This document shows, piece by piece, positions 1 through 64,000 of a stretch of DNA of 64,000 bases. Origin of the DNA: an uncultured delta proteobacterium (GTDB lineage: Bacteria; Desulfobacterota; Binatia; HRBIN30; BPIQ01); contig CAVXGR010000009.1 of assembly GCA_963761335.1 (NCBI GenBank), positions 58,545 through 122,544 on the forward strand. Direction: 5' to 3'. Numbering within the stretch: position 1 is the first letter of the stretch; each line of letters begins with the position of its first letter. The notes beneath the pieces were generated by a model that did no database searches, was not told where the DNA came from, and saw only the letters and a program-made list of their open reading frames with translations. The translations under genes and the position numbers were made by a program.

Positions 1-1
1 C

Positions 2-322
2 GCCGAGCTCTACGACGCCTTCACCATCGTTCCCATGCTGGCGCTCGAATCCCTCGGCTTCTGCAAGCCCGGCGAGAGCGGCGCCTTCGTCTCCGGCCAG
101 CGCACCGCGCCTGGCGGCGACTTCCCGATGAACACCAACGGCGGCGGCCTCTCCTACACGCACACCGGGATGTACGGCATCTTCACCATCATCGAGGCGG
201 TGCGGCAGCTGCGCGGCGAGTGCGGCGAGCGGCAGGTGAAGGGAGCGAAGACGGCGATCTGCCACGGCACCGGCGGCACCTGGAGCGCCGCGGCGACGTT
301 GATCGTCTCGACCGAGCGCTAG
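2..322 (+). CDS. Thiolase (SCP-x/SCP2-type), C-terminal part; gene starts before the window
   Basis: Open from position 2 (AELYDAFTI...); NTNGGGLSYTH and EAVRQLRGE motifs of SCP2-type thiolases. Confidence 0.9.
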   Translation, partial: AELYDAFTIVPMLALESLGFCKPGESGAFVSGQRTAPGGDFPMNTNGGGLSYTHTGMYGIFTIIEAVRQLRGECGERQVKGAKTAICHGTGGTWSAAATLIVSTER

Positions 323-1032
323 GGCTGCAGGCGGTCGGCGTCGCCCGGGACGACGCCCGCAGGCGATGGGTTGTCGGCGCCCGCCATGCCGACTCCGCCC
401 CGATCGGCGCTGACCATGCGGCGCCCGAAGGGTTCCGCCGCCGGCGCGCAGGAGCAGCTGCCGGGGTCGCACACGACGCGGAAGCGCTGCGGCAGAGGCG
501 TGTCGCCGTACTTGGTCCGCTGGCACAAGCCCTTGGCGCGACGATAGATGTTCTCGATGCGGACGGCCTCGAACTCGTGCTCGCCAGGGTCGAGGCCCTC
601 GCAGTCCTGAACGGCGTGCGCCACCTCGTGCAGCAGCGAGGCGGTCGGGTCTCGGTCGACGGCCGCATCGGGATCGCCGTCGCAGCCGCGCTCCAACGGA
701 GTGCGCAGAGCCGGGTTCCAGCTGATCGTGCGCACGCGATCCGCATCCGCTCCGTCGGGCCGATCGATCGAGTTGCGATCCGCCTGAAAGTCCGTACACA
801 CCTGATAGCGGTGCACCGTGCAGGCGCGGAACTTGCGCAGCAGCGCGCGGACCTCAGCCGATCCGCCGCAGGGGTCGATACTCGTCTCGATGTCGACCAG
901 AGCGCGCATCACCCGCGCCTGCCGGGCCGGTGCATCACAGACGACCGGCGGCCCCTCGGCTCGCGCAGCGACAGCCGCACCGAGGAGGACCATCCCCATC
1001 GCGGAGAGAAGGAGCAGGCAGGCAGGGCGCAT
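319..1032 (-). CDS. Secreted HExxH zinc metallopeptidase-like protein (M91/NleD-like), Cys-rich
   Basis: Signal peptide; LLHEVAHAVQD...EFEAVRIENIYRRAKGLCQRTKY pattern. Confidence 0.6.
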   Translation of the reverse strand: MRPACLLLLSAMGMVLLGAAVAARAEGPPVVCDAPARQARVMRALVDIETSIDPCGGSAEVRALLRKFRACTVHRYQVCTDFQADRNSIDRPDGADADRVRTISWNPALRTPLERGCDGDPDAAVDRDPTASLLHEVAHAVQDCEGLDPGEHEFEAVRIENIYRRAKGLCQRTKYGDTPLPQRFRVVCDPGSCSCAPAAEPFGRRMVSADRGGVGMAGADNPSPAGVVPGDADRLQP

Positions 1033-1429
1033 CGGCGAAAGTTCCTACGCCTCAAGCATGCCCGGGGCCAAAACGAGACATTGATTTTGAATGGGAAATT
1101 TCGGATTCACTGCGGCGAATTGTTGGCGCTCGGCGACAACCCCCATCTCGGCTGATTCCGGGCGCCGGGCCCTAAGGATTTCTTTATCTATTCAAAACGA
1201 CGGGCGAATCCAAGCGAAAAGTTCGCCGGCCCGCGACTTGGCGGACTGCCGGCAGGTAAACTTTGCAGCGGCGTCTTTCGATCCTTCCGCCAAACGGGGC
1301 GGGTATCGGCCGAGGCGCCTACAGACCGACACCACGCATCCTCCCCGGCTACGGGCATCCGTCTTGCTCTTCACCCGTGGCGGGGACCAGAGCCGATCGC
1401 CGCGGCGCGCGGCGCGGCGGTCGGCTCAT

Positions 1430-1459
1430 CTAGACACACCTAGACACACCCTAGACACA
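1430..1459 (+). promoter_or_regulatory. Three direct repeats CTAGACACA with 10-11 bp period, just upstream of the BON gene RBS
   Basis: CTAGACACAC CTAGACACAC C CTAGACACA followed by AAGGAGAGG and ATG. Confidence 0.4.
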
Positions 1460-1476
1460 GAGAAAGGAGAGGAACG

Positions 1477-1926
1477 ATGAAGACCATGCTCACAGCAGTG
1501 CTGGCGGCATCGCTTGCCTTCGCAGTCGGCGGCTGCACCAACAATACGCCGGGAGCGAATACCGATGCCCAGATCACCGCGAAAGTGAAGACGCAGCTGG
1601 CGGAGTCCAACATGCCGCAGCTGGCAAGAGTGGACGTCGACACCACCAACGGCACCGTCTATCTGCGCGGCACCGTCTCCACGGCCGACACCAAGACTCG
1701 GGCCGGCGACATCGCCCGCAACACCGGCGGCGTCGACAAGGTGGTCAACAACCTGCAGATCTCCATGGCCGGCGACAATCCGCCAGCCGCGAACCCGAAT
1801 CCCCCGCCGCCGGCGGAGAACAATCCGCCCGCCGGAAACCCGGGGGCCAATCCTCCCGCGGTAAATCCCGGAGTGAACCCGCCGCCGGCAGAGCAGCCCG
1901 GACAGCCGGGACAGCCGATGCAGTGA
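1477..1926 (+). CDS. BON-domain lipoprotein (OsmY-like) with Pro/Asn-rich tail
   Basis: Lipobox-like VGGC; DAQITAKVKTQL...VDVDTTNGTVYLRG...GVDKVVNNL BON motif; strong RBS. Confidence 0.9.
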   Translation: MKTMLTAVLAASLAFAVGGCTNNTPGANTDAQITAKVKTQLAESNMPQLARVDVDTTNGTVYLRGTVSTADTKTRAGDIARNTGGVDKVVNNLQISMAGDNPPAANPNPPPPAENNPPAGNPGANPPAVNPGVNPPPAEQPGQPGQPMQ

Positions 1927-2022
1927 CAGGCAGGGCCGCGCTCACATGTTCGCGAAATGAAACCAGCGCGACGCAACTCGGTGGGATCGCGCCTGAAACT
2001 TGCGGTTGCGATTCTGCTGATC

Positions 2023-2064
2023 GGGAGGCCGGAGCACAGCCGTGCTCCGGCCCTCCCTTCTTTT
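2023..2064 (+). terminator. Rho-independent terminator
   Basis: GGGAGGCCGGAGCAC-AGCC-GTGCTCCGGCCCTCCC followed by TTCTTTT. Confidence 0.75.
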
Positions 2065-2104
2065 CCGGCGCCGGCGCTCGCAAAACCCTGAAGCGGCGGC
2101 GCCT

Positions 2105-3232
2105 CTACTTTCCGCCGACCGCCTCGGCGAGTCGGGCGACGTCGTCCTCGTCGTTGTAGAAGTGCGGGGAGACGCGAACCCCGCCGGCGCGCGGGCGGGC
2201 GACGATGCCGCTGGCGGACAGGCGCGCCAGCAGCGCCTGCGGATCGCCGCGCCGGAAGGTGATGATCCCCGAACGGAGGAGATCATCTCCCCAGGGGCTG
2301 AGAATGTCGGCGCCGCGGCGCCGCAGCTCTTCGCCGATCGAGCGCGTCAGCGCCAGAACTCTCTCCTCGACGGCCTGCGGGCCGACCTCGAGCAGGAGAT
2401 CCAGCGCTGCGCCCAGCGCCTGCACGCCGAGCTGCGGCGGACTCCCCGGCTCGAACCTGGCGGCATCGGGCCGCGGATGAAAATGATACGGGAGGTAGGT
2501 ATCGGCGTCGGTGACGCTCTTCCAGCCGTGCAGCACCGAGTGCACGCGCTCGAGGAGGCGTGCCGAGATGTACAGGCAGCCGACTCCCTCCGGTGCCAGC
2601 ATCCACTTGTGGCCGCCGACCGCCAGGCAGTCGACGCCCTGCAGCTCGACATCGAGGCGGATGGCACCGACGCCCTGAATGCCGTCGACGCAGAGGAGAA
2701 TGCCGCGCTGGCGACAGAACGAGGCGATCGAGGCCAGATCGTTGCGACCGCCGCGCTGCCAGTCGACGAAGCTCACCGCCGCCACCCGGGTACGCCCGTC
2801 GGCGGCGGCGGCGATGTCGTCGGCGCCGACCATCCCGTTTCTCGACTGCACCAGGCGGGTCTCCACACCGTGGCCGCGCAGGCCGAACCAGGGGTAGACG
2901 TTCGACGGATATTCGCCGTCGACGGCGACGACGTTGTCGCCGTCGCGCCAGTCCAGACCCGCGGCCACCAGAGACAGGCCTTCGGAGGTGTTCTTCACGA
3001 AGGCGATCTCCTCCGGCCGCGCGCCGACGAGGCGGGCAAAGGCGGCGCGCACCTCCTCGCCGCGCGCCTCCCAGCGCTTCTGGATGGAGCGCTCGACCAC
3101 CATCGCCTCGTCGGCGAAGGCCTTCACCGCCGCGGCGACGCGCCGCGGGATCGGCGAGATGCCGGCGTGGTTCAGATGCAGCAGTCGCTCGGTGATGGGA
3201 AACTCCCGCCGCCAGCGTCTCCAGTCGCTCAT
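2105..3232 (-). CDS. Aminotransferase class V / cysteine desulfurase-like PLP enzyme
   Basis: LNHAGISP, VDGIQGVG, GGHKWMLAPEGVG (PLP lysine), RVSPHFYN; start reassigned to MSDWRR because the longer ORF runs into a repeat. Confidence 0.9.
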   Translation of the reverse strand: MSDWRRWRREFPITERLLHLNHAGISPIPRRVAAAVKAFADEAMVVERSIQKRWEARGEEVRAAFARLVGARPEEIAFVKNTSEGLSLVAAGLDWRDGDNVVAVDGEYPSNVYPWFGLRGHGVETRLVQSRNGMVGADDIAAAADGRTRVAAVSFVDWQRGGRNDLASIASFCRQRGILLCVDGIQGVGAIRLDVELQGVDCLAVGGHKWMLAPEGVGCLYISARLLERVHSVLHGWKSVTDADTYLPYHFHPRPDAARFEPGSPPQLGVQALGAALDLLLEVGPQAVEERVLALTRSIGEELRRRGADILSPWGDDLLRSGIITFRRGDPQALLARLSASGIVARPRAGGVRVSPHFYNDEDDVARLAEAVGGK

Positions 3233-3260
3233 GGCGCGCATCATACAGAAACGCCGAGAT

Positions 3261-3758
3261 GGGGACACGCTACTTTTGCCTACTCGGACTCTCGGCACTG
3301 CTGCGAGCTCGGCAGCAAAAGTTGCCTGCTTCGAAAATCTGTTGGGTGAAGGTCTGGCGGAGTCCCGGCGCTGGGGTGGAGGCTTATCGCCCCGGAGGGG
3401 CGTAGGCATGTAGCCCCGGGTGTCAACCCGGGGACCGCGTTCCGATTGGCCCAGATCAGCGCCCCGGAAGGGCGCGGGCGTAGAGGCCGCGTGAATCACC
3501 TCGATGAGCGTCCCACGCACCCAGCGGTGAGCATCGGCGTAGAGGCGCGACATCGACGGAAGTTTGCCCGCGCCCCCTGGCGGGGCGCCTATGACGAAGC
3601 GCGCATTTTTCCCGGGTTTCACCCGGGGCTACACGCCACCGCCCCTCCGGGGCGAACTTCGCCCAGGCGAGAACCGCCAAATCTCTCTACGGGGCAGATC
3701 CCCAGCCTCATCTTCATCGTCTGCTGGCGAGCCGCAAGGTTCATGAGGCACTGTCCCC
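3261..3758 (+). mobile_element. Composite repeat copy 1: palindromic host (GGGGACACGCTACTTTTGC...GCAAAAGTTGCCTG/TCCCC) interrupted by a ~428-bp element (3326-3753) with cargo A
   Basis: Near-identical inverted copy at 38307-38801; ends shared with 13747-14103 and 20962-21326; CTG at both junctions. Confidence 0.8.
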
Positions 3759-3813
3759 TTCACCGCGGGACAGCGTGACGTCGGCGGCGGCTCTGTGCTA
3801 GGCTCCGCGGCGC

Positions 3814-4278
3814 ATGGCCAAGTTCCCCACCGAGGTCGAGCACTCGGTCACTGTCAAGGTGCCGCTGCCGCGCGCCTACGACTACATGTGGGACGTCCTC
3901 ACGTCATCGCAGTGCATCAGCGGGCTCGACAGCTGCGAGCGCACCAAGAAGGACACCTATCGCTTCGTCTTCGAGGAACGCTCCACCGGGCCGGTGAGCC
4001 TGGTGCCGGTCTACACCGCCCGCTACGAAGGCAACGGCAAGGACCGCATCACCTTCAAGGGCACCGGCGCCACGGGTGACAACACCGACGTCGACGGCAC
4101 CATCGAGCTGCACGCCAAGGGCGACTCCACCCGCATCACGCTGCGGCAGATGATCGCGCCGGACACCCCGGTGCCGCGCCTGGTGCAGGGGCTCATCCGC
4201 TCGTTCGTCGAGCGCGAGGCCTCCGGGGCGGTGAAGCAGTACCTGGCGAACGTCAGGAAGACGCTCGAGTCGTCCTAG
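3814..4278 (+). CDS. SRPBCC/CoxG family protein
   Basis: ~150 aa START-like pattern (VEHSVTV...YDYMWDV...CISG). Confidence 0.75.
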   Translation: MAKFPTEVEHSVTVKVPLPRAYDYMWDVLTSSQCISGLDSCERTKKDTYRFVFEERSTGPVSLVPVYTARYEGNGKDRITFKGTGATGDNTDVDGTIELHAKGDSTRITLRQMIAPDTPVPRLVQGLIRSFVEREASGAVKQYLANVRKTLESS

Positions 4279-4819
4279 CTGCCTCGAGGACCTTCGTCGA
4301 AGCGGCGGGCTCGAGGTCGATGTCCAGCGTCTCCATGAGACGCGCCATGGTCATGTAGAACCCGATTGCCAGGATCAGCTCGACGATCTCCTGCGGCGAG
4401 AAGGATTTCTCCATCTCCCCGAAGGTGTCGTCACACACCCGCACGTCGCGCACCAGCTCGGTGGTGAACTCGAGCAGGAGCCGCTCTCTGTCGCTGAAGG
4501 AGTCGGCATCGACGTCGCCTTCGTCGAGCGCCTGGATCTGCTGCGGAGTCACCCCGACCGCCTCGGCGATGGCAACGTGCTGCACCCACTCGTATTCCGC
4601 CGGCGAGAGCTTGGCGACCTGGAGAATTGCCAGCTCCCGCAAGCTGGCATCGAGCTTCTGCTGGGAGAGAATCACCGACCCCAGGCGCAGCAGAGGCCGG
4701 AAGCAGGTCTCGGCGTGCGCCATCAGACGGAAGATGTTCAGCTTGACCGGAAGCTCGTCGAGCGTCTTGCGGACTTCCTCGGAGGCCTTCTGCGGATCTG
4801 CGTAGGGAATACGAGCCAT
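4253..4819 (-). CDS. Carboxymuconolactone decarboxylase / AhpD family protein
   Basis: LRELAILQVA...YEWVQH...ERLLLEFTTEL; RBS GGAGG before MARIPY. Confidence 0.85.
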   Translation of the reverse strand: MARIPYADPQKASEEVRKTLDELPVKLNIFRLMAHAETCFRPLLRLGSVILSQQKLDASLRELAILQVAKLSPAEYEWVQHVAIAEAVGVTPQQIQALDEGDVDADSFSDRERLLLEFTTELVRDVRVCDDTFGEMEKSFSPQEIVELILAIGFYMTMARLMETLDIDLEPAASTKVLEAARTTRASS

Positions 4820-4894
4820 GGCATCCTCCTGGCTCTGCACGATGGGCGCAATCCGCGGGAGGCGCAAGCTCCGCCGCGGCGCCGGCGCCGGCGG

Positions 4895-5725
4895 TCACGC
4901 CATGAACAGCCCGCCGTTCACGTCCAGCGCCACGCCGTTGATGTACGACGCCTCGTCGGAGGCGAGAAAGGCGATCACCGCCGCCTGCTCCTCTGGCGTC
5001 GACAGGCGCTTGATCGGCATGAAGTATCCGTAGGCCGCCAGGCGCTCGGCGCGCGACCTCGCCTCGGCCTCCGAGCCGGCGCGGGCGACACCGCCGGCGC
5101 GGATCATCGGCGTATCGACGCCGCCGGGGCAGATGGCGTTGACGCGCACGCCGCGCGGGCCGTAGTCGAAGGCGAGGTGCCGGGTCAGCCCGAGGAGCCC
5201 GGCCTTGCTGGCGCTGTAGGCGAGTCCGCCGTTGGCGCTCTTCGAGCGACCGGCCAGCGAGGACACATTCACCACGGCGCCGTGACCGCGCGCCGCCATC
5301 CCCGGCAGCAGCGCCCGGCACCAGTGGAACGGCCCGCTCAGGTTCACCCCCATCACCAGTTGCCAGCGGCCGTCCTCGATCCCTTCGATGCCCTCCATGC
5401 CGGCGGTGTCGCCGATGCCGGCAACGTTCGCCAGCACTTCGGCGGCGCCAAGGTCGCGCTCGATGCGGCGGGCGACGGCATCGACCTCGCCGCTGCTGGA
5501 GACGTCACAGGTGAAGGCGCGCGCCACGGCGCCGGACTCGCGAATCGCCGCCGCCGTCTCCTCGGCGGTGGCGCCATTGCGGTCGATCACCGCCACTGCC
5601 GCTCCTTCGCGCGCCAGACGCCGGCAGGTGGCGCGGCCGATGCCGCTGCCGCCGCCGGTGACCACGGCCACGCGACCTGCGAACCGCCGCCATCCCGAGC
5701 CCTCGCCCGCCGGGTTCCCTGCCAT
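4895..5725 (-). CDS. Short-chain dehydrogenase/reductase
   Basis: TGGGSGIG, YSASK, NAICPG motifs. Confidence 0.9.
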   Translation of the reverse strand: MAGNPAGEGSGWRRFAGRVAVVTGGGSGIGRATCRRLAREGAAVAVIDRNGATAEETAAAIRESGAVARAFTCDVSSSGEVDAVARRIERDLGAAEVLANVAGIGDTAGMEGIEGIEDGRWQLVMGVNLSGPFHWCRALLPGMAARGHGAVVNVSSLAGRSKSANGGLAYSASKAGLLGLTRHLAFDYGPRGVRVNAICPGGVDTPMIRAGGVARAGSEAEARSRAERLAAYGYFMPIKRLSTPEEQAAVIAFLASDEASYINGVALDVNGGLFMA

Positions 5726-6501
5726 CACTTCTCCTTTCCCGGAAACAGAAAACGCCGCGGATCCTCGGTGGTCGCCGCCAGGAGAAGATCTCCATCGGTC
5801 TCGCTGACGTCGCCGATGGGGACCATGCGGCTGTAGGCGCGGAACTGGGTCTTGGTCATGTGCAGCGCCCAGGGCGCCTTGGCGGCGAGCTGCTGCACCC
5901 ATTCGTCGACGGCCACGTCGAGATGCTCTTCGGCGACGACGCGATTGAGCATGCCGTAGCGCTCCGCGTCGCGCGCCCCGAAGCGGTCGCAGAGAAGGAT
6001 GAGCTCCTTGGCGCGGGCGGCGCCGACCTCGCGGGCCAGCCGCGGCGCGGCGCCCCAGCTGAGGGGAATGCCGAGATCCACCTCCGGGATCTGGAAGACA
6101 GTGCTCTCCGCGGCGATGCGCAGGTCACACGCCAGCGCCAGGACCACACCGCCGCCGATGGCGTGGCCGTGCAGCCGCGCGATGGTGATCGCCTCGACGT
6201 CCTCGATCGCCTGCAGCGCCCGCCGGCCGACCTGCGAGGCCCAGCGGCGCTCCCGGGCGCCGGCGCCGGAGGCGCGGGCGAGGCGGGCCGGAGGATCCTT
6301 GCGATCGGCACCGGCACAGAACGACCGGCCGCGGCCGCCGAACACCACCACCTGCGCCTCGAAGTGGCGCTGCAGATCGGAGAATACCTGGGCGATCTCC
6401 TCCAGTGCCTGCGCGTTCAGTGCGTTCAACCGCTCGGGCCGGTTGAGCCAGACGCGAGCCACCGGCCCGTCGCACTCGAGGGTCAGCGTCTCGAATCCCA
6501 T
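5725..6501 (-). CDS. Enoyl-CoA hydratase/isomerase family protein
   Basis: LNRPERLNAL, FCAGAD, GHAIGGG...LACDLR, PEVDLG. Confidence 0.9.
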   Translation of the reverse strand: MGFETLTLECDGPVARVWLNRPERLNALNAQALEEIAQVFSDLQRHFEAQVVVFGGRGRSFCAGADRKDPPARLARASGAGARERRWASQVGRRALQAIEDVEAITIARLHGHAIGGGVVLALACDLRIAAESTVFQIPEVDLGIPLSWGAAPRLAREVGAARAKELILLCDRFGARDAERYGMLNRVVAEEHLDVAVDEWVQQLAAKAPWALHMTKTQFRAYSRMVPIGDVSETDGDLLLAATTEDPRRFLFPGKEK

Positions 6502-6510
6502 GGCGATCGC

Positions 6511-7515
6511 CTACAGCAGCCCGAGATGACGCGCCAACACGTCGGCACCGAGGCCGAGCAGGAAGAGACTGCCGAAGCGGCGCGTGTGCTGAAAGGCGAA
6601 GGCGGCATACCACAGGGGCCAGATGTTGGGCGGGTACTGCGGCGGCGGCTCCTTCGGGCGGGGGTGGCGGAAGACGCGCACGGAGCGCACGTACCACGGC
6701 GCCGCGGCGAAGACGGCGAGCAGCAGCCAGGAGACGTAGCCGCTCAGCACCACCCCGATCACCAGCAGATACTGGGTGGTGAGCATGCCGATGGTCGCCA
6801 GGCGGGCACGGCGCTCGCCCAGCAGCACCGGCATCGTGCGAATTCCCTTGGCGGCATCGGCATCGAGCTTGTCGATGTGCTTGCCGAAGAGCACCGTGGT
6901 CGACGCCAGCGCCACCGGCAAGCTGGCGAGAATCACCGGCCAGGACATGTGCCCGGTGATCACGTAGTAGCCGCCGCCGATCATCAGCGGGCCCCAGACG
7001 AGGATCACCGCCACCTCGCCCATGCCGATGTACTTCAGCGGCCAGGTGTAGAAGAGGACGAAGAAGGCGCCGGTGGCCAGCAAGGCCACGGTCGCCTGGC
7101 CGCGGACGGCGACCAGGACGATACCGGCGGCGAGGGCGATCATGCCGGTGACGGCGATGTAGGTCAGCACCTCGCCGCGGGTCATGAGGCCGTGCTCGAG
7201 CGGCTGCGGCCCGTACTGGGCGCGGAAGTAGTTGTCCTTGTCGACCCCTTTGATGTGGTCGGTGAAGTCGTTCACCAGGTTGTTGGTGGCGTGCGCGAAG
7301 AGCAGGCCCACGGTCACCATCAACCACAGCCCGAGATCGAAGGAGCCGTCGCGCGCCGCCAGCAGCCCGGCGATGGTGGCGGAGATCAGCGTCATGACCA
7401 GAACCGCAGAGCGGGTGGCGATCAGCCAGCGCGAGATGATGTCGAGGCCCTTCCACTCCTCGTTGCTGACGCGCGGAATGACGTTGACGGCCTTCGCCCA
7501 CATGGAGACGTTCAT
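6511..7515 (-). CDS. menA: UbiA-family prenyltransferase, MenA-like (1,4-dihydroxy-2-naphthoate prenyltransferase)
   Basis: NLVNDFTDHIKGVD, FYTWPLKYIGMGE, DADAAKGIRTM motifs; multi-TM. Confidence 0.75.
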   Translation of the reverse strand: MNVSMWAKAVNVIPRVSNEEWKGLDIISRWLIATRSAVLVMTLISATIAGLLAARDGSFDLGLWLMVTVGLLFAHATNNLVNDFTDHIKGVDKDNYFRAQYGPQPLEHGLMTRGEVLTYIAVTGMIALAAGIVLVAVRGQATVALLATGAFFVLFYTWPLKYIGMGEVAVILVWGPLMIGGGYYVITGHMSWPVILASLPVALASTTVLFGKHIDKLDADAAKGIRTMPVLLGERRARLATIGMLTTQYLLVIGVVLSGYVSWLLLAVFAAAPWYVRSVRVFRHPRPKEPPPQYPPNIWPLWYAAFAFQHTRRFGSLFLLGLGADVLARHLGLL

Positions 7516-7614
7516 GGCTCAGATCCCTCCCGGCGGCATACCGCCGCCAACCGGACTCAGCGTACCCGAAAACGGCGCCGCGGCAAGGGACGCCGGCGCA
7601 GCGGGTCCGCACGC

Positions 7615-7775
7615 CCACGCCCCGGAACGGGGCGCAGGCATGTAGCCCCGGGGGTAAGAGGCTCTCTCAAAACCAGAAGCGGCGAGACGCCGCTTCTACC
7701 TTGGCCCGCGGGCTGGCGGAATCGTTTTGCCCGGGTTTTGAGACAGCCTCGCCAACCCGGGGTTCGGGGCGACCC
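7615..7775. repeat. GTAG-type REP-like palindrome interrupted by a 93-bp MITE (7658-7750) with 16-bp terminal inverted repeats
   Basis: GAGGCTCTCTCAAAAC...GTTTTGAGACAGCCTC inside GGCATGTAGCCCCGGG...CCCGGGG. Confidence 0.65.
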
Positions 7776-7790
7776 GGCGAGACGCCGCGT

Positions 7791-9032
7791 CTACTCGAGC
7801 TTCTGCGGCTCGGCGAGCAGCTCGGCCAGGGTATTGACGAAACGGGCGGCGTCGGCGCCGTCGACGACGCGGTGGTCGAAGGTCAGCGACACCGGCAACA
7901 CCTGCCGCGAAACGATGCCGCCCTTCTGGTCGCGGCCGAGACGTTCGGCGATGCGCCCGGTGGCGAGGATGGCGACCTCGGGGTAATTGGGAATCGGCGT
8001 GGCGAACATGCCGCCGATCGAGCCGATGTTGGAGATCGAGAAGGTGCCGCCGCGCACCGCCCCGAGATCGACGGCGCGGCGGCGGGCGGCGGCGGCCAGC
8101 GACTCGACCTCGGCGGCGATGTCGCCGATCGATTTGCGGTCGGCGTCGCGAATCACCGGCACCATGAGCCCGTCGGCGGTGTCGACGGCAATGCCGATGT
8201 GCACGTAGTTCTTCAGCAGCACCTCCTCATGCGCGTCGTCCAGGGTGGCATTGAAGCGGCCGTGCCGCTGCAGCGCCCGCGCCGTCGCCTTCACGATCCA
8301 CGCAAAGACGCCGGCATGGGCCTCCTGGGCATTCGCGGCGCCGCGGCCGATGGCGACCAGCGCGGTGACGTCGATCTCGTCCATGTGCGTCGCCAGCGCC
8401 GTATGCGCCACCGCCATCTTCAGCCGCCGGGCGATGGTGCGGCGGATGCCGCGCAGGGCCACGCGCTCGACGGCGCCGTACTCGTCGCGCGCCTCGAGAT
8501 GCCCCGGCGTCTCCGCCTGCTCCGCCGCCGCCTCGCGCACGTCGGCCTCGGTGACCCGGCCGCCGCTGCCGCTGCCGCCGATCTCCTCGATGGCAACGCC
8601 GAGGTCGCGCGCCAAGCGCCGCACCGCCGGGGTCGCCAGCACCTGGTGCTCGGAGCTGCCCCGCGGCGCCGCCGGCGGCGGCGGCAGATCGACGACCCGA
8701 TCGTCGAGGACGCCGACAACCGTGGTCGACTGGCGCCGCTCCGCGGGCGTGGCCTTCCGCGCCGCGGCCGGCGCCGCCTTGTCCTCGCTCTCTCCTGCGC
8801 CCAGGATCCACACCAGCACCTCGCCCACCTCGACGGTGTCCCCCTCTCGGTGGCGGATGCGGCCGATGCGGCCCGCCGCGGGAGCCGGCACCTCGACCAG
8901 CGCCTTGTCGGTCTCGACCCGCAGAATGATCTGATGCTCGGCGACCGCATCGCCCTCCGCCACCAGCCACTCCACGATCTCCGCCTCGCGGATGCCCTCT
9001 CCCAGATCCGGCAAACGAAACTCGACCGCCAT
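7791..9032 (-). CDS. pdhC: 2-oxoacid dehydrogenase E2 (dihydrolipoamide acyltransferase)
   Basis: Lipoyl domain ETDKA, E3-binding ATPAVRRLAR, catalytic DHRVVDG. Confidence 0.9.
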   Translation of the reverse strand: MAVEFRLPDLGEGIREAEIVEWLVAEGDAVAEHQIILRVETDKALVEVPAPAAGRIGRIRHREGDTVEVGEVLVWILGAGESEDKAAPAAARKATPAERRQSTTVVGVLDDRVVDLPPPPAAPRGSSEHQVLATPAVRRLARDLGVAIEEIGGSGSGGRVTEADVREAAAEQAETPGHLEARDEYGAVERVALRGIRRTIARRLKMAVAHTALATHMDEIDVTALVAIGRGAANAQEAHAGVFAWIVKATARALQRHGRFNATLDDAHEEVLLKNYVHIGIAVDTADGLMVPVIRDADRKSIGDIAAEVESLAAAARRRAVDLGAVRGGTFSISNIGSIGGMFATPIPNYPEVAILATGRIAERLGRDQKGGIVSRQVLPVSLTFDHRVVDGADAARFVNTLAELLAEPQKLE

Positions 9033-9047
9033 GCCCGATCCTCGGTC

Positions 9048-10019
9048 TCAGAACGCCAGGGCCTCGTCGATCGCCTGCGCGATCCTGGCGGCACCGGGCA
9101 GATAGGCGGACTCCAGCTTGTAGAGGGGCATGATCGCGTCGGCTCCGGCGACGCGGATCACTGGCGACTGCAGGTTCAGAAGGCAGTGCTCCTGGATGAG
9201 AGCGGCGACCTCCGCCGACAGGCTGCCCGTCTTCGGCGCCTCGCAGGCGATCACGGCGCGGCCGGTCTTGCGCACCGAGTCGACGATCGTATCGAGATCG
9301 AGTGGCGCCAGGCTGCGCAGATCGATCAGCTCGACGTCGGCGCCGGGCCGCTGCTCGAGGGCTTCGCCGCAGTCCCGTACCAGCGCTCCCCAGGTGATCA
9401 GAGTGAGAACGCTGCCCTCGCGCACCACCCGCGCCTCGCCGAGCGGCACCGTGTACGGCTCCTCCGGCACCTCCTGGCGCAGCGAGCGGTAGAGCCGCTT
9501 GGGCTCGAAGAAGAGAACCGGGTCGGGATCGAGGATGGCGGCGCGCAGCAGCCCCTTGGCGTCGTAGGGCGTGCTCGGCAGCACGACCTTGAGACCGGGG
9601 ATGTGGGCGAAGAGCGCCTCGGGGCTGTCGGAGTGATGCTCCGGCGCGTGGATGCCCCCGCCCCACGGACAGCGCACCACCAGCGGCACCGACCACTGGC
9701 CGCGGGAGCGCGTGTGAAAGCGAGCGGCGTGCGAGGCGAGCTGATCGAGGGCCGGCAGCAGAAACCCCTCGAACTGGATCTCGGCCACCGGCCGCATCCC
9801 GGCCAGCGCCATGCCGATGGCAGCGCCGACGATGCCGCTCTCCGCCAGCGGTGTATCGATCACCCGCTGCTCGCCGAAGCGTTGCGCCAGCCCCTCCGTG
9901 GCGCGAAAGACCCCGCCATTGCGGCCGACGTCCTCGCCGAGCACCACCACGCTCGGGTCTTCCTCGAGCGCCTGCACGAGCGCCTCTTGAACGGCCTGCA
10001 CCAGGGTTCGCGCCGCCAT
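9048..10019 (-). CDS. pdhB: 2-oxoacid (pyruvate) dehydrogenase E1 beta
   Basis: GEDVGRNGGVFR, DTPLAESGI, EHHSDSPE. Confidence 0.92.
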   Translation of the reverse strand: MAARTLVQAVQEALVQALEEDPSVVVLGEDVGRNGGVFRATEGLAQRFGEQRVIDTPLAESGIVGAAIGMALAGMRPVAEIQFEGFLLPALDQLASHAARFHTRSRGQWSVPLVVRCPWGGGIHAPEHHSDSPEALFAHIPGLKVVLPSTPYDAKGLLRAAILDPDPVLFFEPKRLYRSLRQEVPEEPYTVPLGEARVVREGSVLTLITWGALVRDCGEALEQRPGADVELIDLRSLAPLDLDTIVDSVRKTGRAVIACEAPKTGSLSAEVAALIQEHCLLNLQSPVIRVAGADAIMPLYKLESAYLPGAARIAQAIDEALAF

Positions 10020-10029
10020 GAAACCTCCT

Positions 10030-11142
10030 TCACGAAACCGTCTTGCGCGAGGCGGCGGCCGAGAGGGCCGACGGCGGCGCTGGCGCCGCCTGTCGCGGGC
10101 GCGGCGCCAGATGGTGCGCCGGCGAATTGCCCCAGGTGTAGCGCAGGATGTCGGCGAGATCCGGAGGCGGCATGGCCTCGGCGCGTTCGGTCGCCTCGTC
10201 CACCTGGCGCCGGCAATCCTCCACCAGTGCCACCTCGAGCTCCTCGTCCCAGCAATTGCGGCCCTCGAGATAGCGACGCATACGGAGCAGCGGATCGCGA
10301 GCCTTCCACGCCTCGACCTCGGCGGCGTCCCGGTAGCGGCTGGCGTCGTCGGCAGTGGTGTGGTCGCCGATGCGATACGTCAGCGCCTCGATGAAGGTGG
10401 CGCCGCCGCCGGCACGCGCCCGCTCCACCGCCTCGCGAGTCGCCGCGTAGCAGGCGAGCACGTCGTTGCCGTCGACCTGGATGCCCTCGAGGCCGTAGCC
10501 GAGCGCCTTCTGCGCCAGGGTGGCGGCGCTGCACTGGCGGGCCCGCGGAACGCTGATCGCCCACTGGTTGTTCTGGCAGAGGAAGACGACCGGCGCCCCG
10601 AAGACACCGGCCATGGTCATGCCCTCGTGGAAATCGCCGGTGCTGGTGGCGCCGTCGCCGAAATAGCAGGCGGTCACCCAGCTCTCGCCGCGCAGCTTGC
10701 TGGCCATCGCCATGCCCACCGCGTGCGGCACCTGCGTGCCGACGGGAACCGCGAACGGCAGGCAGTGCTTCTCCTTGAAACCCAGCATGCCGCGCTCGTC
10801 GCCGCCCCAGTAGGCGAGGATGTTCTCCATGGGGATGCCGCGGCTGATGAGCACGCCGTTCTCGCGATACGAAGGCACGATCCAGTCCTTGGGAGCGAGC
10901 GCCAGGGCGCTGCCCACCTGCGCCGCCTCCTGACCGAGCGATTGCGCGTAGGTGCCGATCCGCCCCTCCCGCTGCAGAAAGAAGGCGCGCTCGTCAAAGC
11001 TGCGCGTCAGCACCATTGCCGCGTACAGGTGGAGCATCTCGGTCTCCGCCAGCGGCGGTAGCAACTCGGTGTCGGCGCGCCCCTCGGCGTCGAGGATCTG
11101 CAGATACGGCACCTCGCCGCGAAAGACGATCTCACGGGGCAT
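10030..11142 (-). CDS. pdhA: 2-oxoacid (pyruvate) dehydrogenase E1 alpha
   Basis: GQEAAQ, TPP motif GDGATS...NN, YRIGDHTTADD. Confidence 0.92.
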   Translation of the reverse strand: MPREIVFRGEVPYLQILDAEGRADTELLPPLAETEMLHLYAAMVLTRSFDERAFFLQREGRIGTYAQSLGQEAAQVGSALALAPKDWIVPSYRENGVLISRGIPMENILAYWGGDERGMLGFKEKHCLPFAVPVGTQVPHAVGMAMASKLRGESWVTACYFGDGATSTGDFHEGMTMAGVFGAPVVFLCQNNQWAISVPRARQCSAATLAQKALGYGLEGIQVDGNDVLACYAATREAVERARAGGGATFIEALTYRIGDHTTADDASRYRDAAEVEAWKARDPLLRMRRYLEGRNCWDEELEVALVEDCRRQVDEATERAEAMPPPDLADILRYTWGNSPAHHLAPRPRQAAPAPPSALSAAASRKTVS

Positions 11143-11172
11143 AGGGACCCGTTCTCCTTCCTGCCGGTCAGC

Positions 11173-12873
11173 TCAGCCGGCGAACGACCCTGTACGCCAT
11201 GCTAGCAAGTTCTGTTCGACTGACCCACCCATCGGTGCGAATCGGGTTTCGGGGTTGGCGAGTTCCGGAATCCTGAACCGCGCCCGCGTCGTTTGTCGGC
11301 GCACCGGCGCCGGCGCCGCCTTCGGCCCGGTGACCCGCGCCGGCTGCGGGGGCGGATGCTCGGCGAGGCGATCGCGGCGCACCCAGAAGCTGTTGCCGAA
11401 GCCGAACGACTGCATGTGCTCGCGGGAAAGCGACGGAAAGGAGACGCTGTCGTAGAGCCGGCTCACCATCTGGCGCAGGGCCTCCGCCTTCTCCGGGAGG
11501 AGGACGCCCTGGCGCCGCAGCCAGTCGATCAGGTCGAGGCCGCCGGTGTGTGCCGGCCACGGGTCCTCGGCGATCACAGGGGGCGGATGCGACAGAAGCC
11601 GATCGGCAAACCCCGCCAGTCGGCGCTGCGTTTCCGGTGTGCCGAGCCAGAAGGAGTAGTGCCCCGCCTGCTGCAGGTCGGTGGCGTCGTAGACCATGAT
11701 CGGGTGATAGGGCGCGATCAGCACCACCGGCTCGTCTCCGGCGACGCTGCGCAGCCAATCGAGAAGGCGCAGCTGCATCTGCTGCACATCCCGATCGGCG
11801 GGAAACGAGATTGCGGCGATCAAGCGCCCGAAGAAGACGACGGCGACGCCGACGGCGATCAGCGCCCCGTTGCGCCGCAGCACGCCGTAGCGATCGGAGA
11901 TGAGCGGCACGATCGCGACGAGCAACATTGCCGTAGCCAGCAGCAGGTAGACGGCGGCGTAGTCGACCTTGTGCGGGTTGGCGAGGTGAAAAACGAGCGC
12001 CACCAGCCATACGAGAATGAGCGCCCGTCGCCGCAGCGGCCCCGCCAGGCGGCCGCGCCACGAGAGCGCGATGGCGGCGACGCCGAAGGCAGCCAGGGTG
12101 ATCTCCGCCGGACCCACATCGAAGCTCCAGGTCACCACCTCGGAGGAAGAGACGAAGCGGAACGCCCAGAATATCATCTCGCCCCAGAGCCCGTGCACGG
12201 TGACGTAGACGAGGGTGGGAAGCATCCCGAGAAGAAGGCCGCCCGCCCACGCCGCCGCCTGCCGGCGCCACCGGCGGCGCGGCAGGCAGAGGGCCACCAG
12301 CATCGGCTGCACCGTTAGAAAAGGAAGAAGGCGCACCGACATGCTGCAGCCGAGAGCGAGCGCCGCCGCGGCCAGCAGGGGCCGGCCCGCGCCGGGTGCC
12401 TCCGGGTCGATGCCGGCGAGCAGGCAGACGTGCGCCATAAACAGAAGCGCGGCGACGTACTCGACGCGAAAGATCCAGACCTGGCAGTAGCTCATGGTGC
12501 CGAGCGCCAGGACGGCCAGCACCGCGGCCTGCGCCGCGCCGGCGCGCACGGCGCGCCCGGCGAGCCAGACGATCAGGCCGAAGACGATTGCCGTGAAGCA
12601 GCGGGCGGCGAGCAGGAGCGCCGAGGGCGTGTGGAACCACAGGACCACCGGGCTGAACAGCAGCCACAGACCGGGGGGGTGGATCTCGAAGAAGTCGCGA
12701 TAGGGAAGCGCCCCGTGCGCCACCAGCCAGATGGAGTGCAGGTGATAGACATCGTCGTCGTTGATCTCGGCGTGCAGGCCGCAGTAGAGGCTGGCGAGAG
12801 CGCCCAGGATCGCGGCCAGCGCCAGCCACGGCAGCCGCCCGCGGCGCGGCGCTGTCAATCCATTCCCTTCCAC
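11173..12873 (-). CDS. Polytopic membrane protein, GT-C (ArnT/PMT-like) fold likely
   Basis: N-terminal TM then D-D-x-x-H...LPYRDFFEIHPPG loop typical of GT-C enzymes; many TM segments. Confidence 0.55.
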   Translation of the reverse strand: MEGNGLTAPRRGRLPWLALAAILGALASLYCGLHAEINDDDVYHLHSIWLVAHGALPYRDFFEIHPPGLWLLFSPVVLWFHTPSALLLAARCFTAIVFGLIVWLAGRAVRAGAAQAAVLAVLALGTMSYCQVWIFRVEYVAALLFMAHVCLLAGIDPEAPGAGRPLLAAAALALGCSMSVRLLPFLTVQPMLVALCLPRRRWRRQAAAWAGGLLLGMLPTLVYVTVHGLWGEMIFWAFRFVSSSEVVTWSFDVGPAEITLAAFGVAAIALSWRGRLAGPLRRRALILVWLVALVFHLANPHKVDYAAVYLLLATAMLLVAIVPLISDRYGVLRRNGALIAVGVAVVFFGRLIAAISFPADRDVQQMQLRLLDWLRSVAGDEPVVLIAPYHPIMVYDATDLQQAGHYSFWLGTPETQRRLAGFADRLLSHPPPVIAEDPWPAHTGGLDLIDWLRRQGVLLPEKAEALRQMVSRLYDSVSFPSLSREHMQSFGFGNSFWVRRDRLAEHPPPQPARVTGPKAAPAPVRRQTTRARFRIPELANPETRFAPMGGSVEQNLLAWRTGSFAG

Positions 12874-12946
12874 CTCACCTCGGCCCTCGATCGGCGCCCT
12901 CGTATCGCAGCCAGCGGGTCTTTGCCAGGCCCGCGGCCAGAGCCGC

Positions 12947-13723
12947 TCAGCCGCCCATGTCGGGCTGCTTGAACGCCGTCCAGCCGCGATCGCAGTTGAG
13001 CACCGCCCCGGTGAAGCTGCGCGACTCGTCCGAGGCGAGGAAGACCACGACCTCGGCGATCTCCTCCGGCGCCTGCAGCCCGGTGGCGTGTCCGCGGGCG
13101 AACGCCGCCTTCATGGTCTCGCTCTGCCAGATGAGGGCGTTCATCGGCGTGTCGACGTAGCCGGGGCTGATGGCGTTGACGCGGATGTTGAGCATGCCGC
13201 AGCCGTGCGCCATCGAGCGGGTCAGCAGCGCCACCCCGCCCTTGGAGGCGGCGTAGCCGTCCAGCCCGCCGAGCGGCAGATGCGCCATGGACGACGCCGT
13301 GTTGATGATCGAGCCGCCGCCGGCCTTCGCCATCTCGGGAATGGCGTAGTGCGAGCAGTAGAAGACGCTCGAAAGGTTGGTGCGGATGACGCGATCCCAC
13401 ACCGCCGGATCGACGCGCGCCGTGAAGCCGTCCTCGAATGGCAGGGCGATGCCGGCGTTGTTGTAGAGAACGTGCAGCGCCCCCCAGGCCTGCACCGCCT
13501 CGCCCACCAGGCGCTCACACTGCGCCGCGTCGCTGACGTCAGCGGCGGCAAAGCGGGCTTCGCCGCCGGCGGCGCGGATCGCCTCGACGGCGGCGTTGCC
13601 GGCCTCCGCGTTCACATCCGAGACCACCACCCGCGCCCCTTCCCGCGCCAGGGCGATGGCCCCGGCGCGCCCCAGCCCGGAGCCGCCCCCGGTGACCAGC
13701 GCCACCTTGTTCTCGAGCCGCAT
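12947..13723 (-). CDS. Short-chain dehydrogenase/reductase
   Basis: TGGGSGLG, NNAG, YAASK, NAISPG. Confidence 0.9.
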   Translation of the reverse strand: MRLENKVALVTGGGSGLGRAGAIALAREGARVVVSDVNAEAGNAAVEAIRAAGGEARFAAADVSDAAQCERLVGEAVQAWGALHVLYNNAGIALPFEDGFTARVDPAVWDRVIRTNLSSVFYCSHYAIPEMAKAGGGSIINTASSMAHLPLGGLDGYAASKGGVALLTRSMAHGCGMLNIRVNAISPGYVDTPMNALIWQSETMKAAFARGHATGLQAPEEIAEVVVFLASDESRSFTGAVLNCDRGWTAFKQPDMGG

Positions 13724-13746
13724 GATCCCCTCCTCTTTTGCCAAGT

Positions 13747-14103
13747 GGGACAGGCTACTTTCGCCGCCCCGATTTTAGACGAATGCCCCGAGCTCGACCG
13801 CAAAGTTGCCTGCTTCGAAAATCTGTTGGGTGTGCGCTTCGGGGGCGCGTTCCCTCTCCCGCATTACTTGGCGGGAGAGGGTCAGGGTGAGGGTGTCGAT
13901 CTCTGTGAAGGCCGTGGAGATTCACGAGCTTTCAGTGAGACAGGAACCCCTCACCTTGATCCTCTCCCCGCGGAAAGATGCGGGGAGAGGAGACCCGCCC
14001 CCGCGGCGCGGAAGTATCATCGCAAGCGTCTGATCGGTGAATCAGGACGCCGTCCATTTTCATCGTCTGTTGGTGAGCCGCAGGCTCATGACGCACTGTC
14101 CCC
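13747..14103 (+). mobile_element. Composite repeat copy 2: host palindrome interrupted by a ~289-bp element (13810-14098) with cargo B
   Basis: Inverted near-identical copy at 20962-21326; same ends as copies 1 and 4; cargo has CCCTCTCCC/GGGAGAGGG palindromes. Confidence 0.8.
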
Positions 14104-14105
14104 TC

Positions 14106-16229
14106 CTATATCGCCGCCAGGGTGTCGGCTGCCGCCTTGAGGCCGGCGACGATGATGGTGTCGTGCTCGCCGATGCGGTCGTCGGCGGTGGGCACCCGCA
14201 GGCGGGTGCTGCCGTTGTCCGCGGTGCGGATGAAGATGACCTGCACGCCGTAGCGGGCGCGGATGTCGAGGTCGCGCAGCGAGTGGCCGACGAAGTTGCG
14301 CGGCGACGGGATCTCCTGCACCACGTAGCCGTCGCCGATCGACACCTGGCGCACCTTGCCGAGCAGGCTGACGGTACTGGAGATGCTTCCCGCCAGGTCG
14401 CGCCGCAGCACCTCCTCGTTGCGCGCCTTGATCACCTCGTCGCGGTGCACGGTGCCGATCAGCTTCTTGGGATCGTCGGCGGCGACCACCGGGAGCTCGT
14501 CCGCCTCGCTCAGGCTGAAGAGGCGCATGACCACGTCGAGGTTGTCCTCCTCGCGCAGCAGCGGCTCGCCGCGGCGGACCAGGTCGCGGGCGATCACCAA
14601 GTGCTGCAGCGCCTCGCGCTCGAAGAGAATCTGCCGCAGCGCGGAGAGCGAGATGGCCCCTTCGAGGCGTCCGTCGCCGTCGACCACGAAGAACTCCGAG
14701 TGGCGGCTGCTCACCACCAGGCCGAGCAGGTCGAGAAAGGACGTGGAGGCGTGCACCACCTCGGGCTCGCGGTCGACGGCGTCGCGCACGTAGAGGTGCT
14801 TGAGGACGTTCGGATCCTCCTCCTTGAAGGGGTCGATGCCGCGCAGGCGCAGCTTGAGGGTGTAGATCGAATCGGCGCGCACCAGCGTCGCCACCAGCGT
14901 GCTGATGACGCAGGCAGCCATCAGCGGCGCGATGATGCGATAGTCGCCGGTCAGCTCGAAGATCATGATGATGGCGGTGATCGGCGCGTGGGTGGCGGCG
15001 CCAACCACGGCCCCCATGGTGACCAGGGCGTAGGCGCCCGAGGTGGCGGTGAAGCTCGGAAACCAGGCGTGAATGAAGCTGCCGAGAAAGCCGCCGGTCA
15101 TGGCGCCGAGAAAGAGCGACGGCGCGAACACGCCTCCGGAGCCGCCGGAGGCCAGGGTGATGGAGGTCGCCAGCATCTTGGCGATCAGCAGCACGCCGAG
15201 GAGGGCCACCGGCAGGCTGCCGGCGAGAGCGGCGTTGATCGAGTCGTAGCCAACCCCGAACACCTGCGGCAGCCAGATGCCGATCGCCCCCACCATCAGG
15301 CCGCCCACCGCGGTCTTCAGGTACTCGGGAAAGCGCACCCGCTCGAAGATCTCCTCGCAGCCGTAGAGGACGCTGATGAACGACAGCGCCACCAGCCCGG
15401 AGATGACGCCGACCAGGGCGTAGGGAACGAGCTCCAGCGGGCTCGCCAGCTCGTAGCGCGGCACGTCGAAGGCGGGGAAGTTGCCGTGGAAATGTCGCGA
15501 GATCACCGTGGCCACCACCGAGGCGATGACGATCGGGCTGAACTGCGGCACGCCGAAGTCGCCGAGCAGGATCTCGACGGCGAACAGCGCCCCGGCGATC
15601 GGCGCATTGAAGGCGGCGGCGATTCCGGCGGCGGCGCCACAGCCGACCAAGGTGCGAATCTGCCGCGTCGAGACGCGCAGCAGCTGCCCGATCGTCGATC
15701 CGAGCGCCGAGCCGATCTGCACGATCGGGCCTTCGCGGCCGACCGAGCCGCCGGAGCCGATGCTGATGGCGGAGGCGATCGCCTTCACCGCGACCACCCG
15801 CGGGCGGATGACGCCGCCGCGGAGGACGATCGACTCCATCACCTCCGGCACGCCATGCCCCTTGGCCTCGCGGGCGACGAAGTGCACCAGGGGCCCGACG
15901 ATCAGGCCGCCGACGGCCGGGGCGAGCAGGCGCCAGTACCAGGGAATCCCCTCGATCACGGCGAGGAACGGCTTGCCGGGGCCGAAGAAGAGCTCCTGCA
16001 CCAGCTCGATCAGCTCGCGCAGGCCGACCGCGCCGAAGCCACCGCCCATGCCGCAGACGATCGCCACCGCGACCATGTAGACATGGCTGCGGCCGACGGT
16101 GCCGAGCGACGCGTCCGGAACGTGTGCCTTGATCCCCCTCCTCCTTGCAGCGGCGAATCCTACCGCACCATCTCCCCAACACCCAACACCCAACACCTCT
16201 TCTCCTCCCCCATGGCAACAGCGGCGCAT
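14106..16229 (-). CDS. ClC chloride channel/H+ antiporter with CBS pair and TrkA-C domain (true start probably downstream, ~16080-16135)
   Basis: GHGVPE, GREGP, GGVFAP motifs; C-terminal CBS and RCK-C-like regions. Confidence 0.9.
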   Translation of the reverse strand: MRRCCHGGGEEVLGVGCWGDGAVGFAAARRRGIKAHVPDASLGTVGRSHVYMVAVAIVCGMGGGFGAVGLRELIELVQELFFGPGKPFLAVIEGIPWYWRLLAPAVGGLIVGPLVHFVAREAKGHGVPEVMESIVLRGGVIRPRVVAVKAIASAISIGSGGSVGREGPIVQIGSALGSTIGQLLRVSTRQIRTLVGCGAAAGIAAAFNAPIAGALFAVEILLGDFGVPQFSPIVIASVVATVISRHFHGNFPAFDVPRYELASPLELVPYALVGVISGLVALSFISVLYGCEEIFERVRFPEYLKTAVGGLMVGAIGIWLPQVFGVGYDSINAALAGSLPVALLGVLLIAKMLATSITLASGGSGGVFAPSLFLGAMTGGFLGSFIHAWFPSFTATSGAYALVTMGAVVGAATHAPITAIIMIFELTGDYRIIAPLMAACVISTLVATLVRADSIYTLKLRLRGIDPFKEEDPNVLKHLYVRDAVDREPEVVHASTSFLDLLGLVVSSRHSEFFVVDGDGRLEGAISLSALRQILFEREALQHLVIARDLVRRGEPLLREEDNLDVVMRLFSLSEADELPVVAADDPKKLIGTVHRDEVIKARNEEVLRRDLAGSISSTVSLLGKVRQVSIGDGYVVQEIPSPRNFVGHSLRDLDIRARYGVQVIFIRTADNGSTRLRVPTADDRIGEHDTIIVAGLKAAADTLAAI

Positions 16230-16271
16230 TCATTTTAGTCTGTGCCGAGGCCAAAGGAGGGGAGACCCGCA

Positions 16272-17522
16272 ATGACGCAGGCAAGCGAACGCGAATTCGA
16301 TCCGGGGACGCTCGACATCGCCACCCCGGAGCACTACGAGCGCAACGGCTACCCGCATCCCGAGTGGGCATGGCTGCGGCGCCACGATCCGGTCTTCTGG
16401 TACGAGCGCGACAACGTCGACCCTTTCTGGGCGATCACCAAGCACGCCGACATCATCGAGATCGGCAAGCAGCCGGAGATCTTCCTGAACGAGCCGCGCC
16501 TCGCCGTGTTCACCCGCGACCTGCCGCCGCCACCGGAAGGCGCGGCACGCCACCTGCTGAACATGGACCCTCCCGACCACGCTCGCTACCGGCGGGTCAC
16601 CAGTAGCTGGTTCACGCCGCGCGCCATCGGCGGCATGGACGACAAGGTGCAGCGCGTCGCCCGCGAGGTGATCGACGACGCGGCGCGCACCGACTCGGGG
16701 GATTTCGTGCGCGACGTCACGGCGCGCATCACCATCGCCGTGATCGCCGAGATGCTCGGCGTGCCGCGTCCGGACTGGGAGCTGCTCTTTCGCTGGACGA
16801 ACGAGATCATCGCCCCGCAGGATCCCGAGTTCCAGCACGGCTCGACGGCGGAGGAGACGATCGAGCGCGCCCGCATCGAGCTGTTCACCTACTTCAACGA
16901 CCTGTCGAACGAGCGCCGCGCCCGGCCGACCGATGACATCGTCAGCGTCGTCGCCAACGGCAAGGTCAACGACGCGCCGCTGCCGCCGATCGAGCTGCTG
17001 TCGTACTACTTCCTGCTGGTGGTCGCCGGTAACGAGACGACGCGCAACGCCATGACCGGGGGCATGCTCGCCTTCCTCAGCAACCCCGGCGAGTGGGAGA
17101 AGCTCCGCCGCGATGCGTCTCTGCTGGACAGCGCCGTCGAGGAGATCGTGCGCTGGACGACGCCGGTGATCCAGTTCGGCCGCACGGCGACACAGGACTA
17201 CGGGCTGCGCGGCAAGACCATCCGCAAGGGCGAGTCGGTCTGCCTCTTCTATCCCTCGGGAAACCGCGACGAGGAGGTCTTCGAGGAGCCCTTCGCCTTT
17301 CGCATCGAGCGCGAGCCCAACCGGCACATCGCCTTCGGCATGGGCGAGCACGTCTGCCTCGGCGCCCACCTCGCCCGCCTGGAGCTGCGCCACGCCTTCT
17401 CCGAGCTGCGCCAGCGGCTGGAATCGTGCGAGCTGACCGGGCCGGTGGCGCGCGTGCGCTCGAGCTTCGTCGGCGGCATCAAGCGCGCCCCGATGCGCTG
17501 GCGCATCAAGGCGGCGGCGTAG
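16272..17522 (+). CDS. Cytochrome P450
   Basis: AGNETT, EEIVRW, heme motif FGMGEHVCLG. Confidence 0.95.
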   Translation: MTQASEREFDPGTLDIATPEHYERNGYPHPEWAWLRRHDPVFWYERDNVDPFWAITKHADIIEIGKQPEIFLNEPRLAVFTRDLPPPPEGAARHLLNMDPPDHARYRRVTSSWFTPRAIGGMDDKVQRVAREVIDDAARTDSGDFVRDVTARITIAVIAEMLGVPRPDWELLFRWTNEIIAPQDPEFQHGSTAEETIERARIELFTYFNDLSNERRARPTDDIVSVVANGKVNDAPLPPIELLSYYFLLVVAGNETTRNAMTGGMLAFLSNPGEWEKLRRDASLLDSAVEEIVRWTTPVIQFGRTATQDYGLRGKTIRKGESVCLFYPSGNRDEEVFEEPFAFRIEREPNRHIAFGMGEHVCLGAHLARLELRHAFSELRQRLESCELTGPVARVRSSFVGGIKRAPMRWRIKAAA

Positions 17523-17605
17523 AAGCGCCTCGCTGCTTCTCGCCCCCGCCAGGGCCGCGCACACGGCCCCCGGGGCGACCACTGGCCGTGTGCGCCGACG
17601 AGAAT

Positions 17606-17697
17606 CGCCCCGCCAGGGGCGCCGGCATGTAGCCCCGGGTGCCTCACCCGGGGACAATCGGGCGACCTCTCATGGTGCGCCCCGTCAGGGGCGCGGG
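17606..17697. repeat. GTAG-type REP-like palindrome cluster
   Basis: CGCCCCGCCAGGGGCG, GGCATGTAGCCCCGGG...CCCGGGG, GCGCCCCGTCAGGGGCGC. Confidence 0.7.
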
Positions 17698-17702
17698 CAC
17701 GT

Positions 17703-18293
17703 CTACACGTCGCGAAAGACTTCCTCGACGGTCAGCTCCAGGGAAGGGAAGACGGCCGACGCCACGGACCCGGATTTGAGGCTGCGGCCATCGTCAAACG
17801 CGGCACCCTGCTCTTGGAAGATCGTCAGCGTGCGAGAGCGGGGATCGACCAGCCAGTACTCGCGCACGCCGTTGACGGCGTAAATTTCCTTCTTCACCGT
17901 GCGGTCGCGGCGCGCCGTCGACCGGGACGCGGTCTCGATCACGAGGTCCGGGACGATGCGGGCAAATCTTCCGGGCTCGGGCTGCGGCTCCGCAGCGAGG
18001 CGCTCCTTGGAGATGAAGGAGACGTCGGGCTCCAGGGTATCTCCGGACGGGAGATCGTAGCCGGCGCTCGCGTCCAGCACGAGCCCCAGGCCGCGCGGCT
18101 CGACGTGGAGCATGAGCTTGTAGACCAACCAGGCGCCCAGGGCGCCGTGGCGAAAATTCGCTGGCGGCGTCATGACGATCCTTCCGTGGATCAGCTCGTA
18201 GTGTCTGGTATCGTCCGGCCGCTCCTGCAGCCAACGGAAGAACTCCTCCTGCGTCAGGCGCTGCTCGGACCGGAAGGTGATCTCCGTCTCCAT
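17703..18293 (-). CDS. Uma2 family (PD-(D/E)xK) endonuclease-like protein
   Basis: YELIHGRIVMTP, PDVSF, PDLVIE, KKEIY...GVREYWLVDP. Confidence 0.9.
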   Translation of the reverse strand: METEITFRSEQRLTQEEFFRWLQERPDDTRHYELIHGRIVMTPPANFRHGALGAWLVYKLMLHVEPRGLGLVLDASAGYDLPSGDTLEPDVSFISKERLAAEPQPEPGRFARIVPDLVIETASRSTARRDRTVKKEIYAVNGVREYWLVDPRSRTLTIFQEQGAAFDDGRSLKSGSVASAVFPSLELTVEEVFRDV

Positions 18294-18431
18294 GTCGGTC
18301 TCACGCTATCCCCCCGTCGCCGGCCTGACAATCGCTGCACGGCAGGGAGGCAGGCAACCGCCGGGGAGCGCGGCCGGTCTTTGACCGACAGGGCGCGTAG
18401 GATACGTTGACCGTCGACTCTCGATTCCATC

Positions 18432-18851
18432 ATGGAGATTCGCCCGTTCCAGGAACCCGACGAGGAGGCGGTGATCGCCCTCTGGGAGAGATGCGACCTG
18501 ACGCGCCCGTGGAACGATCCGCGCAAGGACATCGCCCGCAAGCTGAAGGTCGACCCCGAGCTCTTCCTGGTCGGCTTTGCGGGCGACCGCATCGTCGCCG
18601 CGGCCATGGCCGGCTACGAGGGCCACCGCGGCTGGGTCAACTACCTCGCCGTCGACCCGGCGCAGCGCCGCCGCGGCCTCGGCCGGCAGATGATGGAAGA
18701 GGTCGAGCGCCTGCTGCGCCAGCGCGGCTGCCCGAAGATCAACATCCAGATCCGCAGCGAGAACCTCGCCGCCGTCGCGTTCTACCGCAGGCTCGGCTAC
18801 ACCACCGACGCCTCGATCAGCATGGGCAAGCGCTTCGAACACGACGGCTGA
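18432..18851 (+). CDS. GNAT acetyltransferase (YpeA-like)
   Basis: GYEGHRGWVNYLAV, RRRGLG, GCPKINIQIR. Confidence 0.9.
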   Translation: MEIRPFQEPDEEAVIALWERCDLTRPWNDPRKDIARKLKVDPELFLVGFAGDRIVAAAMAGYEGHRGWVNYLAVDPAQRRRGLGRQMMEEVERLLRQRGCPKINIQIRSENLAAVAFYRRLGYTTDASISMGKRFEHDG

Positions 18852-19026
18852 GGTCCCCCTGGGAGCGCGGCCGGCCCGGCCGCCTCTGCCAACGAAAGCA
18901 GAGGCGGCCGCTCCCAAAGACTCGATGCAGACCGTCGCCGCGCGCGGCCAGCTATACGCCACCGCCCCTCCGGGACAACAACGTCCAAACTCCGTAGACG
19001 AAACGTCCCGCCTCGCCGGGAATCCA

Positions 19027-19129
19027 TCCGCCATAGCGGAGAATGTTGGGCCCAATATCCGCGTATCATGCGGAGATACTTCTTGTCCGTGCGGAGAATA
19101 CAGGCCATAATGTCCGCAGGACATGCGGA
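19027..19129 (+). promoter_or_regulatory. Array of TCCGC-N4-7-GCGGA inverted repeats upstream of the fic gene (putative operators)
   Basis: TCCGCcataGCGGA, TCCGCgtatcatGCGGA, TGCGGAGAATA, TCCGCaggacatGCGGA in an AT-richer leader. Confidence 0.55.
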
Positions 19130-19134
19130 TATAA

Positions 19135-20244
19135 ATGGCGTACATCTGGGAAAACGAGCAATGGCCTGCGCTGCACTGGGACAATCACGCCCTCAGCAAG
19201 CTGCTGGCGCATGTTTCCCGCGAGCAGGGTCGTCTCCTCGGCAAAATGGAAGGGTTGGGCTTCGAGCTGCGCAGCGAGGCGCACCTTCGCACGCTGACCG
19301 AGGACGTGGTCAAGTCGAGCGAGATCGAGGGCGAGAAGCTCCCCGCCGATCAGGTCAGGTCGTCGATCGCGAGGCGGCTCGGCATGGATGTCGGCGGGCT
19401 GGTCGCGGCCGATCGCCACGTCGAGGGGGTCGTCGAGATGATGCTCGACGCCACCGCAAGCTACAGCCACCCGCTGACCGAGGAGCGGTTGTTCGGGTGG
19501 CATGCGGCGCTGTTTCCGACCGGGCGCAGCGGCATGACCGAGATCCGGGTCGGGCAGTGGCGCGATGACGCCACCGGTCCAATGCAGGTCGTCTCGGGCC
19601 CGGTGGGCCGAGAGAAGGTCCACTACCAGGCCCCGCCGGCAGGGCGCGTCCCGGCCGAGATGGCGAAATTCCTGGACTGGTTTGAGAGGCCGGGCGATTC
19701 CGATCCCCTGCTGGTCGCGGGGCTCGCGCATCTCTGGTTCGTGACCATTCACCCGTTCGACGACGGCAACGGACGGATTGCCCGCGCCGTCGCGGACATG
19801 GCGCTGGCGCGCTCGGAGAAGACCGGCCAGCGCTTCTACAGCATGTCCGGACAAATTCGCGCCGAGCGCACTGAGTACTACAACACGCTCGAGCGCACCC
19901 AGAAAGCGGACCTCGATGTCACCCGCTGGCAGACATGGTTCCTGGAGTGTCTGCTGCGCGCCATCGAAGGCGCGCAGGGCACGCTCTCCTCTGTGCTCGT
20001 CAAAGCGCGCTTCTGGGAGCGCTTCGCAAGAGAGCCTCTGAACCAGCGCCAGATCAAGGTGCTCAACCGCCTGCTGGACGGCGTCGAAGGCAAGCTCACC
20101 TCATCGAAGTGGGCCAAGCTCGCCAAGTGCTCGCAGGACACGGCCCACCGCGACATCATGGATCTCGTCGAACGCGGCGCCCTGCAAAAAGATCCCGGCG
20201 GCGGACGCAGCACGAGCTACTCGTTGGTGCATCACGACCGATGA
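19135..20244 (+). CDS. Fic family protein (DUF4172 N-terminus, C-terminal wHTH)
   Basis: [12 protein letters not shown]ic motif; YIWE...WP N-terminus; SSEIEGE inhibitory motif. Confidence 0.92.
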
Positions 20245-20295
20245 AGCCGAGCCTGCAACGGATCTCCCACGCAGTACGGTTCCGGGCCGCAGGCG

Positions 20296-20961
20296 GTGAT
20301 GGCCTTGGCCGACGTGTGCCTGGAGGTTCCGCGGGGAGAATTCCTCTCGGTCATGGGACCGAGCGGTTGCGGCAAGAGCACGCTGCTCAACATCATCGCC
20401 GGGCTCGACCGGCCGAGCAGCGGGCGGGTCGAGGTCGACGGGCGGGATCTGTCGGCCCTCTCCGACGAGCAGCGCAGCGATCTCCGCCTGCAGCGCATCG
20501 GCTTCGTATTTCAGACCTTCAATCTCTTTCCGACCTTCACCGTCATCGAGAACGTCGCCTGGCCCCTGGAGTTTCTCGGATACCGCTGGAAGCAGGCGAG
20601 AGCGCGCGCCGTCGGCCTGCTCGAGCAGGTAGAGGTGGGAGCCGCCGCCCATGAACGCCGGCCGGCGGAGCTCTCCGGCGGCGAGCAACAGCGGGTCGCC
20701 ATCGCCCGCGCCCTGGTGACCGAGCCGGCCCTTCTCCTCGCCGACGAGCCCACCGGAAATCTCGACTCGCGCACCGGGCAGAGCGTGCTCGACCTGCTTC
20801 GCCGCCTGAACGGCGACCGCGAGCTGACCGTGATCCTGGTCACCCACAGCACCTTCGCCGCGACCTACGGCCATCGAACCGTCGAGCTGCGCGACGGCCG
20901 CATCATCGGCGAGAGCCGCGCCCGGACGACGCCGGCGCGGGTTCTGCCATTGCGGCAATAA
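20296..20961 (+). CDS. ABC transporter ATP-binding protein (LolD/MacB-like); true start may be 20241 with a frameshift
   Basis: [27 protein letters not shown]. Confidence 0.9.
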
Positions 20962-21326
20962 GGGGGACAGTGCGTCATGAGCCTTGCGGCTCGCCAGTAG
21001 ACGATGAAAATGGACGGCGTCCTGATTCACCGATCAGACGCTTGCGATGATACTTCCGCGCCGCGGGGGCGGGTCTCCTCTCCCCGCATCTTTCTGCGGG
21101 GAGAGGATCAAGGTGAGGGGTTCCTGTCTCACTGAAAGCTCCGTGAATCTCCACGGCCTTCACAGAGATCGGCACCCTCACCCTGACCCTCTCCCGCCAA
21201 GTAATGCGGGAGAGGGAACGCGCCCCCGAAGCGCACACCCAAGAGATTTTCGAAGCAGGCACCTTCTCGGCGGCGAAACGCCTCGATCGTTCGCCGAGGG
21301 GATCTGCGCCGAAAAGGGGCCTGTCC
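20962..21326 (-). mobile_element. Composite repeat copy 3: host palindrome interrupted by a ~291-bp element (20968-21258) with cargo B
   Basis: Reverse complement of 13810-14098; host arms GGACAGGCCCCTTTTCGGCG / CGCCGAGAAGGTGCCTG-TCCCC. Confidence 0.8.
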
Positions 21327-21373
21327 TCGGCGGCCGCCATCTGCGGCCGGGACGGCCGCGCTCCCAGATGCCA

Positions 21374-21404
21374 TTTGTGGGTTTTCGCTCTTTATTGTAT
21401 TGAC
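21374..21404 (+). promoter_or_regulatory. Conserved upstream motif shared with 23546-23576 (ends in TTGAC, -35-like)
   Basis: TTTGTGGGTTTTCGCTCTTTATTGTATTGAC vs TTTGTGGGTTTTCGGCTTTTGTTGTATTGAC. Confidence 0.6.
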
Positions 21405-21450
21405 GGCCGGGCCTGCGGCGACCTCCTCGACGCCGCCAAGGAGAATCGCG

Positions 21451-22282
21451 ATGGCAAGAACGGCAAGACTACTTCTGATTTCGCTGCTCGCCGCCTACCT
21501 GTGGCCGGCGGCGGCGATGGCCGGCGTCTCGCCTGTCCACTACTTCTACGAGGCGCTGCTCGACACCGACAGCGACACCGGCACCGGTGGCTCGGTCACC
21601 GTCGTCCAGGGTACTGAAACGCCGCACACCATTTCCGGCATCGACTACATCGTGCGCGCCTACGTGGGAGGCGAGGTCCCTTCGACCAGCGGTCCGGTGG
21701 AGGCAGTGAGCATCGGAGAACGAGGTCGTCTCCCGCGAGGTGCTCAAATGGGACGGGACGAGCTTCGTCAGCGTCGATTTCGACGTAAACGTGTATCCGC
21801 TCGGGACCAACGGCAGCACCGCCATGGTCGAGTGGGGCGCCCCCTGGGCGGACATCGGCGCACCCACCGGAACCATCCGCGCCGTATTCCACGCCTCGCG
21901 GGCCGCTATCGGCAGCGATTACACGACGGCGTTCGACTTCTCGCTGCGCGACGCCCCGGCCGTTTCGTCGCTCGGGCTGCTGGCCCTGGCTCTGCTGCTG
22001 CTCGCCGCCGGCAGCCTCGCCCTCTCCAGAAGGCGGGGCAATGCGGCGATCCTCGCCCTCGCCGTCCTTCTGGCGACGGCGCCGATCGCCCGGGCCGTGG
22101 TGGGAATCGTCCTCGACGGCAACTTCGACGACTGGGCGGGAATCGCTCCGGCGGTGACCGACGTTCCCGGTGATTCGTCCCTCAGCGACCCTGCCGAGGA
22201 CATCCTCGCCGGCTACGTCGCCGTCCAGGGAACCGACGTCTTCTTCCGCGTCGACATCGCCGGCCTGCCGCAGTCAATCTGA
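21451..22282 (+). pseudogene. Secreted protein with internal IPTL-CTERM-like anchor, paralog of 23601-24404; frameshift near 21710 (possibly a sequencing error)
   Basis: ORFs 21400-22173 and 21740-22282 together align along the intact paralog. Confidence 0.7.
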
Positions 22283-22351
22283 GGCAGGGCACCGCGCCCC
22301 GGGGCTCATTCGCCGGTTGACAGGCCGGCCTGATCGCGGACAAACAACGGG

Positions 22352-23486
22352 ATGCATTCCCGCCCCCGGGATCTTCCCGCGTCTACCCTGCTCCTCGCCG
22401 CCCTTCTCCTGCTGCCCGGATGCGGCGGCAGCACGGCGCCCGTGGTGTTCACCGGCGCCGAGGCGGCGCAGGCGGCCTCCGGCGCCGCCGTGTCGATCGC
22501 CACCACCTTCGGCGTCGATCTCGCCGGCCTCGCCGGCCTCTTCGACAGCTCGGCGACGGCGCCCTCGACCATCGGCTTCGCCACCCGCGTGCTGCGCAGC
22601 GTGCGCCGCGAGGCGCTCTCGGAGAATCAGAACACCGCTGGCAACGCCGTCATCATTTCCGACACCTGCCCGTGCGGTGGCGCCATCCAGAAGTCCTGCG
22701 GCATCACCAAGACAACCAGCGTCTTCGCCGCCTCGCTGGCGAACTGCTGCATCACCGACGACCTGCTCCCGGGCGAGCAGATCTTTGCCACCGGCGGCCT
22801 GCTGCTGACCGTCGACGACCCGTCCGCATGCCTCGGCGGAGGAGTGCAGCCGTCCTCGACACAGACGCTGTCGTTCTCGAACCTCGGCGTCATCGTCAAC
22901 GACGCCTCGGGATCGAGGGCCGGGACGCTGGTGGCCGCCGCCCTCAACCTCAGCTACGAGCCGACCGGGAGCACCGGCTGCGCCGGCCCGGACGCCACCT
23001 TCGTCCTCTCCGGCGGTCTCGACGTCACCGCCACCGCCGACGGCCTCGACCTCGCCCTGAGCTTCGCGAACCTCACCAGCGATTTCCAGTCGACTACCGG
23101 CAGCGGCGCCTGCCAGGGGCAAGCCCTAGTGAACGGGACGCTCGCCGTCAGCGACCGCGCCGGCGGCCGCTCCTTCTCGGCCGGGTTCAGCGATACCCGG
23201 ATCGCCTCCAGCTCCTCGGGCACCGCCGTGGACGTCTCCATCGACGGCACCACAGCGCTCTCTTGCACCGGCGAGGCCACCTTCACCACCGCAGAGCCGC
23301 TGGCGCTGGCGAGCGGCGAGACGTGCCCGACCGCAGGCCGGCTGACCGTCGGCACTCCCCGACGGTACCTCCGGCATCCACTACACCTCCGCCGGCGGTC
23401 TCGAGATCGATCTGGGCGACGACGGCAGCGTCGACCAGTCGTTCGCGACCTGCGACGATCCGCAGCTCGCCCAGTGCCGCGGCTGA
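22352..23486 (+). CDS. Cys-rich lipoprotein; +1 frameshift in a C run at 23357-23360
   Basis: Lipobox LPGC; removing one C gives ...TPDGTSGIHYTSAGGLEIDLGDDGSVDQSFATCDDPQLAQCRG*. Confidence 0.65.
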
Positions 23487-23545
23487 GAGCTGCAGCCTGG
23501 GTGAAATCGCGCCACCTCGCCGGAGCGAGATCTCCGCCCCTCTGG

Positions 23546-23576
23546 TTTGTGGGTTTTCGGCTTTTGTTGTATTGAC
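23546..23576 (+). promoter_or_regulatory. Second copy of the conserved upstream motif
   Basis: Near identity to 21374-21404. Confidence 0.6.
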
Positions 23577-23600
23577 ACGCGCGGTTTCGGAGCGAGGAGA

Positions 23601-24404
23601 ATGGCAATGTCTAAGATGGGAAATTTGTTGATAATTCCGCTGCTCGCCGCCTGCTTGTGGCCGGCGGCCGCGAGGGCCGGAATCGTCACCATTCCCCACT
23701 ACTACTACGAGGTGCTGCTCGACACCGACAGCGACACCGCTACGGGCGGCTCTGTGCCGGTCGTCCAGGGCAGCGAGTCACCTCACACCATTCCCGGAAT
23801 CGACTACATCGTTCGCGCCTATGCGGGGAACGACCCGGGCCCGAAGGTCTTCTACCGCGACGTGCTGAAGTGGAACGGGGCGAGCTTCGAGCTCGTCGAT
23901 GAGGACACCAGTGTCTACCCGATCGCCGTCGACGGCTTCGCCAAGGTCGAGTTCGGATCGCCCTGGGAGGCCATCGGCTCGCCCACGGGGACCATCCGCG
24001 GCGTCTTTCACGCCAGCCGGGTGAACGTCGACGCCAACGACTACACCGCGGCCTTTGACTTCTCCCTGCGAAGCGCGCCGGCGATCTCGACCGCCGGGCT
24101 CGCGGCGCTGGCGCTGCTGCTGCTGGCCGCAGGCGGCTTCGCCCTGTCGAGGCGACGGGGCAACCCAGCGTTCCTGGCACTCGCCGTGATGTTGGCGGCA
24201 GCGCCTGTCGTCCGGGCCGCGGGCATCGTCCTCGACGGCAACTTCGACGACTGGGCCGGGATCAACCCGGTGGTCACCGACGCCGGTGGCGATTCGTCGA
24301 TCAGCGATCCGGCCGAGGACATCCTGGCGGGCTATGTCGCCGTCCAGGGAACCGAGGTCTTCTTCCGCGTCGATCTGGCGGCGGCACCGCCTCCGGAAAT
24401 GTGA
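23601..24404 (+). CDS. Secreted protein: signal peptide + beta-domain half + IPTL-CTERM-like TM + second signal-like segment + DG..DW-containing domain half
   Basis: RBS GAGGAG; APAISTAGLAALALLLLAAGGFALSRRR then GNPAFLALAVMLAAAPVVRA-AGIVLDGNFDDW. Confidence 0.75.
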   Translation: MAMSKMGNLLIIPLLAACLWPAAARAGIVTIPHYYYEVLLDTDSDTATGGSVPVVQGSESPHTIPGIDYIVRAYAGNDPGPKVFYRDVLKWNGASFELVDEDTSVYPIAVDGFAKVEFGSPWEAIGSPTGTIRGVFHASRVNVDANDYTAAFDFSLRSAPAISTAGLAALALLLLAAGGFALSRRRGNPAFLALAVMLAAAPVVRAAGIVLDGNFDDWAGINPVVTDAGGDSSISDPAEDILAGYVAVQGTEVFFRVDLAAAPPPEM

Positions 24405-24537
24405 CCAGACCCCGCTGACCCTCGACCAGCGAGCACCGCGGTACAATAGCGGAGGAGCGGATGAGAAGCGCCATCGTCCTCGCGGCGACGCTGGCAAGCC
24501 TTCCGAACGTCTTGTGAGAAGAGGAGCTACCGGCACC

Positions 24538-24754
24538 TAGGGCAAGATCTCGGGGCGGGGGTCCCGCTCATCCTCCATTCTCCGGAGCTCCTCCATTCTC
24601 ATTCCCGGTTCTCGTCCCGTCGTTTTCCATTTGCTCTGACAGCTGGGGCCGGGCCCGCAGCGGATCGCTTCCGCCGCGGCTCGCAGAACAATGGAAAACG
24701 ACGGGACGAGAACCGGGAATGAGAATGGAAAACAGCAGTTTCATTCTTGCCCTA
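24538..24754. repeat. MITE-like element: 10-bp outer IR TAGGGCAAGA/TCTTGCCCTA enclosing a perfect 40-bp inverted repeat (24592-24631 / 24690-24729)
   Basis: Both arms read directly from the sequence. Confidence 0.7.
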
Positions 24755-24852
24755 TCGGCGAAGAGCCCCCCGGGCTGGCGCTAGGGCGGCGCAGGTGATT
24801 TGAGATTCCCTCGCCCGCAACGGGGCGCACTCCGTCTGGGAATCTCGTTCTG

Positions 24853-26292
24853 GTGAATCGTCAGCAAGAAGTCACGCCGTCAGCCGAGGGCGCCGCCCCG
24901 GGACTGCCGGCGCTGCGCAACCGCATCGTCGCCCGCCTCGAGGAGCGCGGCAGCTATCCGACCTGGGTGCTGATTGCGGCGCTGACCGGGGTCTTCGCCA
25001 CCAGCTTTCCGATCACCATCCTCACCATCTCGCTGACCTCGATCGCCGCCGAGTTCGCGGTGCGCGAGACCACCATCGCCTGGGTGATATCGGCGCCGGT
25101 GCTGCTCTCCGCCATCGCCCTGCCGCTGCTCGGCAAGCTCGGCGACCTGCGCGGTCACCGGCGCGTCTTTCTCGCCGGCTTCGCCGCCGCCACGGTCGCC
25201 GCCGTGGCCACCGCCTTCGCCTGGGACGCCGCCTCGCTGATCGGCCTGCGCATCGTCGCGGCGATCGTCGGCGCCGCCACCCAGCCGACCTCGATGGCGC
25301 TCATCTTCAGCGTCTACGAGCCCAAGGATCGGGTGCGGGCCACCGGCTGGTGGGCGATGATGGGAGCCGCCGCGCCGGCGGCCGGTCTGATCGCCGGCGG
25401 CCCGCTCGTCGACCTCTTCGGCTGGCGCATCGTCTTCGTGCTGCAGGCGGTCTTCTCCCTGGTGGCTCTGGGACTGGCCAGCTTGGTGCTGCGGGAGACG
25501 CCCCGCCATGAGGCGCGCTTCGACGTCGCCGGCGGCACCACCCTCGCCGTCGGCGTCGCCGGTCTGATGTTCGCTCTCGGCCGCAGCCGAGACGCCGGTA
25601 TCGACTCGCCGACGGTGTGGGGTCCGGTGGTCGTCGGCCTCCTCGGGCTGGCCCTCTTCGCCTGGGTGGAGAGGCGCGTCGAGGCGCCGCTGCTACCCCT
25701 CGAGTACTTCCGACGCCGCAACTTCACCGCCGCCATGCTCGCCGGCAGCTTCATGGGCGCGGCATACATGGGGGCCTTCGTCATCGCCCCCATCGTCCTC
25801 CTGGAGATCTTCAAGTACTCGATCACCGCCACCGCCGGCATCATGCTGATGCGCACCATGACCCTGACGATCTCCTCCCCCCTCGGCGGCAGACTCGGCA
25901 CGACGCTCGGCGAACGCACCGCGGCGGCCATCGGCTCGGCGATCGTCGCCGTCTCCCTGGTGGTGGTGGCCTACGGCTGCCTCACCCGCTCGCTGGCGGT
26001 GCTCTGCACCGGGCTGGTGCTGCAGGGGCTCGGCAACGGCATCGGCTCGCCGCCGATGACCTCGGCGGTCGCCAGCTCGGTGCCGAACCGGGATCTCGGC
26101 ATCGCCGCCGCTGCCAGCCGCTTGACCGCGCAGGTCGGCGTCGCCTTCGGCATCACCACGCTCACCATGGTGTACGGCGGCATCAACACCGGCGCCGCCC
26201 TGGCGCACGCCTTTCTGGTGGGCGCCGTCCTGGCGGTGGGGGCGGTGCTCGCCTCCGTCTGCATGGGGCGGTCGCAGCCCGCGCTCGCCTAG
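24853..26292 (+). CDS. MFS transporter (DHA2-like, 14 TM)
   Basis: GKLGDLRGHRR motif A; GGPLVDLFGWRIVF; PLLPLEYF. Confidence 0.9.
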   Translation: MNRQQEVTPSAEGAAPGLPALRNRIVARLEERGSYPTWVLIAALTGVFATSFPITILTISLTSIAAEFAVRETTIAWVISAPVLLSAIALPLLGKLGDLRGHRRVFLAGFAAATVAAVATAFAWDAASLIGLRIVAAIVGAATQPTSMALIFSVYEPKDRVRATGWWAMMGAAAPAAGLIAGGPLVDLFGWRIVFVLQAVFSLVALGLASLVLRETPRHEARFDVAGGTTLAVGVAGLMFALGRSRDAGIDSPTVWGPVVVGLLGLALFAWVERRVEAPLLPLEYFRRRNFTAAMLAGSFMGAAYMGAFVIAPIVLLEIFKYSITATAGIMLMRTMTLTISSPLGGRLGTTLGERTAAAIGSAIVAVSLVVVAYGCLTRSLAVLCTGLVLQGLGNGIGSPPMTSAVASSVPNRDLGIAAAASRLTAQVGVAFGITTLTMVYGGINTGAALAHAFLVGAVLAVGAVLASVCMGRSQPALA

Positions 26293-26673
26293 AAAAGAAA
26301 CTTGCCGTTGCCGGCGGCGACCGGGCGCGACGGGTCGTCCTGCCAGGCGATCGGCGTGCACGACGGCGACACGGCGCCCGAGCTTGAAGATGTCGGCGCG
26401 CGCCCGCGTCGTCGCCGGTCCGGCGCTGCGCAGGTAGTCGATGCTGAAGTTGATCGGCTTCGGCACCTTGTCGCTGCCGCTCTCGTCGATCAGGCGGAGC
26501 AGCGCGGTAAGCTCGAGAAAGGCGCCGAGAACGCCGCCGTGAACCGCCGGCAGGCGGGCGTTGCCGACGATCTCCTGGCGGAATGGCAGCACGCAGTGCA
26601 GGACGCCGTCGCTGCGGTCCACCTCGACGCCCAGGAAGCGGGCGTAGGGGATGGCGTCGACGATGTGCCTCAC
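26289..26673 (-). CDS. PaaI family thioesterase; frameshift near 26352
   Basis: HGGVLGAFLE, IDYLRS; shifting frame restores ...VHA-IAWQDDPSRPVAAGNGKFLF*. Confidence 0.75.
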
Positions 26674-27164
26674 GAGTCGCCGCCCCCGACCTTGGCGCGG
26701 GTGAAGGGGCTACCCGACGAGTTGGCGCCCAGCATGAACGTCCCCAGGCAGCTCGCGAAGGGATCGGTCGCCTCGCTTTCGTAGGCGACGCCGCGCACGA
26801 AGGCGACGTTGCGCGTCGTGCGGTAGCACTCGGCCCGCGCGAACAGGTCGACGCGCGGCCGCGCGGCGCGCAGGTAGTCGACGCGCAGGTCGATGGTGGC
26901 GATGGCCCCCAGCTCCTCGAGCGCACAGGCGACGGCGAGGCCCGAGGCCTGATCGATCAGCGTGGTGATGGCGCCGCCGAAGACGACGTGGCGGCCGGGG
27001 TCGCCGATGAGCTCGGCCCGATAGGGAAGCTTCATCACCGCAAAGCCGGGGCCGGTCTCCACCACCCGCATGCCGAGGAACCAGGCGTGCGGCGTGTGCC
27101 GCGTCATCTCCTCGGTCCCCGGACCGAAGAGAAAGCCCAGCGCATAGCGCCTCTCCGTCCCCAT
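26670..27164 (-). CDS. PaaI family thioesterase
   Basis: FGGAITTLIDQASG, ATIDLRVDYLR. Confidence 0.85.
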   Translation of the reverse strand: MGTERRYALGFLFGPGTEEMTRHTPHAWFLGMRVVETGPGFAVMKLPYRAELIGDPGRHVVFGGAITTLIDQASGLAVACALEELGAIATIDLRVDYLRAARPRVDLFARAECYRTTRNVAFVRGVAYESEATDPFASCLGTFMLGANSSGSPFTRAKVGGGDS

Positions 27165-27278
27165 CGCCGATCGTCTCCCTCGCCGCGGCATTCTGCCGCA
27201 GCGGCGCGGCGGCGACAATCCCGGTAGAAGCGGGCGTCTCGCCGCTTCGGGAAGCGCCGGAACGGGGCTTCTGCTTCC

Positions 27279-28142
27279 TCAGTGCGGCGGCGGCACGAAC
27301 CACACCGGGCAGCTGGAGCGGTGCAGGACCTGGCGCGCTGTGTCGCGGGTAAAGAGATAGCGGAACAGGCCGCGGGCGTGCTCTCCCATGATCATGAAGG
27401 ACGGGTGGATGTCGGCGGCCAGCCGCAGGATCTCCTCGAGGGCATCACCCTGGCGCACGTGGCACTCGACCCTCTCCATCATGTCGAGCGGTACCAGGTC
27501 GTTCAGACACTGCTGCGCCTCCTCGAGGTCGAGCAGCCCCCGCCGCAGCGGCGCCACGTGCATCAGGTGCAGGAACAGCGGCAGCTCGGCGCACAGCCCC
27601 AAGGCGTACTCGGCAATGCGCTTGCCGTCGTCTCTCATGTCGATCGGCACCAGCACGGCGACCGGATCGGCGCCCTCCCGGGCCCGCAGGCGGAACGACT
27701 CCAGCGATGCCTTGGCCTCCTGCATGGTCAGCACGGGGCACGGCGAGCCGTCGATGATGCGCTCGGCGACCGAGGCGTGGTCCGGCGTGCTCCAGCCGTG
27801 GCTGCCGAGAACGATCAGGTCGGCGGGCAGGCGATGCGCCAGCTCGAGGATCACCGGACAGAGCGGGCCGACGCTGATGCTGGCCTCGGCCTGCACGGTC
27901 TTGGGCAGCTGGGCGAGAATCTCGCGCATCCCCTGCTCCTCCTCGGCCGCGGCACCCGGATGCTCGGGATGCTCCTTGTTCCACTCCCAGGCGCGGGTGA
28001 ACGCCGGAGAGGAGGCGGCGCGGTTGTGGTGCAGGATCAGGCGCGCCCCGAAGGACTCGCAGACCTCGAGCGCGAGGCGCACCTCCTGCCGCGCCAGGTC
28101 CGTCAGGTCGACCGGGCAGAGAACGGTGTTGATCAGTGGCAT
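27279..28142 (-). CDS. Universal stress protein (tandem USP domains)
   Basis: VLCPVD, ADLIVLGSHG, SVAERII...CPV; second domain ends in CPVWFV. Confidence 0.9.
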   Translation of the reverse strand: MPLINTVLCPVDLTDLARQEVRLALEVCESFGARLILHHNRAASSPAFTRAWEWNKEHPEHPGAAAEEEQGMREILAQLPKTVQAEASISVGPLCPVILELAHRLPADLIVLGSHGWSTPDHASVAERIIDGSPCPVLTMQEAKASLESFRLRAREGADPVAVLVPIDMRDDGKRIAEYALGLCAELPLFLHLMHVAPLRRGLLDLEEAQQCLNDLVPLDMMERVECHVRQGDALEEILRLAADIHPSFMIMGEHARGLFRYLFTRDTARQVLHRSSCPVWFVPPPH

Positions 28143-28296
28143 GGGGCACCTCCGAGCGATGGTGTCTACCTGGATGTTTCAAGTTCTCTGCCATCCCGAC
28201 CGCGGCAGCCGGACGGGAGCCCGGAGCGTGTGCCCGCCGATTGATTCCCGCCCGCGGGAAGCCTTTCGCGCCGCTGCGGAAGCCGGCAGGCGATTG

Positions 28297-28626
28297 GTAG
28301 AAGCGGCGTCTCGCCGCTTCCGGAAGCGCCGGGACGGCGCTTCTACTGGGCGGCGGAAGGGCAAGTGTAGAAGCGGCGTCTCGCCGCTTCCCGAAGCGCC
28401 GGGACGGCGCTTCTACTGGGCGGCGGAAGGGCAAGTGTAGAAGCGGCGTCTCGCCGCTTCCCGAAGCGCCGGGACGGCGCTTCTACTGGGCGGCGGAAGG
28501 GCAAGTGTAGAAGCGGCGTCTCGCCGCTTCCCGAAGCGCCGGGACGGCGCTTCTACTGGGCGACGGAAGGGCAAGTGTAGAAGCGGCGTCTCGCCGCTTC
28601 CGGGAGCGCCGGGACGGCGCTTCTAC
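28297..28626. repeat. Tandem array of five GTAG...CTAC REP doublets, 70-bp period
   Basis: Unit GTAGAAGCGGCGTCTCGCCGCTTCCCGAAGCGCCGGGACGGCGCTTCTAC + near-identical linker; starts at 28297, 28367, 28437, 28507, 28577. Confidence 0.9.
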
Positions 28627-28690
28627 TTTCGCCTGGACGCGTCTGACGCAGTTCTTTGCAAATGTTCCCCCCTGACGTTAGGAGAACGGC

Positions 28691-29485
28691 ATGATCCTCG
28701 ACCGTTTCAAGATCACCGACAAGGTCGCCGTGGTCACCGGCGCCAGCGCCGGCATCGGCCGTGGCAGCGCCCTGGCGCTCGCCGAGGCGGGCGCCGACGT
28801 GGTGCTGGCGGCGCGCACTGCCGACAGGCTCGAAAAGGTCGCGGAGCAGGTCCGCGCTGTGGGCCGCCGAGCGGTGGCGGTGCCGTGCGACGTCAACGAT
28901 CCCGGCCAGGTGGAGAACGTCGTCGCTCGCGCCGTATCCGAGCTCGGCCGCATCGACATCGTCGTCAACAATGCCGGCGGCACGGCTCCGGGTCCGGCGC
29001 TGGAGCTCAGCCTCAAGGATTTCGAGACCGCCTTCCACTTCAACGTCGGCACCGCCTTCCTGCTGACGCGCCTGTGTGTGCCGCACATGCTCAAAGTGGG
29101 CGGCGGCGCCGTGGTCAACATCTCCAGCGCCATGTCGCACCTGGTCGAGCCCTGCTTCGTCGCCTACGGCACCGCCAAGGCGGCGCTCTCGCACATGACC
29201 CGACTGCTGGCCTGCGAGTTCGCTCCCCGCGTGCGCGTCAACGCCATCGCCGTCGGCGCCACCGAGACCGACGCCCTGTCGCCCTTTCTCGATGCCGCCG
29301 AGGGGCTGCGCGAGCAGATGGTGGCGCTCACCCCGATGGCCCGCCTCGGCACCCCGGAAGACATCGGCCTGGCGGTCCTCTATCTCGCCTCGCCCGCCTC
29401 GAGCTGGGTGACCGGGAAGATCTTCGAGGTCGACGGCGGCGCCGTGGCCTCCAACTGGCCCATCAAGATGCCCACCGGCCTCTGA
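28691..29485 (+). CDS. Short-chain dehydrogenase/reductase (7-alpha-HSDH-like)
   Basis: TGASAGIG, NNAGG, YGTAK. Confidence 0.9.
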   Translation: MILDRFKITDKVAVVTGASAGIGRGSALALAEAGADVVLAARTADRLEKVAEQVRAVGRRAVAVPCDVNDPGQVENVVARAVSELGRIDIVVNNAGGTAPGPALELSLKDFETAFHFNVGTAFLLTRLCVPHMLKVGGGAVVNISSAMSHLVEPCFVAYGTAKAALSHMTRLLACEFAPRVRVNAIAVGATETDALSPFLDAAEGLREQMVALTPMARLGTPEDIGLAVLYLASPASSWVTGKIFEVDGGAVASNWPIKMPTGL

Positions 29486-29504
29486 AAGGGGGACTTCTTC
29501 AGCG

Positions 29505-31337
29505 ATGGCGCTCGTGCGGCTCTCAAAGCTCTGCATCGGCGTTGCGGCCGTGGTTGTCGCCTTCGCGAGCTCGGCGGGCGCGGCGACAAACCACCCGTTC
29601 GCCTCTCACCCGTTCACCTACGCCGCCGGCTCCATCCTGCCGAACCACGTCCCGCAGGCAACTCTCGACCAGGCCGTGCGCGATTTCTACGATGCCTGGA
29701 AGGCGCGCTACCTGAAGGAGGCGTGCGGCACCGGGCGCTACGTCGTCCTCGCCGGCGTCAACTCGGGCAACCTGACCGTCTCCGAGGCGCACGGTTACGG
29801 GATGATGATCGCCGCGCTCATGGCCGGCTACGATCCCCAGGCGCGCCAGATCTTCGACGGCATGTACGCCTACTTCCGCGAGCATCCCACCGCCACCCAT
29901 TCCCACCTGATGTCGTGGAACCAGAGCCGCTCCTGCAACGACGTCCAGGGCAACGACAGCGCTTCCGACGGCGACCTCGACATCGCCTACGCGCTGCTCC
30001 TCGCCGACAAGCAGTGGGGCAGCTGTGGCCGCATCGATTATCGCGCCGAGGGGCTCGCCGTTCTCGCCGACATCCAGGACGGCGAGCTCGATTCCAGCGG
30101 CCAGTACGTCCTGCTCGGCGACTGGACCAATCCGGCGGACACCCAGTACTATCCGTCGACGCGCTCCTCCGACTTCATGCCGGATCACCTGCGCAGCTTC
30201 GCCGCGGCGGCGGGCGCCACGCCGTGGAGCGACGTGCTCGACCGCGAGTACCAGGTGTTCGACTCGCTGCAGACCAGCGCCTCTCCCAGCACCGGCCTGC
30301 TGCCGGACTTCATCCTCGATCCGCTCGGCACCCCGGCACCGGCCGGACCGCAGTTTCTCGAAGGTCCCAACGACGGCGCCTACGACTACAATGCCTGCCG
30401 CGATCCGTGGCGACTGGGGATGGACTTCCTGGTCTCGGGAGAGAGCCGCGCCCAGACGGAGGTGCAGCGCATCACCTCGTTCTTCCGCACGCACACCGGG
30501 GACGACCCGGGCAACATCGAGTCGGGGTATCAGCTCGACGGCAGCCTGAGCCCGGGCGCCGACTACCGCTCCATGGCGTTCGTGGCGCCGCTCGGCGTCG
30601 CCGCCATGGCGGACTCGGCGAACCAGGCCTGGCTCAATGCCCTGTGGGACCTGGTGGCGGCCACCCCGCTCGAGGCGGAGCACTACTACGAGAATACCCT
30701 CAAGCTGCTGTCGATGATCGCCATGTCGGGAAACTGGTGGTCTCCCGAGTCGGTCTCGGGAGGCTGCCTCGCCGACAGCACGCCTCTGTGCACGGACGGC
30801 GGCTACATCTCCGGCGCCAGCGTCAAGCTCGCCGGTCTCGACAACGGCGCCGGCAAGCAGCGGCTGGTGCTCAAGGGCAAGCTCTTCTTCCCGTGGGGCA
30901 ACCCGGCGGCGTCACCGTTCACCGATGGCGCCCAGCTTCTGGTCGAGGACATGGGCAGCGGCGGCGCCGCCGTCTTCGAGCTCAGCCACCTGACGACGCC
31001 GGTACCACCCGCCGCCGCCGGAGTCTGCGACCCGCGCGAGGGATGGAACGTGAAGCCGTCGCGCACCCTCTACCGCAATCGCTCCACGGCGATCGATCCG
31101 CCGGCGTGCACTGCGGATTCCGCCGCCGGCCTGCGCCTCCTCAAGTATCGCCCGCGCAGCGGGCTCGATCTCGACTTCCAGGCAAAGGCCGTGAAGAGCA
31201 CCATCGCCACACCGGTGGGGCCGCTGCGAGCCATCCTCGTCCTCGGCAGCGGTCAGGCGGCCGGCGACACCGGCGCCTGTGGCGTCAGCGCCTCCCTGCC
31301 CTGCACGGCGCGCGGCCACTCGCTCCGCTGCCAGTGA
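29505..31337 (+). CDS. Secreted glycoside hydrolase family 8 (chitosanase/endoglucanase) with C-terminal Cys-containing domain
   Basis: TVSEAHGYGM, SASDGDLDIAYALLLA, YNACR motifs. Confidence 0.9.
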   Translation: MALVRLSKLCIGVAAVVVAFASSAGAATNHPFASHPFTYAAGSILPNHVPQATLDQAVRDFYDAWKARYLKEACGTGRYVVLAGVNSGNLTVSEAHGYGMMIAALMAGYDPQARQIFDGMYAYFREHPTATHSHLMSWNQSRSCNDVQGNDSASDGDLDIAYALLLADKQWGSCGRIDYRAEGLAVLADIQDGELDSSGQYVLLGDWTNPADTQYYPSTRSSDFMPDHLRSFAAAAGATPWSDVLDREYQVFDSLQTSASPSTGLLPDFILDPLGTPAPAGPQFLEGPNDGAYDYNACRDPWRLGMDFLVSGESRAQTEVQRITSFFRTHTGDDPGNIESGYQLDGSLSPGADYRSMAFVAPLGVAAMADSANQAWLNALWDLVAATPLEAEHYYENTLKLLSMIAMSGNWWSPESVSGGCLADSTPLCTDGGYISGASVKLAGLDNGAGKQRLVLKGKLFFPWGNPAASPFTDGAQLLVEDMGSGGAAVFELSHLTTPVPPAAAGVCDPREGWNVKPSRTLYRNRSTAIDPPACTADSAAGLRLLKYRPRSGLDLDFQAKAVKSTIATPVGPLRAILVLGSGQAAGDTGACGVSASLPCTARGHSLRCQ

Positions 31338-31370
31338 TCTAGAAGCGGCCGGGACGGCCGCGCTCCCAGC

Positions 31371-32501
<1,131 letters not shown>

Positions 32502-32762
32502 GATCAGCTGTCGGTCGCGATGTGCGAGCGAAAATGCCCCTGCGCCGCTTTCTAGCGCGGCCCCGCCATCATCCGCAAGGCCGCGGCGCCTCGGCGTCGG
32601 TTCGTTGAGAAGTGACCATTCGCCCGCGTTCTCGCAGCCATGTGCTCCACACCGGTAACAGAGATCCTGCGGTGAACGGAGCGCGGCACAGCCGTTGCTC
32701 GTCGGACGGCGCCGGTGCTGTCTCGCTCCGGCGAACGCGAAAGAGGGAAAGCGCACGGCAAG

Positions 32763-33914
32763 ATGCAGATCCGTCCACTGCTTCAGGAAATGGTCGACTC
32801 GGGAGCATCCGATCTCTACCTGATGGCCAACAGCCCACCAATACTGCGCGTCGAAGGCCTCAACCGGCCGATCGGGGCGACCCTCCTGAACGACCAGGAC
32901 ACCGTCGCTCTCGCCGACGAGGTGATGAACGCGGAGGAGCGCGCCCTCTTCCAGCAGACCAAGGAAATGAACCTCGGCCTCACCGTCGAGAGCCTCGGCC
33001 GCTTCCGCGTCAACGTGCTCCAGCAGCGCGGCAGCGTCGGCCTCGTCCTGCGCCACATCAAGATGGAGATCCCCAGCCTCGAGGCGCTGGGTCTGCCGCC
33101 GATTCTGCAGGACATCATCGTGACCAGGCGCGGCCTGATTCTGGTGACCGGCGCCACCGGATCGGGGAAATCGACGACCCTGGCTTCGATGATCGACTAC
33201 CGCAACCAGCACACCAGGGGGCACATCATCACCATCGAGGACCCGGTGGAGTTCCTCCACCCGAACCGGAGCTGCCTGGTCACCCAGCGCGAGGTGGGCA
33301 CGGACACGGTCTCCTTTGCGGCGGCGCTGAAGAACACCCTGCGGCAGGCGCCCGACGTCATCCTCATCGGCGAGATCCGCGACGCGGAGACCATGGAAGC
33401 CGCCATCACCTTTGCCGACACCGGCCATCTCTGCCTCGGCACGCTACACTCGAGCAACGCCAACCAGACGCTCCAGCGGGTCATGAACTTCTTTCCCGGA
33501 GCCCGCCATTCGGAAATCTACCTGCAGCTGTCGATGAACCTGCGCGCCATCCTCTCGCAGCGACTGGTGAGCGGCGTGGACGGCAGGCGCGTCGCGGCTC
33601 TCGAGATCCTGCTCGACACGCCCTGGATCAAGGAGCTGGTAAGGAAGGGCGAGGTCGACACGCTCAAGGAGGCCATGCACCGCGACAGCAAGGAGGGCTG
33701 TCAGACCTTCGACCAGGCGCTGGCGCAGCTGTACTCCGAGCGGCGCATCAGCACCGAAGAGGCGCTGGCCAACGCCGACAGCCGCAACAACCTGCGCATC
33801 AAGCTGAACGAGGTCGACCACCGGCTCGCCGCGCGACCCGCCGTCGAGGAGGAGGAGATCGAGACGGAGCCCCCGGGCCCCGCCGACGAGTTGGCCTTCC
33901 GCCTGGAGGTTTGA
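32763..33914 (+). CDS. pilU: Type IV pilus retraction ATPase PilT/PilU family (PilU-like)
   Basis: ASDLYL, GATGSGKST, TIEDPVE, QREVG, LRQAPDVILIGEIRD, TLHS. Confidence 0.85.
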   Translation: MQIRPLLQEMVDSGASDLYLMANSPPILRVEGLNRPIGATLLNDQDTVALADEVMNAEERALFQQTKEMNLGLTVESLGRFRVNVLQQRGSVGLVLRHIKMEIPSLEALGLPPILQDIIVTRRGLILVTGATGSGKSTTLASMIDYRNQHTRGHIITIEDPVEFLHPNRSCLVTQREVGTDTVSFAAALKNTLRQAPDVILIGEIRDAETMEAAITFADTGHLCLGTLHSSNANQTLQRVMNFFPGARHSEIYLQLSMNLRAILSQRLVSGVDGRRVAALEILLDTPWIKELVRKGEVDTLKEAMHRDSKEGCQTFDQALAQLYSERRISTEEALANADSRNNLRIKLNEVDHRLAARPAVEEEEIETEPPGPADELAFRLEV

Positions 33915-34078
33915 TCCCGGAAGGGGCGGCGTTTGCCGCTCGATCTGCCGGGCAGCGGTGCGCGAGCGTCGCATATTCTCGAAGTTGGGAAGCGGCGTGA
34001 AGAAGCTCCCGCCTCTGGTCACCGGCGCCAACAATCGACGACGTGGCACGGGGTTCGCTCCAAGCAACGGCTACGCTC

Positions 34079-35188
34079 ATGCGCTCATCGACCCTCCTGC
34101 TCGCCACCTGCTGGCTCGCGGCCGTTTCCAGCTGTGCGCAGCAGGGACTCTCCGACGACGGCGGGCGTGCCCCGCTGCCGGACCTGGTGGTCGAGGTCAC
34201 CACCGCGCGCGTCCGGCTGGGTGAGATCAGCCAGCTTGTGGTCGCCCCCGGCAGCGTCATCGCCAAACGCGAGAGCCGCATCGGCGCCGAGGTCTCCGGC
34301 CCCATCGCCGAGGTGTACGTCTCCGAGGGCGATCGGGTGGAGGCCGGACAGCCGCTCTTCCAGATCGATGCAGAGCCCTACGAGATCGGGCTGCGGCAAG
34401 CCGAGGCGGTGCAAGACGTCGCCCGCGCCGAGCGATTGCAGATCGCCGCCGACCTGCGGCGCGGCACGACGCTGCGGCACCAGAACGTCATGGCGCAGCA
34501 GGAGCTCGACCGCCTCGCCACCTCCCTCGCCGTCGCCCAAGCGCGCGAGCGGCAGGCAAGCGAGGCGGTGGCGCTGGCGCGTCACAACCTGGATCGAACC
34601 CGGATCGTGGCCCCGTACGCGGGCTCCATCGCCGCCCGCCTGGCGGACGAGGGAACCACCGCCCTGGTGCAGCCGCAGACGATCGTCATCGTGCTGCAGG
34701 AGACCGACGAGCTCGAGGCCAGCGCCGCCATTCCCGAGAGCCAGCTCGCCCTGGTGCAGCTGGGTGACGCGGCCACCATCCGCGTCGAGGGAATTCCCGA
34801 GCCGATCCGGACCCAGGTCTCGGCGGTGAGCGATTCCATCGATCCGGCAACGCGCACTTACATGGTCAAGATGAAGGTCCCCAACCGCGACCGCCGCCTG
34901 AAGGCCGGGGTCTTCGCGCACGTGCGTATCTCGCCGCAGCCCAAGCGCCAGGTGGTGCTGGTGCCGCGCCAAGCGGTGCGCACCGAGGACGGTCGGACCC
35001 GCGTCTTCGCCGTGCGCGACGGGCGCGCCGTCGCCGTGCCCGTCGATGTCGGCATGCTCTCCGAGCAGGACGCCGAGATCCTCCACGGTCTCAGCTCGGG
35101 GGACGAGATCATCGTCGGCGCCGCGGCGCAGACGATCGCGCCGGAGATGGCGGTGCGCGTCAGTCGGGGCGCCGCCGACGCCCCATGA
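34079..35188 (+). CDS. RND efflux periplasmic adaptor (MFP)
   Basis: Lipoyl-like halves EVSGPI...EGDRVEAGQPL; IDPATRT; next to an RND permease. Confidence 0.9.
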   Translation: MRSSTLLLATCWLAAVSSCAQQGLSDDGGRAPLPDLVVEVTTARVRLGEISQLVVAPGSVIAKRESRIGAEVSGPIAEVYVSEGDRVEAGQPLFQIDAEPYEIGLRQAEAVQDVARAERLQIAADLRRGTTLRHQNVMAQQELDRLATSLAVAQARERQASEAVALARHNLDRTRIVAPYAGSIAARLADEGTTALVQPQTIVIVLQETDELEASAAIPESQLALVQLGDAATIRVEGIPEPIRTQVSAVSDSIDPATRTYMVKMKVPNRDRRLKAGVFAHVRISPQPKRQVVLVPRQAVRTEDGRTRVFAVRDGRAVAVPVDVGMLSEQDAEILHGLSSGDEIIVGAAAQTIAPEMAVRVSRGAADAP

Positions 35189-38100
35189 AGCTCGCCGACA
35201 CCTGCATCCGCCGGCCGGTGTTCGCCATCATGCTCATCGGCGGCCTGGTGGTCCTCGGCATCGTCTCCATTCCGCGGCTGGGGATCGACCTCTTCCCGCG
35301 CGTCGAGTTCCCCCTGATCACCGTCACCACGGTGCTCGAGGGCGCCGCTCCCGAGACCATGGAGCGGGAGGTGACGCAGATCCTCGAGGAGTCGATCAAC
35401 ACCATCGAGGGGATCCGCAGCCTGCGCAGCGCCTCGAGCGACTCGCTGTCGCTGCTCTTCGTGGAGTTCGAGCTCGAGTACGACATTCAGGAGAAGGCGC
35501 AGGAGGTGCGCGACAAGGTGGCAGCAGTGCGCGCCGAGCTGCCGCGCGACCTCGAGCCGCCGGTGGTCGATCGCGTCGATCCGGACGCCTCGCCGATCCT
35601 GGCGATCATGGTGGCCGGGCCCGACTCGATCCGCTCGCTGAGCGAGTTCGCCGACAAGCGCCTCAAGCCGCGCCTCGAGCGCATCCGCGGCGTCGGCAGC
35701 GTCACCCTGGTCGGCGATCGCGCCCGCGAGATTCGCATCTGGCTCGACCCGGTGCGCCTGAGCGGCTACGCGCTGGCGGTGGACGACGTGCTCGAGGCGC
35801 TACAACGCGAGCACGTCGAGCTTCCCGGCGGCCGCATCGAGACGCCCGCCAGCGAATACACCATCAAGACCAAGGGCAAGATCACCAGCGCCTTGAACTT
35901 CGGCGACATCGTCGTGGTCGAGCGCGCCGGCCGCGCCATTCACCTGCGCGACATTGCGGTGGTCGAGGACGGCATGGCCGAGGAGCGCACCGTGTCCTAT
36001 CTCAACGGCCGCCGCGGTGTGGCCCTGCTGGTGCGCCGCCAGTCGGGCGAGAACACCGTCGCCGTCGTCGACGCCGTCGAGAAGCAGCTGGCGCTGATCC
36101 GCGCCGACCTGCCGCCCGGCTACCAGCTCATCGAGGCGATGGACGCCTCGCGCTTCATTCGCAGCGCCATCCACGACGTCTCCATCGACCTGGCCTGGGG
36201 CGCACTGCTGGCGGCGGTGGTGGTTCTCCTCTTCCTGCGCAACGTGCGCACCACGCTGATCGCCGCCGTCGCCATCCCCTCGTCGCTGGTGGGCAGCTTC
36301 GTGTTCTTCTACGCCTTCGGCTTCACGCTGAACACCATGACGCTGATGGCCCTGTCGCTGTCGATCGGGCTGCTGATCGATGACGCCATCGTCGTGCTCG
36401 AGAACGTCTACCGCCACATGGAGGCCGGCGAGTCGCCGGCGCAGGCGGCGTCATCGGGTACCGCGGAGATCGGCCTGGCCGTGGTGGCGACGACGCTGGC
36501 GATCTGCGCCGTCTTCGTCCCCATCGCCTTCATGGGCGGCATCGTCGGCCGCTTCTTCCGCGAGTTCGGCCTGGTCGCCACCTTCGCGGTGCTCAACTCG
36601 ATGCTGGTGGCGCTGACCCTCACGCCGATGATGTGCTCCCGGGTTCTGCGCCTGCAGGAGCATCGCGGGCGCGCCTATCGACTGCTCGAGTCCGGCTACG
36701 TGGCGCTGGAGAACCACTACCGCCGCGTGCTCGCTTGGGGGCTGCGGCACCGCCTGGCGGTGGTGGCGCTGGCGCTGGCGGCGGTCGCCGGCGGCATGGC
36801 GATCGCCAGGCGCGTCCCCGTCGACTTTCTCACCACCGAGGACCGCAGCGAGTTCAACGTCTGGCTCAAGCTGCCGCTCGGCTCGACCGTCGGGCAGACG
36901 CAGGCGGCGGTGCGCACCGTCGAGGCGGAGCTGCGGCAGCAACCGGAGGTGCGCAACGTCTTCAGCACCATCGGCAGCGGCGTCAAGAAGCGCGTCAATG
37001 AGGCGGTACTGTACGTGCAGATGGCGCCCAAGGAAGCGCGCCGGCGCGGCCAGGTGGCTCTCATGGCCGAGATGCGCCGGCGCATTCCCACGCTCGGATT
37101 CCGTCTCAGCGAGTTCGCCGTCGAGGAGGTGCCGCTGATCAGCTTCCCCGGAGCGCGCAGCGCACAGCTCATGTACGCCCTGCGCGGCCCCGACATCGAC
37201 CACCTGCAGCGGCTGGCGAACGAGCTGATGGCGCGCATGCGCCAGGCCGGGGGCTATGCCGATCTGGCGACCTCGTACGAGACCGGAAAGCCCGAGATCG
37301 CCCTCGACATCGACCGCGGCCGCGCCGCCGACCTGGGCGTTCCGGCGCTGCAGATCGGCCGCACCATCGCTGCCATGGTGGCCGGGTTCGAGGCCACCAC
37401 CTTCGAGGAGAACGGCGAGCGCTACAACGTGCGCCTGCAGGTGAGCCCGCAGTATCGCGACGATCCGGTCAAGCTCGACCTGCTGCGCGTGCGCGCCCCG
37501 AGCGGCGCGCTTGTGCCGCTGCGCAACCTGGTCACGCCGCGCATCGGCAGCGGCCCCGTGCAGGTGGATCGCGAGAATCGCACGCGGGCGATCACCCTCT
37601 ACGGCAATCTCGAAGGCAAGTCCGCGGGCACCGCTGACCAGGAGGTGATGCGCTTCGCCCGCGAGATGGAGATCGGCGGCGAGTACGAGATCGAGCCGGT
37701 CGGGCCGTCGAAGAGCCTGCGCGAGACCTCCGCGGCGGTCGGCTTCGCCTTCGTGCTGGCGCTGATCGCCATCTACATGATCCTCGCTTCGCAGTTCAAT
37801 TCGTTCGTCCACCCCTTCACCATCATGCTGTCGGCGCCGCTGTCGTTCATCGGCGCCTTCGCCGCCGTCTGGCTGCTCGGCTTCTCCCTCGACCTGATGG
37901 GGCAGATCGCCTTCCTGCTGCTCATGGGCATCGTCATGAAGAACTCCATCCTGCTGGTCGACTACACCAACACCCTGCGGGCGCGCGGCCTCTCCCTGTA
38001 CGAGGCCGTTCTCGAGGCCGGCCCGGTGCGCATGCGACCCGTCCTGATGACGGCCGTCTCGACCATCTTCGGCATGCTGCCGGTGGCCTTCAGCACCGGC

Positions 38101-38292
38101 GACGGCTGCGAGTGGCGCAACCCCATGGGGATGATCTCCATCGGCGGCCTCACGGCGTCGACCTTCCTCACCCTGCTCGTCGTGCCTGTCGTCTACACCC
38201 TTTTCGACGAGGCCGGGGTCTTCCTGTCGCGCACCTTCCGCCGCTCGGCAGCGGCGTCTCCAGAGCCGCCGCGGGAAGGCGTCGTCCCGTAG
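35185..38292 (+). CDS. RND efflux permease (AcrB/CusA superfamily)
   Basis: [37 protein letters not shown]; 1035 aa. Confidence 0.95.
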
Positions 38293-38306
38293 CGGCCGGC
38301 AGGCAT

Positions 38307-38801
38307 GGGGGACAGTGCGTCATGAGCCTGCGGCTCACCAACAGACGATGAAAATGAGGCTGGGGATCTGCCCCGACAAGAGACTTGGAAGTCCTCGCCC
38401 GGCTGAAGTTCGCCCCGGAGGGGCGGTGGCGTGTAGCCCCGGGTGAAACCCGGGAAAAAGGCGCGCTCCGTCACGCGCGCCCCGCCAGGGGCGCGGGCAA
38501 GTTTTCGTCGATGTCACGCCTGTACGCCGATGATCACCGCTGGGTGCGTGGGAAGCTCATCGAGGTGATTCACGCGGCCTCTACGCCCGCGCCCCTGCGG
38601 GGCGCTGATCTGGGCCAATCGGAACGCGGTCCCCGGGTTAACACCCGGGGCTACATGCCTACGCCCCTCCGGGGCGATAAGCCTCCACCCCAGCGCCGGG
38701 ACTCCGCCAGACCTTCACCCAACAGATTTTCGAAGCAGGCACCTTTTGCGGCAGAGCATCACCAGCAGCGATGCTTTCCCTACGGCAAAAGTAGCCTGCC
38801 C
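38307..38801 (-). mobile_element. Composite repeat copy 4: host palindrome interrupted by a ~426-bp element (38313-38738) with cargo A
   Basis: Reverse complement of 3326-3753 with scattered substitutions. Confidence 0.8.
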
Positions 38802-38841
38802 GCGTTGCAGATTTGCACCAATTGTGCGATTTTCTGCGCAT

Positions 38842-39261
38842 ATGCAGCCTCCCGCGAGCAATGCCGGCGCCCCGGAGCCGAGCCGCCAGAAGGCGGCGCC
38901 TGAGGAGCAGCAGCGGCTGGCGATGGCCGGCTTCTTCCGCATCATGCAGCTCTGGGGCGCCAGCAACGCCGAGATGCGCCGCATGCTCGGCTCGCCGCCG
39001 GAGAGAACGTTCTACGACTGGAAGGCCGGGCGCGTGCGCCGCCTGCCGGCGGACACCTACCGGCGCATCGGCTACGTGGCCGGCATCTACAAGGCACTGC
39101 AGATTCTCTACTCCGATCCGGCGCAGGCGGACTCCTGGGTGCGGTGTCCGAACCGACACTTCGGCGATCATACCCCGCTCGAGCGCATGAGCGCCGGAGA
39201 CGTCACCGATCTGGCCGCCATCCGCGCCTACCTCGATGCCGCGCGCTCGCCCTGGTCCTGA
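38842..39261 (+). CDS. Antitoxin, Xre/MbcA/ParS family
   Basis: FFRIMQLWG...LLG...TFYDWK HTH; RIGYVAGIYKAL...AD.WV..PN..FG..PL..M..G; upstream of RES. Confidence 0.85.
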   Translation: MQPPASNAGAPEPSRQKAAPEEQQRLAMAGFFRIMQLWGASNAEMRRMLGSPPERTFYDWKAGRVRRLPADTYRRIGYVAGIYKALQILYSDPAQADSWVRCPNRHFGDHTPLERMSAGDVTDLAAIRAYLDAARSPWS

Positions 39262-39955
39262 GCCGCGCTCGCGCCGCGTGGCCTGGTCGCGCGCCACCCG
39301 CATCGTCGCCGCACGGCACCCGCCCATCGATCTCTTCGAGCGCGTCTCCACCGACCCGGCGGTGTGGGAGGCATTGATCGCCGCCGAGGAGATGGTCAAC
39401 CCGCGGGTCCGCGAGGAGATCGGCGAGATCCGCCTGCTGCCGCCCGCCGAGCGGCGCAGCGGCCCCGGCGCCAGCTGGGTGATGGCCGCCTTCACCCATC
39501 TCAACCCGAAGGGCTCGCGTTTCAGCGACGGCTCCTACGGCGTCTACTACGCCGCCCGCGAGCTGGAGACGGCGATCCGCGAGACCGCGTACCACTTCGG
39601 CCGCTTCGCCGCCGACAGCGGCGACGGACCGCGCCATGAGAACATGCTGGTGCTGGTCGGGCGCATCGACAACCGCTTCGCCGACGCCGCCTCGTTGCCC
39701 GCCCCCCTGCGGGGGAAGGTGCTCGACCCGGATGCGTACGCCGAGGGCCAGATGCTCGCGGCGGCGCTGCGCGCCGGCGGCAGCAACGGCATCGTCTATC
39801 CGAGCGTCCGTCACCGCGGCGGCCACTGCCTCGCCGCTCTGCGTCCCAAGGCCGTCGGCATCCCGGTGCCGAGCCGCCACCTCGAGTACCACTGGGACGG
39901 CACCCGCGTCTTCCGCTACTTCGATTACCACCGCGACGCCTGGTTTCCCCTCTGA
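39236..39955 (+). CDS. RES-domain toxin (NAD+-consuming family); start uncertain
   Basis: SRFSDGSYGVYYAA...TAIRE, GIVYPSVR. Confidence 0.85.
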   Translation: MPRARPGPEPRSRRVAWSRATRIVAARHPPIDLFERVSTDPAVWEALIAAEEMVNPRVREEIGEIRLLPPAERRSGPGASWVMAAFTHLNPKGSRFSDGSYGVYYAARELETAIRETAYHFGRFAADSGDGPRHENMLVLVGRIDNRFADAASLPAPLRGKVLDPDAYAEGQMLAAALRAGGSNGIVYPSVRHRGGHCLAALRPKAVGIPVPSRHLEYHWDGTRVFRYFDYHRDAWFPL

Positions 39956-40064
39956 TGGGAGGGCGGCCGGCGCCGCCGCCTCTGCTCTTTGCCGCCACTT
40001 GCGACCGGGACGGCCGCGCTCCCGGGCGGTTGACGTGCGCCCCGCTCCGGCCGACGATCGAGCC

Positions 40065-41594
40065 ATGGACAATCGCGACGCCACGGCGACCTGGAGATAC
40101 CACGACGGCACCAAGCACTCGCTCGAGTCCCTCCAGCGCGAGCCGCACTATCTCGAGTGGGACATCATGCCGCGGCCCTTCAAGATCTACACGGGGCTCG
40201 AAAGCCTGCCGCTGCCGCGCGACTTCGAAATCTCGGCGGTCCCCGCGCTGGAAGCGCTCGAGCACCTCGGCGAGGGAGCCGCGAGCACACTCGACCTGCG
40301 CACCCTCGCCCGGCTCCTGCATTTCTCCGCCGGCGTCATGAAGCGAAGACGCTTCCCGGGAGGCGCCGAGACCTTCTTCCGCGCCGCTGCCTGCACCGGC
40401 AACCTGCACCACATTGACCTCTATCTGGTCTGCGCCGACCTGCCCGACCTCGAGGCCGGCGTCTACCACTTCGGGCCGCATGACTTCGGGCTGCGCCGCC
40501 TGCGCCGCGGCGACCATCGCGGCGTGCTGGCGGAAGCCACCGGCGGCGACTCGGCGATCACCGGGGCGCCGGCGATCGCGGTGTGTACCACGACCTTCTG
40601 GCGCAACGCCTGGAAGTATCGATCGCGCGCCTACCGGCACTGCTTCTGGGACAGCGGCACGCTGCTCGCCAACCTGCTCGCCACCGCCGCGGCCGCGGGG
40701 GTTCGAGCCCGCGTCGAGCTCGGCTTCGCGGACGACCCGATCAATCGGCTGCTCGCCCTCGATACCGAGCGCGAGGTCGCTCTGGAGCTGGTGCCGCTCG
40801 GCGACGGCGCCGTGCCGCCGCCGGCGGCCCCGCCTCTGGAGCCGATCGAGACCGAAACCCTGCCGCTCTCGGAGCGCCAGGTCGATTATCCGGCGATCCG
40901 CGCCATGCATGCGGCGTCGTGCCTGGAGACGCGCGAAGAGGTGCGTGCCTGGCGGCGGCCGCCAGTGCCGCAGACTCCCGCCGAGGCTACCGGCGGGATT
41001 CCTCTCGCCACGCCGCCCCTGAGGGACCTGCCGCGGGATCCGCTCGAGCGCGTGATCGAGCGCCGCGGCTCGGCGCGCTCCTTCCGGCCACAGTCGATCG
41101 CCTTCGCCGAGCTCTCCGTCATTCTCGATCGCGCCGGCCGCCATCTGCCCACCGACTTCGCCGGTGCGCTCAACGACGTCTACGTCATCGTCCACGCCGT
41201 CGACGGCCTCGAGGCGGGAACCTACCACTTCGATTCGCGCCGCGGGGCGCTGCAGCTGCTCGAGCCCGGAGACTTCCGCCGCGATTCGCGATTTCTGGAT
41301 CTCGGGCAGGACCTCGCCGCCGAGGCCGCCGTCAACCTCTATTGGCTCGGCGACCTCGACCCAATCCTCGACCGCTACGGCAACCGCGGCTATCGGGCCG
41401 CGCAGCTCGATGCCGCGATCCGCGGCGGCGTCACCTATCTCGCCGCCTACGCCCTCGGCCTCGGCGCCACCGGCCTCACCTTCTTCGACGACCAGGTCAC
41501 CCACTTCTTCTCGCCACACGCCGCCGCCAAGAGCGTCATGTTTCTCATGGCCGTCGGCCACCCCGGGCCCGCGGCCGGCGCGGCCGCTCCGTAG
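40065..41594 (+). CDS. SagB/ThcOx-type nitroreductase-fold dehydrogenase with two FMN domains
   Basis: YHDGTKH, RAAACTGNL, WKYRSRAYR..WDSG; second domain RRGSAR...YGNRGYR...GATGLTFFDD. Confidence 0.85.
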   Translation: MDNRDATATWRYHDGTKHSLESLQREPHYLEWDIMPRPFKIYTGLESLPLPRDFEISAVPALEALEHLGEGAASTLDLRTLARLLHFSAGVMKRRRFPGGAETFFRAAACTGNLHHIDLYLVCADLPDLEAGVYHFGPHDFGLRRLRRGDHRGVLAEATGGDSAITGAPAIAVCTTTFWRNAWKYRSRAYRHCFWDSGTLLANLLATAAAAGVRARVELGFADDPINRLLALDTEREVALELVPLGDGAVPPPAAPPLEPIETETLPLSERQVDYPAIRAMHAASCLETREEVRAWRRPPVPQTPAEATGGIPLATPPLRDLPRDPLERVIERRGSARSFRPQSIAFAELSVILDRAGRHLPTDFAGALNDVYVIVHAVDGLEAGTYHFDSRRGALQLLEPGDFRRDSRFLDLGQDLAAEAAVNLYWLGDLDPILDRYGNRGYRAAQLDAAIRGGVTYLAAYALGLGATGLTFFDDQVTHFFSPHAAAKSVMFLMAVGHPGPAAGAAAP

Positions 41595-41666
41595 GTGGTG
41601 GTCGATTGACGACAGCGTTGAGAGTCTACTGCTGCTGCGCTATAGGCGGGCGGAGGCGTCGACGAG

Positions 41667-42344
41667 ATGGAACGAAAGCCAGATGCGACTGGCGCCCGAC
41701 CCGGAGGTTACGTTCCCGCCCTCGGCCTGCACGGGCTCACGCGATTCTACGATCCGCTCATCCGCTTCACCATGCGGGAGGAGTCCCTCAAGCGTCGACT
41801 CATCGAGCTGGCCGCCATTCGGCCGGGGCATCGGGTTCTCGACGTCGGCTGCGGCACCGGGACGCTGCTGCTCATGATCAAGGCCGCTTGTCCGGGCGCC
41901 GAGGTCGTCGGCATCGACGTCGACGCCGCTGTGCTCGAGATCGCCCGCGCCAAGATCGCCGCTGCCGGCTTCGACATTCGGCTGGAGCAGGCTCCGGCGA
42001 CGGCTCCGGGCCTGCCGCACGACACCTTCGACCGCGTGCTGACGACGCTCGTCCTGCACCATCTCATGCCCGGGGAGAAGCGCCAGGCTCTCACCTCGAT
42101 CCGGCTTCTGCTGCACTCGGGCGGAGAGCTGCACATCGGCGACTGGGGGCGACCGCAGAACCCGCTCATGCGCCTGGCCTCCATGAGCTTCCGCCTGTTC
42201 GACGGCGCCGACCGCACGGCGCTGCACGTTCGCGGCGAGCTTCCCGACCTCGTCAGAGAGGCCGGCTTCGCCGAAGTTCGCGAGAGTGAGCACCACATGA
42301 CGCCGTTCGGCACGCTCACCTTCCTCCGCGCCGTGGCGCCGTGA
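41667..42344 (+). CDS. Class I SAM-dependent methyltransferase
   Basis: VLDVGCGTGT; FDRVL..LVLHHL. Confidence 0.9.
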   Translation: MERKPDATGARPGGYVPALGLHGLTRFYDPLIRFTMREESLKRRLIELAAIRPGHRVLDVGCGTGTLLLMIKAACPGAEVVGIDVDAAVLEIARAKIAAAGFDIRLEQAPATAPGLPHDTFDRVLTTLVLHHLMPGEKRQALTSIRLLLHSGGELHIGDWGRPQNPLMRLASMSFRLFDGADRTALHVRGELPDLVREAGFAEVRESEHHMTPFGTLTFLRAVAP

Positions 42345-42350
42345 TCCGGG

Positions 42351-43034
42351 ATGAGCGCCCTCACTCTTCTGCGCTCCGGCAAGGGGCCGATGGACGGCTG
42401 GATCGCCCGCGCCTACGACCGCGGCGTGCAGGCCGCCTTCGTCGAGGTCTTTCCCTCGATCGTCGCCGACCTGGCGGATGATCTGCGGCAGGCGAGCCGC
42501 ATTCTCGATGCCGGATGCGGGCCGGGCCAGTTCACCATCCTTACGGCCGAGGAGCTGCAGCAGGCGGAGGTCTGGGGAATCGATCTGGCGCCGACCATGA
42601 TCGAGCTGGCGCGGCAGCATGCCGTCCGCTCGCCGGCCGCGCCACGCCTGCACTTCGAGATCGCCGACGTCGCCCACCTGCCACTGGCCGACGACAGCTT
42701 CGACGCCGTGATCAGCAGCGGCTCGATCAAGCACTGGCCCGACCCGCTGGCGGGGCTGCGCGAGCTGCATCGCGTCCTGCGGCCCGGCGGCCGCGCCTTC
42801 ATCGGCGAGATGAACCGGCTGGCGCCACCGGCGGCGATCGCCACCCAGCGGCGGCGCCTGCGGCACTGGCTGTTCCGCCTGATCTATCCCCGCGTCTTCA
42901 CCAAGGCGCTGTCTCCCGAGGAAGCGCGGGCCGTGTTCGCGGCCTCGCCCTTTGGCCCGCCCACGCGCGAACGCATGATCCTCGACGGCTGCTTCTGGAT
43001 GTTCGAGGTGCACAAGCCCGACGCCGGAGCGTGA
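42351..43034 (+). CDS. Class I SAM-dependent methyltransferase
   Basis: ILDAGCGPG; LPLADDSFDAVIS; LRELHRVLRPGG. Confidence 0.9.
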   Translation: MSALTLLRSGKGPMDGWIARAYDRGVQAAFVEVFPSIVADLADDLRQASRILDAGCGPGQFTILTAEELQQAEVWGIDLAPTMIELARQHAVRSPAAPRLHFEIADVAHLPLADDSFDAVISSGSIKHWPDPLAGLRELHRVLRPGGRAFIGEMNRLAPPAAIATQRRRLRHWLFRLIYPRVFTKALSPEEARAVFAASPFGPPTRERMILDGCFWMFEVHKPDAGA

Positions 43035-43421
43035 AGGGCCGGTGCTGATCGTCACCGCGGCGCCGGCGCAGATCTACTTCGTCGCCACCGCTCCTCCGCC
43101 CAGCCGGATTTTCGTTCGCACCTGTCGCTGGCGATGAACACCACCCTCTTTCAATTCGGCCGCGTCCTCCTGCACGCGGGCGCGGTGAAGCTTGCGGATG
43201 CTCCCCGGCCTTACGCGCCTTTGCCGGCTTTGCAGCCGTCGCCTTCTCTTTCGGCATCGCCGCTACATACCCGGCGGAATCGGATCAGTAGAGACACAGC
43301 GCCGCCACAACGGCGGCCGCGGTGCTCGGCTTCGAATCGCGCCAGCTCCCGATTCGGCAATTGACTCCAACTCGGCGATGCGAGTAATCCACCGGCAAGA
43401 CCACCACGACGGCAAGGAGCG

Positions 43422-46133
43422 ATGATGGAAGCGGAAGCGGTGCTCAGCGGGGATCTGCAAATCGTCTCGGATGCGGGGTCCGTGCAGGAAAATGGAAATC
43501 GCGCAGCGTACCCTGCCGGCATCGAGAAAACCGAAGCCTTCCAGTTCCTCACCTCCCTGGCACACCGCAAGACCGGCGCCATCCCCGCCTCGCTGCTGGC
43601 ACGACACGTCCTCGGCGTCACCGCCGACGCCGACTGGCCGGTGCGGCGCGCCGCGATGGATGCGGTTCTGCGCCGCTGCAGCTTCGGAAAGCAGGACCGC
43701 CTCGAGCTGGCGTCGGCGCCACGGGGTGTCTTCGGAGTCTATCGCACGCGGCGCGCCGGCTCATCGCAGCGTCCCTATGCGACCTTGTTGGCGAGCATCG
43801 ATCCGATTCGCGGCAGCTGCGACTGCCCGGACTACCTGCGCAACTCACTCGGGGTGTGCAAGCATCTGCTCACCATCGTCGAGTCTCTGGCCAAGAACAA
43901 GCGCCGCTTCAAGTCGGCCGTGGGCGCAGGAGGCGCCGGTCAAAACGGGTCTGTACGCCTCACCTGGGACCCGGTGCGGCCACTCAGGGCCGAGGGTGAC
44001 TGGATGAGCCGGGTGCAGCTGCTCGGCACCCGCGGTGCCGGCGTCAACGGCGCCGACCCGCTGGGCCGCCTCGCTCGGCGGTGGTTCCGCCGCCAGGCCG
44101 ACGGCGGGCTCGTCTTGGCGCACACGTACGCCGATCAGCCCGAGCGCCGCCTGGCCCTGGCGAAGGACCTGCACCTCGCGGCGGGCGCTGGCGGGCGCGG
44201 CGCGCGGCGCTGGCAGACTTCGGAGCCTGCAGTGCAGGCACTGCTCACCGCCGAGGTCAACCGCCTCCAGCGAGTGGTCGACGTGCGCGCGGCCGTGCCG
44301 GAGACCGAGCGGGCTCTGCGAAAGATGAAGCGCCGTCTCTACCCCTACCAGCTCGAAGGGGTGGCGCGGCTGCTCGCTTCGGGGCGCCTGCTGCTCGCCG
44401 ACGACATGGGGCTCGGGAAGACGGCACAGGCGATCGGCGCCTGCCACGCGCTCTGGGCAGTGGGGCGCGTGAAGCGCGGGCTGCTGATCGTGCCGGCGAG
44501 CTTGAAGCCGCAGTGGCTGCGCGAGTGGCAGTCGTTCACCGATGCGCCCGCCGCCGTGGTCGAGGGCGGCGCCGCGGAGCGCCGTTCCATCTACCGCGAT
44601 ACGCGCAGCGGCTTTCTCGTCGCCAACTACGAGCAGGTGCTGCGCGATCTCGAGGCGATGCACGCCTGGCAGCCCGACATCGTCGTCCTCGACGAGGCAC
44701 AGCGGATCAAGAACTGGGCGACGAAGACCTCGGCGTACGTGAAGCGCCTGCAGCCCGCCTATCGCTTGGTGCTCACCGGGACGCCGATGGAGAACCGGCT
44801 GGAGGAGCTCGCCTCGCTGCTCGACTGGGTCGACGACCAGGCGCTGGAGCCGAAGTGGCGCCTCGTGCCCTGGCACGCGGTGGCCGCCGACGGCTCCAGG
44901 GGTGTGATCGGCGCCCGCAACCTCGACACCCTCCGCCGGCGCCTGGCGCCGTGCATGATCCGCCGCGTACGCCAGGAGGTTCTGCGGCAGCTCCCGCCCC
45001 GGACCGACACCATCGTGCCCGTGCCGATCACCGACGAGCAGGCGCAGAGACACGACGAGCTCGACCAGCCGATCGCACAGCTCCTGCGCATCGCGCAACG
45101 CCGCCCGCTGAAGCAGAAGGAGTTTCTGCGCCTCATGAGTCTGCTCACCGCACAGCGGATCATCGCCAACGGCCTGGCGCAGGCGGACTTCGCCGGGGTG
45201 TGGCCGCAGATCGCCGGCGCCACCCGACCGGAAGGGGCACTGCTCGGCAGCCTCTCGAGCCCGAAGCTGCTCGAGCTGCGCGAGATCGTCTCGCAGGTGG
45301 CGCTGCAGCAGGGGCGCAAGCTGGTGGTCTTCAGCCAGTGGCGCCGCATGCTGACGCTGGCCAGCTGGGCGATCGCCGACCTGCTCGCCGACAACGGCTT
45401 GCGCTCCGCCTTCTTCACCGGCAAGGAGGGACAGAAGCGGCGAACGCACAACATCGTCGATTTCCACGATGATCCGTCCACGCGCGTGCTCTTCCTCAGC
45501 GACGCCGGCGGCGTCGGCCTCAATCTGCAGCACGCCGCCAGCTGTTGCGTGAACATCGAGCTGCCGTGGAACCCCGCCGTCCTCGAGCAGCGCATCGGCA
45601 GGATCTATCGCCTCGGCCAGAAGCGGCCGATCGACGTCTACAACCTGGTGACCGAGGACAGCATCGAGGCGCGCATCGCCGGCCTGGTGGCCGACAAGCG
45701 CGCCCTCTTCCGCGGCCTGTTCGACGGCGACAGCGACGAGGTCAGCTTCGACCGCTCCGGCTCGTTCCTGTCGCGGCTCGAGCAGATCGTCGAGCCGGCA
45801 CCGGAGCCCGACCTGCCGGACGACGCCGACGGTGGCCAGGAGGGGGAGACCCCGCTGGCGCGGGAGCTCGACGAGATCATCAGCGCCTCCGACGAGTCGC
45901 AGGACGCCGAGCTGGCGGCGGCACCGCCGCAGAGGGACGCTCCGGCGGTAGACGTGCCGTCCGCCCCGCTGCCCGCACCGGAGGTTCGCAACCTGTTCGC
46001 GCAGCTCCAGATTCGCCCCCGCGATGGCGGCGGCATGGTCATCGAGGCGCCGCCGCAGGCCGCGTCGACACTCGCGGCCCTATTCGAAGGCATGGCGCAG
46101 ATGCTGCGGACGGCGGCGCCGGAGGGAGAGTGA
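43422..46133 (+). CDS. SWIM zinc finger + SNF2-family helicase/ATPase
   Basis: CDCPD...CKH SWIM; LADDMGLGKT, DEAQRIKN, LTGTPMEN, WNPAVLEQRIGRIYR. Confidence 0.92.
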   Translation: MMEAEAVLSGDLQIVSDAGSVQENGNRAAYPAGIEKTEAFQFLTSLAHRKTGAIPASLLARHVLGVTADADWPVRRAAMDAVLRRCSFGKQDRLELASAPRGVFGVYRTRRAGSSQRPYATLLASIDPIRGSCDCPDYLRNSLGVCKHLLTIVESLAKNKRRFKSAVGAGGAGQNGSVRLTWDPVRPLRAEGDWMSRVQLLGTRGAGVNGADPLGRLARRWFRRQADGGLVLAHTYADQPERRLALAKDLHLAAGAGGRGARRWQTSEPAVQALLTAEVNRLQRVVDVRAAVPETERALRKMKRRLYPYQLEGVARLLASGRLLLADDMGLGKTAQAIGACHALWAVGRVKRGLLIVPASLKPQWLREWQSFTDAPAAVVEGGAAERRSIYRDTRSGFLVANYEQVLRDLEAMHAWQPDIVVLDEAQRIKNWATKTSAYVKRLQPAYRLVLTGTPMENRLEELASLLDWVDDQALEPKWRLVPWHAVAADGSRGVIGARNLDTLRRRLAPCMIRRVRQEVLRQLPPRTDTIVPVPITDEQAQRHDELDQPIAQLLRIAQRRPLKQKEFLRLMSLLTAQRIIANGLAQADFAGVWPQIAGATRPEGALLGSLSSPKLLELREIVSQVALQQGRKLVVFSQWRRMLTLASWAIADLLADNGLRSAFFTGKEGQKRRTHNIVDFHDDPSTRVLFLSDAGGVGLNLQHAASCCVNIELPWNPAVLEQRIGRIYRLGQKRPIDVYNLVTEDSIEARIAGLVADKRALFRGLFDGDSDEVSFDRSGSFLSRLEQIVEPAPEPDLPDDADGGQEGETPLARELDEIISASDESQDAELAAAPPQRDAPAVDVPSAPLPAPEVRNLFAQLQIRPRDGGGMVIEAPPQAASTLAALFEGMAQMLRTAAPEGE

Positions 46134-46259
46134 ATTCACTCGGGTCAGGGCGGGCCCGCGGCTGGAACCCTGGGGAAGCCGGGTTCAACCCGAGGAAACG
46201 CGAGACGCCTCGGGGGTCGCGCCGCAGATCGGCGCGGGGGAGGAAACGGGGGGGCGCCT

Positions 46260-46377
46260 CGGGGGTTGCGCCGCGGAGCGGCGCGGGCATGTAGCCCCGG
46301 GTCGAAGACCCGGGGGACAGCGTCGGCCCTCCCCGACGCGCCCCGCAGGGGCGCCGGCACGGTTTTGAGACAGCCTC
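46260..46377. repeat. GTAG-type REP-like palindromes plus a single GTTTTGAGACAGCCTC end
   Basis: GGCATGTAGCCCCGGG...CCCGGGG; GCGCCCCGCAGGGGCGC; matches the 7735-7750 end. Confidence 0.65.
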
Positions 46378-46417
46378 TGAAGCCCGGGGATCCGTGTTTA
46401 ATTGACGTCCAGCCCTC

Positions 46418-47359
46418 TCAGCCGCCGCTGCTCCGAAAGACAGGTTGTGGCGGCACACGGTACGCGAAGAGCTCCGCGCCGCAGGCCGAGACGATGAAGA
46501 CGGCGCCGACGAGCTCGCACGCCCCGAAGGGCTCTCGAGTCAGCACGGCGGCGGAGACGAGGCCGATCACCACCTCGAGCATGAGGAGCACTGCCACACG
46601 CCCCGGATCGAGCCGACTGCCACCGAACACGGTCAGCCAGAGGAGCAGCGGCATCCACACGAGGCCGAACACCAGCAGCCAGGTGGCACCGCGCAGAAAG
46701 ATCTCCGGCGCCGGCAGCATCCACGGGCGGCCACCCGGAAGCTGAGTGAAGATCACGAACAACGCCCCGAGAAACAAGAATTGCACGAACACCTTGTCGA
46801 ACTCCGAGGCGTGCGGCGCAACCCGACGCAGCGCCACCATGGACCCGGCCCACAACAGGCCCGACATCAGGCCCATCCATTCCGCTGCCGAGCGCGGGGC
46901 GGGCACGCCGGCGCCGATCCCGAAGACGACGAGCATCCCCGCCAACCCGAGAGCAATCGTGGCGAGGCGAGCCCTGGTTATGGGGTCACCGAGAACAAAG
47001 TACGCCAGCAGCGTGCTCCATACCGGCGTCAGATAGAAGAGCAGAATGACGCGGGCGACGTGGCCGCGCAGCAATGCCTCGGCGTAGAGCGCAATGCACG
47101 CCGCCATGAGGAAGCCCGCTCGCACCAGCGGCCAGCCGCCGGCGGCGATCGACCGCCGCCGGGTCACGCCGAACGGCGCCAGAAACAACAGCGGGATCGC
47201 GAAGCCGGCAGCGGTGGCCCAGGGCCCCCCGAGCCCCACCTCATTGAGATGGCGAAGTGGAATCCACAGAGTGCCCCAGAAGAACGCCGACACCAGAATC
47301 GCAGCGCTCGGGGCGAACGCCGCCGAGCGCGCGCCCGCAGGCTCCGCGCTTCCATCCAT
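46418..47359 (-). CDS. DMT (EamA) family transporter
   Basis: FFWG, LLFYLTPVWS..LA..VLG, LEVV; ~10 TM. Confidence 0.88.
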   Translation of the reverse strand: MDGSAEPAGARSAAFAPSAAILVSAFFWGTLWIPLRHLNEVGLGGPWATAAGFAIPLLFLAPFGVTRRRSIAAGGWPLVRAGFLMAACIALYAEALLRGHVARVILLFYLTPVWSTLLAYFVLGDPITRARLATIALGLAGMLVVFGIGAGVPAPRSAAEWMGLMSGLLWAGSMVALRRVAPHASEFDKVFVQFLFLGALFVIFTQLPGGRPWMLPAPEIFLRGATWLLVFGLVWMPLLLWLTVFGGSRLDPGRVAVLLMLEVVIGLVSAAVLTREPFGACELVGAVFIVSACGAELFAYRVPPQPVFRSSGG

Positions 47360-47384
47360 CACCGAGCGGCCGCGCCGCGGCGAG

Positions 47385-48188
47385 CTACTGGCGCCGCGCG
47401 ATGAAGCGTCCCTGGGCAACCTTGCCGGCGTGCGCCAATTCCCGGATGAAGGCGAACTCGCCGGCCACCGCCTGCAGCGCCTCCATGTTGAAGCCGATGA
47501 TTTTCAGCGCATCGAAGGTGAGCTGCATGTCGACCATGTTGAGATAGAGATCGATGTAGGCCGGAAAGCGCGCCGTGTCTTCTGCCGCCACCACCGTGCA
47601 GCCGTTCTCCTCGAGCAGTTGGCGATAGCCGGAAAGGTCCTGCACGTTGGCAAACTTCATTCCCTTCAGGAAGCGCTCCGCCTCCGCGTCCGAGAGACCC
47701 GACGGGCCCTCGATCCAGTCGGTGAAGGCGATCGTGCCGCCCCGTTTCACCAGACGCGCCGCCGCCGCGATGAGCTTCGGCTTGTCGGTCACGTAGCACC
47801 AGGCATCCTCCCCCCACACGAAGTCTGCGCTGCCGTCCGGCAGACCGCTGTTGCAGACGTCGCCGAGCACGAACTCAATGCGGTCATCGACGCCCTCTTC
47901 CTGACAGCGGGCGCGACCGCGATTCACCACCGTCTCGGTTGCATCCACGCCGGTCATCGCGGCGACGTCGCGGAAATGGACGAGGAAGCGCATGCCGGCG
48001 CCGTTGCAGCAGCAGAGGTCGACGCCGCGCATCCCCGCGCCGACACCCGCCCGCTCGGCCAGATCCATCGACGATTTGAAGCCGCCGATGTGGATCTGCT
48101 GGCCCATCAGAAGCTCCCACAGGTCTCCCTCCTGGCCGTTGTACACTGCGGTGACATCGTTCAGCCCGACGTTGTCAATGGATTTCAT
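47385..48188 (-). CDS. SAM-dependent methyltransferase (N-methyltransferase-like)
   Basis: IHIGG, DLCCCNGAG, DFVWGEDAWCY, IAFTDW. Confidence 0.8.
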   Translation of the reverse strand: MKSIDNVGLNDVTAVYNGQEGDLWELLMGQQIHIGGFKSSMDLAERAGVGAGMRGVDLCCCNGAGMRFLVHFRDVAAMTGVDATETVVNRGRARCQEEGVDDRIEFVLGDVCNSGLPDGSADFVWGEDAWCYVTDKPKLIAAAARLVKRGGTIAFTDWIEGPSGLSDAEAERFLKGMKFANVQDLSGYRQLLEENGCTVVAAEDTARFPAYIDLYLNMVDMQLTFDALKIIGFNMEALQAVAGEFAFIRELAHAGKVAQGRFIARRQ

Positions 48189-48378
48189 GCGCGCTTTTCC
48201 TCCAACGCGCACTCCCTACCGAATGGTTGGAAGGCCGGATATGACCGCGATCACGCGATGCGACGACGAACATCAGCGCGAACACATGATCATTCATCCT
48301 TGGACCGCGGCTCGGTGACCCCAACAGCGGTCACTTCCCGCCCCTCGCCAGAGGCGCCCGTGGGCGAAGACGGCGCTC

Positions 48379-49134
48379 TCAGCCGCCCAGCTTGCTGAGC
48401 ATGAAAGAAATGAGAAACCCGGCGACGGTGATCAAGCCGGCGAAGTCGTGGGCGATGGAGAATGCCTCGGGGATCATGGTGTCGACGAGCATCGCCAGGA
48501 TCGCGCCTGCGGCCGTGGCGATGGTCGCCGCGATGAGGCCCGGGGAGGAGCCGTCGAAGGCCCAGTAGCCAAAGAGCGACGCGACCCCGGAGAGAGCCGT
48601 GATACCGCCCCAGACGCCGAAGATGTACGCCGCGGGGCGGCCCGCCTTCTTCATGCCGGCGACGCTCGAGAGTCCTTCGGGAACGTTCGAGAGGAAAATT
48701 GCCGCCACGGCCACCAGGCTCACGGAGCCGCCCTCGAGCAGGCCGAGGCCGATGACCATGGACTCGGGAACCCCGTCGAGCAGGGCACCGACGGCGATCG
48801 CCAGGCCGCTGCCATTCTCCTCCTCCTCGGACGGCTGCTGATCCCCGGAGCGTTTTCGGTGGCGCGCACCGCATCGCGCCAGCAACCAGTTCGCGGCGGT
48901 GTACACCACCGCTCCCCCGAGGAAGCCCGCCGCAGTGCCCGCGAAGCCGCCGCGGCGATAGGCATCGTCCATGAGCTCGAAGGCCAGTGCCGATATGAGG
49001 ACCCCGCTCCCGAAGGCCATGATCGCCGCAATCAGACGCTGCGGCACCTCCATCAGGTAGGCCACCGCCGCGCCGATCAGCAGCGCGCAGCCGGCCAGCA
49101 GCCCCCAAAGTCCCGCTTCGACCCAAACTGGCAT
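48379..49134 (-). CDS. ZIP family metal transporter
   Basis: MAFGSGVL, LDGVPES, SNVPEG, DTMIPEAF. Confidence 0.9.
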   Translation of the reverse strand: MPVWVEAGLWGLLAGCALLIGAAVAYLMEVPQRLIAAIMAFGSGVLISALAFELMDDAYRRGGFAGTAAGFLGGAVVYTAANWLLARCGARHRKRSGDQQPSEEEENGSGLAIAVGALLDGVPESMVIGLGLLEGGSVSLVAVAAIFLSNVPEGLSSVAGMKKAGRPAAYIFGVWGGITALSGVASLFGYWAFDGSSPGLIAATIATAAGAILAMLVDTMIPEAFSIAHDFAGLITVAGFLISFMLSKLGG

Positions 49135-49281
49135 CGGGCAACTTTCTACATCGTCCAGGACTGCCGCGTCGAGACACACAGCGTGCCCATCGATCCTGGA
49201 AGCGCTCGCGTTCGCCGATGCCACATGTTCGCCTGTGCCACATTGACTGCCCCTGCCCGTTTACCTAGAGTCCGCCCCGTC

Positions 49282-49545
49282 ATGCCGAAAGCAGGCGACG
49301 GTACCGAATCGCGCTTCGTCTGGCGGCTGGTCGACGACGAAGCGTTGATCTTCGACCTCCGGTCGGGCGGCTTCTTCTCCCTCGATCGCGTCGGGGCCGA
49401 GGTTTGGACGGGGCTCCAGGGCGGATTGGAGCTGGCGCAGATCGTGCGCGAGATCGCGGGGAAATACGGCGTCGACGAGCAAACGGTGCAGCAAGACGTA
49501 TCCGAGCTGCTCGACGAGCTGAGCCGGGAAGGATTGATGGAGTGA
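49282..49545 (+). CDS. PqqD family / RiPP recognition element (RRE) protein
   Basis: 87 aa: WRLVDDEALIFDLRSGGFFSLDRVGAEVW...IVREIAGKYGVDEQTVQQDVSELLDELSREGL. Confidence 0.9.
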   Translation: MPKAGDGTESRFVWRLVDDEALIFDLRSGGFFSLDRVGAEVWTGLQGGLELAQIVREIAGKYGVDEQTVQQDVSELLDELSREGLME

Positions 49546-49548
49546 GCA

Positions 49549-49713
49549 ATGGCCAAGGCAGACCGCACCTCGACCGAGAAACGCGGAGACAAAGCGGAAA
49601 AGACTCCTCCTGAACCCCGTCACCCTGCGGCGACCCCGGTGTACGAGAAGCCGCGTCTCCGGCGCTACGATCAGATCGACCAGGTCAAACCCTACGGCCC
49701 GACCGAGATCTGA
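49549..49713 (+). CDS. Putative RiPP precursor peptide, 54 aa: MAKADRTSTEKRGDKAEKTPPEPRHPAATPVYEKPRLRRYDQIDQVKPYGPTEI
   Basis: Translated by hand (below the ORF-track cutoff); ATG 3 nt after the PqqD stop, preceded by GGAG; YxxPxL RRE-binding motif. Confidence 0.8.
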   Translation: MAKADRTSTEKRGDKAEKTPPEPRHPAATPVYEKPRLRRYDQIDQVKPYGPTEI

Positions 49714-49736
49714 GAACCGGCTCGCCCCAGTTCTGG

Positions 49737-51377
49737 CTAGAGAAGCTTCTGGATCTCGACGGCGCCGCGCGCGATGAGCTCGCGGAGCTCTTCGAGATGG
49801 CGCGCCTCGAGATCGGGATAGGGCCGCACGTCCGTGTCCGAGATGATCTCGATGTCGCGCAAGGAGAAACGAGCCAGTAGATCGCCGGCCGCCGCTTCGA
49901 TCTCCCGCGCCAGCGCCGCCGCCCGGCCGCCGCGCTCCGCCGCTCGGCGCCGAAGCTCTGTCAGCGTCTCCAGGTACCTCAGGTCGTAGAGTCCCGCGCT
50001 GAGGCCCTTCCACTGCAGCGTCGGAACACTGCCGCGCCGGGCCGGATAGGTCGCCAGGTGATCCTTGAGGGGGTGCCCTCCCGAGACAGCCCGCTCGTGA
50101 CTGTCCCATTCGTCGAAGTCGTCGTACGGCGAGTACGGGTGCTCCGGCAGATGCTGGTAGCAATACGGCGCGATCCCGTCGGCGCCGCTCTTCCAGAAAT
50201 AGATTCCCGCCAGCACGCGGTGCACGAGCGGCTTCTCCATGTGCGCGTGCCAGTAGAAATAGGTCGGGCGCCGCCGCAGCTCCGGAGCCTCGGACAGCAA
50301 AGAGAAGTACTCGCGGTTGCGCGGCAGGTAGTACAGCAGGATATCCGGCGGATGCCCGATATCGCCGGCGTCGAACAGGCGCCGCGCGAATTGCTGTTGG
50401 ACGAGCGCGCACATTGTCGGTACTCCCCGGCGCTTCGCCTCGCGGGTTTTGGCGATGTGCGCGGCCACGGCGTCAGGTCCGCGTGTGTCCATCTCGTCGC
50501 TGACATAGAGAACCGGCTGCATGCCGTGGAAGTCGACGGCGTCCAGCCGCGGCGGGTACGGATCCGTGAGCACGACTCTGCCCCGGAAACCGATCGCATA
50601 CGCGATGTCGACGGCGCGCTGCAGCAGCTCGGGGTCGCCCTCACCCAGCGAGATCGTGCGGAAGCCGTGCGCGTAGATGTCCTCCAGCTGCGTCCGGAAC
50701 AGCTCTTCCGACAGGTAGAAGCGCGGCCGCCCGCAGTCGAGGGTGCCGCGATACCAGAGAAAGCAATCGCGCCCGGACTCCGCCAGCATGAGCGGCAGCA
50801 CTTCGACCTCCAGCGGCAGGTCGGCGCTGCCGAGCGCCGGCACCACGGAGCGGACGCGCAGCGCGCCGCAGTAACGTCCCACCGCTGCGCCCGTGGGAAT
50901 GCGCAGGGCGATCCACAGCTGTTGCGTTCCATTTCGGTCGAGCGCGGTGCGCGCGGCGCCGTGCAGGCGCAGATCCGGCGGCGTGTAGAAAGGACCGCGC
51001 CGCCGATAGTGCCGCCAGTGCCTGCAACGGCCGCCGTACCCATCGCGCAGATCGGCATCCGCGTCCTTGAGTAGCAGCTCCGCGACCCGTACGCGGCTCG
51101 ATTGATAGACCCCGACCCCGGCCTGGTCCCATTCCCGGACGGCGAAGACATCGATCGCGGCGCTCGGGATGACGCCGCCGGCGTCGTCGCGCAAGTCGGA
51201 GACATCGATGACCACGTCGCGCATCGCCTCGCGGGCACGGAGAGACACGGACAGCGACACCATCTCACCCCGGCAACCGGTCCCGCTCAGTCGCGAGATC
51301 GGCGTCGCATCAGCCGCCGGGGCGCCGGGCAGGTGACGGACAAGGGCCAGCCACGGCGGCGGCTCCGCGATGGTCAT
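49737..51377 (-). CDS. Glycoside-hydrolase-like protein (GH123/DUF4091-like architecture), function unknown
   Basis: N-terminal RGE.VS.SVS beta-sandwich-like region, QLWIALRIP...GRY.G, C-terminal WKGLSAGLYDLRYL; no signal peptide. Confidence 0.5.
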   Translation of the reverse strand: MTIAEPPPWLALVRHLPGAPAADATPISRLSGTGCRGEMVSLSVSLRAREAMRDVVIDVSDLRDDAGGVIPSAAIDVFAVREWDQAGVGVYQSSRVRVAELLLKDADADLRDGYGGRCRHWRHYRRRGPFYTPPDLRLHGAARTALDRNGTQQLWIALRIPTGAAVGRYCGALRVRSVVPALGSADLPLEVEVLPLMLAESGRDCFLWYRGTLDCGRPRFYLSEELFRTQLEDIYAHGFRTISLGEGDPELLQRAVDIAYAIGFRGRVVLTDPYPPRLDAVDFHGMQPVLYVSDEMDTRGPDAVAAHIAKTREAKRRGVPTMCALVQQQFARRLFDAGDIGHPPDILLYYLPRNREYFSLLSEAPELRRRPTYFYWHAHMEKPLVHRVLAGIYFWKSGADGIAPYCYQHLPEHPYSPYDDFDEWDSHERAVSGGHPLKDHLATYPARRGSVPTLQWKGLSAGLYDLRYLETLTELRRRAAERGGRAAALAREIEAAAGDLLARFSLRDIEIISDTDVRPYPDLEARHLEELRELIARGAVEIQKLL

Positions 51378-52573
51378 CGGGCGCCCAGATCCTGCATTGC
51401 CGGGCCGCTGTGACGCTCGAGCAGCTCCCCGGCAATCAGCTCGTCGATCAGCTCGTCGAGATCGGCCGCCGCGGTCGCCGTGGGTATGTCGTATTCGGTC
51501 GCGACCCAGCTGAGAACTTCGTCCCGGGCGCGCTCGCAGGCGAGAAGTCGCCAGACACGGTCTGCCGTGCCGTCGAGCACAAAGCGCTGGCGCGCACCCG
51601 GCTGCACGACGACGGATCTCGGTCGATCATCGTAGAGCCAGTAGAGCGCCTGCGGCGAGATGCGCAACCGCATCCTTTGGGTCCACGTGAACCACGGCCT
51701 GAAGGCCGCGTCGACAGCGCTCGGCTGGATCGGCTCGAGCGGCGGCGCGAGACCGAAGCGCTGGGCCAGCCGCTGGAAGCGGAAGCCGAGACGGTAGCTG
51801 AGCGATTCCAGGACCTCTTCCGGGCGGCGGCCCAGGTGGACGTCTCGAAACGTGGTCCGCGCACCATGCGAGAGATACAAAGCCTCGATCTGCGCCGCAC
51901 CGCGCCCATACCAGAATCCCTTGGTGACGAAGCGCAGCCAGGAGCGGCCCTCATAGTGCGTGGCCGGTGCGCCCTCCACGTAGCCGAGGCGGTAGCCGCG
52001 CGCGATGATTCGCCATGACAGCTCGACGTCCTCGCAGGCGACGAGACGCTCGTCGAACCCCCCCACGCCTTCCAGCGCCGCACGCCGGTACATACAGCTC
52101 CCCGTCGACAGCCACGGGAAGAGATCGCGCTCGCCGCGGACGGAATTCGCCGCGTCGCGTTCGGCCGACTGCGCCGGCGAGCGCTCCAGGTAGCGTTGCA
52201 CGCGCGCGTCGAGTGCCCGGTGGTCGGTTCGGCCCTGGCAGCCGCCGAGCCGAGGATCGTCGAAGCGCCCCGCCAACCGCCGCACCCAGTCCGCGCCGAC
52301 GACCACGTGCGCGTCGAGAAAGGCGACGAGGGCCCCGTGCGTCGCCCGCAGCCCGGCGTTGCGGGCGGCGCCCCGGCCTCGCCGCGGCTCCGGCAACACC
52401 TCGGCACCGTGTGCGGCGGCGACGCAGGCAGTGGTGTCCGTCGAGGCGTTGTCGACGACGCAGATTCGCAGCGGCCCGGGATAGTCCTGCCGGCGGAGCG
52501 CGTCGACGCAGGCCCCGACGCGACCGGCTTCATCGCGCGCCGCGATGATCACGTCGACGGCGGGAGCAGACAT
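51374..52573 (-). CDS. GT2 glycosyltransferase fused to a C-terminal PqqD/RRE domain
   Basis: VVDNASTD, AARNAG, FLDAH, GGFDE...EDVELSWR; C-term FVLDGTADRVWRLL...YDI...ADLDELIDELIAGELL. Confidence 0.85.
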   Translation of the reverse strand: MSAPAVDVIIAARDEAGRVGACVDALRRQDYPGPLRICVVDNASTDTTACVAAAHGAEVLPEPRRGRGAARNAGLRATHGALVAFLDAHVVVGADWVRRLAGRFDDPRLGGCQGRTDHRALDARVQRYLERSPAQSAERDAANSVRGERDLFPWLSTGSCMYRRAALEGVGGFDERLVACEDVELSWRIIARGYRLGYVEGAPATHYEGRSWLRFVTKGFWYGRGAAQIEALYLSHGARTTFRDVHLGRRPEEVLESLSYRLGFRFQRLAQRFGLAPPLEPIQPSAVDAAFRPWFTWTQRMRLRISPQALYWLYDDRPRSVVVQPGARQRFVLDGTADRVWRLLACERARDEVLSWVATEYDIPTATAAADLDELIDELIAGELLERHSGPAMQDLGAR

Positions 52574-52591
52574 GGGAACGCCCATCCCGAA

Positions 52592-53614
52592 TCAGCCGGA
52601 AAGCTCCGAGTCGAGCAGCGCCGGCAGCCGGGGCAGATCATGGTCCGCGAACTCCAGGACATACAGGCGCGCGTCGCGGACGAGCGCGGCGACGGCGGCC
52701 AGGATGAACTCGCTGTACTGAGCGAAGGGATAGGGGGCCGAGCGAAACGGGCGCGCCCGAAACACGGTCATGGTTTCGCGCAGCAGGTCCTCAAGGGCGC
52801 GACCGCGGTCGAGCTTCGACAGAGTGGGCCGGGCCACCGGACCTCGCCGCAGCTGGATGAAGTCAGTGACCCGGCTCGGCTCCCGCCAGGACGTCCCGCG
52901 CGGAAGTTGTCCGAGGCGCACCGCCCACTTCCCGCCTTCATCGCGCTCGCCCACGACCTGCGGCTGAAGCGCCGGGAACATCCGCAGCGTGGCCTCGGTG
53001 ACATGCAGGGCATCGAGCGAGGCGAGCGCATAGGCGCAATCGCCGTCGAGGGTGATCAGTGTGCGGTCATCCGAGAGCAGATCGTAGCCGGCGAACAAGA
53101 GCTGGACTGCCGTCGTCGATTTCCCCGCTCCCGGCGCACCGGCCAGCAGAAGCGTCCGCTCGCCCCTGCGGAGCCCGGCGGCATGGATCGTTGCCAGCCG
53201 GTAGAAGGGCATCAGGAAGCCTTTGAGAATCGGCCGGACGACGTAGGCGAGCACCCATTGGGGGCTCTCCGTGTATCGTCCGGCGAGATTCGCTCGCACG
53301 ACGTCGTCGTCGAGACCGTACTCCATCTCGTGCCAGAGGTGCGCATGGTTCTCCGAATAGAACCGCCCGGCCTCGTAGTAGCAGGGGCCGAGCCCCAGAT
53401 GCGTCTCCGCGAAGGCGCCGCGCTCCATCGCCGCGATCGGCAGGGCGTGCTCGGAATCCTTGCGCTCGAGGAGGATCCGCAGCCGTCGCACGTGCGCGGG
53501 GAAACGGCTGGTCAGATCGTTCGACACGTACAACCGCTCCACCCACGGAGCGAGGTCGAGGCTACGACTCTCGATATCGAGTCTCAGAAAATGAAGGACG
53601 AGCTCGGTCTTCAC
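52592..53614 (-). CDS. HPr kinase-like P-loop kinase
   Basis: IHAAGL...LLLAGAPGAGKSTT...LLSDD motif set. Confidence 0.8.
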   Translation of the reverse strand: MKTELVLHFLRLDIESRSLDLAPWVERLYVSNDLTSRFPAHVRRLRILLERKDSEHALPIAAMERGAFAETHLGLGPCYYEAGRFYSENHAHLWHEMEYGLDDDVVRANLAGRYTESPQWVLAYVVRPILKGFLMPFYRLATIHAAGLRRGERTLLLAGAPGAGKSTTAVQLLFAGYDLLSDDRTLITLDGDCAYALASLDALHVTEATLRMFPALQPQVVGERDEGGKWAVRLGQLPRGTSWREPSRVTDFIQLRRGPVARPTLSKLDRGRALEDLLRETMTVFRARPFRSAPYPFAQYSEFILAAVAALVRDARLYVLEFADHDLPRLPALLDSELSG

Positions 53615-55010
53615 GGATGTCTTCCGGATGGAGCAGGCGGTCGATGGTGACAGCGAGCTGGTCGCTCCCCGCCAGCGCCAGGGTCAATCTGCAGAGATCG
53701 TACTTCGCTCTGAAGGCGTCGTAGTACTGGGTGTGAGGACACTCCGCTCGGGCCCCGAAGGCGTCGCGCAGCGCACGGAGCCGCTCGAACGAGTCGTCCG
53801 ACAGCCGCTCCTCCGCGACGACCGTCCGCAGCACGGCGTCGAGCTCTGCCGCGAGTGCCTGGAACTCCTTGAAGACGGTTATCGGCGTGAGGCTTCCCTG
53901 ATCCTCCAGATCGCTCAGCAGCCGGCGCATGGCCGCGGGATCGACGGGGCCGGCACTGCGGTACGAGCGGTCGATCTCGGCGATTGCGGCGCGAAAGCGC
54001 CGCAGCGATTCGTCCCAGTCATAGGCGGATCGTATGGTGTCGAATCCTCCCCGCCGCACACGCTCCTTCAGCGAATCGTCGCGCAGCAGCGACGCGAGCC
54101 TGGCGTGGAGATCCTGCGGATCGTTCGGACGGGCGAGCACGAGGTTGACGCCGTCGATCCCGTAATCGGACACGCCGTAGGTGCGGGTCGAGACCACCGG
54201 CACGCCGCAGGCAAATGCCTCGAGGGCGGGGAGCCCCAACCCCTCATACCAGGAGGTGCAGCAGTAGACGTCGCAGGTGCGCAGAATGCCCGGCATCTCC
54301 TCCTCGGTTGGGCAGTGGTGGATCTCGACCGGAAACGGCAGCCCGTCGAAGAGCCGCCGCCCGCGCTTTTCCTGCGTGACCAGCACGAGCTCCACCGGCC
54401 TCTCGACCGAGAGGCGCCGGAGCGCCTCGATGCCGTCCTTCATTCCCTTGTAGGGCATCAGGTAGTTGCCGACCATCAGCACGCGCGCCCGCGCCGCGAG
54501 CCTGGCTGGGCGCGGAGACACCGAGAAAATCGTCTTGTCGATGCCGACCGGCACATGGATCGATTCCTTGCCCAGTCGCTCTTTGATGAGGCGCTGCACC
54601 GCTCGCGAGCTGGCGATGATCGGCACCGGCAGGCGGTAGAGGTTGGCGAACGCCGGGGATTCCGCCATGAAGTCCGCGAATGTCGGGCCAGCGGCGTGGT
54701 GGAACGCCTCGTAGTCCTGGCAGAAGAAGATCGCCCGCGCCCTGCCCAGCAGCGGCAGGACCATCGGCAGGAGAAAGGCGTTCGCGACCAGCACGAAGTC
54801 GTAGCTGGGCAGGTCGGCTTGTTCGAGATCGCGCATCGGCAGGAGCGGTGCGCGAAGCCTGCACCAGCGCGGCGGACCGGCGAAGGAGAACAGATGGACC
54901 GACTCGTCGACGTCTGCCAGGCGATTGGCGATCTCGAATACGACCTTCACCCCGCCGCTGAGCGCAGTCGTCGGTAGACAGAAGAGGAGCCGCTTACGAG
55001 CACCGTCCAT
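53562..55010 (-). CDS. GT4 glycosyltransferase (WsaF-like N-terminus)
   Basis: SGGVKVVFEIANRL, FCQDYE, KG..DG, SWYEGLGLPALEAFACG. Confidence 0.88.
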   Translation of the reverse strand: MDGARKRLLFCLPTTALSGGVKVVFEIANRLADVDESVHLFSFAGPPRWCRLRAPLLPMRDLEQADLPSYDFVLVANAFLLPMVLPLLGRARAIFFCQDYEAFHHAAGPTFADFMAESPAFANLYRLPVPIIASSRAVQRLIKERLGKESIHVPVGIDKTIFSVSPRPARLAARARVLMVGNYLMPYKGMKDGIEALRRLSVERPVELVLVTQEKRGRRLFDGLPFPVEIHHCPTEEEMPGILRTCDVYCCTSWYEGLGLPALEAFACGVPVVSTRTYGVSDYGIDGVNLVLARPNDPQDLHARLASLLRDDSLKERVRRGGFDTIRSAYDWDESLRRFRAAIAEIDRSYRSAGPVDPAAMRRLLSDLEDQGSLTPITVFKEFQALAAELDAVLRTVVAEERLSDDSFERLRALRDAFGARAECPHTQYYDAFRAKYDLCRLTLALAGSDQLAVTIDRLLHPEDIREDRARPSFSETRYRES

Positions 55011-55091
55011 CGCTGGCGATACTAGCGGCAACCGCCGACGTCCGGAAGTAGACGACTTCTGATGGCACTGCCCTAACTTGGGCTGGGGGAT

Positions 55092-55311
55092 CGCGCCGCG
55101 AAGCGGCGCAGGCATGTAGCCCCGGGTCGGAGACCCGGGGATCCCGGGTCCGCCTTCCCCGATGCGCCCCGCCAGGGGCGCAGGCGTGCAAGCCCGGGGG
55201 CAGAGGCCTGTGTCAAAACCGCGCCCGCGCCCCTGGCGGGGCGCCAACGGACGTCGCCTTCGGGATCCCCGGGTCTCGACCCGGGGCTACACGCCTGCGC
55301 CCCTCCGGGGC
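55092..55311. repeat. GTAG-type REP-like doublet with an internal GAGGCCTGTGTCAAAAC end, between divergent operons
   Basis: GGCATGTAGCCCCGGG...CCCGGGG and its inverted partner CCCGGG...CCCGGGGCTACAC. Confidence 0.7.
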
Positions 55312-55399
55312 AAATGATCTCCGAGCTCAAGGCCACAGATGCAATAGGACAGTACTCTTTTGATTCCTACATTCGAGTTCAATACAGTCGCGCGCGCCG

Positions 55400-56446
55400 A
55401 TGTCCGATTCCGACGCAAGACCGATCGTGAGTCTCTGCCTGGGGGCGTACGCCGGCGCCGATCGGGCGGCAGCAAATCTGTCCCTCACCACCGGGCTCTC
55501 CCGCCACGTCACGCTCTCGAGCTCGGATCCGCGCAGCCCCGAGGTCGCTTTCATGGTCGCCCACCTGCGCGAGCGGCGTCCGGCGCTGGTGATCTTCAAT
55601 GGCTGGAGCGCCGTCTACGCGAGCATCCTCACCGCCTTGCGCCGCCAACCGATCCGGTTCGCCGTCCTCTGGCACAGCAGTCCGGGCCAGACTGATCTGT
55701 CGGACGAGTGGCCGGCGCTGTCGGAGATCATCGGCAACCGCCGCATCGCGCACCTGCTGTTCGCCAACGAGTCGCTGCGCGAGACACTTGCCCCGCGACT
55801 GCGGAACACCCACCATCTTCCCGACACGCTCGCGGAAGCCGAGTGGGAGGGCCAGCGTGAGGATCATCCCCCTTCCCGCACCGGTCGCGCGCGGCGCGCG
55901 CAGATCACGCTCTTCGCCCAGCCGGCCGAGGCGGCGCGCAAGAACATCACCGGCTGCTTGCTGGCGCTCTCCAGCCTGCGAAGCCGAATCGTCCTCCATC
56001 TCAATGGGCTGTCGCACCAGCCGCGCTACCGCATGCTGCTCGACCTGCTCGGCATCCGCTACCGGGACTGGGGCTGGATGGAGCCGCAGCGGTACGCGGC
56101 GGTCGTGGGCGCGGCCTCCGTCGGCCTGCAGGTGTCGTTCGCCGAGACGTACGGGTACGTCGTCGCCGAACATCTCGCACGCGGCGTCCCGACCGTCGGG
56201 ACCTCTGCGGTTCCGGTCCTGGCGCGATTGTCCCCGGCCGTGCGCCGTCGTCTGATGGTCACCAACCCCGACGATCCCGGCGAGATTCGCGCCAAGCTGC
56301 GCTTCCTGCTCGACCATCCTCGCCTTGCGGCGACGGTCGGCGAGCGCGCGCGCCTCGAGTCGTCCCGCTGGAACCGGCGGGACATCGCCAAGGCGACTGA
56401 CGTCCTGCAGGCGCTGCTGTCGCAGAGAGGCAAGCTGGCATCATGA
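55400..56446 (+). CDS. GT-B (GT4-like) glycosyltransferase
   Basis: RKNI, QVSFAETYGYVVAEHLARGVP. Confidence 0.75.
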   Translation: MSDSDARPIVSLCLGAYAGADRAAANLSLTTGLSRHVTLSSSDPRSPEVAFMVAHLRERRPALVIFNGWSAVYASILTALRRQPIRFAVLWHSSPGQTDLSDEWPALSEIIGNRRIAHLLFANESLRETLAPRLRNTHHLPDTLAEAEWEGQREDHPPSRTGRARRAQITLFAQPAEAARKNITGCLLALSSLRSRIVLHLNGLSHQPRYRMLLDLLGIRYRDWGWMEPQRYAAVVGAASVGLQVSFAETYGYVVAEHLARGVPTVGTSAVPVLARLSPAVRRRLMVTNPDDPGEIRAKLRFLLDHPRLAATVGERARLESSRWNRRDIAKATDVLQALLSQRGKLAS

Positions 56447-56724
56447 GGCAGTGCCGCAACCAGCCGCGATTTGTGGTGAGCCCCACCATCGCGCACCGCG
56501 AGATCGGCGGCACGCTGCTGCTCCTGCTGCCCGGCGACAGTCGTCTCTATGCGTTCAACGATACCGGACGCCTGGTCTGGCGCGGCCTGCTGCGCAAGCG
56601 CAGCACCGCGAGCATCGCCGCGACGATTGCCAGAACCTTCGGGATTCCCCTGCCGCGCGCCGAGCGGGATGTGCACGATCTGCTCGAGGATCTGCTGCGC
56701 CGCGGGGCGATCCGCCGTCTCTAG
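56443..56724 (+). CDS. PqqD family / RRE protein
   Basis: REIGGTLLLL...LYAFNDTGRLVWRGL...IA..F.I...AERDV.DLLEDL.RRGAI. Confidence 0.88.
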   Translation: MRQCRNQPRFVVSPTIAHREIGGTLLLLLPGDSRLYAFNDTGRLVWRGLLRKRSTASIAATIARTFGIPLPRAERDVHDLLEDLLRRGAIRRL

Positions 56725-56777
56725 AGAGGGCCGTCCTTGCGCCGAGCGAGCGAGGTTTGCCATACTCCGCCGGCCGC

Positions 56778-57923
56778 ATGACGGAACCGATCGCCCAGAC
56801 CGTCGACCCGTCGCCGGCGCCGTTCGCCGTCTGCACGATCATCTGGAAGAACTACCTCGCCCACGCGCGCGCGCTCGGCCAGTCGCTTCGCGCCCAGCAT
56901 CCCGACATCCCCTTCATCGTGCTCCTCGCCGATCGTGTCGACGGCTACTTCGACGCCGCCCGCGAAGACTTCGAGGTCGTCGAGATCGAGCAGCTCGGCA
57001 TCCCGGAGGTGCGACGGTTCTGCTTTCAGTACTCTCCGTTCCTGCTCAACACGGCGGTGAAACCGTGGTTGCTTGCCTACCTGTTGGCACAGCGCGGAAT
57101 GCGCCGCGTGCTCTATCTCGATGCCGACATCCTGGTGCTCGATTGTCTCGCCGATCTCGCCGCGCTGCTCGACCGCTACTCGATCGTATTGACCCCGCAC
57201 CTGACGGCGACGGCCACGGACCCGTACACGGTCGCCAGCGTCGAGCGGGCGATGCTGCTCTTCGGCGCCTACAACCTCGGCTTCATCGGCGTCGGACGGT
57301 CCGAGACCACGGATCGATTCCTCGTCTGGTGGCAGGACCGCCTGCGGCGGGACTGTCTCCTGGATCCGCCACGGGGCCTGTTCGTTGATCAGAAGTGGAT
57401 CGATCTGGTGCCCGGGCTCTTCGACGGCGTCCACGTCCTGCGCGATCCGACGTACAACGTGGCGCGCTGGAATCTCCATTCCCGAGCCCTCACCATTCGG
57501 GACGACCAAGTGCTCGTCGACGGCATGCCGTGCCGATTCTTCCATTTCAGCGGCTTCGATCCTCGCTGCGGTGAGGTGGCGAAGGGCAATCGGTTCTACA
57601 CGTTCGAGCGGCTCGGCGAGGCGGCAGTCCTGTATCGGCGCTATGCCGAGATGCTGCACCGCAACGGCTTCGCGGACACCATCAACTGGCCGCAGGCATT
57701 TTCGGTCTTCGACAACGGTGTGCCGATCCCCGATGAGCTGCGGATGCGGTACCTGGCGATGGGTGACGAGGTCGCGAAGTTCGGCGACCCGTTCGCCAGC
57801 GCGCCGCCCGACAGCTTCTACTGCGCCTGGCGCGCCGAGCAGGCCGGCCTTCGACCACTGGTCGATCGGCTGCGACGGACCGTGGCGCGCGCCGCCTGGC
57901 GCGTTCATACAAGACTCCGATAG
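56778..57923 (+). CDS. GT-A glycosyltransferase (GT8-like)
   Basis: CTIIWKNYLAHAR, NTAVKP, YLDADI, YNLGF, DQKW.DL, YNVARWNL, FFHFSG. Confidence 0.85.
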   Translation: MTEPIAQTVDPSPAPFAVCTIIWKNYLAHARALGQSLRAQHPDIPFIVLLADRVDGYFDAAREDFEVVEIEQLGIPEVRRFCFQYSPFLLNTAVKPWLLAYLLAQRGMRRVLYLDADILVLDCLADLAALLDRYSIVLTPHLTATATDPYTVASVERAMLLFGAYNLGFIGVGRSETTDRFLVWWQDRLRRDCLLDPPRGLFVDQKWIDLVPGLFDGVHVLRDPTYNVARWNLHSRALTIRDDQVLVDGMPCRFFHFSGFDPRCGEVAKGNRFYTFERLGEAAVLYRRYAEMLHRNGFADTINWPQAFSVFDNGVPIPDELRMRYLAMGDEVAKFGDPFASAPPDSFYCAWRAEQAGLRPLVDRLRRTVARAAWRVHTRLR

Positions 57924-57932
57924 GCTCGCCGG

Positions 57933-58946
57933 ATGGTGCCTCCCCGCTTGGCGCGCCTGCGCTATCTGATCGTGGCGCCGGCGTTCCAGGCCTGGGATCT
58001 CGGCCGCTACTGCGAACGCCTGCTGCGCGCCGATCGCCTGGCGTGTGCGACCTTCGCCTACGGCGAGCGCCCGGGTGCGGAGCAGGAGACCCGGCTGCTG
58101 GAAGCGGTGCAACAGTTCCGTCCCCACATCGTCCTGGCGCTCAAGCTCCAGGGTATTCGGCCGCAGACGCTCGCGGCGATCCGCCGGCACGCCTTCGTCG
58201 CCCTCTGGTACGTGGACTGCTTCGGCGAATTCGTGCCCCGGTGGCTTGCCCCCCTGCTCGCCCATGTCGACATCTTCTTCACCAGCGCCGCCGGCTTGGT
58301 GCCGCTCTATCAGCGGCACACCGCCGCGCCGGTTCGCTGGGTGTACGAAGGCGTTCATCTGCCGAGCTTCCCGCGGCTGCGCGAGTCGACCGAGCGGCTC
58401 GCAGCGTATCGCAGCGAGGTGGCGTTCGTCGGTAACGTCCGGCACTCCGTCACCGCCACGCCGGCGACGCGCCAGCGCCTGCTGCTCGCCGTCCACCGCC
58501 GCTTCGATCTGCGGATTTGGGGACCGCAGGGACTTCCGTTGGACGCGCGCACGCGGCGGCTGCGGGTGACCGAGTGGCCGGCCTACAATCGAGAGCTCGC
58601 CCGCATCTGCGCCGCCGCCGCGATCGTGCTCGGCATCAACGAAGTGAACACGGTGGAGCGCTACTTCTCGAACCGCACCTTTCTCACTCTCGCCAGCGGC
58701 GGCTTTCACCTGACGCGTTACGTCCCCGGGCTGGAGCGCATGTTCGAAAATCGCCGGCACCTGGTCTGGTTTCATTCCGACGACGAGTGTCTCGAGCTGA
58801 TCCGCTATTACCTGCCGCGGCCGCGCGCGCGCCACGCCATCGCGCGACGTGGCCAGGCATGGACGCGACGGCGATACGGCATGCGCCGGAGCTGGCGGCG
58901 GATACTCGCGGCCATCGACGACGTCTACCCGCGGCGCGGCCCCTGA
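57933..58946 (+). CDS. CgeB-like glycosyltransferase (Glyco_trans_1_2)
   Basis: LWYVD, VAFVGN, LRIWG, IVLGIN...SNRTF..LASGGF.LT. Confidence 0.8.
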   Translation: MVPPRLARLRYLIVAPAFQAWDLGRYCERLLRADRLACATFAYGERPGAEQETRLLEAVQQFRPHIVLALKLQGIRPQTLAAIRRHAFVALWYVDCFGEFVPRWLAPLLAHVDIFFTSAAGLVPLYQRHTAAPVRWVYEGVHLPSFPRLRESTERLAAYRSEVAFVGNVRHSVTATPATRQRLLLAVHRRFDLRIWGPQGLPLDARTRRLRVTEWPAYNRELARICAAAAIVLGINEVNTVERYFSNRTFLTLASGGFHLTRYVPGLERMFENRRHLVWFHSDDECLELIRYYLPRPRARHAIARRGQAWTRRRYGMRRSWRRILAAIDDVYPRRGP

Positions 58947-58971
58947 GCCATCGCTCCCAGCGGTTGCCGGC

Positions 58972-60661
58972 TCACTCCTGCCGCCATCGCTGCCGGAGCG
59001 CCTGGGACAGCGGTTGCGCCGGAAGGCTCCACGACCAATCCACGGACGGCCGGACCCAGCAGACGCGTTGTGCCTGCAGCCCCCAGCGCCTCGACCAGTC
59101 CGCGAGCCGTCGGGCAAGGCGCCGCTCATCCGTCTCGTCGTGTACGGTGATCTGCCCGAAGTCCCGACCCGGCGGCGTGTTGCCGGAGAAACCATTGATC
59201 GTCGGCACCCCGGTCAGCAGCGCCGCCCACATCGCGTCGAGCTGGTGTTTGTCGTTCTCGAATCCGGAACGTCCGGCCCCGGACCCCGCCAGCGGCGTGA
59301 AGAGGAACGCGCCGCATTCGCCGCGGATGCTGCCGGCCAGCGATGCCACATCGCGGCGAACCGCGAGCTTGTCCCAGGACGGAGTCGTCTGCGCCTGCTC
59401 GAGTACGCCGATGGCGAGCACCAGCGCCAGCAGCACGCGGCGCGGACGCATCTCGTCGACGAAGAACGCCACCCCGAGCCCGGCCGGGATGAGCATCAGA
59501 ATGCCGATCCGCGCCACCGCGCGGATGGCGGCGGCACCGGGCACGACGGCGAAGACCAGCCGCCAGATCCACGCCCCAAGTGGAAATGTGGTGACGCAGA
59601 GAGCCAGCGTAGCGGCGACGAGCAGGATCAGGCGTGTCCCCGATCGCTCCGCCGCCAGTAGAGTCCGATGCCGGCGATGACACTCGTCGCCAAGCCGATC
59701 CCCAGCCGGTGCTCCTGATCCTGGACGAGCGAGCGAAACACTCGCACGCCGTACTGCCACCGATACAGTCGGCTGAACGGTCCCAGGTACAGCCACGACT
59801 GTGGCCTCGGCAGCATCGGCTCGATATCCGGCCACTGTCTGAACCCGATGCGACGCGCCGCCTCGAGATAGTGGGCGGCGAGCGGGACGGTGGCGGCAAC
59901 GGCGATTGCGAGTCCGATCGCGACCGCCGGCCAGCGGCGGCGCAGCGTCTCGATCAACACGCTGCGGTACATTGGCAGGACGCCGGCCCACAGGCCGGAT
60001 ACCAGCAACGCGAAGAGGAGGAACCAGCCGGTGTAGAAGCCGGTGTAGAGTTGCGCCACCACCGCGGCAAAGAAGACCGCGAGCCAGGCCACCGGGGCCG
60101 GCCGCCGCGAATCCTCCCGCCACTGTGGAAAGATGCGATAGAGCGAGTAGAGCGCCGCGATCACATAGAACTGGGAGAAGAGCTGCTCGTGCCCTACCTG
60201 ATTCACGCGCGGCGCGCCGAAGGCGAAGAGAAATGATCCGAACCCCGCGGCCAGGGGGCTGGCCCCGATGGCGCGCCGCAGCAAGAGCCAGAAGGCGACG
60301 AAGTCGAGCGACAGCACCGCCATCGACCAGAGCTGAAACGCCGTGTCGTAGGGCAAGCCGATCGTCCGCCAGATTGCATAGGCGGGCATGACGGCCAGCT
60401 GCACGTCGCCGAATGCGGCGACATCTGGGACGGGGAAGAAGAAGTCGGGGCTCCAGAGGTCACGGTGGCCACCCGAGGCCAGCCAGCGATACTCGTGCTC
60501 GAGGACGTAGTTGTGAACGTGTCAGGCAGCCGCTCGAAGCCGGTGAGCAGCGTGGGATGAAAGGCGAGCACCAGGCCGACCGCCCAGAAGGCGGCCGGCA
60601 TCAGCGCGTTGCGAAGCACGCGTCGTATGCTGACGGTTGCGCGTCCTCGATTGGCTGGCAT
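58972..60661 (-). pseudogene. YfhO-like / GT-C polytopic membrane protein, split by frameshifts near 60520 and 59650
   Basis: Three overlapping minus-strand ORFs join: HPTLL..|HNYVLEH..W...FFFP...|...IRAVARI...LDAMWAA..TG.PTINGFSG. Confidence 0.65.
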
Positions 60662-60777
60662 TTGCGTCTTGGATGACCTAGTCGTCGCGTCGATGCGACA
60701 GGCGCTGATATCGCATGCATCCACCGCGGAGCGACTTTCGTGAGCCATCGGCTTACGGCGCGCAATCACCCGGGTGC

Positions 60778-62925
60778 ATGTCTCGTCGCGAGGCCCCCTC
60801 AGTGAGAATCTTCTTCCACGGGAATCTGCGCCAGCTCAGCAGCTTCTCGATCATCAATCGGCAGATGATCGGCGGACTGCGCCGACTCGGTCATCACATA
60901 TCCGTATTCCCAACCGATGATCCAGCGGCAGCGCGCCCCAACCCTCCGCCACCCGACGTGTACATCTTTCACGGGCATCCCTGGGAAGCCAGGAGCGCGC
61001 CGGGTCGACTGAACATCTTCGCGCTGAACTACGAGTATCTGACTCCCAATCGCGCCCTGCGCCAGCTGGTGGCGCGGCTCAACGCCGCCTTCGACCTGGT
61101 CGTCGTACCTTCCGCGTTCGCGAAGCCGGTGCTGGCGGCGGCTGGTCTGCGCCTGCCGCTCGAGGTCGTCCCTTGGGGCTACGACCCGGTAGAGTTCCAT
61201 CCCGGCGTACACCCGGTGGCGCTCCCGACCGCGAAGTCCTTCGTGTTTCTCTACGTCGGGGCGGTGAACGAGCGGAAGGGCATCGACATCCTGTTGCAGG
61301 CGTATCTGGCCGAGTTCAGCGCCGACGACGATGTCGTGCTGGTCATCAAGGAATCCCAGCGCCACCCGACCTGGACGCGGTGGCTGTCCGACGTGCAGCG
61401 GCGCCACCTCGGCGATGGCGGCGATCACCACGCGGCCGGCCGGCGTCCCGAAGTGGTGTGGCTGCACGAAGCATCGCGCTCGGTGGCCGCCTATTTCGCG
61501 GCCGCCGACGTCGGCGTGTTTCCCCACCGCGGTGAGGGCTTCGGGCTGCCGATCCTCGAGTGCATCGCCAGCGGCCGCCGGGTCATCGTCACCTCGGGCA
61601 CCGGTCCCGCGGCGTTCTGCAGCGAACGCAACGCCTGGCGGATTCGCGCCAGCCGCATTTGCCGTCGCGGGCACGTGGCGCCGGAGCCCGAGGCGCGACA
61701 CCTGCGATCGTTGCTGCGGGCGGCGTACGCGCGCGGCAAGCCGACTGTTCGCCAGCGAGTCGGCACTGCGCGAACGGTGCGGGAGTGGACGTGGCCGCGC
61801 TCCGTGGCGGCGCTCGATGCGGTGATCCGGCGCCATCTCGACCGCCTCGACGACCGATCCATTTCAACTCAGCGGCGCGTCTCCGCAGTCAGCGCCAGGG
61901 CGCCGGTGCTCGCGTACGCGTTCCACTCGCGCGGCGTGACCAGCTGGAAGAAGCTCTGCACAGAGATCGACCGGAGCCTGGCCACGCGCTACGCGGGCTA
62001 CCGGGCGTTCACCAGTCGCGATCGCTTCGACCTGCGCGCCGTGGACGTCGTCCTCGGGCAGTCGGAGCACTGCCTCGAGGTGCTGCTCAAGGCGCGCCGG
62101 CTCAACCCCGGCGCGGCGATCATCGTGCACCAGGAGTGCACCGTGCTCGGCGACCGCGTGGCGATCGTCAATCGCGAGCGCAAGCGCTGCGGCCTCGCAC
62201 CGATCGCGATCAGGCCGATGGATTTCTGGCGCAATCGCTTGGAGAACGCCCTCGCCGACCGCTTCCTCGTGGCCAGCAGCGTGGCGCGTGCGGCTTCGTG
62301 ACCAACGGCTTCGCGCCGTCGGCAATCGACGTGCGTCCCTTACGGCATCCGCAGCGCCGCCTTCCATTTCCGCAGCCGCGCCGCGACGACCCGTTTTCTC
62401 TTCGTCGGCACCGACCCGTTCCGCAAGGGCGTGCGCCACCTGCTGGCCGCCTGGGATCGCGCTGCGTTGCCCCGAGCCGAGCTGATCTGCATTACCTCTC
62501 CGGAGGTGCTGCAGTCGACGCCGCTCCTCCGTTACCTGGTGCGCAATCCGAATATCACCATTCGGCCGCTGTGCTCGCCTCGCGAGTTCGTGCGACTTTA
62601 CCAGGAGATCGACTGCCAGGTGTTGCCGTCGCTGGAGGACACGTTCTCGGTGGCGGTGGGGGACGGCATGGGGATTGGTAAGCCGGCCATCGTCTCGACC
62701 GCAACTGGAATCCGGGATCTGATCACGCACGGAGTCAACGGCCATGTGGTTCCGGCGGGCAACGTCGATCGTCTTGTCGAATCCCTGCAGCACTTCGCCG
62801 CGGACCGCCGGCGACTGAGGACGATGGGGGAAGCGGCGCACGAAACGGCGCGCCGATTTACCTGGCACCGTTTCCGCCGAAGCGTCGGCGAGCTCGTGGA
62901 GACGGTCTGGGAGAAGGGGAGGTAG
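60778..62925 (+). pseudogene. Two-domain GT4 glycosyltransferase with frameshifts near 62290 and 62333
   Basis: Domain 1 RKGID...GEGFGLPILE; domain 2 RKGV...PSLEDTF...MG.GKP; frames rejoin as ...GFVTNGFAPSAIDV-PYG... Confidence 0.75.
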
Positions 62926-62931
62926 TGTCCC

Positions 62932-63942
62932 ATGCCGCCGCATCTCGAGCCGTTGGCAACCGACGAACGCCTCGCCGTCGCCATCCCGACCAAGAATCGA
63001 CCCAGCTATCTGGTCGCCCTGCTGGCGTCGCTGGTCTACCAGACCTTCGAGGATTGGCTGCTCGTCATCAACGACTCGAGCGATCCGCCGGTCGAGGAGC
63101 ACGCGGCAATCCGCGATCTGCTGACCCTCATCCGCTCGCGCGGCCATCTGGTGCGGACGATCCGCACGGCGACCGGTTGGGATCGACACCAGCAGGCCAT
63201 GGACACCGTACCGGCGGATGTCGAGCTCGTCCTTCGTGTCGACGACGATGTCATGCTGACGCCCCGGTTTCTCGAGGACGTGCAGAAGCCGTTTCGCCTC
63301 TTCGCGGATCGGCCTGTCGCCGCCGTTGGCGGCAGCGTTCCGGAGCCGCACCTCAAGGCGCTCGATCTGGCCCTCCAGCTCACCGAGAAGAGCTGGGCGC
63401 CGACGATCGACGAGCCGAGCTGGCGGTTGCAGGGCAACCACTACACGGCGCGGGAGGTGCTCGAGGTCGAGAGCCTGCTCGGTCATGCGATCTGCTATCG
63501 GCGCTCGGCGCTCGCGGCCGTGGGTGGCTGGGCGGTGAAGGGGTACTCCCAGCACGCCTTCCGCGAGGAGACCGACGCGTGCATGCGCTTGCGGGCCGCG
63601 GGCTACGAGCTGCTGTTCACCACCGAGGCGCTTGCGTGGCATCTCTACGCCCCCGACGGCGGCTCGCGACAGATCGAGAAGACCGCGGCTGGTGTGGTCC
63701 TCACCTCCGAGGTCGGCGAGCTGCGACTGGACGAGGCCATCTTCCGGAGGCGCCTCGCCGCCCTCAAACGCGACGGTCTGACGGATCGTACCCTGAAGCG
63801 CTATCGCCTCGTGGATCTCGCAGGCGACCGGCGGCGCGCGCTGCCGATGATCGGCCCCGCCGGCCGGGCCAAGCAGCTGGCGCGCCGAGGGCGCCGTGCC
63901 CTCGGCCGGGTGCTGCGCGGTCTTCTCGGGAAGCGCGTGTAG
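62932..63942 (+). CDS. GT2 glycosyltransferase
   Basis: IPTKNR, INDS, RVDDD, GGW...REETD..MRL. Confidence 0.85.
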   Translation: MPPHLEPLATDERLAVAIPTKNRPSYLVALLASLVYQTFEDWLLVINDSSDPPVEEHAAIRDLLTLIRSRGHLVRTIRTATGWDRHQQAMDTVPADVELVLRVDDDVMLTPRFLEDVQKPFRLFADRPVAAVGGSVPEPHLKALDLALQLTEKSWAPTIDEPSWRLQGNHYTAREVLEVESLLGHAICYRRSALAAVGGWAVKGYSQHAFREETDACMRLRAAGYELLFTTEALAWHLYAPDGGSRQIEKTAAGVVLTSEVGELRLDEAIFRRRLAALKRDGLTDRTLKRYRLVDLAGDRRRALPMIGPAGRAKQLARRGRRALGRVLRGLLGKRV

Positions 63943-64000
63943 ACCGTCCGGCGGCTGTGGATTGAAATTCCGGGAGGCTCGGGCGCCGCGCCAGCGGACG

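Follow-up and report, generated by a model that had tools for sequence, protein, structure and literature searches.

Several described systems resemble the repeats that we analyse here. The ssr9 A'-B' module of ISPpu9 (an IS110-family element of Pseudomonas putida KT2440) is found next to the IS in tandem and also as orphan copies within REPs, the modules having shared end boxes, and circles of the module alone are formed with the enzyme supplied in trans (PMC12288879). Elements of the IS91 family are described as entering beside a tetranucleotide and ending in a similar one, with no target duplication; at their terIS a subterminal palindrome adjoins the cleavage site, circles form and mini-elements move in trans (PMC13181058). 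RAYT and IS200-family nucleases cut single strands at a CT on either side (5' or 3') of a hairpin (PMC8266576). Integron cassettes, bounded by the halves of a folded attC site, are another term of comparison.

The 64-kb stretch of DNA analysed (the window) contains four elements at the coordinates and on the strands given by an earlier, sequence-only reading, 3326..3753 (+), 13810..14098 (+), 20968..21258 (-) and 38313..38738 (-), and their likeness is far beyond chance. All four begin with CTG-CTTCGAAAATCT(G/C)TTGGGTG and end in ..TTCATCGTCT..TGG.GAGCCGCA(A)GG.TCATGA.GCA-CTG, and all are flanked by ..AAAG(T/G)TGC before and TCCCC after, with a matching left arm of a palindrome 56-66 nt upstream. 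The pairing of the cargos was also correct: copies 1 and 4 share one of them (cassette type T1) and copies 2 and 3 the other (type T2).

Copy 1 (428 bp including both CTGs) illustrates the organization. The left arm of the host palindrome (GGGGACACGCTACTTTTGC, belonging to an arm family found genome-wide) is at 3261..3279 (+), and the loop-side part of the right arm, GCAAAAGTTGC, forms together with the left CTG the left half of the target (3315..3328, +, by the target profile), while the outer part of the same arm, TCCCC, has been pushed away by the insertion to 3754..3758 (+). The left end occupies 3326-3348 and the right-end box starts at about 3709, with a hairpin (CGAGCC-GCAA-GGTTCA) at 3728-3743 and the right CTG at 3751-3753, all on the + strand. 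The cargo includes, on the - strand at 3388..3433, a GTAG-tagged REP hairpin (REP-C) that matches the Rfam family Acido-Lenti-1 with 40 bits (cut-off 37). In copy 4 (426 bp, - strand) the REP-C hairpin is at 38631..38676 (+) with 37 bits, just at the cut-off, the left arm of the host palindrome (GGGCAGGCTACTTTTGCCG) at 38783..38801 (-) and the outer part of the right arm, TCCCC, at 38308..38312 (-). Copy 2 (289 bp) has its left arm (GGGACAGGCTACTTTCGC) at 13747..13764, the loop-side part of the right arm (GCAAAGTTGC) plus left CTG at 13800..13812 and TCCCC at 14099..14103, all on the + strand; its cargo is a doublet of another hairpin, REP-B, that is also found alone in this genome and in related genomes. 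Copy 3 (291 bp) lies beside the left arm of a variant host palindrome (GAGGACAGGCCCCTTTTCGGCG, 21307..21328, -), with TCCCC at 20963..20967 (-).

This pattern reaches far beyond the window, and the four elements are members of a family of non-autonomous mobile cassettes that numbers about 100 in the genome of this soil bacterium. A count by both ends (blastn-short) gave 107 left and 114 right ends in the genome, to which nhmmer added some 10 diverged left ends and another 10 or so diverged right ends. Complete cassettes number 95, 66 of the ~431-bp type (T1) and 29 of the 289-bp type (T2), and they contain exactly two cargo families that have only the ends in common (a 23-nt left end and a right end of ~52 nt). 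They have no coding capacity whatsoever, each one consisting of a non-coding cargo of other REP-type hairpin repeats placed between two halves of one site. Their non-coding, non-autonomous and target-specific nature is as the sequence-only reading had it.

The cassettes have been inserted at ~80 loci dispersed in the genome, and nearly all of them sit in one arm of a repeated 72-bp palindrome, at the same base. The target logo obtained from 78 left and 66 right outer flanks is ..AAAAG(T/G)(A/T)GC|CTG|TCCCC, and the opposite (left) arm was recognizable 56-66 nt upstream at 52 of the 78 outer-left junctions (allowing up to 3 mismatches in 14 positions). The palindrome is hairpin-forming, with a conserved A.A or T.T mismatch. 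Its 14-nt arm pattern appears 122 times in this genome (the reversed control, 0 times) and at most once per genome in 51 other genomes of the order. Empty host palindromes do exist, about 50 of the 56 complete ones listed being truly empty and the remainder variant-ended or occupied, and in two cases both arms of a single palindrome carry insertions. CTG is common to both junctions. The left flanks of near-identical cassettes differ and therefore the insertions were independent; spreading of the composite as one unit was seen only as a single local tandem triplication (contig C5:378783-379946).

What is new here is that the right end, the CTG and the left end, read in this order, make up one module of ~79 nt (hereafter M). 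As a single strand, M would form an outer helix of 6 bp (ATTTTC with GAAAAT) and, inside it, a hairpin of 7 bp (GTGAGCC-loop-GGCTCAT), leaving the invariant CTG unpaired, 8-9 nt 3' of the hairpin. A BLAST search of 401 genomes of the phylum recovered M in three more genomes, all belonging to another family (f20), where it bounds cassettes of 107-142 nt. Across 22 aligned M sequences from the four genomes there is little or no variation in CTG, CATG and TTTTCAT. In the same alignment 97.2% of the cells of the two helices pair, compared to 29-53% when the partners are slid, and a covariation score as high was reached by none of 500 shuffles. Pair 40-51 is A-T in 12 sequences, G-C in 10 and broken in none, while pair 20-73 is C-G in 11 and A-T in 4; within this genome we find GAACC/GGTTC compensations and G..A-type loops (GCAA, GCA, GTAA, GTGA). 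Compensatory changes thus appear to back both helices, and conservation and covariation extend across genera, the covariation reflecting few independent events among related sequences. The folding energy of M was no better than that of shuffled sequences (z = -0.64 under the energy model used), and M had no match to any Rfam family. The left end is conserved but has no hairpin like the one in the right end. On this comparative evidence the cassette ends appear as the halves of one conserved, hairpin-forming site that is also present in distant relatives. Entry at the same base, together with ends that are halves of one conserved site, indicates movement by site-specific recombination.

Cassettes also stack in arrays in which neighbours have a single CTG in common. 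In mixed neighbour pairs T2 lies to the left of T1, on the side of the palindrome loop, in 14 of 17 cases (binomial p = 0.013). T2 is the younger cassette type; its median pairwise identity is 95.9%, 20 of the 351 pairs reach at least 99%, and the flanks of the copies are unrelated. The T1 partners of mixed pairs are mutually nearest relatives in only 1 of 12 (~2 expected by chance), so that the mixed pairs have not spread as units. At one orthologous locus a contig has a T1 cassette where another contig, ~95% identical, has a T2-type array; this difference and the near-identity of T2 copies in unrelated flanks speak for recent activity. At a polymorphic locus a left end is chimeric, its first 26 nt being T1-type before the T2 cargo starts. 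This chimera suggests exchange between cassettes and, with the local triplication already mentioned, a T1x3 array of near-identical units and the failure to find a partner enzyme, would fit cassettes that are no longer (or never were) mobilized by a dedicated enzyme, M being a functional RNA or a protein-binding module and spread being due to gene conversion, recombination between shared ends and duplication. We consider this very doubtful. Precise entry at one base in ~80 loci, in palindromes with unrelated loops and including near-identical T2 copies, speaks against it; exact and oriented junctions are not a product of homologous recombination, and a functional RNA finds no echo in the Rfam search. 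In public data no excision or circle product was seen, and the circle-junction test is not diagnostic because the junction of right end, CTG and left end is also formed in chromosomal tandem arrays.

As to the enzyme that moves the cassettes, the sequence-only reading pointed to IS110 elements, and the resemblance is real: as in the IS110/IS1111 group, terminal inverted repeats and target duplications are lacking, both junctions have the same short core and the targets are sequence-specific, REP-type palindromes (often the case in that group as well). Like the ssr9 module, the cassettes lack genes, have the same short end boxes as another module, occupy a REP palindrome at one fixed dinucleotide and are found in tandem and as orphans; ISPpu9 provides a published precedent for a DEDD recombinase acting in trans (PMC12288879), with a bridge RNA that would read the cassette junction as donor and the palindrome arm as target. 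Half-site use as described for IS621 could even account for the stacking (bioRxiv 10.64898/2026.08.31.748434). The geometry of insertion is the same for the resident IS110-type element, which enters a different hairpin arm at 6 nt from the 3' base of that arm, and a 10-nt similarity (GAGCCG..TCAT) between the two right-end tails was noticed by eye, post hoc. However, the parentage itself was not supported, given that this sole IS110-type element (5 intact copies, plus a sixth match that is a truncated 195-aa ORF) differs from the cassettes in its ends and in its target, which is the 3' arm of another hairpin, one that belongs to the cargo, with 3 of the 5 copies lying outside cassettes. The search for a cassette with a recombinase as cargo found no such gene between cassette ends anywhere in the assembly; the two cassettes that do carry an IS110-family transposase gene (C7:72923-74927 and C18:1149824-1151786) carry it within this IS, which has its own ends. 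Guide-like matches in the IS110 untranslated regions and in the cargos did not exceed chance in k-mer screens, a genome-wide guide screen (51 windows) stayed at chance level, no bridge-RNA model was matched in Rfam, and the donor and target sequences around the CTG are unlike each other. PF01548 had no match in the three other M-bearing genomes (97-99% complete). In ISPpu9 a partner IS with identical boxes is present and ssr9 has 8 copies (PMC12288879), whereas here there is no such partner for ~100 cassettes, whose ends form one structured module apparently conserved across genera devoid of IS110 transposases. All in all, an IS110/IS1111 derivation looks quite improbable.

Rolling-circle miniature elements of the IS91/Helitron type (Y2 HUH), in which the left end would be an origin beside the target tetranucleotide and the right end a terminator with its subterminal palindrome, seem scarcely plausible. 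The cassettes do share traits described for IS91 and its mini-elements with oriIS and terIS (PMC13181058): no inverted repeats, no duplication, the same short sequence at the flank/left-end junction (..GCCTG) and at the right terminus (..CACTG), and a palindrome just inside the terminating end. There are also three Y2_Tnp loci in the genome, one of them at the beginning of the contig from which the window comes, and none of 14 control genomes gave a match. Yet the cassette ends bear no relation to those of these resident IS91-like copies, arrays of mixed type are not rolling-circle concatemers, and PF04986 was found in none of the three other M-bearing genomes, by a search that matched no control genome either and had no positive control. 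The traits of a classical MITE, derived from a DDE transposase, are lacking: the ends are not inverted repeats and CTG alone is common to the junctions. This genome has a true MITE (T3), with both terminal inverted repeats and a target-site duplication.

As a best guess for the enzyme we tentatively put forward a single-strand HUH nuclease of the Y1 (RAYT/IS200-like) type, acting in trans. Y1_Tnp matches were present in all four M-rich genomes (5, 10, 9 and 7), their number being only loosely related to that of M over the 9 genomes compared, and the right-end hairpin, structurally conserved and placed 8-9 nt 5' of the invariant CTG, is a subterminal hairpin near a candidate cleavage site. Like REP/BIME (REPIN) repeats with their RAYTs and other palindrome-associated elements derived from IS200/IS605, the cassettes are high-copy intergenic hairpin repeats in mosaic arrays, with a hairpin followed within a few bases, on its 3' side, by a CT of the cleavage type, with the enzyme class in every M-rich genome and with REP doublets as their own cargo. 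Unlike them, they enter one exact base of another repeat in a fixed orientation, the outer helix joins the two cassette ends, and at none of the Y1 loci examined is a RAYT flanked by M. No enzyme was found linked to the cassettes. The five Y1 loci of this genome are all at least 3 kb away from any cassette end or host arm, save for one RAYT that has an ordinary occupied palindrome ~2.3 kb away and is itself flanked by a different REP; in the f20 genomes the right-end motif was absent from the 10 Y1 loci examined (of 26 matches), none of which was flanked by or carried cassette hairpins. The four bases 5' of the hairpin are NNTG or NNGG, in disagreement with the published GTAG-to-CT guide rule. 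A replication-linked orientation bias is known for IS608 and ISDra2 and expected of single-strand elements of the IS608 type. Cassette orientation had no link with the sign of the GC skew (21/15 versus 20/22; 78 loci, contigs >40 kb), and there is no lagging-strand bias, something that would fit the double-strand target of an IS110 enzyme.

In the cycle that we propose, a cassette would leave as a circle containing M whole. The circle would enter by strand exchange at or next to the CTG of a chromosomal ..AAAAGNNGC-CTG-TCCCC in the arm of the 72-bp REP-like palindrome; a Y1-type nuclease, if it is the enzyme, would nick in trans after CT(G), downstream of the hairpin. On entry M would be split, its halves becoming the left and right ends of the cassettes in the window, and the left half of the target would survive at the left junction and be used again, arrays growing on that side.

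A tyrosine recombinase (integron-integrase-like or Xer-like) acting on folded or duplex M and the palindrome arm is unlikely, but has several features in its favour. The plan of M is attC-like (outer helix, unpaired spacer with the crossover, inner helix, variable loop), its two-helix fold being backed by pairing, and the target is likewise a hairpin-forming palindrome, with a conserved mismatch. As in integron cassettes, the cargo is swappable, the halves of a single folded site bound it and new units join the arrays at one fixed side, as happens at attI. The genome has 5-6 C-terminal fragments of integron integrases, and XerC/D-type genes exist in all four M-bearing genomes. Against this, none of the four genomes has an integron integrase that reaches the family cut-off (TIGR02249, cut-off 265 bits; the best match here, one of the fragments, had 131), the GTTRRRY/RYYYAAC cores are absent, and a common core of 3 nt is short for the overlap region of a tyrosine recombinase. 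Unlike integrons there is no attI, the cargo is non-coding and the insertions, instead of using one platform, are dispersed in a REP-like palindrome, none adjoining an integrase; the one palindrome adjoining xerC is within chance expectation.

Altogether, we lean towards regarding these repeats as non-autonomous cassettes bounded by a split recombination site; a single-strand nuclease (HUH/Y1, RAYT-like) would be the likeliest agent of their movement in trans. Were a tyrosine recombinase responsible instead, the arrays would be the dispersed counterpart of the cassette arrays of integrons, or of integrative elements that exploit Xer.

All four cassettes described in the sequence-only reading are present at exactly the positions proposed (window 3326-3753 and 13810-14098 on the plus strand, 20968-21258 and 38313-38738 on the minus strand), and the description given of them is correct. 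Each starts with CTG-CTTCGAAAATCT(G/C)TTGGGTG, terminates in ..TTCATCGTCT..GAGCCGCA(A)GG.TCATGA.GCA-CTG and is flanked by ..AAAG(T/G)TGC before and TCCCC after. When an element is deleted together with one CTG, the right arm of a palindrome is restored, the left arm of which lies upstream. Copies 1 and 4 have one cargo in common and copies 2 and 3 a different one. The genome assembly (6.26 Mb, 29 contigs, 68% G+C; the window is C9:58545-122544) contains 107 left and 114 right ends by blastn-short, to which profile searches added about 10 diverged ends of each kind. Complete elements correspond to 95 end pairs and fall by cargo clustering into exactly two families, T1 (copies 1 and 4; n=66, consensus 431 nt) and T2 (copies 2 and 3; n=29, consensus 289 nt), counts that include two or three duplicated cassettes (e.g. 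C29:8806-9233, the counterpart of C9:36010-36437; C-numbers are contigs). The unpaired ends belong to 5'-truncated, 3'-truncated or diverged copies, about equally many of each. Several of the small contigs (C1, C3, C14, C20, C22, C23 and C26-C29) duplicate stretches of large ones at 94-100% identity, so that the assembly must hold strain variants or redundant contigs.

What the two families have in common is limited to their ends, about 23 nt on the left side and about 52 nt on the right. Both cargos consist of other repeats, each of which is also present alone: in T2 a doublet of REP-B hairpins, which are seen across the order, and in T1 two inverted, GTAG-tagged REP-C hairpins that Rfam scores as Acido-Lenti-1. 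A reverse-strand ORF of T1 (74 aa) had no Pfam match, and in a search of 40 other genomes a T2 query gave matches through its cargo hairpins only. The exact left-end pattern gave 15 matches in species-representative genomes and one in JGI metagenome contigs, all by chance in unrelated sequence (records of this genome were possibly left out of both collections). The cassette family is real, abundant, recently active, site-specific and non-coding.

The insertion site has the consensus (C/G)(G/C)(C/G)AAAAG(T/G)(A/T)GC-CTG-TCCCC (78 outer-left and 66 outer-right flanks) and forms one arm of a palindromic repeat about 72 bp long, with 19-bp arms and a loosely conserved interior of 32-41 nt (mostly 34-35), whose polarity is given by a characteristic A.A or T.T mismatch. 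Empty host palindromes exist, about 50 in the genome, and at 52 of the 78 occupied sites a left arm (≤3 mismatches of 14) was found 56-66 nt upstream. Near-identical cassettes sit in unrelated flanks, and every insertion is therefore a separate event, as had been proposed from the four differing loops. Two palindromes have both arms occupied, which is expected if both strands of the arm sequence can be read. Matches to the arm pattern number 122 in this genome (0 for the reversed control) and 0-1 in each of 51 others of the order; the cassette ends were absent from the 40 other genomes of the order searched for them. The sole place where the whole composite has spread as one unit is C5:378783-379946, with three tandem repeats of period 546 bp, the first two made of palindrome and T1 with a variant left end (CTGCCTCGAAGATGTC..) and the third of an empty palindrome. 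A separate peculiarity is the T2 copy at C15:30429-30794 (locus L028), located 5 nt past an intact palindrome with CTGTCCCCACAG on both sides, which may reflect a duplication of 12 nt or a recombination event.

Cassettes also occur next to each other. Eighteen arrays consist of two or three cassettes, all complete, and in some additional pairs one partner is truncated or diverged; within arrays one CTG is common to the neighbours. T2 copies are 92-100% identical to their own consensus (most of them 96-100%), with a median pairwise identity of 95.9% (≥99% in 20 of 351 pairs), and the T1 median is 90.6%; by these sequence identities T2 is the younger family. Where the two families are neighbours, T2 occupies the palindrome-loop side in 14 of the 17 pairs (binomial p = 0.013), and the T1 partners are mutual closest relatives in only 1 of 12, against a chance expectation of about 2. 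This order, together with the unrelatedness of the T1 partners, indicates that new cassettes mostly enter at the junction of arm, CTG and left end. What is recognised and reused is the target's left half. As a source of strain variants the redundant contigs were of little use, since they provided one informative locus only: T1 is found there in one of two contigs (the main one and a redundant one about 95% identical to it), and the other has a T2-type element whose first 26 nt are of T1 type, together with a truncated T2.

Between neighbours, the right-end box, CTG and left-end box form a module of about 79 nt that we call M. An 80-nt query of these joined ends gave weak matches spanning the junction in three genomes, all from another family of the phylum (f20), among 401 phylum genomes. 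The arrangement there is TTTTCAT, about 10 nt, the hairpin GTG(A/G)GCC-loop-GGC(T/C)CAT, G(A/G)NNNN, CTG and YYTNGAAAAGTT. The cassettes between such modules measure 107-142 nt, again have REP hairpins as cargo and form arrays flanked by ordinary genes. An alignment of 22 units from four genomes shows no change in CTG, CATG or most of TTTTCAT. It supports two helices in M, an inner one, a 7-bp hairpin, and an outer one of 6 bp in which the box ahead of the hairpin pairs with the left-end box. Helix cells are paired in 97.2% of cases, versus 29-53% with the partners slid. Pair 40-51 is broken in no sequence: 12 have A-T and 10 have G-C. At pair 20-73, 11 have C-G and the four from the genome under study have A-T; copies in this genome also show GAACC/GGTTC compensations with loops that stay of the G..A type. 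The covariation score was matched by none of 500 shuffles, to be read with the relatedness of the aligned sequences and the small number of events in mind; both hairpin variants occur inside single genomes, which implies more than one event. Thermodynamic folding by itself does not set M apart from shuffles, and no Rfam family matches it.

A covariance model (R1) found M in 5 of 151 sampled phylum genomes, with at least 31 matches each in the present genome and in G060 and one each in G102, G138 and G058. The distribution is patchy, and G002, a member of the sample from the same family, had no match. The genes adjoining M copies on contig C2 of G060 form an ABC transporter operon and include no recombinase. 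On contig C7 of the same genome a c-di-GMP-I riboswitch (73.7 bits; L062:832-917) lies about 330 nt downstream of an M copy. In the literature retrieved we found no description of M; a Geobacter genome paper (PMC2700814) lists "multicopy nucleotide sequences", and M may already figure, uninterpreted, in that catalogue. The new findings are that the joined ends make up a conserved two-helix module, that this module occurs in distant genera, and that arrays grow on one side.

Which enzyme moves the cassettes is a matter of weighing several candidates. The sequence-only reading had pointed to IS110 elements, and two cassettes of about 2 kb do enclose a 363-aa IS110-family transposase (PF01548 and PF02371). 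This gene proved to be a passenger of the T2 cargo instead of the sought recombinase-carrying copy. It belongs to a resident element, ISx (IS110/IS1111-type, about 1.72 kb), with five copies at C7:72923-74927, C18:1149824-1151786, C24:58629-60465, C27:6484-8243 and C13:108523-110280, three of them in REP-B elements outside cassettes. Its constant target, GCGGG^AGAGGG, belongs to the 3' arm of the REP-B hairpin, and its subterminal inverted repeats are CCATGTACG / CGTACATGA; since both ends and target differ from those of the cassettes, ISx is not their parent and the attribution is unsupported. A 13-nt remnant of the ISx right end is also seen in a truncated T2 near C18:1098100. A sixth IS110 match (C4:120375-120794) is a truncated ORF, a 195-aa remnant. 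The three f20 genomes (97-99% complete) gave no match to an IS110-type transposase, screens for bridge-RNA guides gave chance-level matches, and neither a matching recombinase nor a bridge RNA, the marks of the IS110 family, was found for the cassettes. Movement by an IS110-type system is quite improbable. Less probable still is an IS91-type system. The form of IS91 ends (PMC13181058) resembles M, and the genome has three IS91-family (Y2) loci, one at the start of the window's own contig, but their ends are unrelated to those of the cassettes and a search run without positive control gave no IS91-type transposase match in the three f20 genomes.

A tyrosine recombinase working on folded M would parallel integrons, whose cassettes resemble those described here in the split folded site, the swappable cargo and the one-sided growth; they differ in that integrase, attI platform and core sequences are lacking here. 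The tyrosine recombinases of this genome are xerC and xerD homologues plus five to six dispersed C-terminal fragments of integron integrases (C18:975716-975943, C8:74284-74496, C18:295016-295240, C13:117919-118098, C18:97543-97668 and C17:207677-207751), which encode the last 25-76 residues only (up to 131 bits against TIGR02249), and no full-length integron integrase was found in it. Similar fragments are present in genome G423. A palindrome adjoining xerC lies in the ordinary xerC-hslV spacer, and a repeat of about 430 bp adjoining an intI fragment is an unrelated MITE with terminal inverted repeats and target duplications. We consider this enzyme class unlikely.

The candidate enzyme that we put forward, tentatively and at somewhat less than an even chance, is a Y1/HUH nuclease acting in trans, a grading that balances the evidence on both sides. 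RAYT and IS200/IS605 nucleases pick their targets by the left flank only. Their substrate plan is a hairpin plus a CT-containing cleavage site (PMC8266576), and REP/BIME-RAYT and IS200/IS605 ends resemble M in form: its hairpin is followed after 8-9 nt by a putative CT-containing cleavage site. Y1 matches number 5, 10, 9 and 7 in the four M-rich genomes (this one and the three of f20) and 4, 0, 2, 0 and 1 in five genomes where M is single-copy or absent. Against a Y1 enzyme speak the lack of a Y1 gene adjoining M among the five loci here and 10 of the 26 f20 matches, the lack of strand bias (cassette orientation does not follow the sign of GC skew) and a tetranucleotide 5' of the M hairpin unlike the published guide rule. 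None of the five Y1 matches here could be tied to cassette ends or arms. The RAYT-type gene at C11:377163-377762 (199 aa; L002:1663-2262) has arrays of a different repeat (GGGAGCGCGGCCATCTTGGCCGCC) on both sides, as a typical REP-RAYT unit, and was discarded because its flanking REP is another one; the gene at C5:7097-7900 carries inverted ends of its own; and a further Y1 gene, of about 340 aa, also has two truncated copies. In G423 three tandem RAYT genes, 647-696 bp apart, each have their own GTAG-tagged REP pair (C14:268197-269881; L044). The probability left after the four enzyme classes considered goes to some other enzyme or to no dedicated mobility.

Classical MITEs are different from these cassettes, as illustrated by the genome's own true MITE (about 430 bp, more than 30 copies genome-wide; window ~55071-55344, i.e. 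C9:113615-113888, and L023:779-1211), which has inverted ends GTAGTGGTGGATC...CCCCCACTAC, 8-9-bp target duplications and, as interior, a REP-C doublet resembling the T1 cargo. The closest published case in behaviour is the ssr9 module of ISPpu9, a gene-less unit with IS end boxes that resides in REPs, in tandem or as an orphan, and forms its own circles (PMC12288879).

Each cassette is flanked by the halves of M, neighbours have M whole between them and the CTG at the junction is invariant, which together suggest that M would be the recombination site of the cassette and the palindrome arm its docking site. A circular intermediate recombining at CTG would place the halves of M at the cassette borders. 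The public runs listed number five, all of them Logan contigs and none with RNA. Contigs over window 3000-22000, from four soil metagenome runs, were short, eight tabulated pieces of 95-501 letters, and uninformative on excision, the listed joints not falling at cassette borders; contigs that break off at 3326 and 14098 do so where repeats branch. A more far-reaching, and rather doubtful, proposal is that M might be a folded, attC-like single-strand site of a new cassette system, served by a chromosomal non-transposon enzyme (whether a domesticated Y1/HUH nuclease or a member of a recombinase family new to mobile DNA) that would load cassettes serially at dispersed REP-type docking palindromes, an integron-like logic on REP repeats conserved across distant genera of the phylum.

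The spread of REP-type repeats and mosaic intergenic elements has so far been poorly understood. The cassettes offer exact junctions, a docking site both empty and filled, a readable order of arrival and ends that make up one conserved structured site, and M provides a concrete substrate of about 79 nt for an enzyme search, in which CTG is invariant and both helices can be tested. If the enzyme is of the Y1/RAYT type, this would be a clear natural case in which that class inserts DNA at a specific target and in a set orientation. With an enzyme of some other kind, the cassettes would represent a new site-specific system whose small size would make it interesting for DNA insertion tools.

Follow-up and report, generated by a model that had tools for sequence, protein, structure and literature searches.

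What a bacterium might make with lasso-type RRE domains, a small peptide carrying a YxxPxL motif, an HPr-kinase-like enzyme and a series of glycosyltransferases, all without a lasso cyclase, is the question raised by the right-hand end of a 64,000-nucleotide stretch of DNA from an uncultured delta proteobacterium (hereafter, the window), whose end at 64000 coincides with the end of its contig. The preliminary description took 49282-63942 to be one 14.7-kb cluster, and its parts list is borne out overall: three RREs, the YxxPxL peptide, an HPrK-fold enzyme, some eight glycosyltransferase genes and a hydrolase with a GH123 fold. However, only 49282-55010 recurs elsewhere, as a conserved unit encoding an RRE, the peptide, a GH123-like enzyme, a GT2-RRE fusion, a kinase and a GT4, whereas the genes of 55400-63942 have no ortholog in the other loci and find there only weak matches to unrelated GT4 genes. 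The genes, their folds, their catalytic motifs and their synteny in six other loci are established. We propose, with a probability of roughly 0.55, that the cassette phosphorylates and glycosylates its own RRE-bound peptide on the C-terminal tail, with neither cyclisation nor leader cleavage, and that this modification would be located in the cytoplasm.

The bacteria that share the six-gene cassette are distantly related, the set being found in five other genomes (Chthonomonadales and Abditibacteria) and on one metagenome contig. In synteny comparison, its gene order is common to the window, a Chthonomonadales MAG (L013), two Abditibacteria loci (L014 and L015) and G489, and is seen in part in G595 and L017; enzymes of the other loci are 42-58% identical to those of the window. 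The cassette family is rare, being absent from 40 relatives and from 400 further genomes of the same phylum as the window, and present in four of 401 genomes of the phylum of G441. In Abditibacteria, the core stands without the right-hand genes and has as neighbours an SDR gene, beyond which the gene for ribosomal protein L20 is found, and xanthine-dehydrogenase-type genes; these loci carry a PF14907 nucleotidyltransferase and a second GT2, neither of which is present in the window. The products first suggested were a heavily glycosylated peptide or a peptide-primed surface glycan. The conserved core encodes no protease, and because it encodes neither an exporter nor a membrane protein, there is little reason to expect that it would yield a surface product by itself.

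The peptide would first have to be held. The discrete RRE of the core (PqqD1, 87 aa; 49282-49545, + strand) matches PF05402 with 61.2 bits at 49339-49536, and the profile search places all three predicted PqqD/RRE domains above the cut-off of 23.4 bits, the others being the C-terminus of the GT2 protein (residues 325-388; 51422-51613, - strand; 38-41.7 bits) and a second discrete RRE, the accessory PqqD2 (93 aa; 56443-56724, + strand; 48.5-48.6 bits at 56521-56712). PqqD1 is of the lasso B1 type, as had been suspected: it scores 46.6 and 45 bits against the NCBIfam lasso PqqD chaperone models, each under its cut-off, and among solved structures its family profile finds TbiB1 as the best relative (E 1.7e-21), ahead of an entry with the title 'lasso peptide biosynthesis PqqD family chaperone' and of TfuB1. 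Orthologs of PqqD1 adjoin the peptide gene in L013, L014, L015 and G489. PqqD2 has no ortholog in the other loci, giving only cross-hits at 26-31% to their PqqD1 proteins, and no small ORF with a YxxPxL motif lies within 2.5 kb of it. The lasso-type RRE domains would bind the 54-residue peptide at YEKPxL, the discrete RRE and the GT2-fused RRE both holding the YxxPxL segment (residues 32-37). A predicted complex of RRE and peptide, with a score of 0.50 (best control, 0.02), points weakly in this direction, although likeness to solved RRE-leader complexes may explain why it reached the mark, which was attained by 116 of 157 solved complexes and by 2 of 215 mismatched pairs; contact agreement between runs was at least 92% and the pLDDT of the partner at least 51.

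The peptide itself, a putative precursor or scaffold of 54 aa (49549-49713, + strand), starts 3 nt past the stop codon of the RRE gene, with GGAG upstream, and comprises a variable N-terminus of about 30 aa and an invariant tail, YEKPRLRRYDQIDQVKPYGPTEI, with the C-terminal end ...PVYEKPRLRRYDQIDQVKPYGPTEI. Its final 23 residues, YEKPxxRxYDQIxQVKPYGPxE.., are nearly invariant across 41 database clusters (49-64 aa), in which 17 columns, among them Y32, P35, Y40, Y49 and E53, do not vary at all, and the invariant stretch extends 17 residues past the YxxPxL segment. The motif is present as first reported, and conservation of the peptide goes hand in hand with that of the RRE, kinase, GT2-RRE, GT4 and GH123-like genes. 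The peptides of the window and L014 share 88% of their last 25 residues, against 45% identity between the kinases; over the last 25 codons, the window differs from each of four orthologs by 10-16 synonymous and 3-6 non-synonymous changes, and the peptide bears the codon-level signature of strong purifying selection. Such a near-invariant tail is unusual beside ribosomal natural products, most of which have variable cores. The sole conserved hydroxyl other than those of the tyrosines is not invariant, position 52 being Ser or Thr in 38 of the 41 clusters and Arg in 3; two residues follow it, or five in the ELEAG form. Contig statistics (11 contigs, longest 263,721) are identical for an Arg52 variant (P0037) and for orthologs of the kinase (P0010) and of the GT2-RRE fusion (P0281), so that Ser/Thr52 is probably not an obligatory acceptor.

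A near-invariant tail of 23 residues would fit a scaffold, a cofactor precursor or a regulator equally well. The peptide might be a small regulator or adaptor and not a substrate: its binding to the RRE domains would activate or assemble the GT2, the kinase and the GT4, and these would act on an acceptor (a glycan, a lipid or a protein) encoded elsewhere. To our knowledge, all RRE systems characterised so far use the bound peptide as substrate, which weighs against this explanation, as do the 17 invariant residues beyond YxxPxL, more than RRE binding would be expected to need, and the modification of the peptide in the paralogous and, in the available part of their description, the published systems. 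However, very strong conservation of a short linear motif is what one expects of a binding partner, a single peptide accompanies three RRE domains, the only non-tyrosine hydroxyl that is conserved is not invariant, and RREs are reported, in the available text of a survey (PMC12710340), to potentiate partner enzymes. We consider a purely regulatory role rather unlikely.

If the peptide is instead modified, as we prefer, the GT2-RRE fusion (403 aa; 51374-52585, - strand; PF00535, 83 bits, plus PF05402) may act first. Its nearest named family is mycofactocin MftF (TIGR03965), at 135.3 bits against a cut-off of 280; both domains occur in 17 of its 20 closest database clusters, the remaining three being shorter fragments, and at least eight MftF-named proteins, in the more distant range of the matches listed, lack a PF05402 domain. 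Mycofactocin also begins from a peptide held by a PqqD-type RRE, and MftF glycosylates a tyrosine-derived phenol, but the window lacks an MftA-like peptide as well as MftD, MftE and the radical SAM enzyme MftC. The GT2 domain could add the first sugar to the tail, with Tyr49, Tyr40 and Ser/Thr52 as candidate sites. RRE-GT2 fusions with the same PF00535 domain have been listed in two genome-mining papers based on RRE-Finder surveys (PMC7470986; PMC12710340), flagged as a possible new RiPP type and given, in the available main text, without peptide, cassette or function. The glycan would then be extended by GT4a (482 aa; 53562-55010, - strand; PF00534, 80.5 bits), whose start was placed at Met 55010 through ortholog alignments and whose orthologs, 46-58% identical, are found immediately upstream of the kinase gene in L013, L014, L015, L017, G489 and G595; elsewhere, a second GT4, a further GT2 and the PF14907 nucleotidyltransferase might also contribute.

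The kinase (340 aa; 52592-53614, - strand) would phosphorylate either the peptide or the first sugar. Its identification as an HPr-kinase-like enzyme is weak by Pfam (Hpr_kinase_C, 18.7 bits, cut-off 33.3), as it is by TIGR04352 (44.5 bits, cut-off 200), but is supported by its family profile, in which HPrK/P is the best solved relative (E 2.8e-5), and by its model structure (pLDDT 92.6), in which residues 139-340 align to four HPrK/P structures with Z 12.1-12.9; with PEPCK giving Z 15.7, it is an HPrK/PEPCK-fold P-loop kinase. Moreover, H144, the P-loop G159-G164-K165-T167 and D182-D183 are invariant in 23 kinase sequences and align with the HPrK/P motif.

The remaining core enzyme (546 aa; 49737-51377, - strand) was correctly recognised as resembling a glycoside hydrolase. 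The best 18 Foldseek matches listed for its model (pLDDT 95.2), within ranks 1-20, are all GH123 or beta-N-acetylgalactosaminidases of groups 1-4 (E 8e-25 to 6e-19), the next family following at E 3e-8, whereas Pfam GH123_cat does not match it; no signal peptide or membrane segment was seen in a crude hydropathy check. Asp294-Glu295 are invariant in 43 homologs and lie, in a weakly aligned stretch of the profile alignment, opposite the DE of NgaCa, a motif that is catalytic in NgaCa's family (PMC11087588). To judge from the available part of that article (Sumida et al., Nat Commun 2024), the protein resembles GH123 and related beta-N-acetylgalactosaminidases over the whole length of its fold and in having Asp and Glu side by side. 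It differs in a low identity, 11-17% in structural alignments, and in the setting of its gene within a peptide-modification cassette. With an Asp-Glu pair of the kind used for cleavage of beta-N-acetylhexosaminides, the enzyme may trim or release the glycan.

In a further reading, the peptide would serve again and again as scaffold or primer: a beta-HexNAc-linked (phospho-)oligosaccharide would be built on its RRE-held tail, and the GH123-like enzyme would free this glycan as the product and regenerate the peptide. Scaffold peptides are familiar from pearlin-type pathways; however, we know of no pathway that builds a glycan on one. The near-invariant tail with no variable core, the lack of a protease and an exporter in the core, the GH123-fold gene with its DE pair in all five complete loci, and the best structural matches, which are oligosaccharide-releasing beta-N-acetylgalactosaminidases of groups 3 and 1 (8k2j, 8k2g, 8k2f), are all in keeping with it. 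Nevertheless, endo and exo action are not readable from the fold, the hydrolase might merely trim or recycle the glycan, and a paralogous cassette in the same genome does without a GH123-like gene, so that we hold this explanation to be unlikely, if worth keeping in mind.

The lasso-type RRE, the YxxPxL peptide and the contig end at 64000 could also be read as one part of a split lasso-peptide cluster, with the cyclase and B2 peptidase elsewhere in the genome or past the contig end. Genome-wide profile searches agree with the reported absence of a lasso cyclase, B2 peptidase, radical SAM enzyme and YcaO from the window, and no PqqD gene has either lasso gene within tens of kb: the eight Asn_synthase matches in the genome include none on contigs C9 or C28 and none within about 80 kb of a PqqD gene, a lone weak Transglut_core3 match lies on contig C12, about 68 kb from the nearest PqqD gene, none of 63 radical SAM matches falls on C9 or C28, and YcaO is absent from the genome. 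Furthermore, the 17 near-invariant residues after the motif leave no room for a ring of 7-9 residues plus a tail, and the complete Abditibacteria islands lack cyclase and B2, all of which makes a lasso product highly improbable.

Peptide modification without a cyclase has a published precedent, and calling the cluster undescribed was too strong. Clusters with an RRE, an HprK-like kinase and linear peptides were published in May 2026 as linear polyphosphorylated peptides (LPP), with lppA-K-B-S-D-N of Paenibacillus alginolyticus (Popov et al., Nat Commun 2026, PMC13381572); in the available part of that article, the RRE presents the peptide, LppK phosphorylates it and rejects Thr or Tyr replacing Ser, and LPP are restricted to Bacillota. 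This is the closest known kind. To judge from the same portion of the source, both combine a discrete RRE of the lasso type with an HprK-like kinase, and in both the peptide is linear and carries Y-x-x-P as its RRE-binding motif; both also lack a macrolactam cyclase, sit among glycosyltransferase genes and are patchily distributed. However, the cassette occurs outside Bacillota, the window lacks the SpI/SipW-like signal peptidase, the MsbA-like exporter and the NTP transferase of LPP and adds the GT2-RRE fusion, the GT4 and the GH123-like enzyme, and its peptide has a variable N-terminus and an invariant C-terminal tail where LPP peptides have a conserved N-terminal leader and a variable core. 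The paralogous cassette (L053, on contig C12), which comprises an RRE, a peptide ending ...VYQKPVLSKHEQLHGIGLGSP, a GT2-RRE fusion, an S26-type peptidase-like ORF, a kinase and a GT4, links the architecture of the window to that of LPP. A B1-type RRE, an HprK-like kinase and sugar addition on a leader-bound peptide are also shared with the lasso systems of paeninodin (PadeK) and pseudomycoidin (PsmK/PsmN), in which the kinase acts near the C-terminus of the peptide, but the window lacks both cyclase and B2 peptidase, its peptide leaves no space for a lasso fold, and its sugar enzymes are GT2 and GT4 transferases, with no PF14907 nucleotidyltransferase among them.

The genes of 55400-63942, a divergent operon, appear to be a lineage-specific add-on, partly decayed in this assembly, which may draw on the same peptide. 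They include GT4b (55400-56446, + strand; PF13692, 24.8 bits, below the cut-off of 27), a probable GT-A (GT8-like) enzyme of 400 aa (56721-57923, + strand; PF01501, 12.7 bits, E 0.096), a CgeB-like Glyco_trans_1_2 protein (57933-58946, + strand; PF13524, 76.4 bits), a tandem GT4 protein (60715-62925, + strand) and, last before the contig end, GT2b (62932-63942, + strand; PF00535, 29.8 bits; NCBIfam HpsN-like, 50.6 bits, under its cut-off), all accessory. Thus, of the roughly seven soluble glycosyltransferases counted earlier, the two GT2, GT4a, the tandem GT4 and the CgeB-like protein are clear, whereas GT4b is sub-threshold and the GT8-like assignment is a hint: its Atlas neighbours are named 'glycosyl transferase family protein', with GT8 on 13% of one cluster's members, and homologs occur in two of 40 relatives (about 39% identity) and in a third (29%), at short loci with no adjoining RRE. 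Two genes look broken. The tandem GT4 has an in-frame TGA (62299-62301) between GT4 domains in the same frame (60715-62301, 528 aa; 62302-62925, 207 aa), and in run X2 a single low-depth contig carries an extra base after 62294 and lacks one at 62334. The accessory polytopic membrane protein (58972-60404, - strand), described at first as GT-C-like but without a match to any Pfam family even at E 5, switches reading frame by third-position GC (58972 to about 59640, and 59628-60404, perhaps with a third frame up to about 60700), its 258-aa piece having four hydrophobic segments.

The abundance of glycosyltransferases, this membrane protein and the location of LPP and paeninodin clusters in capsule loci, according to the available part of the LPP article (PMC13381572), could suggest that the whole of 49282-63942 is one exopolysaccharide or surface-glycan locus in which the RREs and the small ORF are incidental. 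This is improbable, since the right-hand genes do not accompany the core in Abditibacteria, purifying selection acts on the peptide, and no Wzx/Wzy, Wza, ABC exporter or initiating phosphotransferase family was matched among 18 ORFs scanned. Between the two divergent operons, and outside the system, lies a dispersed palindromic repeat of about 274 bp (55072-55344), which contains nested inverted repeats and is present in dozens of copies, 85-97% identical, on many contigs.

The cassette at window positions 49282-55010 is a real feature, and its peptide is conserved to an unusual degree. Genes were called by third-position GC, the DNA being 66-71% G+C, and the ORFs were then scanned with Pfam and NCBIfam. 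On the plus strand, a discrete PqqD/RRE gene (PqqD1, 49282-49545, PF05402) is followed by a 54-codon peptide ORF (49549-49713) that starts 3 nt past the RRE stop. The minus strand carries a GH123-like gene (49737-51377), a GT2 glycosyltransferase gene with a C-terminal RRE (GT2-RRE, 51374-52585), an HPrK-related kinase gene (52592-53614), and a GT4 gene (GT4a, 53562-55010). The core proteins have no membrane-span-like hydrophobic segment, save one borderline stretch in GT4a. A minus-strand ORF at 49280-49549 matched no family and was rejected as the first RRE; the RRE gene is that of the plus strand. The genes of the left flank, coding for a ZIP-type transporter, a methyltransferase, EamA, an SNF2 helicase, and an RND pump, look unrelated to the cassette, and PADLOC, run on 10 proteins in search of defence systems, returned mad8 as its sole match, at 16.8 bits and at P-loop level.

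The cassette seems to be scattered among distant bacteria. A search of 5.8 billion proteins gave 24 relatives of the kinase with 47-83% identity, and no kinase ortholog turned up in 40 relatives of the same order or in 400 further genomes of the phylum. When one genome per species was scanned, orthologs came up in one Chthonomonadales MAG and two Abditibacteria, and in the phylum of genome G441, 4 of 401 genomes are carriers, two of them new. The order GT4a - kinase - GT2-RRE, peptide - RRE, GH123-like is kept across the carrier loci, being seen in part in one of them (genome G595). Scanning metagenomes with the kinase profile returned 33 loci, including one ortholog, on a contig (L017) that holds the GT4 - GT4a - kinase portion; the others match around the P-loop only. 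The Abditibacteria islands carry, in addition, a PF14907 nucleotidyltransferase gene, a second GT4, and a Glyco_tranf_2_4 GT2, the PF14907 gene being found in both islands (L014 and L015) and in a further genome (G489). One flank of L014 holds an SDR gene, with ribosomal protein L20 further out, the corresponding flank of L015 an AraC-family regulator and glycoside-hydrolase genes, and the opposite flank of these islands xanthine-dehydrogenase-type genes; the scanned ORFs of the islands comprise neither a protease nor a transporter.

Orthologs of the window genes at 55400-63942 were found in none of the other carrier loci, and thus the conserved system is that of 49282-55010. The preliminary description, which had taken 49282..63942 as one cluster, was right in kind, but only half of that stretch recurs elsewhere. 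On this comparison, the right half is specific to its lineage, as a neighbour or an add-on; the loci of relatives around the GT8-like genes, checked for the right-hand operon, are ~3-4 kb long, too short to bear on it. Between the two divergent operons lies a dispersed palindromic repeat of ~274 bp with nested inverted repeats (55072-55344), of which dozens of copies with 85-97% identity occur on most contigs of the host genome, and which looks like a MITE- or REP-like element. The operon 3' of the repeat contains a weak GT4-like gene, a second discrete RRE gene (PqqD2, 56443-56724), and probable GT8-like and CgeB-like genes. These are followed by a gene for a polytopic membrane protein (58972-60700, minus strand) without any Pfam family match, which is spread over two or three frames, with a frame switch near 59630 and perhaps another near 60400, and is either frameshifted or an assembly error. 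The tandem GT4 gene has an in-frame TGA (62299-62301) inside its second GT4 domain, giving products of 528 and 207 aa, and one low-depth contig from a marsh-metagenome run has a base inserted behind 62294 and one missing at 62334, which would bypass the TGA. Of the sequencing runs listed as matching, none was of RNA; five DNA runs, in contig form, contained no more than 0.36 of the words sampled, and four of these gave short pieces only. A further GT2 gene (GT2b) is the last of the window, whose right edge is the contig end (G000:C9:58545-122544 in the numbering of the host genome).

The peptide matches 41 database clusters of 49-64 residues, in which the first ~30 residues are freely variable and the tail, YEKPxxRxYDQIxQVKPYGPxE, has 16 invariant positions and 3 more that are nearly so. 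Counting the initiator Met, the invariant columns are 17, which is odd for a ribosomal natural product, as the enzymes are only about half identical across genomes. The YxxPxL motif (YEKPRL) occupies residues 32-37, and the tail ends as PYGP[S/T/R]E[L/I] in 21 clusters and as PYGPSE[L/F]EAG in the other 20. When the last 25 codons were compared with those of four orthologs (DNA of ~51-55% G+C), 18-22 of 75 bases differed, and the changed codons comprised 10-16 synonymous and 3-6 non-synonymous ones; this preponderance of synonymous change argues that the ORF is translated and under strong selection. Such invariance speaks for a scaffold, an unvarying product, or a role akin to that of a cofactor, and not for a variable antibiotic. 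At position 52, 34 clusters have Ser, 4 have Thr, and 3 have Arg, and the contig statistics of one Arg52 form equal those of a kinase ortholog and of a GT2-RRE ortholog. Thus, a hydroxyl at this position is unlikely to be the sole obligatory acceptor, alternative candidates being the invariant Tyr40 and Tyr49.

The three PqqD/RRE domains read from the sequence in the preliminary description all exceed the Pfam cut-off. Among solved structures, the relatives of the PqqD1 profile were, in order, TbiB1 (E 1.7e-21), an entry named 'lasso peptide biosynthesis PqqD family chaperone', and TfuB1. A complex of PqqD1 with the peptide was predicted with a score of 0.50, against 0.02 for the best control, which the tool grades as 'weak support'; of 157 solved complexes, 116 pass the mark used for such predictions, as do 2 of 215 mismatched pairs. 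At least 92% of the contacts are shared between runs, and the partner pLDDT is 51 or more. Since RRE-leader complexes have already been solved, this score would show likeness more than binding. The NCBIfam model TIGR04353 (HPr-rel-A PqqD) gave 31.2 bits on a window RRE, below its cut-off of 35. No small ORF with a YxxPx[LVI...] motif, as a second precursor for PqqD2, was present within 2.5 kb.

The kinase can be placed in the HPrK/P-PEPCK-like superfamily of P-loop kinases, since both the predicted fold and the His / GxxGxGK[ST] / DD motif are present. Its model (pLDDT 92.6) matches PEP carboxykinase from end to end (Z 15.7) and, with residues 139-340, four HPrK/P structures (Z 12.1-12.9, rmsd 2.5-3.2 Å). 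His144, the P-loop residues G159, G164, K165, and T167, and Asp182-Asp183 are invariant and align with the HPrK/P motif (1jb1). Membership in the HPr-rel-A system did not emerge, neither TIGR04352 nor TIGR04353 reaching its curated cut-off in NCBIfam; TIGR04352 (HPr-rel-A kinase) gave 44.5 bits against a cut-off of 200 and covered residues 142-193 only. The label PF27840.1 stands on 13 of the 25 listed proteins of the kinase family (database clusters P0002, P0008, P0011-P0017, and others).

The GH123-like protein is assigned to GH123 and related beta-N-acetylgalactosaminidases from its modelled N-terminal beta-sandwich and (beta/alpha)8 barrel, together with an adjacent Asp-Glu pair. For the model (pLDDT 95.2), the first 18 listed structure matches (ranks 1-20) are all enzymes of this kind, with Foldseek E values of 8e-25 to 6e-19 and whole-length TM scores of 0.56-0.64, the next family following at 3e-8. 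Asp294-Glu295 is invariant in 43 homologs and stands opposite the DE of NgaCa, in a weak stretch of the alignment; such a DE motif is, in the available part of one paper, the pair of residues that catalyses the substrate-assisted cleavage of beta-N-acetylhexosaminides (PMC11087588).

In the most likely reading, the RREs would hold the YEKPxL segment of the peptide, and GT2-RRE and the kinase would act on the tail downstream of it. The GT4 enzymes would lengthen the glycan, and the GH123-like enzyme would trim or release a beta-HexNAc-linked glycan. Two rival readings, in which the peptide is a reusable scaffold or a regulatory peptide, are kept alive by the invariant tail, by a core without protease or exporter, and by a hydrolase that is always present. 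In the first, the RRE-held peptide would serve as a catalytic scaffold on whose tail a beta-HexNAc-linked (phospho)glycan is built in the cytoplasm and then cut off by the GH123-like enzyme, leaving the peptide to be reused; we consider this unlikely. If true, it would amount to peptide-templated synthesis of small glycans, the sugar counterpart of scaffold-peptide (pearlin-type) pathways. As the cassette comprises one short peptide and no more than five enzymes or domains, all soluble, its chemistry should be reconstitutable and readable by mass spectrometry.

By analogy, the cassette would work like a tailoring set of the paeninodin type or of the linear polyphosphorylated peptides (LPP, from lppA-K-B-S-D-N of Paenibacillus alginolyticus), without being a member of either. 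It resembles lasso clusters in the B1-type RRE adjoining a YxxPxL precursor, but these have a cyclase and a B2 peptidase, and the cassette has neither. The earlier statement that lasso cyclase, B2, radical SAM, and YcaO genes are missing was borne out: Asn_synthase PF00733 (cyclase C) has 8 matches in the host genome and radical SAM 63, none of either on the window's contig or on contig C28, Transglut_core3 PF13471 (B2) has one weak match (29.8 bits, C12:566377) and none on the window's contig, and YcaO has none in the genome. Nor was a lasso cyclase or an LppS-like peptidase found among the ORFs scanned in the Chthonomonadales locus (L013) and the two Abditibacteria loci. Moreover, a lasso core needs a ring of 7-9 residues and a tail, whereas here only 17 near-invariant residues lie past YxxPxL and the end comes 2-5 residues past position 52.

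The likeness to LPP lies in a discrete RRE, a kinase resembling HprK, a Y-x-x-P motif, and the absence of a cyclase. According to the accessible part of the LPP paper (PMC13381572), these capsule-locus systems comprise a discrete RRE, a leader peptidase akin to signal peptidases, an NTP transferase, and an exporter; the HprK-like LppK polyphosphorylates Ser3 of the core; the N-terminal part of the precursor has the conserved motif YxxPxVLxHQxIxFETxxS, and its C-terminal core varies; and the distribution is confined to Bacillota. With their publication, the kind of system can no longer be called undescribed, as it had been, and the cassette takes these newly described kinase-plus-RRE linear peptides beyond Bacillota. 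As far as that part of the paper goes, four LPP features are missing from the cassette, namely, the peptidase, the NTP transferase with the exporter, the leader motif in its full form, and the layout of the peptide. The archaeal-type signal peptidase I (LppS; TIGR02228) has a single match in the host genome (37.2 bits against 51.85, C12:498168) and LppN-type PF14907 has 5, none on the window's contig in either case, and no ABC transporter family, such as an MsbA-like exporter (LppD), occurs among the 18 ORFs of 46418-63942. The window peptide has in common with the LPP motif only YxxPxL and the Q-I pair, and its layout is reversed, with a variable N-terminus and an invariant C-terminus. Conversely, the GT2-RRE fusion, GT4, and the GH123-like enzyme are parts beyond LPP as described there.

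Mycofactocin offers the nearest named family for the GT2 domain, MftF, although the score (135.3 bits) is below the equivalog cut-off of 280 and the radical SAM partner MftC is not on the window's contig. Among the 20 nearest clusters, 17 retain the GT2-RRE fusion, the remaining 3 being fragments. RRE-GT2 fusions are listed without function in the accessible parts of two mining papers (PMC7470986, PMC12710340), and the cassette provides a small, concrete test case for fusions that, in those parts, come with neither peptide nor function. The literature searched on RREs, HprK-like kinases, and glycosyltransferases, including those parts of the mining papers, contained no description of the cassette or peptide.

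The host genome contains 13 PqqD matches and at least three further kinase-plus-RRE cassettes. A paralogous one on contig C12 (C12:496178-500814, or 4178-8814 of locus L053) consists of an RRE, a peptide ending in ...VYQKPVLSKHEQLHGIGLGSP, GT2-RRE, an S26-type peptidase-like ORF, an HprK-like kinase, and GT4. Apart from the peptidase-like ORF, its layout is that of the window's cassette. This ORF, with GRSMLP and KGDN motifs, is the sub-threshold TIGR02228 match, and the C12 cassette seems to stand midway between LPP and the window's cassette; it is itself an LPP-like layout outside Bacillota. Two PqqD ORFs, at C4:13548-14558 and C16:352758-353252 (both minus strand), have a leader-like C-terminal tail of their own, PYxxPxL...DLLALDPP (PYRTPALEVYSDMADLLALDPP, PYEAPRLVIYRDMEDLLALDPP), and the former is adjoined by HprK-like kinase and PF14907 genes. 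On contig C28, positions 3635-6776 (locus L051) correspond to window 49229-52370 with 99.2% identity over 3142 bp; this copy, the result of a recent duplication or else a strain variant within the assembly, includes the RRE, the peptide, the GH123-like gene, and a partial GT2-RRE and runs off the end of the 6.8-kb contig, and its left flank is unlike that of the window, with PqiA and an ABC-auxiliary lipoprotein. Beyond the identical peptide encoded there, tblastn found no peptide paralogs in the host genome. Many of the radical SAM matches are crowded in C18:548000-600000 and 936000-950000. In the Chthonomonadales locus, a NAGPA-type phosphodiester glycosidase gene (108-851, minus strand) is separated from the cassette by 2.5 kb that include an M23 peptidase gene, and would be of interest if the glycan were phosphodiester-linked.

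Follow-up and report, generated by a model that had tools for sequence, protein, structure and literature searches.

The window, a DNA stretch of 64,000 nucleotides, carries a small peptide gene directly behind a stand-alone PqqD-type RiPP recognition element (RRE) and convergent with a row of glycoside-hydrolase-like, glycosyltransferase and kinase genes (Table 1). The sequence-only reading had placed an unlisted ORF 3 nt past the PqqD stop, and the coordinates bear this out: the ATG lies at 49549, preceded 6 nt upstream by GGAG, and the TGA stop at 49711-49713. A listing includes the ORF only with a length threshold under the default of 60 aa. It encodes 54 residues, MAKADRTSTEKRGDKAEKTPPEPRHPAATPVYEKPRLRRYDQIDQVKPYGPTEI, and the conserved block from Y32 to I54 reads YEKPRLRRYDQIDQVKPYGPTEI.

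Table 1 Features of the peptide locus, in window coordinates
Feature	Position	Strand	Basis and remarks
Promoter-like site TTGACT-17-TAGAGT	49243..49271	+	ends 10 nt before PqqD ATG; consensus match only
Stand-alone PqqD-type RiPP recognition element (87 aa)	49282..49545	+	Pfam PqqD 3.1e-17
Peptide gene (54 aa)	49549..49713	+	variable N-terminal ~30 residues, then invariant C-terminal block
Conserved 23-codon block, Y32 to I54	49642..49710	+	YxxPxL RRE-type motif, then invariant YDQI..V..YG
GH123-fold glycoside-hydrolase-like protein (546 aa)	49737..51377	-	convergent with peptide gene; Pfam Glyco_hydro_123_N_2 4.6e-8
GT2 glycosyltransferase with C-terminal PqqD/RRE fusion (403 aa)	51374..52585	-	Pfam Glycos_transf_2 3.1e-23, PqqD 2.1e-9
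HprK-like P-loop kinase (340 aa)	52592..53614	-	Pfam Hpr_kinase_C 1.3e-3, P-loop region only
GT4 glycosyltransferase	53562..55247	-	longest ORF 561 aa; Pfam Glycos_transf_1 1.4e-22
Divergent four-gene set	55400..58946	+	Pfam
GT4-like gene	55400-56446	+	divergent set
Second stand-alone PqqD	56443-56724	+	divergent set
400-aa protein without family	56721-57923	+	divergent set
Glyco_trans_1_2 gene	57933-58946	+	divergent set

A search of protein collections yielded 40 relatives of 49-64 aa, and 23 related loci were retrieved from Abditibacteriota, Acidobacteriota, Acidimicrobiia and metagenomes, so that the family spans soil bacteria that are only distantly related. One of these loci, L029, belongs to the complete genome AP024152.1, which carries the cassette. 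In an all-against-all HMMER search, 12 of 14 matches were small peptides of this family; the remaining two (850 aa, top E 2.6e-15) are unrelated repeat proteins that match the low-complexity part of the query and were discarded. Across 24 unique blocks Y32, K34, P35, Y40, D41, Q42, I43, V46, Y49 and G50 are invariant and position 37 is always L or I. The lasso-type YxxPxL motif and the RRE-adjacent, precursor-like character that the sequence-only reading had assigned to the peptide hold. Of the positions whose conservation it proposed to check, the motif and the C-terminal Tyr and Thr, Y32, P35, L/I37 and Y49 are kept, while position 52 varies (S in 19 blocks, T in 2, R in 2 and D in 1). Position 47 is K or R, with A in one block, and the peptides end 0-3 residues beyond the block. 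'Leader' and 'core' are equally invariant, so conservation does not single out the six-residue core of that reading.

Among 20 unique DNA versions of the 23-codon block, mean pS is 0.83 and mean pN 0.086 (ratio 0.10), and each invariant residue is encoded by at least two synonymous codons. The low pN/pS, saturated synonymous sites and conserved start therefore point to a selected gene. The short length and the GC-rich genome, in which spurious ORFs are common, might suggest that the ORF arose by chance or is untranslated sequence separating PqqD from the convergent gene. Against this stand the pN/pS ratio, the synonymous codon use, a start codon kept beside the PqqD stop in 23/23 cases and the lack of any Rfam family match at the site, which leave a chance origin next to no probability. 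Judged by its coding signature, the small ORF is a real gene. The peptide matches nothing in Pfam or NCBIfam and only unnamed clusters in the ESM Atlas (0.81-0.83). A BLAST-type search of 40 related genomes returned noise (best E 0.0047, within long ORFs or with stops), and the peptide profile gave zero matches across 400 further genomes from this phylum. The GC content is 0.66-0.71 throughout, with no compositional sign of recent transfer. Among sequencing runs containing this stretch, no RNA run is listed; six DNA rows from three studies are, the best with 0.34 of the sampled words.

In 22 of the 23 related loci the gene immediately upstream of the peptide is PqqD, and in these loci and the window (23/23) the peptide ATG falls within -17 to +19 nt of the PqqD stop. 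The peptide shares PqqD's frame in only 7 of the 23, the other 16 having the two genes in different frames. Translation running through the in-frame TGA from PqqD into the peptide was thus rejected as a general mechanism, and the peptide is a separate gene. The promoter-like site upstream of PqqD occurs once, against 0.0 expected from 50 shuffles. If active, it would give a PqqD-peptide transcript almost without a leader. A profile built from 19 family members places PqqD nearest to TbiB1 (5v1u, 3.4e-18), then TfuB1 (3.6e-9), with a weaker match to the 'PqqD family protein' chain of 9x8z (7.7e-6). Against the NCBIfam lasso PqqD models the protein scores 46.6 and 45 bits, under the cut-offs of 70 and 80.

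Binding to an RRE, as the sequence-only reading had envisaged, was modeled for the stand-alone PqqD, and here the predicted complex scored 0.53 compared with 0.02 for the best control. The runs share at least 83% of contacts, with a partner pLDDT of 58. In calibration, 116 of 157 solved complexes attained the same mark, as did 2 of 215 mismatched pairs; scores of 0.60 or less occurred in only 18 of the 157 solved complexes, but in both of these mismatches. The pass may also reflect likeness, because like complexes have been solved (5v1u/5v1v). The model thus hints that the peptide may bind the stand-alone PqqD.

The GT2-PqqD fusion on the opposite strand, whose PqqD domain spans residues 325-388 (Pfam), has homologs in each of the 18 related loci of sufficient length. 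GAPGAGKST occurs in the HprK-like kinase, which has homologs in 14 related loci (E 1e-57 to 1e-101). GT4 homologs occur in 13 related loci, with E values down to 1e-182 and alignments covering query residues 84-558. They align only from residue 74-85 on, so the true GT4 start probably lies downstream of the TTG. The fusion, a kinase of this type and a GT4 come after the peptide in every locus whose contig extends far enough. The AlphaFold model of the GH123-like protein (pLDDT 68, pTM 0.75) has only GH123 structures as top Foldseek matches (5l7u, E 1.2e-17, TM 0.5), and 6 of the 7 homologs aligned retain an S-D-E motif. Known targets of GH123 enzymes are beta-GalNAc and beta-GlcNAc, which gives a hint of the sugar. 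This gene is not core, since homologs are present in only 10 of the 23 loci. For the divergent four-gene set, no homologs at E <= 1e-5 were found in the 23 related loci, and it is uncertain whether it belongs to the peptide's pathway. Its 400-aa protein does not resemble PF14907. Between 46 and 64 kb, including near the second PqqD, no further small ORF with YxxPxL lies in a plausible frame. The cassette is surrounded by many glycosyltransferases, resembling a polysaccharide locus.

Lasso leaders follow the consensus YxxPxLxxxGxxxxxT with Thr at -2, and lasso cores begin with a small residue and carry Asp or Glu at position 7-9. The peptide resembles a lasso precursor in having YxxPxL at the usual spacing and an adjoining PqqD-type RRE, whose nearest solved relatives are the B1 proteins of TbiA-TbiB1 (5v1u/5v1v) and TfuB1 (6jx3). 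With Y32 taken as -17, P35 and L37 fall on the motif, D41 on the Gly site and K47 on Thr(-2), leaving YGPTEI; the earlier arithmetic, with six residues left over, is correct. Asp or Glu lies 7-9 residues from none of the plausible cut sites except after L37. The Asn-synthase-type lasso cyclase (PF00733) is absent from the 122-kb contig, with eight genome matches on other contigs, and the B2 leader peptidase (Transglut_core3, PF13471) is likewise absent from it, with one genome match on contig C12. Neither domain was found among the ORFs scanned in five of the related loci (L028-L032). That this is not a lasso substrate, as the sequence-only reading had concluded, is therefore upheld: the contig has no cyclase, B2 or SipW-type peptidase, and the remaining residues suit a lasso core neither in number nor in kind. 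A lasso precursor served by a cyclase and peptidase encoded elsewhere in the genome could draw on the motif, the B1-like RRE and the Asn-synthase-like genes on other contigs. It is exceedingly unlikely in view of the missing domains, the lost Thr(-2), the six residues after the leader and a family that keeps one non-lasso gene set across four phyla. Paeninodin-type tailoring has an HprK-like kinase modify a hydroxyl close to the C-terminal end of a precursor bound by an RRE. The present cassette has such a kinase together with a precursor-like peptide for an RRE, as in those phosphorylated or glycosylated lasso peptides; unlike them, it lacks the lasso core enzymes and is dominated by GT2 and GT4 transferases. 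In the available text of PMC13381572, paeninodin-like lasso peptides are usually tailored by a kinase together with an NTP transferase, and [Y/W]xxPx[L/V/I/F/A] is given as the motif of leaders.

The same source describes what is, going by that text, the closest known system to the peptide cassette: the linear polyphosphorylated peptides (LPP) of Bacillota, encoded by lppA-K-B-S-D-N (Popov et al., Nat Commun 2026, PMC13381572). Both are linear and cyclase-less, use lasso-type parts with a free-standing RRE, a kinase of HprK-like type and a [Y]xxPx[L/V/I] motif, often include a PF14907 NTP transferase and have glycosyltransferase genes around them. LppK polyphosphorylates a Ser 18 residues past the leader Tyr (PMC13381572), and here Y49 and S/T52 lie 17 and 20 residues past the motif Tyr. 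The Ile 11 residues past this Tyr fits the LPP logo YxxPxVLxHQxIxFETxxS (PMC13381572) without gaps. These likenesses, together with PF14907-like homologs in 6 of the 23 related loci, speak for an ordinary member of the LPP family, which we nevertheless judge very unlikely. As described, the LPP motif is N-terminal, shares only Y, P, a hydrophobic residue and the Ile with the peptide and precedes a variable core of 35-200 aa, whereas the peptide stops just past its C-terminal motif and its block is nearly invariant across phyla. The GT2 fused to a second RRE, which the LPP set as described lacks, and two GT4s are core genes here. PF14907 is absent from the window's contig, with five copies elsewhere in the genome. 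The SipW-like leader peptidase and MsbA-like pump of LPP had no counterpart in the searches either: the SipW-type model (TIGR02228) finds nothing on the contig and one sub-threshold genome match on C12, an S24-like query finds nothing in the window or the 23 related loci, and no peptidase was found in the cassette there. The ORFs called between 43 and 64 kb, and those scanned near the peptide in L028-L032, include no ABC transporter and no MsbA-like pump. In addition, the PqqD profile lies nearer TbiB1 than 9x8z, and the hosts are Abditibacteriota, Acidobacteriota and Acidimicrobiia, while LPP is described as Bacillota-restricted (PMC13381572).

Mycofactocin (MftA, the MftB RRE and the GT2 enzyme MftF) likewise has a short, strongly conserved peptide next to a PqqD-type RRE, and MftF (TIGR03965) is the best-scoring NCBIfam model for the GT2 fusion (2.8e-39). 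However, its 135 bits stay far under the cut-off of 280, the GT2 here carries its own RRE and the peptide ends in TEI rather than the Val-Tyr of MftA. No radical-SAM domain, as MftC has, was found among the scanned ORFs. The MftF-dependent sugar chain sits on a tyrosine-derived hydroxyl according to the available text of PMC7491314. Of the HPr-rel-A models, the kinase model TIGR04352 matches at 1e-11 and 44.5 bits (cut-off 200) and the PqqD model TIGR04353 at 31.2 bits (cut-off 35), so that the HprK-like kinase and PqqD stay under every curated NCBIfam cut-off. Fusions of RREs to PF00535 glycosyltransferases have been noticed as a class (mSystems 2025, PMC12710340) and, in the available text of that study, are named without a substrate peptide or pathway; the present locus supplies a candidate substrate and a conserved gene set.

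The same genome encodes three PqqD proteins with [YF]xxPxLxxY C-terminal tails. These fused-tail ('self-leadered') cassettes also combine PqqD, HprK-like kinase, PF14907 and glycosyltransferases, and their tail, [YF]xxPxLxxYxDMxDLL, resembles YEKPxLRRYDQIDQV of the peptide. hhalign of the peptide family against 12 PqqD tails gave a probability of 47.8 and an E value of 1.9e-4 over 20 columns, while a simple search with the peptide returned no tail at E <= 10. In the fused proteins the motif forms the C-terminal tail of the chaperone itself and here it has a gene of its own, and the distal halves differ (LDPIHEVD..GWP or LDPPxP in the tails versus KPYGPSEL in the peptide). A search found no fused form of this peptide, which is weak evidence. 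In evolutionary terms the peptide resembles a split version of the 'self-leadered' PqqD proteins as well as a cousin of LPP.

As in RiPP precursors, the peptide is encoded by a small gene beside an RRE, carries an RRE-type motif and has co-inherited tailoring enzymes. We consider it rather probable that it is the ligand of a conserved RRE-kinase-glycosyltransferase cassette, serving most likely as its substrate, and becomes a linear product that carries sugar and/or phosphate near Y49 and S/T52. The gene layout indicates that PqqD and peptide are made from one transcript with coupled translation. The YEKPxL segment would then dock on the PqqD recognition element as lasso leaders and, as described, LPP leaders do; TbiB1 homology and the shared motif suggest this step, and the predicted complex hints at it. 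Docking may present P48-Y49-G50-P51-S/T52, 17-21 residues downstream, to the tailoring enzymes, by analogy with lasso geometry and that described for LPP. The GT2 with its own RRE and/or the HprK-like kinase could modify a hydroxyl in that segment, with invariant Y49 as the best candidate acceptor and S/T52 as the second. The GT4 enzymes, joined in many relatives by the PF14907 nucleotidyltransferase, might extend the modification to a glycan or phosphoglycan. The product probably stays linear and retains its leader, because the cassette is without cyclase, leader peptidase and exporter. That no peptidase was found in the cassette, in the window or the 23 loci, fits the proposal of the sequence-only reading that the peptide may remain uncleaved and serve as a carrier.

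With a kinase and glycosyltransferases as neighbours, hydroxyl modification is the natural guess. The sequence-only reading had nominated the Tyr and Thr hydroxyls, and the neighbours and the invariance of Y49 (also of Y40) agree with it; Thr52 is not fixed, and the R and D residues at this position show that it is not an obligatory acceptor. LppK rejected Thr or Tyr in place of its Ser in the experiments described (PMC13381572), which weakens the idea of a kinase acting on Tyr. Invariance of the whole block is equally expected of a peptide that only binds several partners. Such a peptide would bind RREs without ever being modified and act as a small adaptor or regulator, for instance by plugging RRE-bearing enzymes in the manner of a leader and so switching or bridging them; the real substrate of these enzymes would be a sugar polymer, a lipid or a different protein. 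All 23 block residues are constrained, many of them without a reactive side chain, the cassette has neither peptidase nor exporter, its setting with many glycosyltransferases is polysaccharide-locus-like, and related systems have the motif fused to the chaperone itself. We still regard this role as unlikely: enzyme-fused RRE domains are known for substrate delivery (PMC12710340, available text), three invariant Tyr and a mostly conserved S/T sit at the positions modified in lasso and, as described, LPP systems, and no non-substrate RRE ligand came up in the literature consulted.

A more specific role, as a reusable protein primer or carrier for glycan building, is quite unlikely. The RRE-fused GT2, kinase and GT4s would build a glycan or phosphoglycan on the invariant Tyr49, and the GH123-like protein, taken as cytoplasmic, would release the glycan in the window's subfamily. 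Such a route would account for the missing leader peptidase and exporter and for the frozen block. It would amount to ribosomal-peptide-templated oligosaccharide synthesis, with a logic akin to glycogenin priming or pearlin-type synthesis of small molecules on scaffold peptides.

The substrate reading bears on pathway discovery. RRE-dependent pathways are mined mainly via core enzymes such as cyclases and radical-SAM enzymes, and cassettes of a chaperone with 'tailoring' enzymes only are therefore treated as substrate-less orphans. For one such orphan the peptide would supply the missing substrate candidate: tiny, usually unnamed, frozen across at least four phyla and tied to an RRE-bearing glycosyltransferase. 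It bears on what the widespread kinase-glycosyltransferase-PqqD cassettes make and on RRE-guided peptide glycosylation, possibly on Tyr, beyond the lasso, glycocin and mycofactocin systems. It also joins LPP clusters, RRE-GT2 fusions and those PqqD proteins that carry leader tails of their own, three things seen separately so far. No description of this peptide or cassette was found in a literature search run without subscription journals and bioRxiv supplements; in the sources and literature searched, the pathway is undescribed and unnamed.

A duplicate on contig C28 differs from the window's contig (C9) by 25 mismatches in 3142 nt, 0 of them within the peptide gene, and this copy is uninformative on selection because the peptide gene is identical in both. 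The homology between the two contigs begins at 49229, just 5' of the promoter-like site.

The 54-codon ORF begins with an ATG at 49549, 3 nt after the TGA of the PqqD-family gene, as the sequence-only reading had placed it, and encodes MAKADRTSTEKRGDKAEKTPPEPRHPAATPVYEKPRLRRYDQIDQVKPYGPTEI. A GGAG lies 6 nt 5' of this ATG. The G+C content of the window is 68.8%, with an even profile along the region. A sigma-70-like site, TTGACT-17-TAGAGT at 49243-49271 (1 found vs 0.0 expected), stands 10 nt 5' of the PqqD start. The -10 hexamer ends 10 nt before that ATG, with no intervening Shine-Dalgarno sequence (49243-49281); the PqqD-peptide message may be leaderless.

Gene order in the window, from GC3 statistics combined with Pfam and NCBIfam scans, and related features elsewhere in the same genome (G000, contigs C4, C12 and C16)
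Feature	Position	Strand	Match
Methyltransferase	47385-48212	-	
281-aa membrane-like protein	48379-49224	-	
PqqD, 87 aa	49282-49545	+	Pfam PqqD, E 3.1e-17
Peptide	49549-49713	+	
546-aa protein (GH123-like)	49737-51377	-	weak GH123 N-domain match
GT2 fused to C-terminal PqqD domain	51374-52585	-	best NCBIfam model MftF, 135 bits (cut-off 280)
HprK-like P-loop kinase	52592-53614	-	TIGR04352, 44.5 bits (cut-off 200)
GT4	53562-55247	-	
Second module: GT4-like, second stand-alone PqqD, 400-aa protein without family, Glyco_trans_1_2 protein	55400-58946	+	
Further glycosyltransferases	beyond 58946		
PqqD with own tail	G000:C16:352758-353252		
PqqD with own tail	G000:C4:13548-14558		
PqqD with own tail	G000:C12:808021-808467		
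Paralogous cassette: PqqD, 51-aa peptide, GT2-PqqD, S24-like peptidase, HprK-like kinase, GT4	G000:C12:496054-500813 (locus L054, 6054-10813)	one strand	

A word-indexed protein search returned 40 relatives of the peptide, every one 49-64 aa long, and an index-free HMMER search gave 14 matches, 12 of them small peptides of the family. The other two, 850-aa repeat proteins aligning only to the low-complexity part of the query, were discarded. The relatives are 'hypothetical' or nameless in their source databases, and Pfam, NCBIfam and Rfam gave no family match for the peptide. Pattern scans fetched 18 metagenomic and five genomic loci, the latter from two Abditibacteriota and from MAGs of Pyrinomonadaceae, Terriglobales and Acidimicrobiia. 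In the alignment the N-terminal half is variable and the C-terminal block (23 codons, Y32 to I54) almost frozen. Among the 24 loci, window included, this block occurs in 20 different DNA versions with a mean pairwise pS of 0.83 vs a pN of 0.086, and all or several synonymous codons are in use at every invariant residue. Judged by these substitution patterns, the peptide gene is genuine and strongly constrained by purifying selection.

Together, the database proteins and the loci yielded 24 unique blocks, in which Y32, K34, P35, Y40, D41, Q42, I43, V46, Y49 and G50 are invariant; 11 carry a three-residue extension, mostly EAG. Conservation of YxxPxL and of the C-terminal Tyr and Thr had been put forward as a check: Y32 and P35 as well as Y49 hold in 24/24, but position 52 is Thr in only 2, with S in 19, R in 2 and D in 1. 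The proposed lasso-type spacing is accurate, as Y32, P35 and L37 match YxxPxL and six residues (YGPTEI) remain. So are the departures from the lasso consensus, with D41 at the expected Gly and K47 at the expected Thr(-2). The family is rare and patchy. Neither 40 genomes from its order and family nor 400 others sampled from the phylum yielded a match. Among 185,579 species genomes scanned for the exact pattern, five species carried it; the pattern required [RK]YDQIDQV, so diverged members would escape.

Comparison of the window proteins by phmmer with all ORFs of the 23 loci shows that the peptide is coupled to a lasso-type RiPP recognition element (RRE) and co-inherited with a GT2-RRE fusion, an HprK-like kinase and a GT4. 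PqqD is directly upstream of the peptide in 22/23 loci, and every one of the 18 loci long enough to show it has the GT2-PqqD fusion; the remaining five, contigs of 1.3-2.1 kb, break off within the GH123-like gene, with gene order as in the window. The kinase occurs in 14 of the 23 and the long GT4 in 13. Counting the window and the 22 PqqD-bearing loci, the peptide ATG lies -17 to +19 nt from the PqqD stop in 23/23 and is in the PqqD frame in only 7/23, which argues for translationally coupled but separate genes; stop-codon read-through as a rule was rejected on the same frame count. One metagenomic locus (L043, 3482-6709) has an unrelated 943-aa repeat protein in place of the stand-alone PqqD. 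As it retains the GT2-PqqD fusion, kinase and GT4s, the fused RRE may suffice there.

The other neighbors are less constant. The GH123-like gene was found in 10/23 loci and is accessory, since several others, with flanks of as much as 10 kb (L032, L039, L043, L044, L046), did not yield it. A PF14907 nucleotidyltransferase homolog occurs in 6/23 (L028-L031, L038, L039) and not in the window; the 23 loci contain neither an S24-type peptidase nor counterparts of the four second-module genes. GH123 enzymes employ neighboring Asp and Glu residues, and an S-D-E motif is retained in 6/7 aligned homologs of the 546-aa protein. Its model (pLDDT 68, pTM 0.75) matches GH123 beta-N-acetylgalactosaminidases over the whole length in Foldseek (E 1.2e-17, TM about 0.5); no signal peptide was obvious on inspection.

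The lasso and LPP (linear polyphosphorylated peptide) core enzymes are missing. Searches of the 122.5-kb contig for the B2 peptidase and cyclase families of lasso clusters, for the SipW-type signal peptidase model and for PF14907 gave no match, which bears out the earlier claim that a B2 peptidase is absent, and Pfam scans of loci L028-L032 revealed no B2 peptidase, cyclase or SipW-type peptidase either. By the published definitions the cluster therefore belongs to neither the lasso nor the LPP type. A profile of 19 family PqqD proteins matched best the lasso chaperone TbiB1 (E 3.4e-18), then TfuB1 (3.6e-9) and two 2026 entries, 'Lasso peptide biosynthesis PqqD family chaperone' (5.8e-9) and 'PqqD family protein' (7.7e-6), compared with 2.8e-4 for PqqD proper. 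Popov et al. (PMC13381572) describe LPP precursors with YxxPxVLxHQxIxFETxxS, in which the Ser 18 residues past Tyr is polyphosphorylated, and clusters sitting among polysaccharide genes in a family given as Bacillota-only. Overlaid without gaps on this logo, the peptide has the same Tyr, Pro, hydrophobic residue and Ile at +11, with Y49 at +17 and S/T52 at +20. RREs fused to PF00535 glycosyltransferases are reported as a newly seen combination in a 2025 mSystems article (PMC12710340), and in mycofactocin the MftF-dependent sugar chain is carried by the tyrosine-moiety hydroxyl (PMC7491314).

We propose that the YEKPxL segment would dock on the RRE(s) and thereby offer the distal PYGP(S/T) segment to enzymes, which would glycosylate and/or phosphorylate a hydroxyl there and then extend it, giving a linear product with the leader retained. 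Y49 would be the favored acceptor because it is invariant, with S/T52 second. On a bolder and less probable reading, the peptide would be a primer for a glycan later released by the GH123-like enzyme. The main rival is that the peptide may serve solely for binding. Co-folding of the PqqD alignment with residues 24-54 of the peptide alignment weakly suggests that binding occurs, scoring 0.53 vs 0.02 for the best control, with at least 83% of contacts shared between runs and a partner pLDDT of 58. In the benchmark the mark was reached by 116/157 solved complexes and 2/215 mismatched pairs, with only 18 of the 157 and both mismatches at scores of 0.60 or below. Since RRE-leader complexes have been solved, the pass may reflect likeness to these rather than binding by this copy.

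Searching all ORFs of the genome with a PqqD-family HMM revealed three PqqD proteins with their own leader-like tail, reading [YF]xxPxLxxYxDMxDLLxLDP... and adjoining HprK-like kinase, PF14907 and GT genes; nine more occur in related genomes (L058-L064, L066, L067). Profile-profile comparison of the peptide family with the 12 tails (probability 47.8, E 1.9e-4, 20 columns) pairs pVYEKPxhRrYDQID with pYxxPxLxxYxDM, which is suggestive of a relationship between block and tails. A plain search retrieved no tails at E <= 10, and the protein collection held no fused form of the peptide, which is weak evidence. The paralogous cassette on C12 has the architecture of the window plus a peptidase and resembles the LPP layout in print more closely than does the cassette in the window. 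Its unlisted 51-aa peptide (L054 6694-6849) is preceded by a strong GGAGGA and ends ...KVYQKPVLSKHEQLHGIGLGSP. A matching PqqD-peptide pair exists in a related genome (G032, locus L056), the peptide ending ...KPYQRPQLQKHEQLRRIGLGYL. At the LPP acceptor position, 18 residues past Tyr, these two peptides have Ser or Tyr.

Window positions 49229-52370 recur at 99.2% identity on a 6.8-kb contig of the same genome (C28:3635-6776). This 3.1-kb stretch is a second copy or else reflects strain variation in the assembly. It covers PqqD, the peptide and the GH123-like gene in addition to part of GT2-PqqD; the other half of the contig carries PqiA-type genes and an ABC-transport auxiliary lipoprotein. 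Homology starts at 49229, at the promoter-like site.

The longest GT4 ORF starts at TTG, and homologs align only from residue 74-85 (mostly 84-85), so its 561-aa length is probably too long; at its opposite end it overlaps the kinase gene by 53 nt. The second stand-alone PqqD (56443-56724) overlaps the GT4-like gene and the 400-aa protein gene by 4 nt each, and no second precursor-like ORF was found near it. DUF3417/alpha-glucan-phosphorylase-type genes lie no more than a few kb from the cassette in the Terriglobales locus (L032 10363-13068) and next to a tailed-PqqD cassette of the window's genome (L053 2934-5711), which may be coincidence or may point to glucan chemistry. Further upstream, the window encodes a RES-domain toxin paired with an Xre-type antitoxin (38746-39955). 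Next come a 652-aa protein that matches SagB-type dehydrogenases (39636-41594) and two SAM methyltransferases (41667-43034); the stretch at 38746-43034 may be an unrelated peptide-modification set. A SNF2 helicase is encoded at 43422-46133.

Follow-up and report, generated by a model that had tools for sequence, protein, structure and literature searches.

The window, by which we mean the whole stretch of 64,000 nucleotides that was analysed, contains a cassette of peptide, RRE, kinase and sugar-enzyme genes. On the forward strand, a gene for a stand-alone RRE of the PqqD type (49282..49545, 87 aa, PF05402 with 58.4 bits) is followed by that of a putative 54-aa precursor peptide (49549..49713). 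The reverse strand carries an operon that starts with a GT4 glycosyltransferase with a conserved C-terminal extension (53562..55010) and continues with an HprK-like kinase (52592..53614), a glycosyltransferase-RRE fusion called GT2-RRE here (51374..52573, 399 aa, delineated by ORF, Pfam and model) and a GH123-fold protein resembling β-N-acetylgalactosaminidases (49737..51377). The start of the latter gene overlaps the stop of GT2-RRE (ATGA). The cassette is surrounded by many genes for GT4, GT2 and membrane GT-like proteins, as well as for epimerases and a Wzc-like protein. No RNA holder is listed for positions 49200-55100, which has no bearing on expression.

The GT2-RRE reading frame is intact, with an ATG start at 52573 and a second possible ATG at 52585. 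The protein is soluble, with no membrane segment (highest 19-residue hydropathy 1.24), and its AlphaFold2 model has a pTM of 0.86 and a mean pLDDT of 87.6. The GT-A (GT2) catalytic domain covers residues ~4-232 (51878..52564, reverse strand), of which residues 8-168 match PF00535 with 83 bits against a cut-off of 23.3. Residues 321-384 match PqqD (PF05402) with 38.2 bits (E 1.9e-9, cut-off 23.4). The GT2 domain and the ~85-aa PqqD-like C-terminus (~51410-51670) described in the earlier note are therefore real, the RRE comprising residues 303-388 (51410-51667). Both domains are present in 19 of 22 relatives with at least 39% identity, the other three being short proteins of 239-366 aa, and this recurrence rules out that the fusion is a chance junction or an assembly artefact.

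The canonical DxD motif is missing from the catalytic domain. Its place is taken by DxH (D87-A88-H89), which is invariant in an alignment of 48 fusions that omits 4 of the 45 distant hits, 3 of those being of the DxD type. DxH is found in all 21 covered close relatives and in 42 of 45 distant full-length relatives, and in none of 97 plain GT2 matches, 95 of which have DxD or NxD. Being invariant, the DxH is best read as a variant of the motif and not as a loss. From GT-A motifs, we take DxH and the distal H206 to form the metal site and D182 of the E181-D182 pair to be the base. D182 occurs in 48/48 aligned fusions, and ED also occupies this position in 77 of the 97 plain GT2 matches. A FLDAH stretch is common to GT2-RRE and polypeptide GalNAc-T1, as a single-motif match with E 0.02-0.2, while fold ranking placed polysaccharide and lipid glycosyltransferases above GalNAc-Ts and SunS. 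Judging from sequence, the fusions including the distant branch form a single DxH clade, in a quick tree that includes no one-clade test and omits fusion rows P0002, P0008, P0021, P0151, P0152 and P0161.

In the model the fused RRE (51410..51667, reverse strand) consists of strands 310-314, 319-324 and 329-334 followed by helices 335-345, 350-361 and 365-381. The C-terminus is thus predicted to have the wHTH RRE fold, and this model overlays the lasso RRE TbiB1 (5V1U) with Z 14.0 and an rmsd of 1.5 Å over 84/84 residues. TbiB1 is also the best solved-sequence match of the C-terminal part alone (E 1.4e-4). Pocket positions were taken by spacing, with a uniform offset of 301, from LppB, whose YxxP-pocket residues are D70, F74, L32, Y60, M78, L83, V35, V67 and N33 (PMC13381572). 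The predicted pocket comprises L333, Y361, D371, L375, L379 and L384. The equivalent of D371 is the Asp that grips the leader Tyr in the solved RRE, and it is retained in 45/48 aligned fusions; conservation is similar for F/L375 (47/48), L/F333 (45/48), Y/F361 (46/48) and L379 (44/48), and position 384 is hydrophobic in at least 47/48. The walls of the Tyr/Pro pocket vary at positions 334 (D15, E11, N4, A4), 336 (T14, S12, V11, A6) and 368 (A21, L10, V8, I7), so that affinity or specificity of the fused RRE may differ from that of lasso RREs. Prediction together with conservation shows the C-terminal domain as an RRE in which most of the putative Tyr-binding pocket is retained.

The putative precursor peptide has a variable N-terminus and a Y-x-K-P-x-L motif at Y32. 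The start of its core was deduced from the lasso register Tyr(-17)/Pro(-14)/Leu(-12) (PMC10368454), which gives a predicted core YGPTEI from Y49 (49693-49695). Among 38 distinct peptides the core is 4-9 residues long and nearly invariant. Tyr+1 and Gly+2 are kept in 38/38, and position +4 is Ser in 23, Thr in 1 and Asp in 14. The hydroxyl at +4 is present in all 24 type-I peptides (YGP(S/T)E), the window peptide having a conservative S-to-T change. In a distant branch (33-36% identity) the cassette is retained but the core is YGVD, and the 14 peptides of this type have no core Ser/Thr, only a Thr at -2. This leaves Tyr+1 as the only core hydroxyl common to both types. Cys is found neither in the window peptide nor in the conserved part of the 38 peptides.

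The motifs of the HprK-like kinase are intact (H144, Walker A 159-166, S181-D182-D183). The GH123-fold protein gives Z scores of 20.7-23.7 with 17 GH123-type entries, against 13.3 for the next family, at a TM of about 0.6. Its D294-E295 pair, a candidate for the catalytic DE motif, is invariant in 13/13 GH123-like proteins, occurs in 4 distant relatives and is located at a barrel-strand end.

These genes go together with the fusion. Of loci L001-L159, 30 are fusion loci, with the peptide in 26, the stand-alone RRE in 25, HprK in 26 and the GH123-like gene in 19 cases, while the 129 other GT2 loci contain them in 0, 1, 2 and 0 cases; the counts take in near-duplicate loci, and the profiles were derived from the same loci. 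At both HprK-positive loci among the other GT2s, a gene of the family is truncated where the contig stops. At the distant-branch loci L207 and L208, genes for RRE, peptide, HprK, GT2, GT4, NTP transferase, GH123-like protein, GT2-RRE and GT4 lie together in a single cluster. The fusion occurs in 4/107 genomes of that branch's order and the peptide in 3/251 genomes of its class, all 3 among the 4 fusion genomes. In genome G395 the halves of the cassette lie on separate contigs, both retained, and the GT2-RRE and GH123 genes are still adjacent. The flanking glycosyltransferase genes vary between loci, whereas the set of peptide, RRE, kinase, GT4 and GH123-like genes stays the same. One Omnitrophota locus (L011) has three GT2-RRE fusions.

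NTP-transferase genes of PF14907 are found inside L207, near L001 and L002 and elsewhere in the genome of the window, but not in the window's cassette, the contig ending at 64000. Neither an NTP transferase nor an MsbA-like exporter is present in that cassette; an ABC transporter was seen at L007. Three S24/S26-like queries gave 0 tblastn matches to an SpI-like peptidase in 35 loci and window positions 46001-64000, in a search that could miss remote peptidases and in which many loci are short. No conserved peptidase or exporter was found across the cassette loci. The lasso B2 peptidase (PF13471) is absent from the cassette in 5 genomes and was not found genome-wide in 2 of these, and no asparagine-synthetase (lasso cyclase) match was obtained among the scanned cassette-region proteins. 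Beyond the seed genomes the cassette was not found in 60 relatives, nor in 300 genomes of the window's phylum, 250 of the phylum of G061 and 300 of that of G063, with 6-7 candidates scored per genome in the phylum searches. Its distribution looks rare and patchy, across distant bacteria.

The earlier note had inferred that a ribosomal peptide accepts the sugar and that GT2-RRE would be the priming enzyme of the cluster. The former is well supported by association, because a conserved YxxP-leader peptide, a stand-alone RRE and an HprK-like kinase are found with the fusion in either deep branch but not beside plain GT2s. The peptide is probably a substrate at some step. As a counterpoint, the neighbourhood is full of surface-glycan glycosyltransferases. 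The priming role is plausible. The kinase may act first, as one does in the closest characterised systems, LPP (PMC13381572) and pseudomycoidin (PMC6993621). Furthermore, the presence of three fusions at one Omnitrophota locus means that a fused RRE does not in itself indicate transfer of the first sugar.

In view of the above, we suggest, giving this an even chance, that GT2-RRE is the leader-dependent peptide O-glycosyltransferase of a linear glyco-RiPP cassette and puts the first sugar on Tyr+1. The fused RRE would grip the Y-x-K-P-x-L leader of the peptide, by which the short C-terminal core is offered to the GT-A site. There the NDP-sugar would be held at the DxH/H206 metal site, with D182 acting as the base in an inverting transfer to a hydroxyl, most likely the Tyr+1 phenol shared by both core types. 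If the first sugar is indeed placed on Tyr+1, it is somewhat more probably a HexNAc than another sugar. A β-N-acetylhexosamine is a weaker proposal, made because the tightly linked GH123-fold protein retains an Asp-Glu pair resembling that which GH123 enzymes use on 2-acetamido sugars. The GT4 enzyme would lengthen the glycan, the kinase, supplied by the stand-alone RRE, would add phosphate, and the GH123-like protein could trim, remove or transfer the glycan. Characterised HprK-like peptide kinases reject Tyr, S3Y substitution being accepted neither by LppK (PMC13381572) nor by BsfK, which does take Thr (PMC10368454). This would leave Tyr+1 to a glycosyltransferase, and GT2-dependent Tyr O-glycosylation has been proposed for cacaoidin (PMC8068269). 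Against this, a kinase unable to use Tyr would find no Ser/Thr in a YGVD core, so that the division of labour has a gap. The kinase may instead have come to modify Tyr+1 before any other enzyme, and the conservation of Tyr+1 may serve recognition alone.

It is possible, if unlikely, that the kinase acts first on Tyr+1, or on Ser/Thr+4 in the YGP(S/T)E type, and that GT2-RRE then glycosylates the phosphate or elongates a sugar that the NTP transferase or GT4 has attached. It would then be leader-guided without being the priming enzyme. Glycosylation of phosphate by GT2 enzymes is known from the polyprenol-phosphate glycosyltransferases, and the intact kinase motifs, the PF14907 genes in or near L207, L001 and L002 and the multiple fusions at L011 would be consistent with this order. 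Phosphorylation is the primary LPP modification (PMC13381572), and the phospho-Ser of pseudomycoidin is hexosylated in a PsmN-dependent manner (PMC6993621). However, the window's cassette lacks a PF14907 gene, the above-mentioned kinases do not take Tyr, and GH123-type enzymes cut O-glycosides of HexNAc and not sugar phosphates. Moreover, the invariant D182 suits a hydroxyl acceptor that requires deprotonation, which is the task of the Asp base in GT2 enzymes. Glycosylation of Ser/Thr+4 in the YGP(S/T)E branch, as by GalNAc-Ts or glycocin glycosyltransferases, and of another residue in the YGVD branch is highly improbable. The hydroxyl kept throughout type I, even with Thr in the window, and the DxH shared with Ser/Thr GalNAc-Ts point to it, but the YGVD peptides do without that hydroxyl while their enzymes have identical catalytic motifs and belong to the same clade. 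Position +4 is more simply explained as the kinase site, BsfK accepting Thr (PMC10368454).

The RRE could also be a docking or regulatory module for a peptide effector, the kinase or the GH123-like partner, with a lipid-linked or free surface glycan as the acceptor. We consider this quite improbable, although RREs can also potentiate enzymes, as stated in PMC12710340, and although the surrounding sugar genes, the polysaccharide and lipid glycosyltransferases among the top fold matches and the missing conserved peptidase and exporter agree with it. GT2-RRE has no membrane segment, the flanking glycosyltransferases change by locus while the cassette genes stay constant, and strict conservation of Tyr-Gly 17 residues past the leader Tyr is in keeping with a site of modification. 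It is unlikely, but somewhat less so, that the peptide serves as a reusable cytoplasmic primer or carrier of glycans and not as the precursor of a released product. GT2-RRE would make a Tyr-O-β-HexNAc aryl glycoside that GT4 extends, after which the retaining GH123-fold enzyme would free the glycan or pass it to another acceptor, the kinase gating the cycle. In this role the ribosomal peptide would be comparable to glycogenin or to the lipids that carry sugars. It fits the absence of a conserved peptidase or exporter, the short invariant core, the tight GT2-RRE/GH123 pairing, also adjacent in G395, and the surface-glycan neighbourhood.

If GT2-RRE is the peptide O-glycosyltransferase that we suggest, its glycosylation of Tyr could be programmed through the leader, which is rare chemistry and would be useful in the synthesis of glycopeptides. 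Such an activity would also be relevant to the products of the numerous RRE + HprK modules that lie within polysaccharide loci. An RRE-fused glycosyltransferase is accompanied here by a candidate substrate that is short, defined and genetically encoded, and the prediction extends to a single residue (Tyr+1), so that four or five soluble proteins produced in E. coli would suffice to examine the proposal. A description of the GT2-RRE/peptide/kinase/GH123 cassette was not found in the literature searched, subscription papers lying outside the search, and neither was a report on substrate or activity of an RRE-fused glycosyltransferase, although supplementary figures or tables of PMC7470986 and PMC12710340 may hold a family example. 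These computational studies of 2020 and 2025 noted RRE-glycosyltransferase fusions, including PF00535, in one sentence each. They concern the same domain combination, and the sections covered mention neither a peptide nor a cassette nor an activity.

The cassette resembles LPP, the linear polyphosphorylated peptides (lppA-K-B-S-D-N; PMC13381572), in its discrete RRE, HprK-like kinase, YxxP leader, GT-rich surroundings and lack of a lasso cyclase. The leader register is similar, with Pro at +3, an aliphatic residue at +5 and Ile at +11 from the Tyr. In contrast, LPP has an SpI-type peptidase, not found at GT2-RRE loci, and core genes for an NTP transferase and MsbA-like exporter that are not conserved here. 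Its core is long and variable, its phospho-site Ser is at core position 3 (Tyr +18), where the present peptides have Gly in 38/38, and it lacks the GT2-RRE fusion and GH123-fold protein as core genes. None of the named records with the GT2-RRE cassette belongs to Bacillota, unlike LPP. With no SpI-like peptidase found in the 35 loci and window positions searched, no NTP transferase or MsbA-like exporter in the window's cassette and no Ser at Tyr +18, the cassette was not assigned to LPP.

The systems of pseudomycoidin PsmK/PsmN (PMC6993621) and BsfK/BsfB1 (PMC10368454) have a similar lasso-type RRE and an HprK-like kinase with a paired acidic metal site, and phospho(glyco)sylated lasso peptides share the leader Tyr(-17)/Pro(-14)/Leu(-12). 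The cassette differs from these systems in that a GT2 carrying an RRE of its own serves as sugar enzyme and in that the core is too short for a lasso ring. Since the B2 peptidase (PF13471) was not at the cassette in 5 genomes and a macrolactam cyclase was not seen among the proteins scanned, a lasso assignment was rejected. SunS/ThuS, IgtG (PMC11912497) and Cao8/Cao16 (PMC8068269) also use the GT2 fold on a ribosomal peptide, and cacaoidin carries an O-glycosylated Tyr. An RRE was not found in the passages covered on the cao cluster (PMC8068269), and IgtG modifies the mature lasso, the term RRE being missing from the main text of that paper (PMC11912497). SunS is a distant match to GT2-RRE (E 3e-4, Z about 15), and glycocin glycosyltransferases carry out S-glycosylation. 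Glycocin precursors contain Cys and are disulfide-bonded, and the Cys-free peptides of the cassette led to rejection of this class.

MftF (TIGR03965) is the best NCBIfam match of the catalytic domain, but its 134 bits are well below the cut-off of 280 bits. Membership was rejected, as GT2-RRE lies outside the MftF clade in the quick tree; MftF has DxD/NxD in place of DxH, and the cassette has no radical SAM gene. Polypeptide GalNAc-Ts of GT27 carry a C-terminal ricin-type lectin domain. Sequence likeness to them is weak and GT2-RRE has a GT2-type Asp base, but both share DxH, FLDAH as in GalNAc-T1, and the combination of a catalytic domain with a C-terminal substrate-holding domain, the RRE standing where the lectin domain would be.

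An earlier note had claimed a GT2 catalytic domain and a PqqD-like C-terminus in one protein, and the GT2-RRE fusion (window 51374-52573, minus strand) indeed carries both. It is an intact ORF of 399 aa in which the GT2 domain (residues 8-168, 83 bits) and the PqqD domain (PF05402, residues 321-384, 38.2 bits) each score above the Pfam cut-off; a search for a membrane segment in the enzyme found none. In the AlphaFold2 model (pLDDT 87.6) residues 310-381 form three strands followed by three helices. The predicted RRE, residues 303-388 (window 51410-51667, minus strand), overlays on the lasso RRE TbiB1 with Z 14.0 and an rmsd of 1.5 Å over 84/84 residues, which bears out the expected RRE fold, and TbiB1 is also the top sequence match of the C-terminal part among solved structures.

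A near search found 22 relatives of 39-83% identity, 19 with both domains. A profile search added 45 full-length representatives, taken at the 50% level by coverage among the best 150 matches, of which 31 match PF05402 at E 1e-5 or better. The metal motif DxD is replaced by DxH (D87-A88-H89) in 21/21 covered close relatives and in 42/45 of the distant representatives; it occurs in 0/97 plain GT2 matches. The FLDAH stretch around it is also present in polypeptide GalNAc-T1, at weak E-values. D87, H89, D182 and H206 are invariant in a 48-row alignment made without four of the distant representatives, three of which are DxD-type. A quick catalytic-domain tree places 57 DxH fusions on one side of one branch (SH-aLRT 90), and the DxD-type fusions and the mycofactocin glycosyltransferase MftF fall apart from them. 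MftF is the best NCBIfam match but scores 134 bits where the cut-off is 280, and this identity was rejected.

The residues of LppB, the RRE of the linear polyphosphorylated peptides (LPP), that hold the YxxP motif are listed in section 8 of PMC13381572 and were mapped onto GT2-RRE by motif spacing with a constant offset of 301, so the assignments below are putative. D371, retained in 45/48 aligned fusions, would be the Asp that hydrogen-bonds the leader Tyr. Other positions of the putative pocket are also well kept (375 F/L 47/48, 333 L/F 45/48, 361 Y/F 46/48, L379 44/48). Since positions 334, 336 and 368 are variable in this alignment, the predicted pocket is largely, not fully, canonical.

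In the window, GT2-RRE is the third gene of a tightly packed minus-strand run, after a GT4 (53562-55010) and an HprK-like kinase (52592-53614) whose His, Walker A loop and paired acidic residues are all retained; a paired Asp site is required in the pseudomycoidin kinase PsmK (PMC6993621). The next gene (49737-51377, minus strand), whose start overlaps the GT2-RRE stop, encodes a 546-aa protein. Its model resembles GH123 β-N-acetylgalactosaminidases (TM about 0.6; Z 20.7-23.7 to 17 GH123 entries versus 13.3 for the next family). An Asp-Glu pair is invariant in its family, and in GH123 such a motif is described as the catalytic one, with specificity for 2-acetamido sugars (PMC11087588). On the plus strand, a stand-alone RRE (49282-49545) faces the run and is followed after three bases by a 54-aa peptide ORF with a Y-x-K-P-x-L motif that ends in YGPTEI.

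The window ends where the contig ends. A second copy of the RRE, peptide, GH123-like gene and most of GT2-RRE lies on another contig of the genome (C28 3635-6776 versus window 49229-52370, 99.2% identical) and is a strain variant or a duplicate. Its left flank differs, and the sharp start of the shared stretch about 50 bases before the RRE suggests a cassette boundary. Between divergent GT4 genes lies a MITE-like dispersed repeat of about 275 bp (55071-55344) with internal inverted symmetry, of which 26 copies at ≥89% identity are spread over 15 contigs. A second stand-alone RRE (56443-56724, plus strand) stands among GT genes (55400-58946) that are not conserved at related loci, and no peptide was found adjacent to it. 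Two GT4 ORFs (60715-62925, plus strand) look like one gene whose frame shifts near 62300. Another gene, membrane GT-like (58972-60769, minus strand), seems broken into three frames; sequencing error or decay may account for both.

Fusion loci in named genomes belong to Acidobacteriota, Abditibacteriota, one Chthonomonadales and one Acidimicrobiia record; the rest are metagenome contigs. Among loci L001-L159, 30 hold a full-length fusion, and the peptide occurs in 26 of them (one, at L011, of a different type), against 0 of the 129 other GT2 loci, whose median length is greater; the corresponding figures are 25 and 1 for the stand-alone RRE, 26 and 2 for the kinase, and 19 and 0 for the GH123-like gene. 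These counts include near-duplicates and use profiles derived from the loci themselves. In both kinase cases among the other GT2 loci, a gene of the fusion family is truncated by the contig end. The peptide is missing at four fusion loci: two stop at the gene, a third is a contig of 4.3 kb, and in the fourth insertion-sequence-like ORFs follow immediately downstream. In two genomes whose loci lack the GH123-like gene it lies on other contigs. The earlier proposal of a ribosomal peptide as acceptor is thus well supported by association. Many cassettes contain PF14907 NTP-transferase genes or have them close by, and an extra PF13704-like GT2 lies between or beside the RRE and GH123-like gene in 8/15 clustered loci; both features, noted across L001, L002, L009, L083, L096, L207 and L208, are missing from the window's cassette.

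The most informative result is a distant branch whose DxH fusions are 32-36% identical to GT2-RRE. A DxH fusion occurs in 4/107 genomes of the order of G061, a Candidatus Obscuribacterales record, and the peptide in 3/251 genomes of the class, namely G395, G396 and G397, which are akin (57-60% enzyme identity) and hence not independent. Loci L207 and L208 hold the full cassette set, differently ordered and with an additional NTP transferase; G395 has the GH123-like gene paired with GT2-RRE on one contig and the RRE, peptide and kinase grouped on another. The fourth genome, G061, carries two DxH fusions, its HprK-like kinase (L010 2396-3406, minus strand) shows the sequence S-D-N at the paired acidic site, and its partial 3.0-Mb assembly yielded no peptide of this family. 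The peptides of G395-G397, like all 12 matches of the peptide homologue search, end in YGVD. Numbered from the predicted core start in the lasso register Tyr(-17)/Pro(-14)/Leu(-12) (PMC10368454), 38 distinct peptides share Tyr-17, Lys-15, Pro-14, Gln-7, Ile-6, Val-3, Tyr+1 and Gly+2; at +4 they carry Ser (23 peptides), Asp (14) or, in the window's peptide alone, Thr. Tyr+1 is the sole core hydroxyl common to the YGP(S/T)E and YGVD types.

The tools support three points: the GT-A domain is soluble and its catalytic motifs are conserved, the predicted RRE is well formed, and the fusion is linked to one peptide family. In the mechanism that we propose the fused RRE would hold the peptide leader and the GT2 domain would transfer a sugar, with inversion, onto Tyr+1; the GH123 partner suggests β-HexNAc. 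That the peptide serves as substrate at some stage is probable. Whether the first sugar goes onto Tyr+1 is an evenly balanced question. The LPP kinase LppK (PMC13381572) and the lasso kinase BsfK (PMC10368454) leave a Tyr at their target position unphosphorylated, so a glycosyltransferase is favoured for Tyr+1, and cacaoidin is reported to carry an O-glycosylated Tyr and to have GT2 genes close by (PMC8068269). Alternatively, the kinase may act before GT2-RRE, which would then not be the priming enzyme. A kinase takes the first step in LPP (PMC13381572) and pseudomycoidin (PMC6993621), and such an order would fit the NTP transferases often near cassettes and the occurrence of three fusions with three candidate peptides in the single L011 cluster. 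That the YGVD type gives the kinase no core Ser/Thr also speaks against a first sugar on Tyr+1. The role of priming enzyme, proposed for GT2-RRE in the earlier note, is plausible. No S24/S26-like peptidase was found in 35 loci or window 46001-64000, no lasso B2 peptidase at the cassette and no conserved exporter among 15 clustered loci; a less likely role of the peptide as carrier or primer would fit this.

In the host genome 13 matches to PqqD were found. In some cases the RRE ORF extends into a tail with a YxxP motif, and HprK-like and NTP-transferase genes are close by (contigs C4, C11, C12, C16; L188, L193, L195, L201). A second, DxD-type fusion (L162 2418-6814, C12 about 496400-500800) neighbours a stand-alone RRE, S24/S26-like peptidase, HprK-like kinase, GT4 and a YxxP peptide that ends in G-S-P with Ser at Tyr +18, the LPP register. 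The Omnitrophota locus L011 (50-16795), another undescribed cluster, combines its three fusions and three YxxP peptides with two stand-alone RREs, one HprK-like kinase and two radical SAM enzymes. Also present there are ABC genes, a methyltransferase and an NTP transferase whose N-terminus is S26-like.

Section 10 of PMC7470986 and section 6 of PMC12710340 each devote a single sentence to RRE-glycosyltransferase fusions. In the readable text of the open-access papers covered, we found no published description of this cassette or of activity for such a fusion. The closest known system is LPP, which shares the RRE, kinase and YxxP logic. However, of the LPP features, neither the SpI peptidase nor the NTP transferase, the exporter or the Ser+3 site was found in the window's cassette; membership was rejected, and the L162 cluster is nearer to LPP. 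The cassette would work like lasso and LPP tailoring, yet it is a member of neither.
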